Positions 1 through 48,142 of a stretch of 48,142 nt of DNA are shown in pieces. Under the pieces are notes generated by a model, which saw nothing but the letters and a program-made list of their open reading frames with translations, was not told where the DNA came from and made no database searches. Within the stretch, counting starts at the first letter, position 1; the number at the start of each line of letters is the position of its first letter. This DNA is from a bacterium (GTDB taxonomy: Bacteria > Zhuqueibacterota > Zhuqueibacteria > Oceanimicrobiales > Oceanimicrobiaceae), in the NCBI GenBank assembly GCA_037446635.1, contig JBBIIG010000006.1:74635-122776 (forward strand), in the 5' to 3' direction. A program made the translations under genes and the position numbers.

Positions 1-654
1 ACCGGTTACGAATCGACGGAGGCGACGATTGCATTCACCCGCGCCGCGGCCGATTTGGGCGCCGACGCCGCTCTGGTTTTGACGCCGAATTACTATAAGC
101 CGCAACTGACGGACGACGTTTTCCAGGGTCATTTTGAGAGCGTCGCCAACCGCTCGCCCATCCCGGTTATTTTATACAACGTGCCGGTGTTTACAGGGGT
201 CGATATGTCGGCCCAGGCGATCCGCAAGCTGTCCGAGCACGAGAATATCATCGGCGTTAAAGACAGCACCGCTAACTTCGCCAAATTGGTTGAGCTGACG
301 CAGCTTTCTCGAAAAACCTTCAGCTTGATGATTGGCAATTTCGGCAACTACTTTTCGGGTTTATTTTTGGGGGCGGCCGGCGCGATTTTGGCGGTGGCTA
401 ACTTTGCCGCCAAAGATTGTTTGGAAATTTATCGCTGCTTTCAGAACAAGTCTTTTGAGCCGGCGCGCAGCATTTACCTGCGCATTTTGCCGCTGGCGAC
501 GAAAGTGGTTGGCCCGTTCGGCGCGCCGGCGATCAAAGCGGCCATGGATCTGTTGGGGCTGTTTGGCGGCGCACCGCGCGCGCCGCTGCTTCCTGCGGAT
601 GCCAGATTAGTGACCGAAATCGAGCAGCGTTTGCGAGCCGCTGAACTTCTGTAA
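1..654 (+). CDS. Dihydrodipicolinate synthase/N-acetylneuraminate lyase family protein (5'-truncated by window edge)
   Basis: Frame is open from base 1 (TGYESTEATIAFTRAAADLGAD). Motifs TPNYYK, ILYNVP and the Schiff-base lysine in GVKDS. Confidence 0.9.
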   Translation, partial: TGYESTEATIAFTRAAADLGADAALVLTPNYYKPQLTDDVFQGHFESVANRSPIPVILYNVPVFTGVDMSAQAIRKLSEHENIIGVKDSTANFAKLVELTQLSRKTFSLMIGNFGNYFSGLFLGAAGAILAVANFAAKDCLEIYRCFQNKSFEPARSIYLRILPLATKVVGPFGAPAIKAAMDLLGLFGGAPRAPLLPADARLVTEIEQRLRAAELL

Positions 655-673
655 TTTAAACCAAGAACAGGAT

Positions 674-1027
674 ATGATTAAAATCATCGAAAAAACCGTT
701 GATAAGTTAGTTGTGCTATCGCTGGAGGGCAAGTTGACCGGTCTCGAGGGACGCGGCGTAATCCAGGAGAAAGTACGGGAAAGCGTCAAAGGCAAGGTGA
801 AGCACGTCGTTTTGGATTTGTCAAAAGTCATGTGGATTGATAGCACCGGATTGGGAGAGTTGATCGCCTCACTTTCTTCCCTCAAGAAAAGCGACAGCAC
901 ATTAGTTTTGGCCAGTCTGCAGGCGCCGGTGCAAAGCCTGCTTAAAATGACCAACCTCGATCAGATATTCGATGTTTACGACACCGTTGAAGCGGCCGTC
1001 GCAAAGCTGAATAAATCCAAAAAGTAA
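674..1027 (+). CDS. STAS-domain anti-sigma factor antagonist (SpoIIAA/RsbV-like)
   Basis: 117 aa; VVLDLSKVMWIDSTGLGEL with the phosphorylatable Ser in DSTG. Confidence 0.9.
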   Translation: MIKIIEKTVDKLVVLSLEGKLTGLEGRGVIQEKVRESVKGKVKHVVLDLSKVMWIDSTGLGELIASLSSLKKSDSTLVLASLQAPVQSLLKMTNLDQIFDVYDTVEAAVAKLNKSKK

Positions 1028-1038
1028 ATTCTAAAACC

Positions 1039-1086
1039 GGAGTGGGGCCTGTCCGGCAGGCGGGCAAAACTAAAGTTTGGCACTCC
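1039..1086. repeat. REP-like palindrome GGAGTG..CAAAACTAAAGTTTGGCACTCC interrupted by a GCCTG-TCCGG-CAGGC mini-palindrome
   Basis: Outer arms GGAGTG/CACTCC; inner GCCTG..CAGGC at 1047-1061; lies between convergent genes. Confidence 0.55.
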
Positions 1087-1092
1087 TTTTTC

Positions 1093-1869
1093 TCATCCGT
1101 ATCTACCTTCAATATACTCAGCGGTTTTGGAGTTTTTGGGCGCTAGAAACAAATCTTCAGTTGCGCGGTGCTCGACGATCTCCCCTAACAGCATGAAAAT
1201 ACACTCGTCGCTGATGCGACGCGCCTGCGCCATATTGTGCGTTACAATCAGAATGGTGTAGCGTCCGGCGAGGCTGAGCATCAAGTCTTCAATGGCGCCG
1301 GTGGCTTCCGCGTCGAGTGCCGAGCAGGGTTCGTCCATCAAAATAATTTGCGGCTTCAACGGCAAAAGGCGGGCGATGCATAATTTTTGCTGTTGTTCGA
1401 GCTGCAGGGTCGTCGCTTTGGTTTTCAATTTGTCTTTTAAATCATTCCAAAGAAACACCTCTTTCAGAGCCTGTTCCACCATCTCATCGGCGGAGGATTT
1501 TTTTACCCCGCCCATTTTGGAGTGAATGCGCAGCCCGAAAATGATGTTTTCATAAACCGAAATCGGCAGCGGATTGGGGCGTTGGAAGACCATGCCCACG
1601 GTTTTGCGCAATTCCGGCAAAGAGACATCCCCATCGTAAATGTTTTTCCCCAGAATTTTAATTTCGCCGGTGGTGGTGACGTTGCCGTAGCGTTCGTTGA
1701 CGCGGTTGAAGCAGCGCAGCAGGGTGGTTTTGCCGCAGCCCGAGGGGCCAATTAAAGAGGTAATCAAGCCGTGGCGAATTTTGACGCTAACATTGATCAG
1801 CGCCTGAAAATTTCCGTACCAGAGGTTGAGACGGTTGGTTTCGATGCTGAAGTTGGTATGCGATCTCAT
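1093..1869 (-). CDS. pstB: Phosphate ABC transporter ATPase PstB (degenerate signature motif)
   Basis: Walker A GPSGCGKTT, Q-loop VGMVFQRPNP, Walker B LMDEPCSALD, H-switch VTHN, PstB-type C-terminus TAEYIEGRYG. Signature reads LQLEQQQK. Confidence 0.93.
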   Translation of the reverse strand: MRSHTNFSIETNRLNLWYGNFQALINVSVKIRHGLITSLIGPSGCGKTTLLRCFNRVNERYGNVTTTGEIKILGKNIYDGDVSLPELRKTVGMVFQRPNPLPISVYENIIFGLRIHSKMGGVKKSSADEMVEQALKEVFLWNDLKDKLKTKATTLQLEQQQKLCIARLLPLKPQIILMDEPCSALDAEATGAIEDLMLSLAGRYTILIVTHNMAQARRISDECIFMLLGEIVEHRATEDLFLAPKNSKTAEYIEGRYG

Positions 1870-2630
1870 CCAAAAATTCCGTTCACGTATTCGTAGGTAA
1901 TTTTATTGGCGGGGTTGTCGGAGAAGATCACATCCGTCGCGCCGATTTCGATGAGTTCGCCATTCAAAAAAAACGCTGTGCGATCCGCCAATCTGCGCGC
2001 CTGCTGCACAAGATTGGTGACCAGAATGATGGTGACTTGCGAACGCAGCTCTCTTAGCACGTCTTCAATGCGCATGGTGGTGACCGGATCAACGGCGATG
2101 GAAAATTCGTCGAGACAGAGAATTTCCGGCTGATGGGAAAGGGCGCGCGCGATGGTGAGCCGCTGCTGCTGGCCTCCGGAAAGCCTGGTGCCGAGACTAT
2201 CCAACCGGTCTTTCACTTCATCCCACAAAGCTGCCTGGCGGAGACAGCGTTCCACCAGTTCATCTAATTGCGCGCGATTGCGGATGCCCGCGGCGCGCGG
2301 CGCGAAGGCAACGTTGTCGTAAATGGAGAGTGGCAACCCCACCGGCAGGGGAAACACCATTCCTATTTTTCGCCGCAGCTCATACACGTTTTTTATTTTT
2401 TTGACCTCTTCGCCATCGACTTTCACGACGCCGGTGACCCGGGCAGCGGGTATAAATTCAATGGTGCGATTGATAACTTTCAAAAGCGTGGTTTTTCCGG
2501 ATTGCGCCGGTCCGATGATGGCGAGAATTTCGTTGGCAAAGACATCGAGGGTGATGCCTTTGAGCGCAACTTTGCGGCCATAGCTTACGGCGAGATCAGA
2601 AATTTCAATTTTTTTTGCGGATGAATTCAT
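1866..2630 (-). CDS. pstB: Second phosphate ABC transporter ATPase PstB (degenerate Q-loop and H-switch)
   Basis: GPAQSGKTT, LSGGQQQR, LDEFSIAVD, ALWDEVKDRL; located in the pst operon with a 4-bp overlap to the next gene. Confidence 0.9.
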   Translation of the reverse strand: MNSSAKKIEISDLAVSYGRKVALKGITLDVFANEILAIIGPAQSGKTTLLKVINRTIEFIPAARVTGVVKVDGEEVKKIKNVYELRRKIGMVFPLPVGLPLSIYDNVAFAPRAAGIRNRAQLDELVERCLRQAALWDEVKDRLDSLGTRLSGGQQQRLTIARALSHQPEILCLDEFSIAVDPVTTMRIEDVLRELRSQVTIILVTNLVQQARRLADRTAFFLNGELIEIGATDVIFSDNPANKITYEYVNGIFG

Positions 2631-2640
2631 TATGGGTTCG

Positions 2641-3573
2641 TTACCATTTTTTCCTTGAACGCAGATACACGCGGAAGACGATCGCCAGCGCGTTGACCAG
2701 TAAGACCGTGCCGAGAAGCACCACCGCCGTTCCGTACGTCAGGGCCTCCGGCACGTTAGGAACTTGCGTAGAAATGGTGAACAAGTGCATGGAGAGCGCC
2801 ATGCACTGGTCGAAAAGTCCATACGCGAAAATGTCGCCCTCTGGAATGGCTTTAAAAAAGACAGCGCCAGTGAACATGATGGGTGCGGTTTCACCGGCGG
2901 CGCGCGAAACCTGCAGAATGATGCCGGTGAGAATTCCGCTGATGGAATTGGGAAGCACAATGCTGCGAATGGTTTGCCAGCGCGTGGCGCCCACGTTCCA
3001 GCAGGCTTCGCGAAAGGCCATGGGCACGGAGGCCAGAGCCTCTTTGGTGCTGGCAATGATCACCGGCAAAGTCATAATGGCCAGCGTCAACGACGCGGCC
3101 AGAATGGAGCGGCCAATGCCAGCAAACAGGACGAACGCGCCCAGTCCAAACAGCGCATGGACGATGCTGGGCACGCCGGCCAAATTCACCACGGCGAGAT
3201 TGATGATGCGGGTAATCCAGTTCTCGCGGGCGTATTCGTTTAAGTAAACCGCCGCCAGCACGCCAATGGGCGCGGAAATCAACAAAGAGATGATGACCAA
3301 ATAAAAGGTTCCGAGCAGCGGTGCCCACACGCCGCCCGCCCGCATGCCGCGCACCGGGTTGCTGAGCAAAAAGTCGAGGGAGAGCACCGGCAGCGCTTTG
3401 ATGAATAAGTACTCGATAATCAGCAGCAGCGGCGCGATCATCAAAAGCGCCATAAAGAAAAAAATGTACTTGGCGAGATTTTCGCTGAACTTCTTTCGCC
3501 GCCCTAATGATGTTTCACTGAACAATTGGGACGCAGATGTTTGCGGGATTGCGGTGGTGATTTCTCGTGTCAT
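2641..3573 (-). CDS. pstA: Phosphate ABC transporter permease PstA
   Basis: YLNEYA, LAGVPSIVHALFG, SRAAGETAPI motifs. Confidence 0.95.
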   Translation of the reverse strand: MTREITTAIPQTSASQLFSETSLGRRKKFSENLAKYIFFFMALLMIAPLLLIIEYLFIKALPVLSLDFLLSNPVRGMRAGGVWAPLLGTFYLVIISLLISAPIGVLAAVYLNEYARENWITRIINLAVVNLAGVPSIVHALFGLGAFVLFAGIGRSILAASLTLAIMTLPVIIASTKEALASVPMAFREACWNVGATRWQTIRSIVLPNSISGILTGIILQVSRAAGETAPIMFTGAVFFKAIPEGDIFAYGLFDQCMALSMHLFTISTQVPNVPEALTYGTAVVLLGTVLLVNALAIVFRVYLRSRKKW

Positions 3574-3584
3574 TTTGATAAGTT

Positions 3585-4487
3585 TTATTTATTTCGAATG
3601 CCCTTTACAATGAGATCGGAAAGCAGGTTGACCACAAAGGTGATGGTGAACAGCAGAATTCCAATGATGAACAAAACCTGGTAGTGCTCCGATTTTACCG
3701 GCGCTTCGCCCAGCTCAGCGGCAATGGTGGCAGTCAGCGTTCGCACCGAGTCAAACAAACTGCCGGGAATTTTTACCGCGTGTCCGGTGGCCATCAGCAC
3801 TGCCATGGTTTCGCCGACGGCGCGGCCAATTCCCAATAAGACCGCGGCCAGCAAGCCGTTTTTGGCCGCCGGCAGCAGCACCCGGTACACAATCTGCCAG
3901 CGGGTTGCGCCCAGCGCCGCGGCGGCCTCGCGATAGGAATCGGGCACCGCTTTCAGCGCATCCTCACCGATGGAAACGATAATGGGCACACTCATCAGCG
4001 CCAGGATGAAGCTGCCGTTGAGCACGGTCAGACCAATGGGAACATCGAAGAGCGCGATGATGACCTGATTCATCACCGTGAGTCCGATGAAGCCCCACAC
4101 CACGGAAGGAATGGCGGCCAACAACTCAATCACAATTTTAAAGGTTTCTTTGAGCTTGGGACCGCAGAACTCGGAGATGAAGATGGCGGCGCCGAGCCCG
4201 AACGGCACCGCAATCAACATCGAGGTGACGGTGACGCTGGCGGTGCCGGCGATGAGTGCGAGTACGCCGTAGCGTTTGTTGCTAACGGAAGTGGGGTACC
4301 ATTCCGGGCTGGTAAAAAATTCTTTTAAGTTTAACCCGTCGAAAAGAAAACCGGCGCCCTCGCGAAAAACAAAGATAAAAATTAAAAACACGAAGATGAT
4401 GGCGCTGATGCCGCACAGCCGGATCAGCCACTCGATGCCAACCTCGGTGATGGATTCAAAACGGTGGCGCGCTTTTTTCCCTGCCAA
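3585..4487 (-). CDS. pstC: Phosphate ABC transporter permease PstC
   Basis: ELLAAIPSVVWG and GRAVGETMAVLM motifs. Start moved to TTG at 4487, just after the pstS stop. Confidence 0.93.
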   Translation of the reverse strand: MAGKKARHRFESITEVGIEWLIRLCGISAIIFVFLIFIFVFREGAGFLFDGLNLKEFFTSPEWYPTSVSNKRYGVLALIAGTASVTVTSMLIAVPFGLGAAIFISEFCGPKLKETFKIVIELLAAIPSVVWGFIGLTVMNQVIIALFDVPIGLTVLNGSFILALMSVPIIVSIGEDALKAVPDSYREAAAALGATRWQIVYRVLLPAAKNGLLAAVLLGIGRAVGETMAVLMATGHAVKIPGSLFDSVRTLTATIAAELGEAPVKSEHYQVLFIIGILLFTITFVVNLLSDLIVKGIRNK

Positions 4488-4488
4488 G

Positions 4489-5415
4489 TTATTCCCCCGC
4501 CGATGATTCTTGCAATCTGCGTTTTTCCGGCGGCAGCGGCACATAGCCACTTTCTTCTACAATCTTCTGACCGGCGTCCGAATATATCCACTGTAAATAT
4601 TTTCTGGTTTGCTCATTGGGAGCGCCAGAAGAATACATGTAAAGCGGGCGAGCGATGGGATAAGTTCCTGAAAGAGTGGTTTCGATGCTGGGGGCGTAAT
4701 AAGGCTCGCCAGCTTTGCGGGCGACTTTAAGCATTTTGACTTCCGGCGTCGCATAGCCCATTCCGCTATAGCCGATCGCGCAAGGCGTCTTGGCGACCAG
4801 CTCCACCACGTCTTTGGAGCCGTGGAGATCGCGCGAGCCCAATTTGAAATCGCGCTCGGTTCCCAACAGCGCCTCGCGAAAGTAATGATAGGTGCCGGAA
4901 TTGGATTGCCGGCTGACGCGGACGATTTCGTCGCTGGAGCAGTTGGGGTGCTGGATTCCAAGCTGCGACCATTTGGTGATGGCGCCGCCTTCGCCGTAAA
5001 TATCCGCCAACTGTTCAATGGTGATTTCATTCAGGGGATTGTCTTTGTGCACATACACCGCTAAGGCATCGTAGCCAACAACAAACTCAATCGGCTCGTG
5101 GCCCATCGCGCGAGCCCTTTCCGCTTCTTCGGGGTCGATTTTGCGGCTGCTGTTGACGAGATCCACTGTGCCGTTAATCAGCGCCGCGATGCCGGTGCCG
5201 GAGCCGCCTCCTGAAACTTCAACGGAAACCGTGGGTTCAATTTTCGCGTATGCCTCGGCCCAGGCCTGCGCCAGGTTCACCATGGTATCCGAGCCGGCGT
5301 TTTGGATGACGCTCTTGCCGGATTGCGTGTCCGCGGTGTCGCTTTTTCGGCCGCAGCCCCCCAATGTGAGCATCAGCGCTAACGCGAATAAAACACCTTT
5401 TGAAAATTTAATCAT
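4489..5415 (-). CDS. pstS: Phosphate-binding lipoprotein PstS
   Basis: Lipobox LGGC, AGSDTM, GGGSGTGIAAL, SRQSNSGT, YPIARPLY. Confidence 0.95.
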   Translation of the reverse strand: MIKFSKGVLFALALMLTLGGCGRKSDTADTQSGKSVIQNAGSDTMVNLAQAWAEAYAKIEPTVSVEVSGGGSGTGIAALINGTVDLVNSSRKIDPEEAERARAMGHEPIEFVVGYDALAVYVHKDNPLNEITIEQLADIYGEGGAITKWSQLGIQHPNCSSDEIVRVSRQSNSGTYHYFREALLGTERDFKLGSRDLHGSKDVVELVAKTPCAIGYSGMGYATPEVKMLKVARKAGEPYYAPSIETTLSGTYPIARPLYMYSSGAPNEQTRKYLQWIYSDAGQKIVEESGYVPLPPEKRRLQESSAGE

Positions 5416-6533
5416 GTTTTTCCCTCCTCTTTTTGAAAATCGTCAATCAGCACTGCGTCAATAAGATTGTGAATATTTTTATGGAGAGTCGTGTAGGCTT
5501 TTTCATAAGCCGCTTGTAGTTTTTGTTCCGGGCCTTTCAACTGTGAAGGATCATTGATATACCAACTGATGCTGACGGTTTTGGTTGGCGGCGGTGGGAA
5601 GGCCACGTCGGACTCTTTGCTTAAGGAGATGATCACCTGGTAGGCCTCCGGTTCCGGGATTTCATTCAAATATTTGGAATTTTGCTTTGAGATGTCGATG
5701 CCCTTCTCGGACAAAAAGCGCACGGTTTGCGGGTCCACTGGCTGGGGCGCGATTCCTGCGCTGTTGAAAATCACCTTGTCCAAACCCAGAGATTTGCCAA
5801 TGCCTTCGGCCATCTGGCTTACGCAGGAGTTGTTGGCGTCCACGAACAGCACCCGGAACACATCGACGCCCTCGTGTTTGATGTTTTGCCCGGTGCCCAT
5901 AAACAGCACTTCTTCGCAAATATTGCAAGCCTGATCCGCCACGCGTTCAAATCGGCTGGCAATGATCATCATTGGCGCCAACGCCTCCGAGGACAACTGG
6001 CCGCTGTCCCTCAAACGCATCAAATCCTGGGTTACGCTGTAGCGCAGGTCGTCCACCTTTTCTTCCAGTTCGATGGTGGCGTTGGCGAGATCGATGTTGG
6101 TATCCACGAAAGCCTGGATGGCGTTTCGAAGCATGGGAATGGCGAGATTGGCGATTTCAACAAATCTTTTGTACTTAGGAAACGGTTCGATGCCGCTGAT
6201 CTCCAAAAAATGACGGGCGATGCTTTCGGCGTAATCGCCGATGCGCTCCAGCTCATTGTTGATTTTGATGACCGCATAAACAAAGCGCAAATGCCCGGCC
6301 GCGGGATGGTGGCGCACAAAAAATTTCTGGCAAAGCAGATCCAACTCTTTTTCCAACTCGTCGATATAGCGATCGCGCAAGATAACCGAGTACGCCAGTT
6401 GCTGGTTTTTCTCGTCCAGCGCCTGCAAGCTGGTTCGCAGTGCGGTTTCCGCGAGGTTGGCCATTTCCAAAACTTTGTCTCGAATTAGATCGATATCGCG
6501 CTGCAGAGCTTCTTCCAGTAATTGTGATTTCAT
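5412..6533 (-). CDS. phoU: PhoU fused to a C-terminal ArsC/LMW-PTP-like domain
   Basis: Two PhoU repeats (LERIGDYAESI, FERVADQACNICE), followed by VLFVDANNSCVSQMAEG...SAG...GIDIS...SK...WYINDP of the LMW-PTP/ArsC fold. Confidence 0.9.
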   Translation of the reverse strand: MKSQLLEEALQRDIDLIRDKVLEMANLAETALRTSLQALDEKNQQLAYSVILRDRYIDELEKELDLLCQKFFVRHHPAAGHLRFVYAVIKINNELERIGDYAESIARHFLEISGIEPFPKYKRFVEIANLAIPMLRNAIQAFVDTNIDLANATIELEEKVDDLRYSVTQDLMRLRDSGQLSSEALAPMMIIASRFERVADQACNICEEVLFMGTGQNIKHEGVDVFRVLFVDANNSCVSQMAEGIGKSLGLDKVIFNSAGIAPQPVDPQTVRFLSEKGIDISKQNSKYLNEIPEPEAYQVIISLSKESDVAFPPPPTKTVSISWYINDPSQLKGPEQKLQAAYEKAYTTLHKNIHNLIDAVLIDDFQKEEGKT

Positions 6534-6570
6534 ATCAATTTGCCGGCTATTGAAAAATAAAAGTGAGTTA

Positions 6571-6613
6571 TCTTAAGAGGTCTTAAGAAAAAATCAGGTG
6601 AAATATAAGAGGT
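6571..6613 (-). promoter_or_regulatory. Possible Pho-box-like direct repeats upstream of the phoU-pst operon
   Basis: TCTTAAGA at 6571 and 6581 and TATAAGAGG at 6604, roughly one-helical-turn spacing, 40-80 bp upstream of the phoU start. Confidence 0.3.
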
Positions 6614-6643
6614 GGGGAGGTTATTTGCAAAGGAAAAATGGAT

Positions 6644-8059
6644 TCATTTTAACACTCCAATCGCTATATAAAAGATGAGAGAAAACGCTGCGGCCAGCAA
6701 AGCATAAGGGAGCTGCGTTCGCACGTGATCGATGTGATCGGAGGCGGAAGCCATGGAAGAAATGATGGTGGTGTCGGAGATGGGGGAACTATGATCGCCG
6801 AAAATACCGCCGCTGAGAACTGCCCCGATGCTGAGGTAGAGATTGGCGTGTATTAATTCCACCATCGGAATGCCGATGGGGATCATCATGGCAAACGTTC
6901 CCCAAGAGGTGCCAGTCGAAAACGCGATGAAAGCGGCCACCACAAACAGAATCGCCGGGACGAATTTGGGGCTCAGCCAGGCCTGCGCCAAATTGGCCAC
7001 AAACGGGCCGGTGCCTAATTCTTTGCAGGTATCGCCAATGGCAAACGCCAGCATCATCAGCAGGGCCAGCGGCATGAGCCCTCCCAGTCCTTTGAAAAAG
7101 AGCTCCACCAGCTCGCGCAATTTCATGATGCCCTGTGCTCGATACAGCATTCCCGCAACTAAAATCGCTGCCAGCACCGCCCAAAAAACCGCGGTGGCGC
7201 CGGAGCCGTTCATCAAATTGCCGCCGCCGGTGATGAATAAACCGATGGGCATCATCAGCACCATGACCGCAATGGGGACGAGCATGTTGGCTGCGCGTTT
7301 AGGTACGCCCGCTTTGGGTTCAAGAGTGGTGATTTCGGTGGAGACCACCGGTTCCGCGCCGTCGCGCAGCACCTTGCCTTCTTCACGCGCGCGTTTTTCC
7401 GCCGCGGCCATGGGGCCAAGGTCTTTGCCGGTTACGATCACAATTAACACCACGGCAATAGCGAAGATCGCATAAAAGTTGCATGGCAGCGATCGCAATA
7501 AGGCCGCGAAAGGTTGCTCGATGTTCTGCGCCGCCAGCAGCCCCATCACAAACGCGCCCCAGCCATTGAGCGGGATCATAATACAAACCGGCGCCGAAGT
7601 GGAGTCGCAAATGTAAGCCAATTTTTCCCGCGATATTTTGAGTTGATCGAAAATGGGACGCGCGATGGCGCCGGTGACCAAACAGGTGATGCTGGATTCC
7701 ACAAAGATCACCATTCCCGTGCAGAAAGCCAACAAACCGGCGCTGCGCCGGGATTTTACCAAACCTTTGCCTAATATCCAGTCGATAAATCCCTGCACGC
7801 CGCCGGAATATTGCGTGAAGGCAATGAGCGCGCCCACCATGCCGCTGAAGGCGATGACTTTCGTGTTGCCGCTGTCGCGGAAAACGCGGATGCAGCACTC
7901 CAGCGCTTCGGCGAGACCCGAAAGGGGATTGCCGTTTCCCAAAATCGTCCACCCTAACCAGATGCCGAAGAAGAGGGAGATGAAAACCTGTTTCGTCCAA
8001 ATGGCGAGAATGATGGCGATGAGGGGAGGGAGGATGGAGAGCCAGCCGACGGTTTCCAT
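6644..8059 (-). CDS. Na+/H+ antiporter NhaC-family transporter
   Basis: SREKLAYICDSTSAP, AFSTGTSWGTFA, FGDHSSPISDTTI, HIDHVRTQLPYA; polytopic membrane protein. Confidence 0.9.
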   Translation of the reverse strand: METVGWLSILPPLIAIILAIWTKQVFISLFFGIWLGWTILGNGNPLSGLAEALECCIRVFRDSGNTKVIAFSGMVGALIAFTQYSGGVQGFIDWILGKGLVKSRRSAGLLAFCTGMVIFVESSITCLVTGAIARPIFDQLKISREKLAYICDSTSAPVCIMIPLNGWGAFVMGLLAAQNIEQPFAALLRSLPCNFYAIFAIAVVLIVIVTGKDLGPMAAAEKRAREEGKVLRDGAEPVVSTEITTLEPKAGVPKRAANMLVPIAVMVLMMPIGLFITGGGNLMNGSGATAVFWAVLAAILVAGMLYRAQGIMKLRELVELFFKGLGGLMPLALLMMLAFAIGDTCKELGTGPFVANLAQAWLSPKFVPAILFVVAAFIAFSTGTSWGTFAMMIPIGIPMVELIHANLYLSIGAVLSGGIFGDHSSPISDTTIISSMASASDHIDHVRTQLPYALLAAAFSLIFYIAIGVLK

Positions 8060-8401
8060 TCTTCAACCACGAATTTCACGAATGACACGAAAGTGATTGA
8101 AAGAGATCGCAAGAACGCAGTTGTCATTCAGGAGGAAACTTTTCAATTCAACTGACCGGTCTAAATTCAAAAAAGGTTCCTCCTCAATGACATAAAGAAT
8201 TAGTGCAATTCGTGAAGCCAGCCGACGGGTTCCATGTTAACCACGAATTTCACGAATGACTCGAAAATGATTGAAAGAGATCTTAAGAACGCAGTTGTCA
8301 TTCAGGAGGAAACTTTTCAATTCAACTGACCGGTCTAAATTCAAAAAAGGTTCCTCCTGAATGACATATAAAAATTAGTGTAATTCGTGCAATTCGTGGT
8401 T
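8040..8401. repeat. Tandem duplication of about 175 bp; each unit holds a 71-bp TGTCATTCAGGAGG..CCTCCTGAATGACA inverted-repeat element inside CCACGAAT..ATTCGTG repeats
   Basis: Units at 8040-8215 and 8216-8389; inner elements at 8122-8192 and 8296-8366. Confidence 0.9.
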
Positions 8402-8407
8402 ACCAAC

Positions 8408-9190
8408 TCAGCGCACCGCCGCCAGCACCTTTTCCACGATTTCGCCAAAATAATCCGGCGAGTCGGGGCTGTACTTGACTGGATGATTGACACAGGATTC
8501 TTCAATGCACTCGTGGCTGCAGGCGTAGCAGCCGGGGTTGAGAGAAGTATCGCCGTAAACGTCGCGCAGTTCGTAGAGCTTTTGCACTTGCTCTTTTGGC
8601 AAAACCTGCTCGCCTCCCAACGCGCGCGCGATGAACACAATTTTGGCGAAGTGCTCCACCCGCTCCATCTTGAAATAGGCGTCCATCAAATCACGGCCAA
8701 TGGTCACCACGCCGTGATTGGCCATCAGAAAGGCTTCGCAGGAGTGGATGAACGGCTTAAGCGAGTTGGGCAGCTCCTCCGTGGAGGGCGTGCCGTAAGC
8801 GGCCAGCGGGATGCTGCCAATGGTGACAATCACTTCCGCCAGCACGCATTTGTCGAGGGGGATGCCGGCGGTGGCGAAGCCGGTGGCGAAGGGCGGGTGG
8901 GCGTGCACCACGGCCTGCGCGTCCGGACGCTCGCGATATATAAACAGGTGCATCGGCAACTCGGTGGAGGGCCGGCCGTCGGAAAGCTGTCGCCCGCTCA
9001 TATCGACAATCACCATTTTTTCCGGCGCCATGAATCCTTTGGAGACGCCGGTGGGCGTGGTGAGGATGCGCTCGTTATCGAGCCGCACGCTGATGTTGCC
9101 GTCATTGGCGGCCACGAAACCGCGGGCGTACATGCGGCGGCCAATTTCAACAATGGTTTGGCGGAGGGCAGAATCGGAGGCGGTAGTCAT
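8408..9190 (-). CDS. Class II aldolase/adducin family protein (FucA-like) with Cys-rich C-terminal tail
   Basis: DGNISVR, TPTGVSKG, PSTELPMH, VHAHPP, MANHG. Start set at MTTASD (9190). Confidence 0.9.
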   Translation of the reverse strand: MTTASDSALRQTIVEIGRRMYARGFVAANDGNISVRLDNERILTTPTGVSKGFMAPEKMVIVDMSGRQLSDGRPSTELPMHLFIYRERPDAQAVVHAHPPFATGFATAGIPLDKCVLAEVIVTIGSIPLAAYGTPSTEELPNSLKPFIHSCEAFLMANHGVVTIGRDLMDAYFKMERVEHFAKIVFIARALGGEQVLPKEQVQKLYELRDVYGDTSLNPGCYACSHECIEESCVNHPVKYSPDSPDYFGEIVEKVLAAVR

Positions 9191-9314
9191 TTTAAAAGTT
9201 TGAGAAATTTTTTTGATGTGATGATTTTTATATCCATGTATTCTTTCAGTTCCGATCAGGCAGGCGGGCCTGAATAGCGCGGCACCGAGCAAAAAATCCC
9301 GCGCGGGCAAGAAA

Positions 9315-9347
9315 ACGTGCCACGCACTGCCAAGGTGCGTGGCACGT
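9315..9347. repeat. REP-like palindrome ACGTGCCACGCAC-N7-GTGCGTGGCACGT
   Basis: Perfect 13-bp arms just downstream of the DUF2277 gene. Confidence 0.75.
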
Positions 9348-9360
9348 GAAACCGATTCGA

Positions 9361-9633
9361 TTACCTTTGCGCAAACCGCTTCGCAAATCGGGCGCGTTTT
9401 CGGGCCGCTTCGGTTTCACGGTCGCGCGGCGGCGATGGCGTCACCAGCGAATCGAGTAATTCACGCGCAATTTTTGAGACTTCCTCCACTGCGTGCTCGA
9501 ACGCCGCTTCATTCACTTTGGACGGTTTGGTGAAGCCGCTGAGCTTGCGCACAAACTGCAGCGACGCGGCGCGAATTTCTGCATCCGTGGCCGGCGGCTC
9601 GAAATTGAAAAGGGTTTTGATGTTGCGACACAT
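9361..9633 (-). CDS. DUF2277-family small protein
   Basis: MCRNIKTLFNFEPPATDAEIRAASLQFVRKLSGF is the characteristic family N-terminus. Start at 9633. Confidence 0.85.
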   Translation of the reverse strand: MCRNIKTLFNFEPPATDAEIRAASLQFVRKLSGFTKPSKVNEAAFEHAVEEVSKIARELLDSLVTPSPPRDRETEAARKRARFAKRFAQR

Positions 9634-9640
9634 GATTTTG

Positions 9641-9780
9641 ATTGAATATTGAATATTGGCTAATTGGCAATTCACAATTCACCATTATAAATTGACAATT
9701 GGGATCGCCTGCTGGAAATCGTCAATTGTGAATTGTCAACTTATTTATCAATCTTCGATTATCAATCATCGATCATCGAT
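9641..9780. repeat. Degenerate heptamer arrays (ATTGAAT, AATTGAC, CATCGAT types)
   Basis: attgaat-attgaat-attggct-aattggc-aattcac-aattcac and tatcaat-cttcgat-tatcaat-catcgat-catcgat. Confidence 0.7.
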
Positions 9781-12583
9781 TCAGGGCTTTCACCACTACC
9801 ACCGTTTGATCGTCGTGCGGCAGGGAATTGCCGGCGAAGCGCTTCACTTCGGCGAGCACGCAATCACGAATTTCGTAGGCATTGAGAGCGGAGCTGGCTT
9901 CCAAAATTTTGGTGAGCTTCTCTTCTCCGAATTCCAGGCCGTTGTTGGTTTTGGCTTCGGTGACGCCGTCGGTTACAAAGAGAAACACGTCGTTGGCGTC
10001 GTAGTGGATGACCTGTTCCTCCAGCTCCGCGGCAAAGGTTTCGTCTTTATCGAGACCCAATCCCAAGCCTTTGGGAACCACCAGCTCCACGCGCCCGGTT
10101 TTGGCGTGGTAATAAAACAGCGGCAGGTGGCCGGCGCGTGCTAAAATCAAATGGCGTTTGCCGCTGTCGATGGCCGCGCCAATGGCGGTGACAAACGAGC
10201 TGCGATCCAAATCTTTGGCGAGCAGTTGATTGGCGCGAATGAACAGCTCGCGCGGCGAAAGATTGAATTGGTTGAGCGAGCGCAGAATACCCTGAATCTT
10301 CGACATATAAAGCGCCGCCGAGGTGCCTTTGCCGCTGACGTCGCCAACAATGATGGTAATTTCATCTGGCTGGCCGTTGAGGTAATCGAAATAATCGCCG
10401 CCCACTTCCAGCGCCGGCACCGAAACGCCGGCGATGTCGAGGCCGGGGATTTCCGGTGTGCGCTGCGGCAGCGAGGCCATTTGAATGCGGCGCGCCAGCT
10501 CCAACTCGTGTTTCATGCGCTCCTGTTCCGCCAGACTCTCGTGCAGAAAGGCGTTTTCAATGGCCACCGCGGACTGCTTGGCCACCGTCGCCAGAAACGT
10601 CAAATCCTCGATGGTGGCCGGCACTTCGGAGAGCTTCTCGCCCACCAGCAGCGCGCCCACCAACTTTTCTTTGTAGCGCAGCGGGATGACGTGCCGCATT
10701 CCAAATTGGAGAAACGTTTCCTTCAAATCGTTGGGCAGGTAATCGATGCTGAAGCGCGACTCGCTGCGGAACTTTTGAATTGCCTCGATGAGTTGTGTGC
10801 TGGTTTTCAGACATATTTCATCCCAGTCTTCGGAACTCATGCCGTGAACGTCGTGGTGGCGGCATTCTTTTTCATCGCGAAAAATGAGGATGCCCACGCG
10901 TTTCAATCGCAGCAACCGCGCCAGCTTACGAACGATGCCGCGGCACAGTTCGGTTAAATTCAACTGCGTGGTCATCACTTCGGCCAGCTCACTGGCGGCG
11001 CGGTTGTAGGCCTGGCGTTCCCGGAAAAATCGGCGGTCGATGAACCCTTGTCCGATTTTTCCAACTTTATACGTGGTCAGCGTCAGCGCCACGGCGAAAA
11101 TCATCAGCAGCAGTTTCTCGATAAAATCGCGCTGGAGCGGCGGCGGCGGCTCATCCACGATCACAATGGAGGTGCCGGTGAAATTAATGTTGGGAACCGC
11201 AAAATGGAGCTCCGGCAAAATCATCATCAGCCGCAGAGCTAAAACCACCAGCGCCGCGATCCAGATAGTGGACACGATGATATATTGCAAATTGCGGCGC
11301 AACCGCACATGGATGTCCAGCAACTGGTAGCGGCCAATGGTGTAAAGATAGGTCAGAGGGATAATGAGAAGCGGAAGGCCAAGAAAGCCAAAATGCTGCT
11401 GCCGCCGGTTCCAAGCCAAGATGAGCGCTATTAGGAAGGCGCCTGCGCCGGCCAGCCATCCGGCCCAGAAAATTGGGCGGCGCAATTTGATGAACTCCTG
11501 AGAACGCTGGCGGCGAAACTTGAAATAAATGAAAGCCTGGCGGCCGAGAACAATCACCAAAACAATAGCATTAAACAGAAGCGCGGCCATTTGGGTTTTG
11601 AGAAGATTTAACCAAAATACGACAAAGCAAATTCCGGCAACGAAGTAGAGAATCCGATACAGCCACGGGCGGCGGAGAAGCTCCGGACGCGCTTGCGGAA
11701 AATGCAATTTGCTGTGAAGCCAGAACGCGATCCCAAAACAAAAACTGGCGACGAGCGTTGCGTTTCTAACTTTGGCGAACATATCGAAAGCGATGTCGCG
11801 CTGGTTGGCCGCCATCATAAAAAACCCGGTGCCCATAAACGCCAGGCCCACGAGCTGGGCGGCGCGGGCATCCGGACGGCTCAAAACGATGAACGCGCCG
11901 ATGCCCAGGTAAACCAACCCGCTGATGACAAACATCAGCGCCGACCAACTGACGCCAAAGTTCACCAGGGTGACCGGGATGGTCAGCACGCGATTGCTGC
12001 GCAGGAGGTTATAGGTGATGGTGGCGCCGCTTTCAGCCTGGCGCAGAATGAGGTCGGCTTCCTGTGCGTCTTTGAAAAATTGCTCGTTGATGCGAAACAC
12101 CACGTCGCCGGGTTGGATGCCCGCGAGCTCGGAGGCGCCGCCTTCGATGACCTCGAAAATATATACCGAGGGAGGGATGGTCGCCAGAAGGCTGTCGGGC
12201 AGCGCGGCGCGGCTCACTTCAAAGGTGAGCGTTTTATCCAAAGCGGGGCGCAGCACCTTTAGCTCGAAAGTGGAGTCCGCGGCGAGCAGCGCCAGGGCGG
12301 CGCTGAGGGAATCGCCTTTCTCAAATCGATGATCGTTCATCGCCACCAACAAATCGCCCACCAGCACCGAATCCGAGGCGCCGTCCGCGCTTTTGCCCAG
12401 GCTTAGTGTTGCGGGAAAACTTTTGGTGACATACAGATTGGAGGGCGAGGTGCGAAACCAGTTTTCGTCGGTGGTGGAGGTGGCGTAGCGAAAAAAATTC
12501 ATCACGCCAAGGATCAGGAGGTAAGCAGCGATCGTTCCAAAAAGCAGCCGCAGGAGACCGGTGTATTTTTCGTTTTCAAGCAT
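9773..12583 (-). CDS. Membrane PP2C (SpoIIE/RsbU-type) phosphatase with PDZ, multi-TM and GAF domains
   Basis: PDZ-like GASELAGIQPGDVVFRINE, about 9 TM segments, GAF (IPLRYKEKLVGALLVG), PP2C motifs EVGGDYFD, GDVSGKG, RAGH, TDGVTEA, DDQT. Start at MLENEKY. Confidence 0.9.
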   Translation of the reverse strand: MLENEKYTGLLRLLFGTIAAYLLILGVMNFFRYATSTTDENWFRTSPSNLYVTKSFPATLSLGKSADGASDSVLVGDLLVAMNDHRFEKGDSLSAALALLAADSTFELKVLRPALDKTLTFEVSRAALPDSLLATIPPSVYIFEVIEGGASELAGIQPGDVVFRINEQFFKDAQEADLILRQAESGATITYNLLRSNRVLTIPVTLVNFGVSWSALMFVISGLVYLGIGAFIVLSRPDARAAQLVGLAFMGTGFFMMAANQRDIAFDMFAKVRNATLVASFCFGIAFWLHSKLHFPQARPELLRRPWLYRILYFVAGICFVVFWLNLLKTQMAALLFNAIVLVIVLGRQAFIYFKFRRQRSQEFIKLRRPIFWAGWLAGAGAFLIALILAWNRRQQHFGFLGLPLLIIPLTYLYTIGRYQLLDIHVRLRRNLQYIIVSTIWIAALVVLALRLMMILPELHFAVPNINFTGTSIVIVDEPPPPLQRDFIEKLLLMIFAVALTLTTYKVGKIGQGFIDRRFFRERQAYNRAASELAEVMTTQLNLTELCRGIVRKLARLLRLKRVGILIFRDEKECRHHDVHGMSSEDWDEICLKTSTQLIEAIQKFRSESRFSIDYLPNDLKETFLQFGMRHVIPLRYKEKLVGALLVGEKLSEVPATIEDLTFLATVAKQSAVAIENAFLHESLAEQERMKHELELARRIQMASLPQRTPEIPGLDIAGVSVPALEVGGDYFDYLNGQPDEITIIVGDVSGKGTSAALYMSKIQGILRSLNQFNLSPRELFIRANQLLAKDLDRSSFVTAIGAAIDSGKRHLILARAGHLPLFYYHAKTGRVELVVPKGLGLGLDKDETFAAELEEQVIHYDANDVFLFVTDGVTEAKTNNGLEFGEEKLTKILEASSALNAYEIRDCVLAEVKRFAGNSLPHDDQTVVVVKALNR

Positions 12584-12809
12584 GGCACTATATAAGATAA
12601 AATTTTGGCAAAAACAAGCCCCAAATCTCGGGCTGAAATTTCGCGTACCTAAGAGCGCTAAAAAAGGTTTGTACTCTCTGCTTGTACGGAATTTTCGTTG
12701 ATTTTGACCGTGAAAAATTTTACTATTTAGCGGCATTATGGATGCGCTGAATCATCCGATAAATTGAAGTTCTATCTAACAATGAAATCTCAAGTGTGAG
12801 CCCAGAGGA

Positions 12810-12886
12810 GTAATGGAGTTTTGGATTGATGGATTAATGAAAGACAAAGAGGGCATTAATCCAGTAATCCATCAATCCATCAATCT
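12810..12886. repeat. Inverted octamer array (GATGGATT / AATCCATC)
   Basis: ttggatt-gatggatt-aatg pairs with catt-aatccagt-aatccatc-aatccatc. Confidence 0.65.
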
Positions 12887-12930
12887 GACGTAATTAATAA
12901 CAGAATTCATGCCTCCGATATCCCAACAAA

Positions 12931-15900
12931 ATGAATCAAGGTGATCGACCCCGCGTCCTCTACATCGAAGATGACGCTAAGCAGCGCGCTGCCGTCATCA
13001 AATCGCTGCGTTCGAAAAAGATGGTGGTGAGAGCCGCAGCCTCCGGCAAAGAGGCGCTGGCGGTTTTCAAACCGGCTGCTTACGACGCGGTGCTGTGCGA
13101 CCTCAACATGCCGCACATGAACGGCTTGCAGGTTCTCGCCAAATTGAAGAAAATCGATCCGCAAACGCCAGTGATCATCCTCACCGCCCACGGCACCGTG
13201 GAGGCGGCCGTCAAAGCGCTAAAAAACGGCGCACATGACTTCGTGCTCAAGCCTCTCGAAATTAATAGCATCGCCGCTGCCATTCAGCAAGCCATCGAGA
13301 AGAAGCGGCTGCAGAAACAGCTCTCGGACTCGGAATCCAGCTTGCAAATGCTCATCGATACGGTGCCGGATATCGTTTATTCCCTGAATGAGAAAGGAGA
13401 GTTTATCAGCGTGAACCGGGCGGGGCAGTTGCTGCTGGGTTATAAACCGGAGGAGTTCGTGGGCACCTCGCTTTTCGATTACATTTATCCCCTCGACCGC
13501 GAGCGGGTGCGCCGCGGCTTTGAGGCAGCCATGAAACACGGCGACCAGACCATCAAAACCATCGAGTTTCGCATGGTCAGCAAATCCGGCGAAGTTAAAG
13601 ATTTCGAAGTCAACCGCCGGCTGATTTTTGAAAACGGCAAAGTTCAGCGGCAGGACGGCATTGCGCGCGAGGTTACCAATCGCAATCTTTTGAAAAAGGA
13701 GCTGCAGAAATATTCCAAAGAGTTGGAAAAACTGGTGGAGCAGCGGACCAAAAGCCTGGAGTACGCCACCCGGCAACTGGCGGCCCTCAACGCCGCGTCT
13801 AACCGTTTCACCCAAATTTATGATGAAAACGAGCTCATGGAGAACGTGCCGGAGCTGCTCACCTACACCCTGGATTTTGATCGCGCTGCCTTACTTTTAG
13901 AGGATCAAGGAAAGTTGGAACTACGCTCCTTCTGCTTCGCAAAAGACCCGCCGGAGTTGGTGCAGAATTTTGTCACCCGTTTCAATAACAAAGATTTCTC
14001 CATGCCTCCCCATTTTTGGGAAAGCTTTCGCGAAAACAAAACGGTGTTCATTCCGGACTTGAACGCCGACCCGCGCTGGCCGCGTGAAAACGGCCGAACC
14101 ATTCAAACCCGCGCCGTGGTCATCACCCCAATTCGAATCAACAAAAAGCCCATTGGTGTGATTGTGGGCAACATGCAATATCACGACCGCGCCATGGACG
14201 AGCAGGACGTGGCGCGCTTTGAAATGTTCGCCAACATGGTGGGGCTGGCGCTGGAAAACATTCGCGCCTATCAAAATCTCGAAAGGAAGGTGATCGAGCG
14301 CACGCGCTGTCTGCGACTTGCAAACCGCGAACTGCGCGAAAAAGCACGGCAATTAGAAAAATCCACCTACTCCCTGGCGCGCTCTAACGTGCAGCTTCTG
14401 TCGGCGCAGGAGGAGCTGGAAAAGAAAAATGAGGAAATGGCCAAACTCCTCAAACACCTCTCGGAAAGCGAAACCAAAACCAGCGCCCTGCTCAACGCCA
14501 TCCCCGACCTGATGTTTCAGCTCTCCCGCGACGGCGTCATTTTGGACTATAAGGACAGCGGCAACATGGGGCTGTATGTTCCTTCCGAACAATTCATCAA
14601 CAAAAATATTCGCGACATCCTCTCGAAAGAACTCGCCGAGCAAACGGTAAAATTCGTTGAAAAAGCTTTGATCACCAACCAGGTTCAGGTCTTCGAATAT
14701 CAGCTTCCATATGAAGACACCGTGCACGATTACGAGGCGCGCATGGTGGTGAGCGGCGAAAACAAAGTGCTGGTGATCGTGCGCGACATCACCATTCGCA
14801 AGGCCGCGGAGGAAGCGCTGCGCCGCGAGCGTAATTTTGTGGCCACGGTGCTCGACACCGCCGGCGCCCTGGTCACCGTGCTCGACACCAAAGGCCGCAT
14901 CGTCCGCTTCAACCGCGCCTGCGAGGAAACCAGCGGCTATTTGTTTGAAGAAGTGAAGGGGAAGGAATTCTGGGATATTTTTCTGCTGCCGGAAGAGGTG
15001 CCTGGTGTTGAGGATGTTTTTGAGCATTTGCTGGCGGGCGATTTTCCTAACACCCACGAGAATTACTGGGTCACTAAAGATGGCCGGCGGCGGTTGATTG
15101 CCTGGTCCAACACCGCCTTGTTGGACAAAAACGGCAAAGTCGAATACGTCGTGGCGACCGGCATCGATATCACCGAACGCAAAGAGGCGGAGGCGCGCGT
15201 CGCCGCCCGCCTGCGCTACGAAGAAGGGCTGGCGGCCTGTTCCAAAACGCTTTTGGAAGGCCGCGACGATGAAGACGCGCTCAATGACGCCCTCACCCAT
15301 CTTTTGAAAGCCGCCGACGTCGGCCGGGTTTATATCTTCGAAAATTTTGAAGACCCCGACGACGGTTTGTGCATGCGCCAGACTCATGAGGTCTGCGCCC
15401 CCGGCATTCATCCGGAAATCGATAACCCCATCTTGCAGCATTTCCCCTACAACAACGATTTCTCCCGCTGGCTGGAAACGCTGTCGCGCGGCGAGCCCAT
15501 CAAAGGCAAAACCAATGCATTTCCGGAAGCGGAACGCGCGATCCTGGAAGCCCAGAGCATCCAATCGATTTTGGTTTTGCCCGTTCATCTTTCCGGGAAA
15601 TGGTACGGTTTTATCGGGTTTGATGACGTGACCCGCGCGCGCGTGTGGGGCGAAGAAGACATCCGGCTTTTGCAAACCGCCGCGGAGATGATCGGCGGCT
15701 ACATCGAACACAAAAAAGCCGAGGAGTCGCTGAAAGAAAGCGAGGAGCGCTTCCGCAGTCTCGTGGAAAACGCCAACGACATCATCTACTCGCTGACCCC
15801 CGACGGCGTGTTTGTTTATGTTTCTCCAAACTGGAAAGATATTCTGGGCCACGAGGTTTCGGAGGTGGTGGGCCGCCACTTTGCGCCGTTCGTTCACCCG

Positions 15901-16911
15901 GATGATTTGGCGGTTTGTGTGCAATTTTTGAGAAAGGTGATCGAAACCGGTGAAAAGCAAAGCGGCGTCGAATACCGCGTGCAGCACAAAGATGGCTCCT
16001 GGCGCTGGCACACCTCCAGCGCCTCGGCTTTGAAAGAACCCGACGGCCAGGTGAGTTACTATGTGGGCATCGCGCACGACATCACCGAGCGCAAAAAATT
16101 CCTCGACGAATTGGCCGAGGCCCACCGCCACCTGATTCAGGCGCAGGCGCAATTGGTGCAGTCGGAAAAGATGGCGTCGCTGGGAATGCTGGTGGCGGGC
16201 ATCGCTCACGAAATCAACACGCCGATTGGCGCTATTCACAGTATGCACGACACCCTCGAGCGCGCGCTGGAAAAATTAAAAGAAACGCTGCTGCAGCAAT
16301 TCCCGAAAGAGTTTGAGCAAAACCGCAATCTGCGTGCGCCGCTGAAAATCATCGAGGACGCCACCAAGGTGATTGACTCCGGCAGCGAGCGCGTCACCAA
16401 CATCGTGCGCCGGCTGCGCAGCTTCGCCCGCCTCGACGAAGCCGAACTCAAAACCGCCGATCTCCACGAAGGCATCGAGGACACCTTGACCCTCATCCAT
16501 CACGAAATCAAGCACAACATCACCATCATCAAAAACTACGGCGACGTGCCGCCCATCTCCTGTTATCCCGGCCGGCTCAACCAGGTATTTCTAAATCTCC
16601 TGATCAACGCCAAACAGGCTATCGATGGCAAAGGCGAGATTACCATCACCACCTACCACCGCGATAACAAAGCCTTCATCGAATTCCAGGACACCGGCAA
16701 AGGCATCGCCCCGGAACACTTGCAGCGGATTTTCGACCCCGGCTTCACCACCAAAGGCGTGGGCGTGGGCACAGGGCTGGGCTTGTCGATTGTCTATCAA
16801 ATCATCCAGGACCACCGCGGCGAGATCAAAGTCGAGAGCGAACCGGGGAGGGGCGCGACCTTCACCGTGATTTTGCCGATGAATTTGGACGAGATTTTAG
16901 GGGTGTCATAA
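12931..16911 (+). CDS. Multi-sensor hybrid histidine kinase REC-PAS-GAF-PAS-PAS-GAF-PAS-HisKA-HATPase
   Basis: REC (IEDD, CDLNMP, KP), four PAS/PAC segments, two GAF segments, H-box IAHEINTP, N-box LNQVFLNLLINA, DTGKG, GTGLGL. Confidence 0.95.
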   Translation: MNQGDRPRVLYIEDDAKQRAAVIKSLRSKKMVVRAAASGKEALAVFKPAAYDAVLCDLNMPHMNGLQVLAKLKKIDPQTPVIILTAHGTVEAAVKALKNGAHDFVLKPLEINSIAAAIQQAIEKKRLQKQLSDSESSLQMLIDTVPDIVYSLNEKGEFISVNRAGQLLLGYKPEEFVGTSLFDYIYPLDRERVRRGFEAAMKHGDQTIKTIEFRMVSKSGEVKDFEVNRRLIFENGKVQRQDGIAREVTNRNLLKKELQKYSKELEKLVEQRTKSLEYATRQLAALNAASNRFTQIYDENELMENVPELLTYTLDFDRAALLLEDQGKLELRSFCFAKDPPELVQNFVTRFNNKDFSMPPHFWESFRENKTVFIPDLNADPRWPRENGRTIQTRAVVITPIRINKKPIGVIVGNMQYHDRAMDEQDVARFEMFANMVGLALENIRAYQNLERKVIERTRCLRLANRELREKARQLEKSTYSLARSNVQLLSAQEELEKKNEEMAKLLKHLSESETKTSALLNAIPDLMFQLSRDGVILDYKDSGNMGLYVPSEQFINKNIRDILSKELAEQTVKFVEKALITNQVQVFEYQLPYEDTVHDYEARMVVSGENKVLVIVRDITIRKAAEEALRRERNFVATVLDTAGALVTVLDTKGRIVRFNRACEETSGYLFEEVKGKEFWDIFLLPEEVPGVEDVFEHLLAGDFPNTHENYWVTKDGRRRLIAWSNTALLDKNGKVEYVVATGIDITERKEAEARVAARLRYEEGLAACSKTLLEGRDDEDALNDALTHLLKAADVGRVYIFENFEDPDDGLCMRQTHEVCAPGIHPEIDNPILQHFPYNNDFSRWLETLSRGEPIKGKTNAFPEAERAILEAQSIQSILVLPVHLSGKWYGFIGFDDVTRARVWGEEDIRLLQTAAEMIGGYIEHKKAEESLKESEERFRSLVENANDIIYSLTPDGVFVYVSPNWKDILGHEVSEVVGRHFAPFVHPDDLAVCVQFLRKVIETGEKQSGVEYRVQHKDGSWRWHTSSASALKEPDGQVSYYVGIAHDITERKKFLDELAEAHRHLIQAQAQLVQSEKMASLGMLVAGIAHEINTPIGAIHSMHDTLERALEKLKETLLQQFPKEFEQNRNLRAPLKIIEDATKVIDSGSERVTNIVRRLRSFARLDEAELKTADLHEGIEDTLTLIHHEIKHNITIIKNYGDVPPISCYPGRLNQVFLNLLINAKQAIDGKGEITITTYHRDNKAFIEFQDTGKGIAPEHLQRIFDPGFTTKGVGVGTGLGLSIVYQIIQDHRGEIKVESEPGRGATFTVILPMNLDEILGVS

Positions 16912-17405
16912 ACTATCATTCAGGAGGAACCTTTTCAATTCTCCGGCAGATTTAAGCCTGTCATTCAGGAGGAACCTTTTTAGTACTCCGGCCGGTTGAT
17001 GCCTTTAAACAAAGCGTGTAAATTCGGTAAAAAGATTCCTCCTGAATGACAGTTAAAAACTTAGGTGATATTGTGATCAAAGGCAATTACTATGTCTATA
17101 TCACCACCAATCCCGGCAAAACGGTGCTTTATACCGGCGTAACAAATAACCTTAGAGTGCGCATTCAGCAGCACTTTGAAAATAGAGGGAAGAAAAGTAC
17201 CTTTGCAGGAAAATATTACTGTTACAAATTAATTTACTTCGAGTGGTTCTCAGATATAAAACAAGCAATCGCCAGAGAAAAAGAAATCAAAGATATGAGC
17301 CGGAAAAGGAAGGAGGAACTTATTGCTAAGGTTAATCCCAATTGGAATTTTTTAGTAATTTGAATGTGTGCCATTCAATAAAAAGGTTCCTCCTGAATGA
17401 CAGTT
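16911..17405 (+). mobile_element. Putative GIY-YIG cassette bounded by 25-bp inverted repeats
   Basis: AACTATCATTCAGGAGGAACCTTTT (16911-16935) versus AAAAGGTTCCTCCTGAATGACAGTT (17381-17405), 24/25 complementary. Inner arm pair at 16958-16981 and 17029-17054. AT-rich interior. Confidence 0.6.
17073..17363 (+). CDS. Small GIY-YIG nuclease family protein
   Basis: YYVYI..VLYTGVTNNLRVRIQQH..AIAREKEIK..NPNW. GTG start at 17073 after TTAGGTGA; the ATG at 17046 lies inside a repeat arm. Confidence 0.9.
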   Translation: MIKGNYYVYITTNPGKTVLYTGVTNNLRVRIQQHFENRGKKSTFAGKYYCYKLIYFEWFSDIKQAIAREKEIKDMSRKRKEELIAKVNPNWNFLVI

Positions 17406-17466
17406 TAAGATCTAACGTTTCATTTCATTATTACCGTTTCACATTCACTAACCAAAGGAGGGAAGT

Positions 17467-17707
17467 ATGAACTGGCCGAAAGCCGTAATCGCGGGCGTGG
17501 TGGGCGATCGTAGTGAGTCTGTACGACTGGCTGATGCACGGTGTGATCATGGCGTCCACCTATTCGGGCAACGCCCTCTTTGCCACCGATGCCAATCCCC
17601 TGTGGTTTTTCGTGGTGGCGATTTGCGTGGGTATCGCCGGCGCGCTGCTGTTCGGTAAAACTTGCGCAACCTGGGGCGCCGGCGTCAAAGGCGGGGTGAC
17701 CACTTAA
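17467..17707 (+). pseudogene. N-terminal half of a small membrane protein; frameshifted and truncated
   Basis: RBS AAGGAGG then MNWPKAVIAGVVG; frameshift at about 17506; continues IVVSLYDWLMHG...WGAGVKGGVT and stops just after GGTGACC. Confidence 0.8.
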
Positions 17708-17890
17708 ATTCCGGTTCGTCTAAACATAAATCCGCTGCCCACTCAATCCGAGATTTTACTTGACTTTGTAGCCAATCCGATTATATTTGTCAACGACCTT
17801 TCAAGGACAGCCACTCGTAAAAGAGCCATCCAAAATATAGCCGTAACTAATCCACGTAGTGTTTTTTAACCTTTCAGGAGGGAACAGTGT

Positions 17891-18244
17891 ATGCTTAAAA
17901 CATTCACGCAGTACGGCGGTATCGCTCAAACCGCGATTGGTTTGCTCAGCCAATTCGCACCGGGGGTGGGCTCGGCGCTGGGGGCGCAAGCGGCCGGCGG
18001 CAACGTTTTCAATATGCTTTCGGGAGCGGCGCTCAGCTATCTTGGTTTCAAAGGCAACGATAGCACCCAGCGCACGGGGGCGCTGGGAATCGGCGGCGTC
18101 AATGCGATTGTTGGCCTATTGGGGATGTTCGGGGTCAACAACTTGTTTGGCCTGCAACTCAACGAGGGCATGGTCTCCAACATCATCAACCTGGCCATTG
18201 GCGCGTGGGGTCTGTTTGCCGGTCTTTCCAAAAAGACGGCGTAA
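17891..18244 (+). CDS. Small Gly-rich membrane protein (DUF4383-like)
   Basis: RBS AGGAGG; four hydrophobic segments; NxxN(L/M)xxG repeats. Family assignment is tentative. Confidence 0.7.
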   Translation: MLKTFTQYGGIAQTAIGLLSQFAPGVGSALGAQAAGGNVFNMLSGAALSYLGFKGNDSTQRTGALGIGGVNAIVGLLGMFGVNNLFGLQLNEGMVSNIINLAIGAWGLFAGLSKKTA

Positions 18245-18267
18245 AAAGTTTTTCTAAGAATCCATCT

Positions 18268-18297
18268 GGTAGGGGCAATTCATGAATTGCCCCTACC
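18268..18297. repeat. GTAG-type REP palindrome
   Basis: Perfect palindrome GGTAGGGGCAATTCATGAATTGCCCCTACC; related copies at 37286 and 39280. Confidence 0.85.
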
Positions 18298-18316
18298 GGT
18301 AATTTTTAAGGAGGGA

Positions 18317-18562
18317 ATGATGTCCCTGCTTTGGACGATTCTTATCGGGCTTTTGGCCGGCGCGCTGGCCAAATGGATCATGCCGGGGAAAGATCCCGGC
18401 GGGTTGATCGTAACCGCACTGATCGGCATCATCGGCGCGGTGGTCGCCACCTACCTCGGTCAGTTCCTCGGCATTTATCATGCCGGCGAAACCGCGGGAT
18501 TTATTGGCGCGGTGGTGGGCGCGCTTATTGTGCTGTGGGTTTACCGGCGAGTGCGAAAGTAA
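18317..18562 (+). CDS. GlsB/YeaQ/YmgE (transglycosylase-associated) membrane protein
   Basis: IGLLAGALAKWIMPGKDPGG..GIIGA..FIGAVVGALIVL; RBS AAGGAGG. Confidence 0.9.
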   Translation: MMSLLWTILIGLLAGALAKWIMPGKDPGGLIVTALIGIIGAVVATYLGQFLGIYHAGETAGFIGAVVGALIVLWVYRRVRK

Positions 18563-18582
18563 ATTGCAATTCGGTTAAAAAC

Positions 18583-18625
18583 AAAAAGCCGGTTTGCAGA
18601 AATTACCCTGCCGATCGGCTTTTTT
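18583..18625 (+). terminator. Probable intrinsic terminator
   Basis: AAAAAGCCGGT...ATCGGCTTTTTT stem with T tail after the GlsB-family gene. Confidence 0.55.
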
Positions 18626-18708
18626 ATTTGCTGAACCCCAAAAACGGCGCACTTGATTATTCCAAAAAATCCTGAATATATTCATTCAAAAAACAGAAAG
18701 GTTGAATC

Positions 18709-19620
18709 ATGGCGGTTGCTCAAATTCAGCTTCATCCCGAAGTGGGCCAAACTTTTTCGCGTGTCGCCGTGGGATTTTGGAGAGCGGCGCAGTGGCAACT
18801 GAGCAGAAAAGATTTGTGGGCGCTTATCGAAGGCGCGCTGGAGTTGGGAATGACTACGTTCGATCACGCGGATATTTACGGCAACTACACTTGCGAAAGC
18901 CTGTTTGGCGACGCGCTGGCGGAACATCGGTCGCGGCGCTCGGAGATGCAGTTGGTGACCAAATGCGGCATCAAACTCGTTTCAGAAAAATTTCCAGAGC
19001 ACAGCGTCAAACACTACGACACCAGCACGCAACACCTCCTCGCGGCGGCTGAGCGTTCGCTCAAAAATCTGCGCACCGATTATCTCGACCTGCTGCTCAT
19101 CCACCGCCCCGATCCCTTCATGAACGCCGACGAAGTGGCCGCCGCGTTTACCACCCTGCGCGCCGCCGGCAAAGTGCGCCACTTCGGGGTCTCCAATTTC
19201 ACGCCGCCGCAATTTGAGCTGCTGGCGTCGCGGCTGGATTTTCCGCTCATCACCAATCAAGTGGAATTTTCCGTGATGCGCCTCGAGCCGCTGCACGACG
19301 GCACGTTCGATCACTGCCAGCGGCTGCGCATCTCTCCCATGGTCTGGTCGCCTTTGGGCGGCGGACGTTTATTTAGCGAATCCGATGAAAGCGCCCGGCG
19401 AGTTCGCGCGGCGCTGCGCGAAGTTGGCCAGATGCTCGGCGCCGATATCGGACAAACCGCGCTGGGGTGGATTCTCGCGCATCCGGCGCGGGTTCAGCCG
19501 GTACTTGGAACAGGGAAATTAGAAAGAATTCGGCAAGCGGCAGCCGCGACTTCCCTGCAGATGACGCGCGAGCAGTGGTTCACCATCTGGTGCGCCGCGG
19601 CGGGACGGGACGTTCCTTAA
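18709..19620 (+). CDS. Aldo/keto reductase (YdhF-like)
   Basis: TFDHADIYG, TKCGI, LLIHRPD, GVSNF, NQVE, WSPLGGG. Confidence 0.92.
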   Translation: MAVAQIQLHPEVGQTFSRVAVGFWRAAQWQLSRKDLWALIEGALELGMTTFDHADIYGNYTCESLFGDALAEHRSRRSEMQLVTKCGIKLVSEKFPEHSVKHYDTSTQHLLAAAERSLKNLRTDYLDLLLIHRPDPFMNADEVAAAFTTLRAAGKVRHFGVSNFTPPQFELLASRLDFPLITNQVEFSVMRLEPLHDGTFDHCQRLRISPMVWSPLGGGRLFSESDESARRVRAALREVGQMLGADIGQTALGWILAHPARVQPVLGTGKLERIRQAAAATSLQMTREQWFTIWCAAAGRDVP

Positions 19621-19650
19621 AAATTGCTGGATAGAGGATGAAGGTTGAAA

Positions 19651-20727
19651 TTAGTTTGAGGAAGGATTCCCGCCGTAATACTTGGGATGCAGCCGCGTGC
19701 CGAGGGTTTCAAGCACATCGCGATTGGCATTAAAAAATCGCAGCACAGCTCTGGGACTCACAAAATAGGCGGTGCCGTATTCCACCACAATTTCCCTTCT
19801 GACAACGAGATCCGTTACATCTTCAAATCCTAATTTATACCCCATCGGCAAATTGGTGGAAGGCGCGATAAAATCCAACGTGGCGCGCGGCACGCTTTTG
19901 ATGACGCCCACAAACAGCAGCCGGGCGTCTTTCGTGAGGGCGAATACCGGGCCTCCGGAAAATCCAAAGCGCACCACCGCGTCCACAATCAGGGTATTAG
20001 GGTAGGGCGATGGACTCACCCAGCCGCCGGTCAACTGCTTGACCCCCTTTGGAAAGCCGAAAAGAAACACCCAGTCACCCCAACTGAGATCCAAATCATA
20101 ACCGAGGGGATTGTAGAATTCCTTTCCCAACAGGTTGGTGGTCTGGGTTTCGATAATCGCGAGGTCGTCGAGCTCGTATGAAATCAGCAGCTTCCCTTCG
20201 GAGCGCCAGTTGCTTTCGCCGCGCACCCAAATATCCACTCTTTTTACAATGTAGCGCGCAAAGAGCACGTCGGTGTTGCGGCCGTCCTGGTCGAGGTAAT
20301 AGATGTCGGTGGTATCCGGAGGCGCAACCAGGTGATTACTGGTTAAAATGGTGTAGCGCGAATGCGCCGGATTGACATGAATGATAAGGCCGCCGCCCGA
20401 CAAGGTTTTTTCCTCTGTCTCAACCACAATCCCGTCCGCACCGTTCTTGCCGGCCAGCTTGTATTTTAATGGACTCTTAGGATCGGGTACAAAACTGCCG
20501 TTCTCCTGTTCATAATTAAACTTTTGAATTTCGTATTTAATATCGCAAGTAATGCTCACGACGGTAGTCGAAACATTTCTGATTTCGGTTTTGATGTCAT
20601 CTGAGAACAGGGAGAGATCAGCAGAATTTGAAAATGCGATTTTGCCGCCGGCGCAACCTCCCAAAGCGGTCGGTAGGATCGCAGAATAAAAAAGCAGATT
20701 AATTATTTTGGTGATGGGGCGCGTCAT
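19651..20727 (-). CDS. Trypsin-like serine protease lipoprotein
   Basis: Lipobox LGGC; putative triad in LTSNH, DDLAII and GFSGGPV. Confidence 0.75.
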   Translation of the reverse strand: MTRPITKIINLLFYSAILPTALGGCAGGKIAFSNSADLSLFSDDIKTEIRNVSTTVVSITCDIKYEIQKFNYEQENGSFVPDPKSPLKYKLAGKNGADGIVVETEEKTLSGGGLIIHVNPAHSRYTILTSNHLVAPPDTTDIYYLDQDGRNTDVLFARYIVKRVDIWVRGESNWRSEGKLLISYELDDLAIIETQTTNLLGKEFYNPLGYDLDLSWGDWVFLFGFPKGVKQLTGGWVSPSPYPNTLIVDAVVRFGFSGGPVFALTKDARLLFVGVIKSVPRATLDFIAPSTNLPMGYKLGFEDVTDLVVRREIVVEYGTAYFVSPRAVLRFFNANRDVLETLGTRLHPKYYGGNPSSN

Positions 20728-21224
20728 AATTTCAACTGTGAGATAAGCGCGTCACGAATTCGCTTTAGATCGGATTTTTTAGAACGCAGCAATTGCCGGC
20801 GCTTGCTTTCAACTATATCAACAACCTTTTTAACGTTGATGCCTAAAAAGACGGGTCGAAATGGTTTAAGTTTCCAGAGCGCATTGCGGAAGTGTTTTTC
20901 GGCGCCGTGAACAATATTGCGCTCCAACTGGTGCAGGCCGGCAGCCACTTGAATTAATCCCTGAAAAAAAAGACGGCTGTTTTCCGGATGGCGCTTCCAA
21001 ACCTCCTCCCACGCCTCATGCGACTCCCAAAACTTGCCCCCGTTGAATAATACAATGCCGCGGCGGAAATCATCCCAATCCTGGCCGCTCATTTTCGGCT
21101 CGCTCAAATTGGATAGGTTGGCCTGGCGCTGGCGTTTTTCAACAGTACCCATAAAGGTCAAACGGCAGACGGAGCCCTCAGCGTCCCTTTGCAGGATGAC
21201 GTCACGAATGGATTTTCTGTCCAT
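20724..21224 (-). CDS. DUF309-domain protein
   Basis: GIVLFNGGKFWESHEAWEEVW, FQGLIQVAAGLH. Confidence 0.85.
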   Translation of the reverse strand: MDRKSIRDVILQRDAEGSVCRLTFMGTVEKRQRQANLSNLSEPKMSGQDWDDFRRGIVLFNGGKFWESHEAWEEVWKRHPENSRLFFQGLIQVAAGLHQLERNIVHGAEKHFRNALWKLKPFRPVFLGINVKKVVDIVESKRRQLLRSKKSDLKRIRDALISQLKL

Positions 21225-21327
21225 TTGCGATATGTCATCGGAAATTCTCTGAATTTTTTATCCATCGAAATTTACAATATTCAGACACTCAAACTCAACT
21301 ATTGTTTTTTGATGGAGAGGTTTCAAT

Positions 21328-21360
21328 AGATGGGACTCATCTTTGAGATGAGTCCCATCT
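21328..21360. repeat. REP-like palindrome AGATGGGACTCATCT-TTG-AGATGAGTCCCATCT
   Basis: Perfect 15-bp arms immediately downstream of coxA. Confidence 0.8.
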
Positions 21361-21367
21361 GGTCCAT

Positions 21368-23020
21368 TCACTTCAGCCACACTGTTGGTGTGTATTCGTA
21401 CGCCTCTTCCGTCACCACCGGCGTTTTCTCAAAATTGTGCGTGGTGGGCGGCGAGGGCGCTTTCTCCCATTCTAATCCTTTTGCGCCCCAGGGATTGGCG
21501 CTGGCTTTCGGCGCGTATTTCAATGACCAGATAAAATAGACCAGCGGAATCAAATAGCCCACGCCCAAAATGGTCGCGCCGGCGGTGGAAAGCACGTTGA
21601 AAATTTGGAACTCATCCGGATACACATGATAGCGGCGCGGCATCCCCAAATAACCCACGATGAACTGCGGGAAAAACGTCAGGTGGAAGCCGATGAAAAT
21701 CACCAGCGCTGAAAATCGCGCCCAGCCTTCGGGATAGAGCCGGCCGGTCATTTTCGGCCACCAGTAGTGAATGCCGCCGAGGTAGCCCATGATCGCGCCG
21801 CCCACCATGATGTAATGAAAATGCGCGACCACGAAATAGGTATCATGCACGTGTACGTCCACGGCTAGTGTGCCGAGGAAAATTCCCGTAAGCCCGCCGA
21901 TGGTGAATAGCCCGATGAAGCCGAGGGCATAGAGCATCGGCGCTTGATAGGAGACCGAACCTTTGTAGAGCGTCGCCGTCCAGTTGAACACTTTGATGGC
22001 GGAGGGAATCGCCACCAAAAACGTCAGCACGGAGAACACCATGCTGGCGTAGGTGGACTGGCCGGCGGTGAACATGTGATGCCCCCACACCAGAAATCCT
22101 AACACCGCAATGGCGATGCTGGAAAACGCAATGAAGTGATAGCCGAAAATTTTCTTTTTGGCGAAGCAGGTGATGATCTCGCTGATGACGCCCATCGACG
22201 GCAGAATCATGATATAGACCGCCGGGTGCGAATAAAACCAGAACAAATGCTGGAACAGCAGCGGGTCGCCGCCTAATTTTGGATCGAAGATGCCGATGTG
22301 AAAGAGGCGTTCGAGTCCCACCAACACGATGGCGATGGCCACCACTGGCGTCCCCAAAATTTGAATGATGCTGGTGGCGTAATGCGCCCACACGAACAGC
22401 GGCAGCCGGAACCACGTGAGCCCCGGCGCACGCATCTTGTGAATGGTGACGAGAAAATTGAGCCCAGTCAAAATGGATGAAAAGCCGGTGATGAACACGC
22501 CCACCGCCGTGATGATCACGTTGGTGTTGGCGTAGGTGCTGCTGTACGGCGTGTAAAAAGTCCAGCCGGTATCGACGCCGCCAAAGACGATCGCGGCGAT
22601 GGTGAGCAGACCGCCAACCATATAAATGTACCAACTCAGCAAGTTGATGCGCGGAAACGCGAGGTCGCGGGCGCCGATCATCAGCGGCAACAGAAAATTT
22701 CCCAGCACCGCCGGAATCGATGGGATCAAAAAGAAAAAGATCATCACGATGCCGTGCATGGTGAACATTTTATTATAAGTTTCGGATTGCATGAGGTCGC
22801 CCTGCGGCGTCAGCAGTTCCATACGGATGAACACCGCAAACAATCCGCCGAGGAAAAAGAACAGCGTGATGGAGATGAGATACAAAATGGCGATGCGCTT
22901 GTGGTCGGTGGTCAACAGCCACGACTTGGCGCTGAAGCCGGCGTTGAGATAGTTACGGCTCGTGCCGTTGGTCTCATCGGCCAGTTGTTTTTCGTGAGGC
23001 TTAAAAACCGCCGTTGGCAT
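21368..23020 (-). CDS. coxA: Cytochrome c oxidase subunit I, A2-type
   Basis: [23 protein letters not shown] (YS motif, no Glu, typical of A2), WGHHM, AHFHY, GMPRRY. Confidence 0.97.
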
Positions 23021-23049
23021 GTTACACTACTCCCAGTGTGAATGTGATA

Positions 23050-23105
23050 CCTCACCCTAACCCTCTCCAAATTCCTTCCCCTCTTAGGGGAAGGTTAGGA
23101 TGGGG
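23050..23105. repeat. CCTCACCCT-AACCCTCTCC / GGGGAAGGTTAGGATGGGG repeat (empty form)
   Basis: Related copies at 26694-26781, 26889-26920 and 31635-31735. Confidence 0.8.
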
Positions 23106-23192
23106 TCTGTTTTTATCCCTACAAGTTTCTCTGAAGGGTGTACCAAGTTAAAGTCATTAACCCTTAATTATCGCGACTATAATTATTTTGAC

Positions 23193-24125
23193 TTAGTCTT
23201 TCGCCAGCGATTTAATATACGCGGTTATTTCTAGCAACTGCAGTTCGGTGACCTGTCCCATGAATGTGGGCATTACCGGACGGTAACCGGCGGCAATCTT
23301 AGCATTCGGATTCAAAATCGATTCGCGGATGTAGGCTTCATCGGCGATGACGGTCTGGCCGTTCTGCAGCCGCACCGGCTTGCCGAAAATTCCCACGAGC
23401 GACGGCCCACGCGCATCGGGTTTATCGACGTGGCAGGTGTGACAGGCGAGTTGCTGAAAACGTCTCTCGCCCAGCACCTCCAGCGGTTCGGTGCCGGCGC
23501 CGCCGCTGAGCCAGTTCTGATAATCGTTCGGCTCCATCACCACCACGCGGCCTTTCATCTCCGAGTGCTTGGTGCCGCAATACTCGGCGCAGAACAAGTG
23601 GTACTCGCCGGGCTTGGTGGCCTCGAACCACATCGTGGTGTACCGCCCCGGCACCACGTCCTTTTTCACCCGAAACGCCGGGATGTAAAAACTGTGAATG
23701 ACATCCTCGGTGGCCATGGTTAGTTTTATCGGCTGGCCCATTGGGACGTGCATCTCGTTAATCTCGCGCTGGCCAGTGGGATGCTGCACGTGCCACATCC
23801 ACTGTTTGCCTACCACAAAAAATTCCAGCGCATTTCGCGGCGGCGTGTAAGCGTCGAAATAGAGGGTGGCGCCCCAGGCGAACACGGTCATCACCAAAAT
23901 GAAGGGAATTACGGACCACACCAGTTCCAGCTTCAGCAGTCCGGGAATTTGGCGCGGCACTTCTTCCTCAGAGCGCCGCCGATATTTGACGGCGAAGATG
24001 TAAATCAAAAAGAAGATCAGCAGCGTGAAAAAGATGCTGACGCCCACGAGAAAGAAGAAAAGCAAATCCGTTTTTGGCGCCAGCGCCGAGGCCTGGTCGG
24101 GGAAGAATTGGAATCCTTTGTTCAT
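23193..24125 (-). CDS. coxB: Cytochrome c oxidase subunit II with C-terminal cytochrome c (caa3-type)
   Basis: DVIHSF, CuA motif CAEYCGTKHSEM, heme motif CHTCH. Confidence 0.96.
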   Translation of the reverse strand: MNKGFQFFPDQASALAPKTDLLFFFLVGVSIFFTLLIFFLIYIFAVKYRRRSEEEVPRQIPGLLKLELVWSVIPFILVMTVFAWGATLYFDAYTPPRNALEFFVVGKQWMWHVQHPTGQREINEMHVPMGQPIKLTMATEDVIHSFYIPAFRVKKDVVPGRYTTMWFEATKPGEYHLFCAEYCGTKHSEMKGRVVVMEPNDYQNWLSGGAGTEPLEVLGERRFQQLACHTCHVDKPDARGPSLVGIFGKPVRLQNGQTVIADEAYIRESILNPNAKIAAGYRPVMPTFMGQVTELQLLEITAYIKSLAKD

Positions 24126-24193
24126 GTTCGATTAAGTTGAGAATTGACAATTAACAATTAACAATTGTTAATGGTGAATTGTTAATTGGCGGT

Positions 24194-25105
24194 TCACGGT
24201 ATCCGGTTTTCGATTTTCGTTTTCCGTTTCGCGACCCGATCCCGGCGCAGCATCAGCAGCATAAACGATCCCAGCGCCAGCACCGTCGCGATGCCAGCGA
24301 CGCGAATGACGTTCATGATCACCACGCCGTATTTGCCGGTGGCCGGATCGTAATGATAGCAATAGAGGAGAAGCTGATCCACCGGCGATCCGATTTTGTT
24401 CGTTGCGGCTTCCATTAAGCCCAATTTCAAATCGCGGCTGGAGTATTCGACGCCGTAAAAATATTTCGAGAGTTTGCCCGTGGGCGTCAACACCATGATG
24501 CCGCTGGCGTGCACGAATTGGCCGGTCAGCGGATCTCTGGTGTATTTAAATCCCACCGCTTCGGTCAATTTTTTGATCGACTCGGGATCGCCGGTTAAAA
24601 AATGCCAGCCGTTTTCCGCGCCCGGCCGCGCATATTTGCTGAGGTAGCTGGTTTTCTTCGCCACTGCCAATGCCGGCGTTTCGGCGGGATCGAAGCTCAC
24701 CGTCAAAATATCAAACTCTTTTCCCACGTCGAACGAAAGCACGTTGATGCTTTTCAGCAAACCGTTGAGGATCATCGAACACAGCATCGGGCATTCGTAA
24801 TAAACCAGCGTCAGCACCACCGGCTTCTCGCCAAAATATTTTTGCAGTTGCACGGACTCGCCGCTTTCGTCGCGAAACGTCAATCCCAGCGGGATCGATT
24901 CGTCCAGCCGCTGCTCGATGCCGATTTGATCCAGTATCTCCGGTTTGACATTTGAGCTGATGGATTGTGAATTGGCCGGCGTTTCAACCACGCAGAGCGC
25001 AGAGAGCATAGCGCATAGCGTGAAGCGGGTGGCTATCTTCAATCTTTTATCGTCTATCTTCCATCTTCGGACCTCCATCCTCAATCTTCTATCTTCTATC
25101 TTCAT
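24194..25105 (-). CDS. SCO/SenC copper chaperone
   Basis: CPMLC motif, WHFLTG, HASG, CYHYDPATGKY. The N-terminus is built from heptamer repeats. Confidence 0.92.
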   Translation of the reverse strand: MKIEDRRLRMEVRRWKIDDKRLKIATRFTLCAMLSALCVVETPANSQSISSNVKPEILDQIGIEQRLDESIPLGLTFRDESGESVQLQKYFGEKPVVLTLVYYECPMLCSMILNGLLKSINVLSFDVGKEFDILTVSFDPAETPALAVAKKTSYLSKYARPGAENGWHFLTGDPESIKKLTEAVGFKYTRDPLTGQFVHASGIMVLTPTGKLSKYFYGVEYSSRDLKLGLMEAATNKIGSPVDQLLLYCYHYDPATGKYGVVIMNVIRVAGIATVLALGSFMLLMLRRDRVAKRKTKIENRIP

Positions 25106-25524
25106 GGCCGTTCTCCCCGATTTCCGTTTTCCGGTTTGCGATTTCCGCTTTTCGATTCCTGCGCCGGGAAACCGCGCTCGAGCATCAACGCCATCGCGCG
25201 CTCCACCGGGATGCGCACCACGCCGGCTTCTTTTGACACCCAGCCGTAGCTGTTCACGAGCGAGTCTTCTTTGGCGCGGATTGTTTTTAAATCGATCTCC
25301 GGTGTCACTTGTAGCCGCGGTTCCGGCGGCAACGGACGGCCTTCTACCAACGGTGATGATGGAGTTGCCGTCGCCTGCTGTCGTGATTCAAAATGGCCAA
25401 GCAAAATGTACATCAGCGCGAACGCCGCGACCATCAAAATCACCAGTGCGCCGCCGCCCCAAAGGATGGCGCGGAAACGGGCGTCGCTGGTCTCGTAGCC
25501 TTTTGAGTTGGTTGGTTCACTCAT
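25102..25524 (-). CDS. ACIII/oxidase-cluster single-pass membrane protein (ActG-like position)
   Basis: One TM segment, PPEPRLQ, YGWV..GVVRIPVERAM; lies between actF and sco. Confidence 0.7.
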   Translation of the reverse strand: MSEPTNSKGYETSDARFRAILWGGGALVILMVAAFALMYILLGHFESRQQATATPSSPLVEGRPLPPEPRLQVTPEIDLKTIRAKEDSLVNSYGWVSKEAGVVRIPVERAMALMLERGFPAQESKSGNRKPENGNRGERP

Positions 25525-26680
25525 GATGAAACGCCTCTTTCATGCGCGGATCGTTGATGGGCAGCAGCGGCCGCGTTTTAAGCTGCCAGACGAACGCCGC
25601 GATCCACAAGCCGCCGATGCCAAGCGGCGCAGCAAGGTCCATCCAGTGGACGCTGAATTTTTCGGGATGGAAATTCGGCGCGATAATCCAAAACAGATCG
25701 ACGAGCCGCATGACGATCATCGCCAGCGCCACTTTCGACAGAATCTCGATGCGCCGTTTGGTTTGCCGCGACAGCAGCAGCACAAACGGAATCGCAAAAT
25801 GAAAAACCACGATCGCCAGCGCGATCCACTGCCAGCCGCCGTGGAGTCGATGCAAATACCACGGAATTTCTTCCGGCAAATTTCCCGACCAGATGATGAT
25901 GAATTGCGACAGCGAAATGTACGCCCACAGCATCACAAACGCCAACAGCAAATTGCCGAGATCGTGAAAGTGTTTGGTCTGCACCACATCCGACAGCGGC
26001 TTGTGCGCCACTAACCGGCTCAACGCCACGATGGCAAATGCCATCGTTAGCACCGCCTGTCCGATCACAAAAACAAATCCGAAGATGGTGGAGAACCAGT
26101 GCGGGTCGAGCGACATCACCCAATCGATGGAGGCGAAGGTGATGGTCAAAACGTAGAGCAGCATCGCCGGGCCGCCGAGTTTTCGCAAACGCTCGACCAG
26201 CGATGGATTTGCATTTCTATCTTGATCCACCGACCATTTATTGACGAAGAAGATCAACATTCCCCAAATGCCGAAATAAGCGGTGGTGCGCAACCAGAAA
26301 GAAGAAACGTTGAGGTAAGCGGCTTTGTGCAGCAAGATTTTATCCGTGGCAACTTTCTCGGGATCTGCCCAAAGGTAAAGCTCCTGCATTCCAAAAAAGA
26401 AGGGGACGAACAGAATCGCCAGCAGCGGTAGAGTGCGGGTGGCGGATTCCAGCACGCGCTGAATGGCGAATCCCCAGCCGCCGCCAACCATGTGGTGCAG
26501 CGCCAATAGCGCCAGACTTCCCAGCGCCAGCCCAATCCAGAAAAGATATCCCAGCAAATAGGATTGGTAAAATTGGCCGAGGTTCTGAAATGCACCGAAG
26601 CCGCACAGCGCCAGCGCCGCCGCGCCGATGATCAGCGCACGCGTTTGAATGCGATTGAGTTGTATTTCTAAGGTTTCCAT
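25517..26680 (-). CDS. actF: Alternative complex III membrane subunit ActF
   Basis: LYLW, HKAAYLN, DWVMSLDPHWFSTIFG, HDLGNLL, SQFIIIWSGNLPEEIPWY; about 10 TM segments. Confidence 0.88.
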   Translation of the reverse strand: METLEIQLNRIQTRALIIGAAALALCGFGAFQNLGQFYQSYLLGYLFWIGLALGSLALLALHHMVGGGWGFAIQRVLESATRTLPLLAILFVPFFFGMQELYLWADPEKVATDKILLHKAAYLNVSSFWLRTTAYFGIWGMLIFFVNKWSVDQDRNANPSLVERLRKLGGPAMLLYVLTITFASIDWVMSLDPHWFSTIFGFVFVIGQAVLTMAFAIVALSRLVAHKPLSDVVQTKHFHDLGNLLLAFVMLWAYISLSQFIIIWSGNLPEEIPWYLHRLHGGWQWIALAIVVFHFAIPFVLLLSRQTKRRIEILSKVALAMIVMRLVDLFWIIAPNFHPEKFSVHWMDLAAPLGIGGLWIAAFVWQLKTRPLLPINDPRMKEAFHHE

Positions 26681-26693
26681 TCTTCTTCAAGAA

Positions 26694-26920
26694 CCTCACC
26701 CTTCCGCGAAGCCTGCCTGTGCAGGCAGGCGGATCCGCTTGGGCGGGAGTCCCCTCCCCAAGGGAAGGTTAGGATGGGGTCTTATGCCTTTTGAATAACC
26801 AAAATGAAGGTTGTAGGGCAAAATAAAATTTTAATCAGAAATCATTAGTTTGAATTTTTTTAGTTTGCATCAAGCTTTTCACTTAGGACCTCACCCTAAA
26901 CCTCTCCTTATAAGAGGGGG
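26694..26920. repeat. CCTCACCCT-family repeats: one with two nested insertions (26694-26781), one empty (26889-26920)
   Basis: Insert TCCGCGAAGC[CTGCCTGTGCAGGCAGGC]GGATCCGCTTGGGCGGGA at 26703-26748. Confidence 0.8.
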
Positions 26921-26938
26921 CGTCTACAACATTCGGGC

Positions 26939-28216
26939 TCATGAAATCGTCATCCCCGATTCGTAAACGGTTTGCTTAAAATTCCTTTCGCCCAAATTGG
27001 GATAGACAATGCAGTTCCGCCCCAACTTCACCTTTGGCGGGAGGTGCACCGAGCGCCCAATGAGCGTAATGCCTGAATTCAACAGCGACGGATGATCGCG
27101 ATTAGGAACTGCGGCGTCGCCCTCGCCGATGCGGCTTCCAGCGGCGATCTTTACTTCGACGTCGGCGATCACTTTCTCTACGACCGCGCCGGCCTCGACG
27201 ACGGTATCAAAAAACAAAATCGAGTCTTGGACCAGCGCGCCTTTCTCGATCCTCACGCCCGGAAACAAAATGCTGCGATGCACCTCGCCCTCAATTTCGC
27301 AGCCGTTGTGAATCAACGCGTCTTCGATGACGGCATGCCTGCCGATGCGCGCCGGCGGCCGATCGCGCAGGCGATCGTGATCGAGGTTCGTGCGCACTTG
27401 CCAGCCCTCGAGATCAATTTTAGGCTGCCCGCCCAGCAAATCCATGTTGGTTTGCCAAAATTCGTCGATGGTGCGGGCGTAGCCCCAATAGCCGTTGAAT
27501 TTGAACCCGTAAACTTTGTACTTGCCCAACATCATCGGAATGATGTCGCGGCCAAACTCATGCGAACTGGAGCCGCGGGCGTTTTTCTCCAACACCTCAT
27601 ACATCACGGCCGGGCGGAACATGAAGATGGTGAGACTGGCCCAGGGGTAGCCGTCTTTCGCTGGCTTTTCTTTGTAATCCAGCACCCGCCCGCCGAACGC
27701 GCCGTCTTCATCGTCGATCTGCGCCACGCCGAAGCGGCTGCACTGTTCCTTGGGGATGGGAATAAACGCCGCGGTGAGGTCGGCGCCCTTTTCACGGTGG
27801 TACGATAGCATCGGGCGGTAATCCATTTTGTAGATGTGATCGCCGGAAAGCACCATCACGGTTTCGGGATGGCGGCTTTGCACAAATTCGAGGTTTTGAT
27901 ACACGGCGTCCGCCGTGCCCTTGTACCAATCGCTGGCTTTATGCCCGGTGGACGGCGGCAGCATGGTGGCGCCGCGGCGGCGGCCAACAAAATCCCACCA
28001 CGAACCAATGCCAATGTGATTGATCAACGAATAGGATTTGTACTGGCTGAGAATGCCGACGTTCTCCACGCCGGAGTGCATGAGATTGCTGAGCGGGAAG
28101 TCGATGACGCGGTACATGCCGCCAAACGGTACCGCGGATTTGGGCCGGTGAAGGGTAAGGACGCTCAGTTCATCCACTCGCCCGCCGGCGAGCACCATGG
28201 CGAGGACGTTTTTCAT
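26939..28216 (-). CDS. glgC: Glucose-1-phosphate adenylyltransferase family protein (GlgC/GlgD-like, degenerate N-terminal motif)
   Basis: AVPFGGMYRVIDFPLSN, YKGTADAVYQN, LSGDHIYKMDY, EKP, FGRDIIP and a beta-helix C-terminus. Confidence 0.85.
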   Translation of the reverse strand: MKNVLAMVLAGGRVDELSVLTLHRPKSAVPFGGMYRVIDFPLSNLMHSGVENVGILSQYKSYSLINHIGIGSWWDFVGRRRGATMLPPSTGHKASDWYKGTADAVYQNLEFVQSRHPETVMVLSGDHIYKMDYRPMLSYHREKGADLTAAFIPIPKEQCSRFGVAQIDDEDGAFGGRVLDYKEKPAKDGYPWASLTIFMFRPAVMYEVLEKNARGSSSHEFGRDIIPMMLGKYKVYGFKFNGYWGYARTIDEFWQTNMDLLGGQPKIDLEGWQVRTNLDHDRLRDRPPARIGRHAVIEDALIHNGCEIEGEVHRSILFPGVRIEKGALVQDSILFFDTVVEAGAVVEKVIADVEVKIAAGSRIGEGDAAVPNRDHPSLLNSGITLIGRSVHLPPKVKLGRNCIVYPNLGERNFKQTVYESGMTIS

Positions 28217-28265
28217 GGCTCATGTTCAGTGTTTGTGAGAATCATCATAGCCCTTTGTTGAGTCA

Positions 28266-28346
28266 GGGTATAGGGTATAAGGTATAGGGTATAAGGTATA
28301 AGGGAATACGGAAATAAGGACTTATACCCTATACCCTACGCGCTAC
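28266..28346. repeat. Inverted heptamer array (GGGTATA/AGGTATA versus TATACCC)
   Basis: gggtata-gggtata-aggtata-gggtata-aggtata, then cttataccctataccct. Confidence 0.8.
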
Positions 28347-28511
28347 CTAAACCATTCTCCTTTCCAGCAATCGTCCCACGAAAAAAATCGCCACGCCAAT
28401 CAGCGCGATTTTCAACTCCGCGCTCAAATTGTCTTCGGAAATGCCGATGACGATGCCAATCAGAACTTGCACGAGACCGATGATTTGCAGGCCTTTGGCG
28501 ATATACCACAT
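28347..28511 (-). CDS. Small two-TM hypothetical protein (54 aa)
   Basis: MWYIAKGLQIIGLVQVLIGIVIG...LIGVAIFFVGRLLERRMV; co-oriented with glgC. Confidence 0.6.
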   Translation of the reverse strand: MWYIAKGLQIIGLVQVLIGIVIGISEDNLSAELKIALIGVAIFFVGRLLERRMV

Positions 28512-28761
28512 AACTTTTAACGGACAGTCAAAATTTTCGAATACCCTGCCCGCAGATCGGCAGGTGGGCGATCCGCTTCGCGGACCGGAAAGGTTTTTAT
28601 TATACTGAATTTGAAAAAGATTCGCAAGTGAAAAGACGGACAGGAGCGTGATGAAAAAAGGAGTGCAAAAATCAGCGCAGCATATTTTTGCCGCGCAGTA
28701 GAGCAGGAGGTGTAAAAATATGTCCTGCGGACTGATTTTTACACTCCAACACACTCGCTGA

Positions 28762-30048
28762 TTAAATCAAAATCCCGGCAATGGTGGCGGTGAGCCACGA
28801 CGCCAGCGCGCCGCCGATCATCGCTTTGAGGCCGATGCGGGCCAGGTCGTGTTTGCGTTCCGGCGCGATGCCGCCAATGCCGCCAATTTGAATGGCGATG
28901 GAGCTAAAATTGGCAAACCCGCACAGGGCGTAGGTGGCAATCGTGAACGAGCGCGGCGAGAGCTGATCTTTCCATTCTCCCAACTGCACGTATGCCACGA
29001 ACTCGTTGATCGCCACTTTGGTGCCGAGCAGGTAGCCGAAGTCGCGAATGTCGGCGGTCTCCACGCCCATCACCAGCGCGATGGGTGAAAATATGAAGCC
29101 GAGAACCTTCTTTAAACTCAAATTTTCCCAGCCAAAGAGCAATCCGAATTTTAGGAAGAAAAAATCCAGCATCGCAATCAACGCGATGAACGCCAGCAGC
29201 ATGGCGCCCACGTTCATCGCCAATTTGAGGCCATCGGCGGCGCCGCTGGCCGCGGCATCCACCACGTTGGCGGTGGTTTTTTCAATGCTGACCTTGACTT
29301 CGCCTTTGGTTTTGGGCTCCTCGGTTTCGGGGAAAATGATCTTCGCCATCACCAGCGCCGCCGGCGCCGACATCACGCTCGCCGCCATCAAGTGGCCGGC
29401 GTCCACCCCAAAACGCACGTACGCCGCCATCACTCCACCGGCGATGGTGGCGAAGCCGCCGGTCATCACCGCCATCAGCTCCGACAGGGTCATGGTGGAA
29501 ACATAAGGTCGAATGAGCAGCGGCGCCTCGGTTTGTCCCACAAAAATGTTGGACGCCACGGAAAGGCTTTCCGCGCCGCTGGTACCCATGAAACGCGCCA
29601 TCACCCAGGCCACGCCCTGCACCACTCGCTGCATCACCCCCAGGTGGTACAAAATCGACATCAGCGAGGCAAAGAAGATGATGGTGGGCAGCACATGAAT
29701 CGCAAATACAATTCCGATGTTGATGAAATCGCCGGAAACCGAATCACGGATTTGAAACGGGCCGCCGCCGCCGAGCGCTTTCACCAGGTCGGTGTCGCCG
29801 CGGTAGAGGTTGCCAAACAGGAACGACGCGCCGGCGTCGGTAAAGCTCAGCAGTTTGGTGATGGCGGCTTTGGCGTAAAAGAACACCGCCTGGCCGGGCG
29901 TTGTTTTTAAAATGATAACGGCAAACACCACTTGCAGCAGCACTCCCCACAGCACGACGCGGTAATTGATTTGCCGCTTGTTGTTAGAAAGCAACCATGC
30001 AATACCAAGCAAAACAAAAACGCCGACAAAGCTGACAAGTCGCTCCAT
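28762..30048 (-). CDS. nupC: Concentrative nucleoside transporter (NupC/CNT family)
   Basis: NIFVGQTEAPL, GFATIAGG, MSAPA, NEFVAY, LCGFANFSSIAI. Confidence 0.95.
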   Translation of the reverse strand: MERLVSFVGVFVLLGIAWLLSNNKRQINYRVVLWGVLLQVVFAVIILKTTPGQAVFFYAKAAITKLLSFTDAGASFLFGNLYRGDTDLVKALGGGGPFQIRDSVSGDFINIGIVFAIHVLPTIIFFASLMSILYHLGVMQRVVQGVAWVMARFMGTSGAESLSVASNIFVGQTEAPLLIRPYVSTMTLSELMAVMTGGFATIAGGVMAAYVRFGVDAGHLMAASVMSAPAALVMAKIIFPETEEPKTKGEVKVSIEKTTANVVDAAASGAADGLKLAMNVGAMLLAFIALIAMLDFFFLKFGLLFGWENLSLKKVLGFIFSPIALVMGVETADIRDFGYLLGTKVAINEFVAYVQLGEWKDQLSPRSFTIATYALCGFANFSSIAIQIGGIGGIAPERKHDLARIGLKAMIGGALASWLTATIAGILI

Positions 30049-30075
30049 TTTTCCCTCCTGATTTTCGAGATTGGT

Positions 30076-30663
30076 TTATTCGTTTCCGCGAAGTGGTTCA
30101 GTATCTGATGGCGGCTCAAAGCAATTCCGGCATCTCGCCTCGTACATGTCGGTGGCGCCAACCAGCACGCGATCTTTTTCTTTGGTGATGCGCTGAGTAC
30201 GGTTGGCGGGGTTGCCGCACTTCACGCAGATGGCGAGAGTTTTGGTGATGGACTCAGCGATGGCCAGCATTTGCGGCATAGGCTCGAACGGCTTGCCGCG
30301 GTAATCCTGATCCAGGCCGGCGACGATCACGCGCTTGCCCTGGGCGGCGAGTTTTTCGCACACCTCCACCAGCTCCAGCCCGAAAAATTGCCCCTCATCG
30401 ATGCCCACCACTTTGGCGTCGCGAGAGCGCTCTAAAATTTCATACGCGCTGCGCACCGAAACCGAGGGTATTTTTTGCTCGCTGTGCGAGACGATGTGAT
30501 CGTTGGAAAAACGCGTATCGATAAAGGGCTTAAAAATCGCTACCTGCTGGCGGGCGATTTGCGCGCGCCGCAGCCGGCGAATCAACTCTTCGGATTTGCC
30601 GCTGAACATGCTGCCAACGATAACTTCAATCCAGCCCATCTCATTGGAAAAGGTGTCTAACAT
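30076..30663 (-). CDS. tdk: Thymidine kinase
   Basis: [28 protein letters not shown], zinc-site CVKC..CRNC. Confidence 0.96.
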
Positions 30664-30700
30664 AGCTGCCTCTGTAATTGGTGATGACAGAAAAAAGCTG

Positions 30701-30841
30701 AAATTTCAAACGCAAATAACAAACCCCAAATAAATCTCAAAACAAAAAAATCACAATTACCAAAACCAGGCATCATCACGGATTTTGAATTTTCGAAATT
30801 GAATATTGGATTGTTATTTGATTTTTGAGATTTATGTTTGG
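30701..30841. repeat. Inverted degenerate heptamer array (AAATCAC/AAATCTC versus GATTTTT)
   Basis: An A-rich 7-bp-periodic tract is followed by a complementary T-rich tract between udk and tdk. Confidence 0.6.
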
Positions 30842-31471
30842 TCATTCCCGCTCTCTGAGCAGTGCCTCGATTTTGGTTTTGATCAAATCAATCGCCACTT
30901 TATTGTAGCCGCCCTCCGGGATGATGATGTCCGCGTAGCGTTTGGTAGGCTCCACGAATTGCAGGTGCATCGGGCGCACGCTTTCTTCGTACTGGCGAAT
31001 CACCGACTCCAGGGTGCGCCCGCGTTCCAAAATGTCGCGTTTCAAGCGGCGGATGAAGCGGATGTCGGGATCGGTGTCCACGTAGATTTTGATGTCCATC
31101 AAATCCCGCAGCGCCGGGTTATCGAAAATCAAAATGCCCTCTAGCACAATGATGGCGTGCGGGCCGATGGCTTGCGTGCTGGAGGTGCGCGTGTGCGTCA
31201 CAAAATCATAAATCGGCGGGAAGATGGTTTGTCCGTTCAGCAGCGCTTTCATATCTTTGATCAAAAGATCGGAGTCGATGGCATCCGGATGATCGAAATT
31301 GTGGCGGCTGCGCTCCTCGAGGGAAAGATGGCTGAGACTTTTGTAATAGGAATCCTGGCAAAGGATGATCACCCGATCCGATCCCAGCTCGGAATAGATA
31401 TTTTGGGAAACCAGCGTTTTCCCCGATCCCGTTCCACCGGCAATACCGATTAAAATTCCCCGTTCTGACAA
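30842..31471 (-). CDS. udk: Uridine kinase
   Basis: IGIAGGTGSGKT, NFDHPDAID, RRLKRDILERGR, PTKRYADII. TTG start at 31471 with an AGGAGA RBS. Confidence 0.95.
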   Translation of the reverse strand: MSERGILIGIAGGTGSGKTLVSQNIYSELGSDRVIILCQDSYYKSLSHLSLEERSRHNFDHPDAIDSDLLIKDMKALLNGQTIFPPIYDFVTHTRTSSTQAIGPHAIIVLEGILIFDNPALRDLMDIKIYVDTDPDIRFIRRLKRDILERGRTLESVIRQYEESVRPMHLQFVEPTKRYADIIIPEGGYNKVAIDLIKTKIEALLRERE

Positions 31472-31490
31472 ATTTATTTTTCTCCTGATT

Positions 31491-31877
31491 GCCACAAAGA
31501 CACCGAGTGCACAGAGCGGTGCTTTTCTAGCAAAATTTTTTAACCGCAAAGAACGCAAAGGCCGCTAATAAAAAGCAAATTTTTTCCCTTGCGTCTTTAC
31601 ACCATTTCAAAAATTCTTGTAGGGATACCCATCACCTCACCCTTCCGCGAAGCGGATCCGCTTTGGCGGAAACCCTCTCCTTAAAGAGGAGAGGGCACGT
31701 GATCCCTTCCCCTAAAAGGGGAAGGTTAGGATGGGATCTGCTCTTGAGAAGTATCTAGATTTCCAAACCATACAAAAATTCCTGAAACGGAGTACTTAGC
31801 GAACTTTGCGGTTGATTTGGTTGCCTGCCTGTGCCGACCAGCGGCTTTGCACGCTGTGCTCTCCGTGTCTCTGTGGC
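31491..31877. repeat. Multiply nested inverted-repeat composite between cdd and udk
   Basis: Outer arms 31491-31514/31854-31877; second arms 31542-31560/31795-31813; CCTCACCCT element 31635-31735 carrying a 27-bp insert at 31644-31670. Confidence 0.8.
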
Positions 31878-31884
31878 TGATTTT

Positions 31885-32295
31885 TTACGCGCTGCGGTTT
31901 TCCAAAAACTTTTTCCCAAACGCCTCCGGCAGCAGCTCCGCAATCGTCGTCTCTTTGGTTTTGCCCAGCGAATTCAGAAGGATGATTTTCAGATTTGGCG
32001 CATACTCGTACAGCACCTGCCGGCACGCCCCACACGGTGGACACAACTCCCGCGTGTTCGCCGTTATCACCATCGTGGCAAATTCTCTTTCCCCTTCCGA
32101 GAGCGCTTTGAACATTGCCACGCGCTCAGCGCAAATCGTCAGTCCGTAGGAGCTGACTTCGATGTTGCAGCCAAAGTAGAGCTTGCCGGATTTGGTTTCC
32201 AGCACCGCGCCCACTGGAAAATTGGAATAGGGCGCGATGGCGCGCTGCTGCGCTTGTTTGGCGTATTCTAAAAGATCGGAGAGATTATGTTTCAC
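31885..32295 (-). CDS. cdd: Cytidine deaminase (tetrameric type)
   Basis: APYSNFPVGA, GCNIE, ICAER, PCGACRQ. Confidence 0.96.
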   Translation of the reverse strand: MKHNLSDLLEYAKQAQQRAIAPYSNFPVGAVLETKSGKLYFGCNIEVSSYGLTICAERVAMFKALSEGEREFATMVITANTRELCPPCGACRQVLYEYAPNLKIILLNSLGKTKETTIAELLPEAFGKKFLENRSA

Positions 32296-32336
32296 AATGC
32301 GTTCCTGACATTTGAAATTTGTCTGTTCCAGCCTAC

Positions 32337-32373
32337 CCCTCTCGATCCCACGCTCTGCGTGGGATCGAGAGGG
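32337..32373. repeat. REP palindrome TCCCACGCTCTGCGTGGGA family
   Basis: CCCTCTCGATCCCACGC-TCT-GCGTGGGATCGAGAGGG; related copies at 42226 and 42452. Confidence 0.85.
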
Positions 32374-32382
32374 TTTTGTGGT

Positions 32383-32412
32383 AAAAAAAATCCGAGAATG
32401 AATCTCGGATTT
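32383..32412 (-). terminator. Intrinsic terminator after ssb
   Basis: Minus strand AAATCCGAGA-TTCAT-TCTCGGA followed by T8. Confidence 0.7.
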
Positions 32413-32473
32413 CTAAACTGATGAAAGGCTGTGTATCGTGCGTCTAAAATCAACTCTGGCTCCGCTTGGTAAT

Positions 32474-32917
32474 TTAAAAAGGCAGATCGTCTTCTTCCTG
32501 AGGTCCCGGGCCTTCGGGAGCAGGCGGCGCGTCGGCATCGGAAGGCGGCGGCACAGCCGAGCGCCCGCCGTCGGATTTGGAATCGAGCATGGTCAAGGCG
32601 TCGGCAATGACCTCGGTCATGTATCTTTTAATGCCGTCTTTATCTTCCCAGGAGCGGGTTTGCAAGCGCCCCTCGACATAAACTTTGCTGCCTTTTTTCA
32701 GCCACTCGCCGGCAATTTCGGCCAATCTTCTCCAAAGTACCACGCGGTGCCATTCCGTACGTTCTTGTTTGTTGCCGTCGTTATCCTTCCAGACCTCGTT
32801 GGTAGCCACACTCAAAGTTGTCACAGCCGCCCCATTTGGAGTATATCTTAACTCCGGATCTTGGCCTAAATTACCCACCAGGATCACTTTGTTCACCGAG
32901 CCCTTACCAGTGGCCAT
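32474..32917 (-). CDS. ssb: Single-stranded DNA-binding protein
   Basis: [30 protein letters not shown], acidic C-terminus DDLPF. Confidence 0.97.
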
Positions 32918-33631
32918 AACACGCCCTCCTCACTTTTAAAATGAATAATGTTTGGATTTTGGTTATCGTAACAAAAAATATTTATAATGTCAAGAATTTT
33001 TTCTGAGGGAAGTTCAGTATTTGAAAAATCTTACCATCGCGCTGATTTTGTGAGCGTAAACCGCGTTTGAAATTGTCATATCGAAAAGAAGGCTTCATAA
33101 TGCCATGTTCTCCATAAGCCAACATAAGCACTACTAATCTTTTAAAAATAGCCGCCGTTTTTTTGAAAACTTTCGCCGTTATATGACCAGTTCTCGTATA
33201 TTTTTTCTTGACATTCACTCGCAATTTTAGAGATCTGGGGACGAATTACAGACACCGTTTGTGAATCGCGAATCCATCCTATATCGAATCTTTAAAACAT
33301 CTATCCGCTATGTCAACATATTTGGCCCCAGCGGCTATGACTTTCTTGTGAAATAAGTTATTACTTTGGCTTTGATCTTGTTTCGGACACCCTCTTTAAG
33401 CCCCCTTATGTTAAAACCGTAAATAATGTTTATTGCACCAAGAATTGAATAGTAGATTAGCATCAAGGTTTTGAGCGAGTTATCAAAAAATGCTGGAAGC
33501 AAACCAATGACAAACCCCGTAACAATCCTCAAAGATTTCCGTTAAAGCAAAATAAATCTGACAACCATTTTCCTTTCTCGTCAGTCTTATAAAACATCAC
33601 TGCCACGTTTTGAAATCTTGGAGGCGAGGTT

Positions 33632-34321
33632 ATGATCCGAACACAGAATCTCAAGAAACTCTATACCACTGAGGAAGTGGAAACCACGGCGTTGAACAAC
33701 GTCAATCTCGAAATTCACCCCGGCGAGTTTGTGTCCATCATGGGGCCGTCGGGATGCGGCAAGTCCACCCTGCTGAATTTGCTGGGCTTGCTGGACAATC
33801 CCTCCGAGGGCGAGCTGTTCTTCCTCGATGAGGAGGTGGCGAAGTACAGCGAGCGCCAGCGCGCCAATCTGCGCAAACAGAACATCGGCTTCGTGTTTCA
33901 AAGCTTCAATCTCATTGACGAGCTGACGGTGTTCGAGAACGTCGAGCTGCCGCTGCTCTATTTGGGCGTCTCCACCTCCGATCGCAAAAAGCGCGTGGAA
34001 GAGGCGCTGGAAAAAATGCAGATCATGCACCGCCGTAACCATTTTCCGCAGCAGCTTTCCGGCGGACAGCAGCAGCGCGTGGCCGTGGCGCGCGCGGTGG
34101 TGGCTCGTCCCAAACTGATTTTGGCGGACGAACCCACCGGCAACCTTGACTCCGCCAACGGCGAAGAAGTGATGCAAATTCTCGCCGCCCTCAACGAAGA
34201 AGGCACGACCATCATCATGGTCACGCACTCGCCAGCGTATGCCGAGTACGGGCATCGCATCGTGCATTTGTTCGATGGGCACGTGGTGAGCGAAAATATT
34301 CGCGAGCGGTACCAGGCGTGA
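33632..34321 (+). CDS. MacB/LolD-type ABC transporter ATP-binding protein
   Basis: GPSGCGKST, IGFVFQSFNL, LSGGQQQRVAVARA, LADEPTGNLD, VTH. Confidence 0.93.
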   Translation: MIRTQNLKKLYTTEEVETTALNNVNLEIHPGEFVSIMGPSGCGKSTLLNLLGLLDNPSEGELFFLDEEVAKYSERQRANLRKQNIGFVFQSFNLIDELTVFENVELPLLYLGVSTSDRKKRVEEALEKMQIMHRRNHFPQQLSGGQQQRVAVARAVVARPKLILADEPTGNLDSANGEEVMQILAALNEEGTTIIMVTHSPAYAEYGHRIVHLFDGHVVSENIRERYQA

Positions 34322-34392
34322 GGGCTATTCAGTATCATTACGAGCTTTGATGACTGCGTCATTTTATTGGAAAGGAAATTTCTGACTCCAAT

Positions 34393-34610
34393 GCGATTGC
34401 TTCGTCCCGACCTGCGAGGCGCTTTTTGCCTGCCCGCCAGAGGCCTTAGGCCGGCGGGCTGAAGCCGTCCCATCGAATGAGCAACTTCCTTAGAAAGAGC
34501 GCAGCGACGAAGTAAATCCCATGATTTGATCACCAAATCATGAGATTGCTTTGCTAGGCTTGCAATGACACTTACCATTTTTGAATATCCGAGCGAGAAT
34601 TGTCATTGCA
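34393..34610. repeat. Degenerate GTCATTGC / GATTGCTTCG..GCAATGAC-type repeat cluster
   Basis: gcgattgcttcg at about 34393; gagattgctttgctaggcttgcaatgaca at 34542-34570; tgtcattgcaa at 34601. Confidence 0.5.
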
Positions 34611-34646
34611 AAACTTGGAAACGACTGAAAAATGAATTGAAGTTGA

Positions 34647-37286
34647 ATGCTGAGAGCTAAATTTTTAATCACAATTACTCTGTTGTTCACCCTGACGCCG
34701 TTGCTCGCCGGCGACGACGACGCCCTCACCCGACGAAAGGAATTCCGCGCGAACCGGATCGAAAGTGAGTCGCCGCGAATCGACGGCATCCTCGATGACG
34801 CGGCGTGGCAGGCCGCGGAATTTTTCTCCGACTTTTTGCAGAAAGATCCGGACGAAGGCGCCGCGCCCTCGAATCGCACCGAGATTGGAATTCTTTACGA
34901 CGAACATGCCATCTACATCGGCGCGCGCATGTTTTTCGATCAACCTGAACAAATTCGCGCGCAAGTCAGCCGCCGCGACAACAACGGCAACTCCGACCGC
35001 ATCATCGTTTCCCTCGACACCTACTGCGACCGCCGCACCGCCTACACTTTTGTAGTCACCGCCGCCGGCGTGCGCGTTGATTACTATCACTCTGCCGACG
35101 ACGAATACAATCGCGATCATTCCTACAACCCGGTGTGGGACGCCGACGCTTACATCGGACCGGACGGCTGGAGCGCCGAGATGCGCATCCCATTTTCGCA
35201 ACTGCGCTTCCGAAACGCCGCCGAGCAGGTGTGGGGCATCAACATCAACCGCTTCATCCCCAGCACCAACGAAGATTTGTACTGGGTGATGATTCCCAAA
35301 AACGAAACCGGCTGGGCATCGAAATTTGGAAATTTGGTCGGCATCAAAAATATTCCAGCGGCGCGGCGCATCGAACTGCTGCCGTACGAAACCAGCAGCG
35401 CCACCTTCACCAGCGGCACCCACCCCGACGATCCCTTCAACGACAGCAGCGAGTTCACCTCGCGCGCCGGCGCCGATTTGAAAATGGGACTCGGCTCAAA
35501 TTTGACGCTGGACGCCGCTATCAATCCGGATTTCGGGCAGGTGGAGGCGGATCCGGCGGAAGTCAACCTCACCGCGTTCGAAACCTTTTTCGATGAGAAG
35601 CGGCCGTTTTTCATCGAGGGCAGCCAGCTGTTCGACAACATCGGCCCGAGGTTTTTCTATTCGCGGCGAATCGGCGCGCCGCCGCACGGTTCGGTGGAAG
35701 GCGATTTTCGCGACGTACCGGACAACACCACGATTGTCTCAGCGGCAAAGTTGACTGGTCGTTTGAATTCCGGTCTGTCCATCGGCGCGCTGACGGCGTT
35801 GACCGCACGCGAACATGCCCGTTCATTTTTTGCCGCCACGGATTCCAACGCTGCCCGGCGCGAAAAACATGAAGTGGAGCCGTTGAGCGGTTTTGGCGTC
35901 CTACGGCTGCAGCAGGAATTTGGGAAGTCGTTTTCCACGGTGGGATTGATGTTCACCGGCATTCGCCGCGACCTCTCGGCCGGCGAGCCGCTGGCAGCAG
36001 TGTTGAATCGCCAGGCCTATTCCGGCAACGCCGATTGGAATCTCCGCTTTCGCGATGGAAAATATGTGCTGCAAGGTTTCGCCGGATTCTCTTATATTGA
36101 AGGCGAGCCGCTGGCCATCGTGCGCGCCCAGCGATCCAGTGCGCGCTATTTCCAGCGCCCGGACGCCAGCCACGTGCGTCTCGATTCGTCGCGAACTTCT
36201 TTGGCCGGTTTTGCCGGCTCGCTCAGTTTTGATAAACGAAGCGGACGCCACTGGTTGTGGGGCGCGGACTTCGGCGCCCATTCGCCCAACTTTGAGTTGA
36301 ACGACGTGGGCATTTTATCCAGCGCTGATATTATTTCCTCCAGCGCTTATTTGACCTATCGCGAGAATACCCCCGGCAAAATTTTTCGAAATTACCAAGT
36401 GCAAACCCTGGTTGCGACCGACTGGAACTTTGACGGCAACCGCACCTTCACGATTCTCGATTTCAACGCCAGCGCGATGTGGAAAAACTTCTGGCGGCAC
36501 GATTTCCATTTTCATTATAAGCTGCCGGCGCTGAGCGACGATTTGACCCGCGGCGGCCCCCTCATGAAAACCGCCTCCGACTGGCATTTGTCCACGGCGC
36601 TGGCCAGTAACTTCGCCGCCAAAATTCCGTGGGACGTGGAGCTCTCCTATATTCGCGATGAGTTGGGCGGTTGGATTTTTGAGGCTTCGGGGGATATTTC
36701 TTTCAAGCCCGGCGCGCGCTGGGAATTTTCGCTGGGGCCGGGATATTTTCGTCAGCTCAATAAACGGCAGTATTTTGATGAGCTCGGCGGCGGACGGCCG
36801 GAGACGTTCGGCCGGCGCTACATTTTTTCCACCATCGAGCGCAGCGAGTTGGCGGCGGAGATTCGACTCAATTACGCCTTCACGCCGGATTTGAGTCTGG
36901 AGTTGTACGCCGAGCCGTTTGTGTCCAGCGGGCGCTGGTTCGATCACGGCGAGTTAGCAGCGTCGCGCAGCAAACGGCTGCGGCGGTATGGCAGCGAGGG
37001 TACCACCGCAACCATCAACCCGGATGGCTCCATCATGGTGACCGACGGCAGCGACGTTTTCGATTTACGCAACCGCGATTTTAACAATCACTTTTTCCGC
37101 AGCAACGTGGTGCTGCGGTGGGAGTGGCGGCGCGGCAGCGCCCTGTTTTTGATCTGGCAGCAGGATCGCTTTTCCTCCCGGCCGCATGGAAGGCTGGTCA
37201 CGCCGGGCCAGCTGCTGGATTCGTTCACCGCGGCCGGCGACAATTTTTTAGCGGTGAAAGTGAGCTACTGGCTGCCAGTGAATTGA
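34647..37286 (+). CDS. Secreted/outer-membrane protein with CBM9-like and DUF5916-like domains
   Basis: Signal peptide, PRIDGILDDAAW, WSAEMRIPFSQLRF, NPDFGQVEAD, FFDEKRPFFIEG, FYSRRIG, and a barrel-like C-terminus KVSYW. Confidence 0.85.
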   Translation: MLRAKFLITITLLFTLTPLLAGDDDALTRRKEFRANRIESESPRIDGILDDAAWQAAEFFSDFLQKDPDEGAAPSNRTEIGILYDEHAIYIGARMFFDQPEQIRAQVSRRDNNGNSDRIIVSLDTYCDRRTAYTFVVTAAGVRVDYYHSADDEYNRDHSYNPVWDADAYIGPDGWSAEMRIPFSQLRFRNAAEQVWGININRFIPSTNEDLYWVMIPKNETGWASKFGNLVGIKNIPAARRIELLPYETSSATFTSGTHPDDPFNDSSEFTSRAGADLKMGLGSNLTLDAAINPDFGQVEADPAEVNLTAFETFFDEKRPFFIEGSQLFDNIGPRFFYSRRIGAPPHGSVEGDFRDVPDNTTIVSAAKLTGRLNSGLSIGALTALTAREHARSFFAATDSNAARREKHEVEPLSGFGVLRLQQEFGKSFSTVGLMFTGIRRDLSAGEPLAAVLNRQAYSGNADWNLRFRDGKYVLQGFAGFSYIEGEPLAIVRAQRSSARYFQRPDASHVRLDSSRTSLAGFAGSLSFDKRSGRHWLWGADFGAHSPNFELNDVGILSSADIISSSAYLTYRENTPGKIFRNYQVQTLVATDWNFDGNRTFTILDFNASAMWKNFWRHDFHFHYKLPALSDDLTRGGPLMKTASDWHLSTALASNFAAKIPWDVELSYIRDELGGWIFEASGDISFKPGARWEFSLGPGYFRQLNKRQYFDELGGGRPETFGRRYIFSTIERSELAAEIRLNYAFTPDLSLELYAEPFVSSGRWFDHGELAASRSKRLRRYGSEGTTATINPDGSIMVTDGSDVFDLRNRDFNNHFFRSNVVLRWEWRRGSALFLIWQQDRFSSRPHGRLVTPGQLLDSFTAAGDNFLAVKVSYWLPVN

Positions 37287-37321
37287 TTGGTAGGGGCGTA
37301 TTGCAATACGCCCCTACCAAT
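37286..37321. repeat. GTAG-type REP palindrome
   Basis: Perfect palindrome ATTGGTAGGGGCGTATTGCAATACGCCCCTACCAAT. Confidence 0.85.
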
Positions 37322-37499
37322 TTTTTTTAGCCGCTGGTTGCTTATACACCAGCGCGGCCACTGCTCCGAAAATCAACCAGCCAATCAAAGTGATTGCGCC
37401 CCAGCACCAGCTCAGATAGTAGGGGAAGCCGTTGAAGACCAGCGGGCTGTAAAACTGCGCGAAGAAAGAAACCAGCCCGATGAAGAGCCCGAAGGTCAC
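37314..37499 (-). pseudogene. C-terminal half of the membrane protein whose N-terminal half is at 17467-17701
   Basis: VTFGLFIGLVSFFAQFYSPLVFNGFPYYLSWCWG...; starts at the shared GGTGACC and joins in frame as GGVT|FGLF. Confidence 0.75.
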
Positions 37500-37941
37500 C
37501 GGGATTTTGTGTGAGCCGCCACCGCTGCGTAGTCGTAAGTCGTAACTTCCAGGCGGTTTCCGTAGGGATCACAGAAGTAAACCGACCAGGCGAGATCGTG
37601 GTCCACCGCTTGGAGTTCATGCACCACCTGGCCGTCTTCATTGTAAAGCGGAGCGCTGGCTGCCTGTTCGAGAAAAGCCAGAAATCCGACGCCGTCCACC
37701 CGAAACGCAAGCCAGCGGAAACCCACAATCGGGCGCTGGCCCGGCGGCTCGCCCTTGAACAGGGCGAGCTTGGTGGCGCCGCCGTCGCTGGAGATCATGA
37801 GCGGGCCGCCCGCCGCCCAGCTTTCGTAGCCGGGCAAAATTTCAAATCCCAGGACTTGTGATACCATTTGGCGGCGGCTTGATCGGGGACGAAGAATTCA
37901 ATGTGATCGATGGACTGGACACGAAAGGATTCCGGATGCAT
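37496..37941 (-). pseudogene. VOC/glyoxalase family gene with a 1-nt frameshift
   Basis: GGAG RBS, then MHPESFRVQSIDHIEFFVPD..AAKWY; frame changes at about 37860 to QVLGFE..LAFRVD..SVYFCDPYGNRLEVTT. Confidence 0.75.
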
Positions 37942-37993
37942 TTGTGCTCTCCGACTATTTTTAGCTTCATGATATTTGGTTATGATCAGGGGG

Positions 37994-38431
37994 TCACATG
38001 CTTCGCTGCAATATCCCCATCAATTCTCCTGGCACCAACCGATGCTTCTCATCGAAGCTGTGCAACTCCCGCCAGGTGGCGCGCGAGACGTGGCCGCCGT
38101 CCTCTTTCACCATGAATTCGTCCCGTTGGTTGGCGCGCTCATCGTGGAAACGACCTTCGTAAACAAAGACAATCTCGTGCCGCGGTTCGCCCTCCAAAAC
38201 AAAGACGTTTTCCAGTACGTCCAGCAGCCGGAGGGCGGTGAGCTCCAGCCCGACTTCTTCCAAAATTTCCCGCTTCACCGCGGCGGCACTGGTTTCGCCC
38301 GGCTCGACGCCCCCGCCGAGCGGCCGATAATAGTGAGCGCCTTTGACAGAATCGAATCCCTCAAAAACCAGAACGCCTCTTTCCGAACGGATGACACAGA
38401 TGGCGATAACCCGAATGCGCTTTGGTTTCAT
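37994..38431 (-). CDS. NUDIX hydrolase
   Basis: Nudix box GGGVEPGETSAAAVKREILEEVG; the ATG at 38431 overlaps the upstream stop. Confidence 0.9.
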   Translation of the reverse strand: MKPKRIRVIAICVIRSERGVLVFEGFDSVKGAHYYRPLGGGVEPGETSAAAVKREILEEVGLELTALRLLDVLENVFVLEGEPRHEIVFVYEGRFHDERANQRDEFMVKEDGGHVSRATWRELHSFDEKHRLVPGELMGILQRSM

Positions 38432-39249
38432 TGAGACCAAATCTTGTTGAAAAAATCCTGCATGTCCTGCCACGATTTCTCATCCGCGGCCTGGTTGTAA
38501 GCCAGCGGCAAGTTGAATTGTGCACCAAATTTATCGGCATCCGGATTGGTGAAGCTGTGTTTCGCGCCTTCGTAGGCAATGAAAGTGTAATCGGCGCCGG
38601 CTGCTTCCATTTCCTTTTTGAAAGCTTCAATTTGATCGGGCGGGACAAACGGATCGTCCGCGCCGTGGCAGACGAGAATCTTCGCTTTGATGGCGCCCGG
38701 CTCGGGCGTGTGCAGCGCGCCGAGACTGCCGTGAAAACTCACCACGCCGTCGAGGTCCGCGCCGATGCGCGCCATGTGCAGCACCACCGCGCCGCCAAAG
38801 CAGTAGCCAATGGCCGCGATGGATTCGGGGTCGGTGGCCGGATGATTTTGCAGAAGCTCGCGCGCGGCGTTGAAGCGGCTGACGGCGGCATCGAGATTCT
38901 GCATGACTTCGTTGGCAAACTTGCCGGCGTCTTCGGGATGGCTGGCCTGCTTGCCGTTGCCGTACATGTCCACCGCGAGCGCCGTGTAACCCAATTCCGC
39001 TAACATGCGGGCGCGCTGCCGGGCGTATTCATTGTGGCCCCACCATTCGTGTACCACCAGCACGCCGGGGCGTTTGCCTTCAACGCTGGCATCGAAAGCG
39101 AGATAACCTTTTAGCGTGTCGCCGTTGGCGGTGTAAACGACTTCTTCTCCTTGAATTTGTTTTGCCGCAGGCGTAGTTTCTTCGGATTGTTTTTCGGAGG
39201 CGCAGGCGAAAAGCAATAGTGCAAATACGATTGAGCTTGTGAGTTTCAT
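38428..39249 (-). CDS. Dienelactone hydrolase family lipoprotein
   Basis: Lipobox LFAC, HEWWG, nucleophile GYCFGG, HGADDP, KHSFTNP. Start at 39249 after GGAGG. Confidence 0.92.
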   Translation of the reverse strand: MKLTSSIVFALLLFACASEKQSEETTPAAKQIQGEEVVYTANGDTLKGYLAFDASVEGKRPGVLVVHEWWGHNEYARQRARMLAELGYTALAVDMYGNGKQASHPEDAGKFANEVMQNLDAAVSRFNAARELLQNHPATDPESIAAIGYCFGGAVVLHMARIGADLDGVVSFHGSLGALHTPEPGAIKAKILVCHGADDPFVPPDQIEAFKKEMEAAGADYTFIAYEGAKHSFTNPDADKFGAQFNLPLAYNQAADEKSWQDMQDFFNKIWSQ

Positions 39250-39279
39250 GAGTCCCTCCATTTTGTTTGAGATAATGCG

Positions 39280-39313
39280 TCCGTAGGGGCGATTCATGAA
39301 TCGCCCCTACGGA
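39280..39313. repeat. GTAG-type REP palindrome
   Basis: Perfect palindrome TCCGTAGGGGCGATTCATGAATCGCCCCTACGGA. Confidence 0.85.
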
Positions 39314-39359
39314 GTTTTCAAAAATTAAAATTTATAGTTTTGACGAGATTGGATTGATT

Positions 39360-39776
39360 TTAACTACTAAGCTTGCTCAAATGTTCAACGGATTGCTGGA
39401 TGAGTTTTTTGAGCGTCGGCAGGTGGATGTCATCGAGCCGTTTGATGTACAAACAAGATTTGCCGGTTTTGTACTTTCCTAATTTTTTCATCAACTCGTC
39501 ATATTGCGAGAAGCCGGCCATGATGTAAAGCGTCAGGTTTTGTTTTCGGGGAGAGAAGCCGGTGAGAAACCAATCGCCCTCGCGCCCGCTGTCATATTTG
39601 TAGTGGTAGCTGCCAAAACCCACGATACTTGGTCCCCACATTTTGGGCGGCGCTTTGGTGATCGCTTTCATCATTTCCAAAATCGTGAAGCAATCTTGCC
39701 GGGTTTGCTCGTCGCTGATGGCATTAAGAAATTTATCGATGCTCGCAGCGTTGGGTTTGGTTTTAAGTTCCGCCAT
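39360..39776 (-). CDS. DUF1801 (YdhG-like) protein
   Basis: MWGPSIVGFGSYHYKYDSGREGD, GFSPRK, LGKYKTGKSCLYIK. Confidence 0.9.
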   Translation of the reverse strand: MAELKTKPNAASIDKFLNAISDEQTRQDCFTILEMMKAITKAPPKMWGPSIVGFGSYHYKYDSGREGDWFLTGFSPRKQNLTLYIMAGFSQYDELMKKLGKYKTGKSCLYIKRLDDIHLPTLKKLIQQSVEHLSKLSS

Positions 39777-39818
39777 CTTTGTCTCCTTTTGATTTATTCA
39801 TTGACGGCTTCGATTGTG

Positions 39819-40114
39819 CTAAGTCCAGCGACCAGCAGGCGGTTGGCAGCAGGCAGCCATTTCGAAGTGGTGCTTAGGAATTATTTTTTTCTCAATTCTG
39901 ACTTCGGATACAGTATCATCCAAAGACATATCTCCGAATAATTGCTGGCGTTCTTTGGTGTAGTCGCCATGGCCAGTTGTAAATTGGTTGATAAAACGGA
40001 TCGGATTTACGACTCCAATTTCTTTGCACAAAACTTTGATGGCCGCGTGGGTAATTTCGTTCAGTGGCTTTTGTTGGCAATTTCATGGGTTCAATTATCG
40101 AGATAGATTTTCAC
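39819..40114 (-). pseudogene. Remnant of a PIN-toxin/partner gene pair (toxin almost entirely deleted, partner frameshifted)
   Basis: GTG AAA ATC TAT CTC GAT AAT TGA (MKIYLDN*) at 40114-40091; ATG at 40086 is out of frame with KPLNEITHAAIKVLCKEIGVVN.IRFINQFTTGHGDYTKER. Confidence 0.6.
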
Positions 40115-40189
40115 GAAAAAAGATAGTTACCTCTACTGAAAATTACAACTGCCAATTTTTCAATTTTAACTACCAGCACTAATATTGAC

Positions 40190-42163
40190 TCACTTCACCT
40201 TCAACACCACCAGTGTAATATCGTCGTTCTGCGGCTGGTCTTCACTCCAGCGATTCGCGCTGTCCGAGAGATGCTGCACGATCTCCTGCGGTGAGCGCCC
40301 GGCGCTTTCCCAAAAGCCGCGTTTCACTCGCGCGTAATCGAACATCTCGCCGGCGGAGTTGCACAGCTCTTCGAAGCCATCGGTGATGAGCAGGATCGCG
40401 TCGCCGGGGGCAAGAGAAATTTCCTCCAGCTCGTACGGAAACGCGCGGTGCGCGCCCAGCGGCATTCCTTTCAAAACGATTTCTTCGATCACATTTGCAG
40501 CCGCGCGATAAATCATAAACGGCGGCATGCCGGCCGCGCACGCCAGCATCTTCTTGCCTTTGATGCGCAGCAGCGTCATCGACATATAAAGATGGCCCAT
40601 CTCCATGCCGCGCATGATATCGGTGCAGCGATTGAAAAAGTCCGGCGCCATCAAGCTGCCGCCGAGGGCGTGGAACAAACTTTTGATGGCTGCCACCATG
40701 ATGCCGGCTTTGGTGCCGTGGCCGGTGGCGTCGCCAACCACTACGGTGAGCGCGCCGTCTTTGCTGAAGAGAAAATCGTAGTAGTCGCCGCCGACTTCGC
40801 TGGCGGTTTTCATATAAACGGCGATGTCGAGATTGGGAACGGCAGGCAGACTCTGCGGCAGCATCGAAAGCTGGAGCTGGCGCGCGTCCTCCAACTCGCG
40901 GGTTTTGCGGGCGTTGTCGGCTTCCAGCAAGCGGCGCTGCATTTCCTGCTCTTTGGCCGCGCGTTCCTGCGCCAGCACGCGTTCGTTGGTGCGGGCGAAA
41001 TCGCGGGCGAGGTAGATGGACATCGAAAGAATCAATCCAAGAAATCCCACCGGATAACCGTTGGTGATATCCTGGAACGGTTCCATCACCTCGAAATCGA
41101 GCAGAGCGTCGTAGGTGGAAAAAATCGCCAGAAACAAAAATCCGATGGCAATAATCCAGGCGCCATCGCGGCGCGCGCGAATGGCGTTGCGGATGATTCG
41201 AATAGTTTCGACAAGCACCGCGCCCATGAATATTAAAATATACCTTAAATTAGCGATCGGCTGTACTACCGCCAGCGCGCCGCTGATTACAAGCGCGGCG
41301 GCGATCAACCAAAAGTGTTTGGGGATGCGATCCGCGAACAGTGAGTACAGGAAGAGCAGCGCAAACATCGGCGCGTAGGGCATGGCGGCGCGATGCAGGC
41401 GCAGGTAGAGCAGGCTACTTTTCAAATCGCTGGCGAGAAAATTTTGGTAGTCGAAAAAAATATTGGCAGCGTACAGAAAAACAAAAAGGCTAAAATAGAG
41501 GTGACTTTTTTTGCGCGAAAAAACAAACAGCCCCAGATGTAAAACGCCGAACGCCAGCGCCACCGTGGTAAAAACCATTTGCTGAATCAAATCGAAGGTC
41601 ATATTTGCGGCGCTGTTTGCAATGACGCGGTCGGCCAGCCCGATAAAAACATAGAATCCAGCCGGCATACCCGCGCGATGAAATTTTGTGACGTTGGCGT
41701 TGGTGTAACGAATGGCAATAAGGTGATGGCGCTGCGGTGAAAATATGAAGGTGCGAAAATCGCGAATATTTTTTTGTTGGCGGAGATCGCTTTCATACAC
41801 CCGCTCGCCGTTCAAATAAATCTGCGCGGCGCCGCCGTGGGTGATCGTGAAAATGAACGGTTGCCGCCACAGTGCGGAGTCCACCGCAACGTGAATTCGA
41901 AACCAGCCGACGCCGGGCCAGCCGCTTTTGGGGAGAAGGTTCGGCGGCAGCTCGGGGTCGGCGGCCTCCCACTCGCGATCGTCAAATTGTGCAGTTGCCC
42001 AAGCCGGCTCGTCGCCGGGGTGATAGCGCCAGTGGCTGTTCAACCAGATGCGATTAAATTTTTGAAGGGTGTCGGCGGAGAGTATGAAGGAGTCCTCGGT
42101 CTGGGCGGGCAGCGTCTGATGGTGCAGAAGTAAAATACAGATTGTGAGAAATATTTTTTTCAT
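40190..42163 (-). CDS. 7TM-DISM-type membrane PP2C (SpoIIE/RsbU) phosphatase with extracellular jelly-roll domain
   Basis: Signal peptide, WRYHPGD..GVGWFR, 7 TM segments, EVGGDYYD, GDATGHG, TDGFEE, DDIT. Confidence 0.9.
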   Translation of the reverse strand: MKKIFLTICILLLHHQTLPAQTEDSFILSADTLQKFNRIWLNSHWRYHPGDEPAWATAQFDDREWEAADPELPPNLLPKSGWPGVGWFRIHVAVDSALWRQPFIFTITHGGAAQIYLNGERVYESDLRQQKNIRDFRTFIFSPQRHHLIAIRYTNANVTKFHRAGMPAGFYVFIGLADRVIANSAANMTFDLIQQMVFTTVALAFGVLHLGLFVFSRKKSHLYFSLFVFLYAANIFFDYQNFLASDLKSSLLYLRLHRAAMPYAPMFALLFLYSLFADRIPKHFWLIAAALVISGALAVVQPIANLRYILIFMGAVLVETIRIIRNAIRARRDGAWIIAIGFLFLAIFSTYDALLDFEVMEPFQDITNGYPVGFLGLILSMSIYLARDFARTNERVLAQERAAKEQEMQRRLLEADNARKTRELEDARQLQLSMLPQSLPAVPNLDIAVYMKTASEVGGDYYDFLFSKDGALTVVVGDATGHGTKAGIMVAAIKSLFHALGGSLMAPDFFNRCTDIMRGMEMGHLYMSMTLLRIKGKKMLACAAGMPPFMIYRAAANVIEEIVLKGMPLGAHRAFPYELEEISLAPGDAILLITDGFEELCNSAGEMFDYARVKRGFWESAGRSPQEIVQHLSDSANRWSEDQPQNDDITLVVLKVK

Positions 42164-42187
42164 CGATTCAAGAAGATTGTTTTACTG

Positions 42188-42478
42188 GACGCAGAGCGTC
42201 TCCGGCTTCGCTCCCCAAGCGTTTTCTCGTTCCCACGCTCTGCGTGGGAACGAGTTGTGTTGTCGATATCACCACGCCGCTCCACCAATCTATTTTCACC
42301 TCTAAAAGACCTGTCTGTCCCGCATAATTTCTCGCATTCGCGAATATCATTTTTTCATTTTGAAATTAACTGTGGAAGCGACCCTTCTTGCCACAATGAT
42401 TTGAAATTTGTTTCTGGCCATTTTGTTAGTCGACGCAGAGCGTCTTACGCTTCGCTCCCACGCCGAGCGTGGGAGCGA
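42188..42478. repeat. Two GACGCAGAGCGTC + TCCCACGC..GCGTGGGA REP units
   Basis: Units at 42188-42254 and 42432-42478. Confidence 0.8.
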
Positions 42479-42508
42479 GTAAGCGAGTAATCGGAGCGAG
42501 TAAAACCC

Positions 42509-43051
42509 TCAGTCTTCCCGGATCACAAACAGCCGGTTGTCTTCAACCCGGTAGAGCAGCGGCGCCACCTGAATTTTCGGATAGCGCAGCCGCAGGCGCT
42601 GGCTTTCGCTGAGCACAAAATCAATTTCATTGGCGATTTCAAACATGGGGGCGAATTGCATGAAATGCTCGGTGGCCCACTCGCGATCCCAGCCGGCATT
42701 TTCAACCAGACCATCGATGAATTGCTCGCGGCGAGACACGAGATTCACCATGCCGCACTGGTTGTGGCCAATCAGCGCGATGGCTTTCACGCCGCCAATG
42801 GCAATCGCATAAGAAACTTTGAATTCGCTGTAGCGCAAATTGGCGCCGCCGGCGCGGATGATGTAAGCGAAGTTGTCTGGAATATGAAGGTGCTTGCGGT
42901 TATCCATGCACATGCCAATCAGCAGTTGCGCTCGTGTGTAGGTTTCGAACGGGCGATTCAAATTGTGGTATTCCAGCAAGTCGCCAATTGGGGTATTTTG
43001 GTAAGCAGGCGGAATGTTGTCTTTTGAATTAATGGTGATGAGTCGGTTCAT
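42509..43051 (-). CDS. Beta-class carbonic anhydrase-like protein
   Basis: Zinc ligands in CMDNR and HNQCG; IRAGG. Confidence 0.85.
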   Translation of the reverse strand: MNRLITINSKDNIPPAYQNTPIGDLLEYHNLNRPFETYTRAQLLIGMCMDNRKHLHIPDNFAYIIRAGGANLRYSEFKVSYAIAIGGVKAIALIGHNQCGMVNLVSRREQFIDGLVENAGWDREWATEHFMQFAPMFEIANEIDFVLSESQRLRLRYPKIQVAPLLYRVEDNRLFVIRED

Positions 43052-43520
43052 TCAACAGCTCTTATTCTTTTATGATTTGATGGTTGTCGCAGCGTTGCCA
43101 AGCGCGGAGATAGAGGGGGAAAGTCATGGCAGCTAATATAATGCCGAAAAATTGTTTGTCAAGAATAAGTTTACAAACATGAATTTAATACTTGACTTAT
43201 TGACTTTTATTATTAGATTTAGTGCTAAAACATGCTGTTTTTTGCGAAAACCTGAAATAATTAATCGAGATTTCGTATTCTCGACACCTGGCTTTCAGGC
43301 GCTCATCTCTGCTTCTGCTCCAGCCAAACATTTTTACAAAAATTTTCTTTAACTAAAAGATTTTTTTTTGTATTATCTGTTAAATTTTTGTGGGAACGAT
43401 AATTTTTGCTAAAGAAGCGCTTCTGTAAGTATATAATATTAGGAATCTAAATCGTTCTTTATTCGGTCGGCTTCATTAACAAAAATTTTAAAAAGGAATT
43501 TAAAAGGGAGGTCAGGCAAT

Positions 43521-43808
43521 ATGTTAAAGAAGGTAATCCTGTTGAGCTTAGTGGTGATGGTTGTGGCGCTGCTCGACCCTCATGTACTACTGGCGCAGGA
43601 TCGAGTGGATTCTTTTCTCAGGACGCTGCAACAAACGCTCTTCAATTGGGGCGCGCGAATTTTTTGGTTCTTCGGCGTGGTTGCGGCTGTGGCTTACGCC
43701 CGCGGCAATCGCGGTTTGGCGCCATCGGTTCTCATCGGGGTCATCATCTTTTATGCCGCTCATTTTATCATCGAGATAATATCCAGTACGGCGGGCCGGC
43801 CATTTTAG
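43521..43808 (+). CDS. VirB2/TrbC-like pilin
   Basis: 95 aa; RBS GGGAGG; signal peptide ending LLA-Q; two hydrophobic helices; first gene before VirB3/VirB4-like genes. Confidence 0.65.
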   Translation: MLKKVILLSLVVMVVALLDPHVLLAQDRVDSFLRTLQQTLFNWGARIFWFFGVVAAVAYARGNRGLAPSVLIGVIIFYAAHFIIEIISSTAGRPF

Positions 43809-43825
43809 TCGGTTTGCGATTGATG

Positions 43826-43862
43826 AAGGGTGCTCAAAGTAAGATCGTGAGTGCCCTTTTTT
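43826..43862 (+). terminator. Hairpin with U-tract between the pilin and virB3-like genes
   Basis: AAGGGTGCTCA-N11-TGAGTGCCCTT followed by TTTT; 11-bp stem including two G-U pairs. Confidence 0.6.
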
Positions 43863-43886
43863 GCACCTATCAGAACAGGGGAGAGG

Positions 43887-44162
43887 ATGAAATTTTATAT
43901 CGAACAAACTTTGTCGAAACCCACCGTGCAATTTGGCTTGCGAGTGAGCGATTACTTGACGCTGATCATCGTGGGCTGCGTCGGAAACTTTTTCGTCCCC
44001 AGGCTGTGGTTGGTGATCATCATGGTGGCTCTGATCGTCGTGTTCCGCTATGTGAATACAAACAAACCGCGGTACTTCTGGTCGTCGTGGGTTCTTTGGT
44101 TTTCGAATACCAATCTGGATAATCAACAGACTCAGAAGCTGCCCCCGATCATAAGGAGGTGA
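43887..44162 (+). CDS. VirB3-like small membrane protein
   Basis: QTLSKPTVQFGL followed by two TM segments; stop overlaps the virB4 start (GTGA); RBS GGGGAGAGG. Confidence 0.65.
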   Translation: MKFYIEQTLSKPTVQFGLRVSDYLTLIIVGCVGNFFVPRLWLVIIMVALIVVFRYVNTNKPRYFWSSWVLWFSNTNLDNQQTQKLPPIIRR

Positions 44163-46627
44163 GCGGCGTGAGATTTCAAAATAAAACCAGCTTAGCCGAT
44201 CGGCTGCCCCACTTTGGTGTTCTCGAGGAGGGCGGACGCGGATACCTCTTTCGCAAGGACGGCGCGATATCGATTCTTTGGCGCATCGACGCGGGGAATT
44301 TTCTCCGGCTCACGGAGGCCGATTACGAGCAGGCGTGCGTGCGCTTAAGCAAACTTTTAGGCGTGCTGCAGCCGCATACGCAAATCGAATTCTGGTACGA
44401 GAAATTCGAATCCACCTGGCGCGACGCCCTGCCGCAGCCGGCGGTGCAAAAACCGGCGATCGTGAAACTGGCGGAGATGCGAGAGCGCTCGCTGGCATTA
44501 ACCCCCTATTTTGATATTGCCACCTACCTCGTGGTCACATTCAATTATCTCATCGAATACCGCCCGCCGCAGCGCTACGAATTTTTTTACCGGTTTACCA
44601 GTCAGCCGCCGCGCCAGTTGGCGCAGCTCAAGTTGGAAAAGGATATCCGATCTATCGAACAAGTTGCTGAACGAATTCAACGCGAGCTCAGCACCTTCAC
44701 GTTTCAACGTCTGGGCGCGGATGACATCACCGAGTTGCTGTTTCGTTATTACAACCTGAATGATGTCAGCGCTGGTGAGCTGCGTCCGGAGCATTTTAAC
44801 GGCGATTTGTTGAAGAAAGGCGTGGAGGTTTCGTACGGTGATCTCGCCATTGGCCTCGAGCACATGGCCGTTGCTTCCATGATTGAGTTGCCCGGCCAGG
44901 GGGCGCATCCCATCGAAGTGGATAAACGGTTTTTGAAAAGTCCGCTGCAGACTTTGCTTTTGCTGCCGTTTCCCTTGCGATTAGTCGTTAAACTCGAGAA
45001 GCTTTCGAAAGAGGAAGCTCGGCGCTACATTCAATTAAATCGCTGGGTGAATCAACCCCGCTTTAACACCCTGGCGGACGCCAAGATGGCCGAACTCGAT
45101 GGTTTGGAGACGGCTAATGGCGAGGCGGCTCTGCCCGGCGTTTCTCATTTGATCGAATTAGATCAAGACTCGCTTTTAGAACTCTCGCTTTCGGTGATGA
45201 CCTGGGATGCGGACCGCCATACGCTAGTGACGCGCCAGGAGCAAATGCTTTCTTCCTTTGCCAGCTTTGCCGAGTCCAAAGGCATGATTGAAACGGGCCT
45301 CGAAGCGCTCAACGTGTTTCTCTCCGGGGCACCGGGAAATTATCTCTACCGCCGCATCAAAGTGCGCGGCGAGCACGCCGGCCATTTTGTGAACTTCAGC
45401 GGCGACTACCAAAGCGTCGCCAATCGCGGCGTGCCGTTTGTGAACACCAACGGCGCGCTGGTCTATTACGATCTTTTCTCCATCGACAACCTCAATTACA
45501 ACGCCCTCGTCATCGGGCCCTCCGGCAGTGGCAAAAGCTTCTACGCCAATTGCCTCATCACAAAATACCTCGAGCAAGGGGTGCCGGTCGTGATACTTGA
45601 TTTGAGCGGAAGCTACCGGCCGCTGGCGCAGGCGTTCGGGGCCGACTATGTTGCCATCGACCCGCACAAACCCAATCAGCTCGATCCCTTCCGTTACTTC
45701 GGGCCGAATAGCGCGCGGGTGGACAGCCCGGAGTACCTCGAAGCCATCACCTGTCTGCAATCTTTCCTTCTGCTCATGCTGAAGGACGATCAGGTGAGCA
45801 TCGGCAAGGGACAAAAAGCGGTGATCTACGGCGCGCTCGAGCGCTTCTTCCAAAATAACGGCGCCACCCAAAGCATCCGCGCGTTTGAAGCCTTCCTCAA
45901 AAACAGCGGCAACCTCGCCTTTGGATTGGAAGAGCACCTGTACCGCCATTTGCTCGGCTCGTTAGATTACTACCTCGGCAAATCCGCCGCCAAACCCTAC
46001 TTCGCCGAAAACAATAACAATATTTTGGAAGTGAGCCTGCACGGCGCGTCGGACATGATCGTTTTCGATCTCAAAGGCATCGAGCAGTTGACGGAGTTGA
46101 TGCCGCTCTACGCCAATATCCTGAGTATGCTGGTGCTGGCGACGCTGCATCGCGATTATGAAAAATCCCTTTTTATTATGGACGAAGCCTGGAAGGCACT
46201 CGATCAGTCTTCACAAATTTATGAGTTAGTCAAAGAGACCGGCCGCACCGCCCGCAAGCACTACGGCTCCATCGTGGCCATCTCGCAGAACATCGCCGAC
46301 TTGCAGAAAGGGGATCTCGCCGCTTCGATTCTCACCAACAGCTATTCCAAATTTTTGCTGCGCCATACGGGCGAAGACGTGGAGGCGGCCATTGCGGCGC
46401 TGGACATGACGGTCGCCGAGCAGCGGGCATTTCGCAACTTGCGGGAGCGCGAAGTGTTGTTGTGCCGCGCCGGCGAGCCCATGCTTTTCAAGCTGCCATT
46501 TTCCAAGTCGGATTATTGGCTGTGGACCACCCGCCCGGATGAGGTGAGTTTGCGCAACCTGGCCCTTAATCGGCAGCCCACGATTGTCGGCGCCATCTCG
46601 GAGTTGGTAGAATCCGGGCGAACCTGA
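44159..46627 (+). CDS. virB4: VirB4/TraC/TraG-family type IV secretion ATPase
   Basis: 822 aa; NYNALVIGPSGSGKSF, ILDLSGSY, FIMDEAWKAL, RTARKHYGSIVAISQ. Confidence 0.92.
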   Translation: MSGVRFQNKTSLADRLPHFGVLEEGGRGYLFRKDGAISILWRIDAGNFLRLTEADYEQACVRLSKLLGVLQPHTQIEFWYEKFESTWRDALPQPAVQKPAIVKLAEMRERSLALTPYFDIATYLVVTFNYLIEYRPPQRYEFFYRFTSQPPRQLAQLKLEKDIRSIEQVAERIQRELSTFTFQRLGADDITELLFRYYNLNDVSAGELRPEHFNGDLLKKGVEVSYGDLAIGLEHMAVASMIELPGQGAHPIEVDKRFLKSPLQTLLLLPFPLRLVVKLEKLSKEEARRYIQLNRWVNQPRFNTLADAKMAELDGLETANGEAALPGVSHLIELDQDSLLELSLSVMTWDADRHTLVTRQEQMLSSFASFAESKGMIETGLEALNVFLSGAPGNYLYRRIKVRGEHAGHFVNFSGDYQSVANRGVPFVNTNGALVYYDLFSIDNLNYNALVIGPSGSGKSFYANCLITKYLEQGVPVVILDLSGSYRPLAQAFGADYVAIDPHKPNQLDPFRYFGPNSARVDSPEYLEAITCLQSFLLLMLKDDQVSIGKGQKAVIYGALERFFQNNGATQSIRAFEAFLKNSGNLAFGLEEHLYRHLLGSLDYYLGKSAAKPYFAENNNNILEVSLHGASDMIVFDLKGIEQLTELMPLYANILSMLVLATLHRDYEKSLFIMDEAWKALDQSSQIYELVKETGRTARKHYGSIVAISQNIADLQKGDLAASILTNSYSKFLLRHTGEDVEAAIAALDMTVAEQRAFRNLREREVLLCRAGEPMLFKLPFSKSDYWLWTTRPDEVSLRNLALNRQPTIVGAISELVESGRT

Positions 46628-46666
46628 ACAGACGACCAAACCAAATCTCAGGGAGGTGAAAAACCC

Positions 46667-47557
46667 GTGCTGAAAAAAATAGTCTCGAAAATCTTGCTAC
46701 CCAGCGTGTTGCTGATTTGCGCGCAATCCGCCAGGGCGCAGCTTCCGAGTCTCGGGGATGCGCCGGTGCTGGCCAAGCTCACCGAGATTCTGCGCACTAA
46801 CCGCGAACACCTGGTGGAGGCCATTCGCACGGCGCGCGGCATCGAGCAGACGCTGCAAACCATCAAGCACATCGATGACTACGAGCGGGCGCTGCGCAGC
46901 GACGTCGGTTTCATCAACAGTCTCGATCTTACCAGTTTGGACGATTTGGAGCGCATCATTCTCTACGGCGATCAGACGGATTTTTATTTTCGTTCGATAA
47001 CCAGCCGCGTCAACGCTGAGTTGTATAATGCGCAGCGCTTCCGCAACTACGGCGAGGGTTTCCTCGGCTCCATGGAAGGGCTGGGGATCGTTGATGAGCG
47101 CCTGCTGGCGGCGCTTTTAAACGACGACAAAAGCCTCTCCGAGTTGGGAATCACCCCCGAACAGGCGCAGGCGTTGATTAAGCAACTGAGCACGGAGTCC
47201 GTCACCCTCGATCTTTATCAAATCAAAGGCACCGAGCACCTCATCAAATCGCTCACGGAACACGCCATGCGCATGCGTCAAATCGCGCAGGATCCGAATT
47301 CCCGACTCGACCCCGGCCAGCGCGTGATGCTGCTGCAGAAAAGCGAGGAAGCCCTGATCGAAGCTCTCAAATATCAGATCGAATATGGCCAGAAGCTCGA
47401 GCGCAGCAACCAGAGCATTTGGCGCAAGCTGCAGTTCAAGGCCGAAATCGAAGAGGAAATCGCGCAACTGCAAAAGTTTTACGAGTGGCACTCTTCGCTC
47501 GAACATAATTTAGGTTTCTTCGATTCAGAATACATTCGGCGCGAGGATAGGCCGTAG
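46667..47557 (+). CDS. Secreted helical protein, VirB5/TrbJ-like position
   Basis: Signal peptide ending ARA-Q; coiled-coil-rich; lies between the virB4- and virB6-like genes. Confidence 0.55.
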   Translation: MLKKIVSKILLPSVLLICAQSARAQLPSLGDAPVLAKLTEILRTNREHLVEAIRTARGIEQTLQTIKHIDDYERALRSDVGFINSLDLTSLDDLERIILYGDQTDFYFRSITSRVNAELYNAQRFRNYGEGFLGSMEGLGIVDERLLAALLNDDKSLSELGITPEQAQALIKQLSTESVTLDLYQIKGTEHLIKSLTEHAMRMRQIAQDPNSRLDPGQRVMLLQKSEEALIEALKYQIEYGQKLERSNQSIWRKLQFKAEIEEEIAQLQKFYEWHSSLEHNLGFFDSEYIRREDRP

Positions 47558-47567
47558 GAGGTAGATT

Positions 47568-48142
47568 ATGTTTCAGACCATCGAAAGCATTTATCGTGAG
47601 TCGTACGAGACCCTGGGCCAGGTGCAGGATTTGGCGTGGAAGGTTCTGCCGTTCGTCGTGCTGATTATGGTAATTGCTTATATGTACAATGCGGTGCGCA
47701 ACGACAAAGTCAACTACTCGGAGCTGTTCTTCAAGCTCGGCGCCGCGGCGGTGGCGCTGGTCTCGTATCGCTGGTGGAGCGTTTGGATTGGCACGCTCAT
47801 CGTCGAGATCGCCAAGCTATTTCAAAACGGGCAGGGGATTTCTGGCTACTACGCCACCGTCCTCGATCTCTACCGGCGGCACGCCGCCGCGGAAGCGCGC
47901 TGGTGGGAAGTGGGCGCACAGATTTACGGATTTTTCTACCACACCCTCATCTGGCTGTCGGTGGCGCTGGTGGCGCTGGCCTCGGTTTTTTTTGAAATGA
48001 TCCAGTTTTGGGCGCAGGCCTTCCTGTGGATTTTGGGACCCATCGCGATCATGCTGGCGCTGTTCCCGAATTTCAAGGGCGCGTTTATCACCTGGCTCAA
48101 TCGCTTTATCGCGGTTTGTTTTTGGTCCGTCATCTACGTGCT
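47568..48142 (+). CDS. VirB6/TraJ-like polytopic T4SS membrane protein (3'-truncated; not in the ORF track)
   Basis: RBS AGGAGG and ATG at 47568; frame open to the window end; contains LWILGPIAIMLALFPNFKGAFITWLNRFIAVCFW, resembling the LGP..W core of VirB6/Bacteroides TraJ. Confidence 0.8.
   Translation, partial: MFQTIESIYRESYETLGQVQDLAWKVLPFVVLIMVIAYMYNAVRNDKVNYSELFFKLGAAAVALVSYRWWSVWIGTLIVEIAKLFQNGQGISGYYATVLDLYRRHAAAEARWWEVGAQIYGFFYHTLIWLSVALVALASVFFEMIQFWAQAFLWILGPIAIMLALFPNFKGAFITWLNRFIAVCFWSVIYV

Follow-up and report, generated by a model that had tools for sequence, protein, structure and literature searches.

We identified, in one assembled genome, a gene whose halves occupy opposite strands at a distance of 19.8 kb, both terminating at an identical 7-base sequence. 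With a probability of roughly two in three, a dispensable gene was cut here by an inversion that is real, fixed and guided by microhomology. What remains is probably the scar of a single accidental flip, a mutation of an ordinary kind, and not an on/off switch. The window (the whole stretch of DNA that was analysed, 48,142 nucleotides) is free of gaps and carries both reciprocal junctions. Its features relevant to the inversion are the following:

12931..16911, plus strand: hybrid histidine kinase, a synteny anchor upstream of the intact form of the split gene in relatives
16913..17408, plus strand: small GIY-YIG gene (17046-17363), probably a bystander, flanked by members of a palindromic repeat family
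17467..17505, plus strand: opening 13 codons of the split gene, preceding a frameshift, matched in frame 1 by 10 of 11 homologs
17507..17701, plus strand: remainder of the N-terminal half, read in a different frame, with 2 bases missing near 17506 relative to the same-genus genome G001 and a stop at 17705-17707
17695..17701, plus strand: left junction GGTGACC, inside the coding sequence of the split gene
17702..37493, no strand: 19,792-bp segment whose orientation is opposite to that in relatives, with no recombinase among its scanned ORFs
17760..18244, plus strand: promoter-like site (10/12 consensus) and 117-aa gene at 17891, both within the segment
34647..37286, plus strand: DUF5916 gene, a synteny anchor that is convergent with the 3' end of the gene in relatives
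37314..37499, minus strand: C-terminal half of the split gene, a 61-aa ORF from GTG
37494..37500, minus strand: right 7-base junction, containing the VOC stop TGA, which the GTG opening the C-terminal half overlaps
37496..37867, minus strand: downstream piece of a VOC/glyoxalase-family gene, 108/119 identical to the intact 149-aa homolog P0016, with its TGA inside the heptamer
37795..37941, minus strand: upstream piece of the VOC gene, with the true start, off frame after about 26 codons and stopping after 48

The split gene and its junctions

A first-pass annotation, made from the sequence alone, had proposed that one gene was split by an inversion between two 7-mers, and homologs, alignment to G001 and synteny all agree with this. 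Each of the 11 homologs (132-140 aa) gives two complementary alignments that meet at the 7-mer, residues ~15-80 on the plus strand at 17507-17701 and residues ~70-135 on the minus strand from ~37500 to ~37329. The joined protein, for which homologs crossing the junction were expected, has full-length homologs spanning it (11/11), and the two halves are those of one conserved gene. The positions proposed for the 7-mers were exact, with GGTGACC at 17695-17701 and its inverted copy GGTCACC at 37494-37500 identical over 7 bases and no further. At the DNA level, the corresponding locus of G001 (L002) aligns continuously to 17364-17700 (plus strand) and then to 37500-37336 (minus strand), switching inside the heptamer, with no base lost or added at the gene junction relative to G001.

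The first ~13 residues of the homologs match 17467-17505 in the other frame in 10 of 11 cases, confirming the frameshift that had been noted in the N-terminal half. This half also carries a Cys in place of one otherwise invariant Arg. The C-terminal half is identical to the intact homolog P0026 at 54 of 57 residues and runs four residues beyond the stop of its closest homologs. At the other junction, the VOC gene does keep its TGA inside the 7-mer, where ORF 37496-37867 ends, as the annotation had described, and this gene is frameshifted as well. NCBI annotates the pieces as separate proteins of 57, 61 and 123 aa. When we searched for a second truncated N-half protein, the only candidate was the query itself, and the N-half form is known from this contig only. 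Three features had gone unremarked in the first-pass annotation: the VOC frameshift, the four extra C-terminal residues, and the fact that the heptamer is an odd palindrome (GGT-N-ACC).

The product of the split gene is predicted to be a small membrane protein. The earlier suggestion of a four-TM protein of ~137 aa was about right in length, and the structure model of a homolog is all-helical with four long predicted helices. Fold searches returned nothing clear (Foldseek best E-value 0.6; best Z 6.9, rmsd 3.6 over 125 aligned residues). The protein resembles DUF1761 (PF08570) through an Atlas feature score of 0.92 to a 139-aa cluster, 16% of whose members carry PF08570, but none of the 11 homologs matches the Pfam model at E <= 0.1, so that the resemblance serves only as a lead.

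Comparison with relatives

Only two genomes, G000 and G001, represent the genus. Across relatives, the gene is intact at 14 of 14 loci (131-137 aa), and the synteny comparison that the annotation had proposed recovered the un-inverted order in two of them: G012 has the kinase, the gene and then DUF5916 on the other strand, and G013 has the same order with inserts. Because all 14 loci are intact and these two genomes keep the un-inverted order, the orientation seen here is the derived one. In 5 of the 14 relatives the kinase precedes the intact gene, and the heptamer GGTGACC is found at the corresponding position of the gene in none of 13 relatives' sequences. An exact-pattern scan of metagenome contigs yielded a single locus (L016), with the same identities as the G001 locus and hence not independent of it, while no viral contig carried the locus. 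Neither the VOC gene nor the 17891 gene was found in G001 (74% complete), and the ancestral VOC-side junction was not recovered as DNA, all 28 VOC loci on genome contigs being distant (best 66%).

The reversed segment contains cytochrome c oxidase genes, a GlgC-like gene, nucleoside transport and salvage genes, and genes for SSB, an ABC ATPase and DUF5916. In its minus-strand genes, the share of G at fourfold sites is 0.488, whereas the flanks give 0.422 (permutation p 0.0036; 13 vs 22 genes), as expected if these genes had long lain on the other strand. The plus-strand genes of the segment, only two in number, show no such shift (p 0.45), which we counted against the inversion reading.

Proposed formation and decay of the inverted locus

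To assess the junction statistically, we drew 300,000 pairs of inverted breakpoints at random from this genome; at least 7 bases are shared in 192 of them (0.00064), and a 7-base match is therefore beyond chance expectation. There is no long repeat at the breakpoints, since identity ends at 7 bases and no repeat of the largest families covers the sites, and no transposase was found among the 42 ORFs of the window. We propose that two chance 7-base matches were joined crosswise, once, and that the joining would have proceeded by microhomology-guided repair or template switching and not by a dedicated recombinase. The flip presumably did little harm, since it cut no gene but an accessory one and carried all the inner genes along whole, and both junction genes now appear to be decaying. 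We infer that the flip is present in the organism, not merely in the assembly, and the flipped form was probably dominant in the sampled population.

To estimate how often genes are disrupted elsewhere, we surveyed 444 ORFs from 110 of the ~680 contigs of G001; 113 had no ortholog at the threshold used and 62 had no match, leaving 269. At most 9 of these 269 are disrupted, as against frameshifts in both junction genes, although this background covers genes shared with G001 and may understate the decay of accessory genes. Among the three frameshifts in the survey, one falls on an N gap and one is poorly aligned; one of the six stop cases is a shadow frame, leaving five. The sample contains no second gene-splitting inversion. 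The frameshift in the N-terminal half had been taken as real decay and not misassembly; given this background, decay is the likelier cause, whereas the support for the event itself being real is indirect. Decay at the amino-acid level is slight: 1 of 30 invariant columns is changed, a number equalled or exceeded in 8 of 25 intact homologs. A Gly to Ala change was dropped as a mark of decay, since it is shared with the intact P0026.

Among the closest parallels is a set of spontaneous chromosomal inversions between short inverted repeats in Salmonella chemostats, which are likewise bounded by short identical sequences and, in the accessible part of that report, invoke no site-specific recombinase (PMC3411829). 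There, according to the same part, the five verified junctions have 12-18 bp and are rare in the population, and verification was not obtained for candidates whose microhomology was 7 and 9 bp (PMC3411829). The inversion described here differs in having 7 bp, in being apparently the majority form and in cutting a gene. We weighed the unverified 7-bp candidates of that partly accessible source against a microhomology-guided inversion and in favour of an artefact. A literature search on this locus and on natural inversions by restriction and religation, which left most subscription journals outside its reach, found nothing.

If a one-off microhomology-guided inversion is the correct reading, this is a base-exact 20 kb inversion on 7 bases of homology that is dominant in a wild uncultured bacterium, and it suggests that this bacterium can do without a conserved small protein. 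No new mechanism follows from it, and it would gain in importance only if GGTNACC breakpoints recurred or reads from one clone showed both orientations. For inverton callers and annotators, the split locus is instructive as a negative case.

Alternative explanations

The arrangement could be an artefact of the assembly or the library, the assembler having placed the segment backwards in an organism that is un-inverted or mixed. We consider this unlikely. In favour of an artefact, the inverted form occurs in one assembly only, and every relative examined is un-split. Nine sequencing runs were listed, three of them covering some of the stretch, at best 0.29 of its sampled words; these come from relatives and not from the source, and among the pieces (contigs) listed from four aligned runs, none crosses either junction. 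The matches listed included no RNA run containing the stretch. The failed verification of 7-bp candidates discussed above also favours an artefact. Against an artefact, the window is without N, and gaps of 10 N and 100 N elsewhere in the assembly suggest that short reads were put together by a graph assembler, a type of program that a 7-base repeat cannot mislead. Chimeric molecules produce single junctions and not a matched reciprocal pair, which we also counted against an artefact, as we did the frameshifts in both junction genes set against the background of the survey.

A BstEII-type enzyme could instead have cut both sites, a ligase (possibly Ku-LigD) then sealing the segment backwards. 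BstEII cuts G^GTNACC, and its 5-base overhangs fit only the original or the flipped orientation. The GGTNACC palindrome is indeed present at both junctions in opposite orientation, palindromes making up only 3.3% of chance-shared 7-mers; the gene junction is exact relative to G001, and Ku and LigD are encoded side by side on one contig (C51). However, the palindrome was noticed after the fact, and four further GGTNACC sites within the segment are unbroken. The motif is barely avoided in the genome (observed/expected 0.96, rank 9 of 64), the site is carried by none of six tight synteny breaks elsewhere, and the two best-scoring N4/N6 methyltransferase loci (of 11 matches) show no recognisable nuclease ORF by eye. 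No C5 methyltransferase was matched in the genome. In the accessible part of a recent report, a cyanobacterium naturally has GGTNACC as a methylation motif (10.64898/2026.09.15.751560), which we counted for this route. On balance we regard restriction and religation as improbable. If true, the locus would be a natural fossil of restriction-ligation rearranging a chromosome; as a by-product, the VOC stop having come to overlap a GTG start, the 61-aa C-terminal half might yield a novel protein of two helices.

A reversible switch, or stray site-specific recombination, in which the 7 bases would serve a tyrosine recombinase as crossover core and each flip of the segment would switch the gene on or off, is very improbable. 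The overlap of tyrosine recombinases is typically 7 bases, which we counted for a switch; the exchange is apparently conservative, the genome encodes XerD, a XerC-like protein and an integron integrase, and the two outer flanks also match at 5 of 9 bases outside the heptamer. Crossover at secondary sites by such enzymes (lambda Int, with its 7-bp overlap; XerCD; integron IntI) resembles the locus in the 7-base identical core and the apparently conservative exchange, but inverted binding arms are absent around the core, arm symmetry being only 1/15 and 2/15. For the same lack of arm symmetry, a dif-like site was rejected. Integron sites carry a GTT triplet, and the core here has none. The earlier remark that no recombinase is visible held, with neither recombinase nor invertase among the 42 ORFs of the window, and in the genome (97% complete) only XerD, the XerC-like protein and the integron integrase were found, with no match to the resolvase/invertase (PF00239) or IS110 (PF02371) families. 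The site is conserved in none of 13 relatives, and the frameshift near 17506 lies outside the segment, leaving the gene broken after flipping back. Intragenic and partial-intergenic invertons and shufflons share with the locus one breakpoint in a gene and one at a gene end, so that a flip rejoins the halves; as described in the accessible part of that study, they are reversible, depend on a recombinase and are detected through reads that show both orientations (10.1101/2023.03.11.532203). The locus here is unlike them in its 7-bp repeat, the lack of any invertase found, the unconserved site and a frameshift that blocks restoration.

A nick or cut near the left site by the GIY-YIG nuclease next to it, as the trigger of the rearrangement, is a link that the first-pass annotation had raised as speculation; it is unsupported and very improbable. 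The gene is one of only four GIY-YIG matches in the genome and its flanking repeat does end ~290 bp before the left site, as had been reported, but both breakpoints fall outside its flanking repeats, of which the genome has 46 copies, and nothing GIY-YIG-like occurs at the right junction. A near-identical GIY-YIG gene and an intact copy of the split gene both come from contigs of which the longest measures 11,061 bases, an agreement in length by which a close relative likely has the whole cassette beside the intact gene, and in G001 a remnant of the cassette sits beside the intact gene.

Gene cut in two at the junctions

The window, 48,142 bases long and free of N, ends contig C6 in the source genome (4.64 Mb in 110 contigs, 97% complete). 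The heptamer GGTGACC occupies 17695-17701 and recurs in reverse complement at 37494-37500; the two junctions are identical over 7 bases and no more. The features at the junctions were as follows:

17467-17701 (+), N-terminal half of a predicted small membrane protein gene, frameshifted near codon 14
37314-37499 (-), C-terminal half of the same gene
37795-37941 and 37496-37867 (-), pieces of a VOC (glyoxalase-family) gene with its true start at 37941, out of frame after about 26 codons and with one further codon missing relative to the intact 149-aa homolog P0016
37496-37499 (-), GTGA overlap between the VOC stop TGA and the GTG of the 61-aa C-terminal ORF

Using the N-terminal piece as a query, we screened 51 candidates and retrieved 11 proteins, each 132-140 aa long. 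All 11 aligned in two complementary parts, 17507-17701 (+) and about 37500 to 37329 (-), and 10 of them matched 17467-17505 in a different frame. The DNA of G001, the sole other genome in the genus, tracks the window up to 17700 and then resumes on the minus strand at 37500; near 17506, the window is 2 bases short relative to it. Since all 11 homologs and the G001 DNA span both pieces, these are, by alignment, halves of one gene. The first-pass annotation had expected such full-length matches for the joined protein and proved largely right, except for a GIY-YIG nuclease link that it had itself called speculation.

The product is probably located in the membrane, judging from its hydrophobicity and the model of homolog P0003 (all helical, four long helices, pLDDT 77), for which a fold search gave no clear match. 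Pfam returned no meaningful-level match for any of the 11 homologs and NCBIfam none for the one searched, while in the Atlas it falls near clusters without names and near one DUF1761 cluster (feature score 0.92; PF08570 in 16% of members). After the flip, VOC and the C-terminal half may be translated in a coupled manner; upstream of the 61-aa ORF, no ribosome-binding site was evident.

Ancestral order and decay

The gene was matched in 15 of 40 related genomes and is one open frame of 131-137 aa in all 14 loci fetched. A hybrid histidine kinase gene, at 12931-16911 (+) in the window, lies 5' to the intact gene in 5 of the 14 (G001, G011, G012, G013, G015), and the DUF5916 gene, here at 34647-37286 (+), converges on its 3' end in three (G012, G013, G019). 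G012 and G013 show both anchors, which is the un-inverted order given by flipping 17702-37493; the stretches of many remaining relatives, short or rearranged, were uninformative.

At the other junction, a 4,080-base contig from public run X3 aligns from its position 2020 to 17740-18565, and 4,080 bases is also the longest contig for both P0016 and P0019 (a homolog of the 17891 protein), from which we infer, indirectly, that their genes are neighbours on the X3 contig. The first-pass annotation had predicted this adjacency of VOC and the 17891 gene. P0016 and the window VOC end at the same position, so VOC was not shortened by the flip. The fourfold-site G share was 0.488 in 13 minus-strand segment genes versus 0.422 in 22 minus-strand flank genes (permutation p 0.0036), with no shift in the 2 plus-strand segment genes (p 0.45); this supports the inferred polarity, and the same signal is expected from a recent real flip or an artefact.

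The C-terminal half runs four residues beyond the stop of P0026 (an intact close homolog) and P0005, where a TAA lies one base out of frame, pointing to a probable 1-base loss near its end. Three N4/N6 DNA methyltransferase loci (L205/L212, L206 and L207/L208, on C18, C101 and C2 of the source genome) are also fragmented, in pieces or with stops. The glycine-rich 117-aa protein at 17891-18244, which has no Pfam family, was found in only 3 of 40 relatives and has a 47% identical paralog at C4:45756-46103.

Real event or assembly artefact

We put the probability that the inversion is real at about 0.87. An inverted order present only in the assembly is unlikely on indirect grounds. The two reciprocal junctions fall within one gap-free stretch. 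Gaps of 10 or 100 N make up 27 of the 37 N runs in the genome, which suggests a short-read graph assembler, and 7 bases cannot mislead such an assembler. Both junction-touching genes are frameshifted, whereas 255 of 269 orthologs scored (110 G001 contigs) were intact, the others being frameshifted (3), interrupted by stops (6), cut by contig edges (3) or partial (2). Accessory genes, however, decay more rapidly than this sample (the three methyltransferase loci are fragmented as well), which weakens the contrast. Also on the side of an artefact, the split gene shows little substitution decay (1 of 30 invariant columns changed, a level that 8 of 25 intact homologs reach or surpass), and the truncated N-half protein was seen in this contig alone. 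Among the run pieces and joints listed, none spans either junction; the best public runs held 0.29 of sampled words, and their contigs diverge from the window at many positions. In PMC3411829, verification failed for candidate inversions whose microhomology was 7 and 9 bp and succeeded for those at 12-18 bp, which again favours an artefact.

Origin of the inversion and neighbouring features

Taken as real, the inversion behaves like the spontaneous inversions at short repeats described in PMC3411829. Its likeness to partial-intergenic invertons (10.1101/2023.03.11.532203) is superficial: of four inverton features compared, three (an invertase at the locus, a site kept across relatives, an orientation with a working gene) are absent, and for the fourth, both orientations in one population, no public run piece among those listed spans a junction. 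When 300,000 random pairs of inverted breakpoints were drawn from this genome, 192 shared at least 7 bases, so the 7-base match took part in the joint. The simplest reading is a one-off accident guided by microhomology, which would have proceeded via template switching or end joining. Such a flip would have been tolerated because only an accessory gene was cut and all others moved whole; the promoter-like site of the 17891 gene lies inside the segment. Gene order is often rearranged between the source genome and its congener G001: across 141 adjacent aligned blocks, 99 were colinear, 28 were other breaks, 13 fell at contig edges and 1 was a same-contig inversion, the present one, included as a positive control. 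Features bearing on other routes were:

L201:1138-2157 (C9, near contig end), integron integrase above the TIGR02249 cut-off
C51:15282-18770, LigD (777-aa frame) and Ku, adjacent, with a GIY-YIG-type repeat pair between them
16913-17408, palindromic repeat family around the small GIY-YIG gene (17046-17363, +), 46 copies genome-wide, commonly arranged in inverted pairs with a spacing of about 50 bp

The site does not look like a programmed recombination site. The 7-mer is simply part of a coding sequence, and all 13 relatives' sequences compared lack it at this position; flank arm symmetry is 1/15 and 2/15, and 5 of 9 bases beside the heptamer agree in the outer flanks, a slight extension spotted post hoc. 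Re-flipping would leave the gene broken, since the frameshift lies outside the segment. As first noted, no recombinase is visible at the locus: the 42 window ORFs include no recombinase or transposase, the genome gave zero resolvase-family or IS110-family matches, and its three tyrosine recombinases (XerD, a XerC-like protein below cut-off and the integron integrase) all lie off contig C6.

We consider it very unlikely that staggered cuts at both sites were resealed with the segment backwards. As an odd palindrome, GGT-N-ACC, the heptamer corresponds to the site of BstEII-type enzymes. Chance yields such palindromes in 3.3% of shared 7-mers, staggered cuts at oppositely oriented sites would leave ends compatible with just two orientations, the original and the reverse, and C51 carries Ku and LigD side by side; but four further GGTNACC sites in the segment stay unbroken, the motif is hardly avoided (observed/expected 0.96) and occurs at 0 of 6 other tight breaks, and inspection of two methyltransferase loci showed no recognisable nuclease next to them. 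As for the GIY-YIG nuclease as trigger, its proximity to the left site is worth noting (one of 4 matches genome-wide), but the link is unsupported: in G001 the nuclease gene, shrunk to a short remnant between palindromic repeats, adjoins the intact gene, and a near-identical GIY-YIG protein (P0024) and the intact P0026 each come from 3 contigs, the longest of 11,061 bases.

The palindromic family also occurs at 8065-8373, inside a 135-base tandem duplicate. A second, REP-like hairpin family is intergenic at 18269-18296, 37285-37322, 39283-39310 and on many other contigs, some copies with terminator-like T tails. Two further loci were annotated:

33632-34321 (+), ABC ATPase, with no permease encoded by the adjacent ORFs scanned
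44159-47557 (+), VirB4/TraC-like ATPase, scoring beneath every curated cut-off, and at the contig end a 296-aa gene without a known family; they may belong to a conjugative or secretion element
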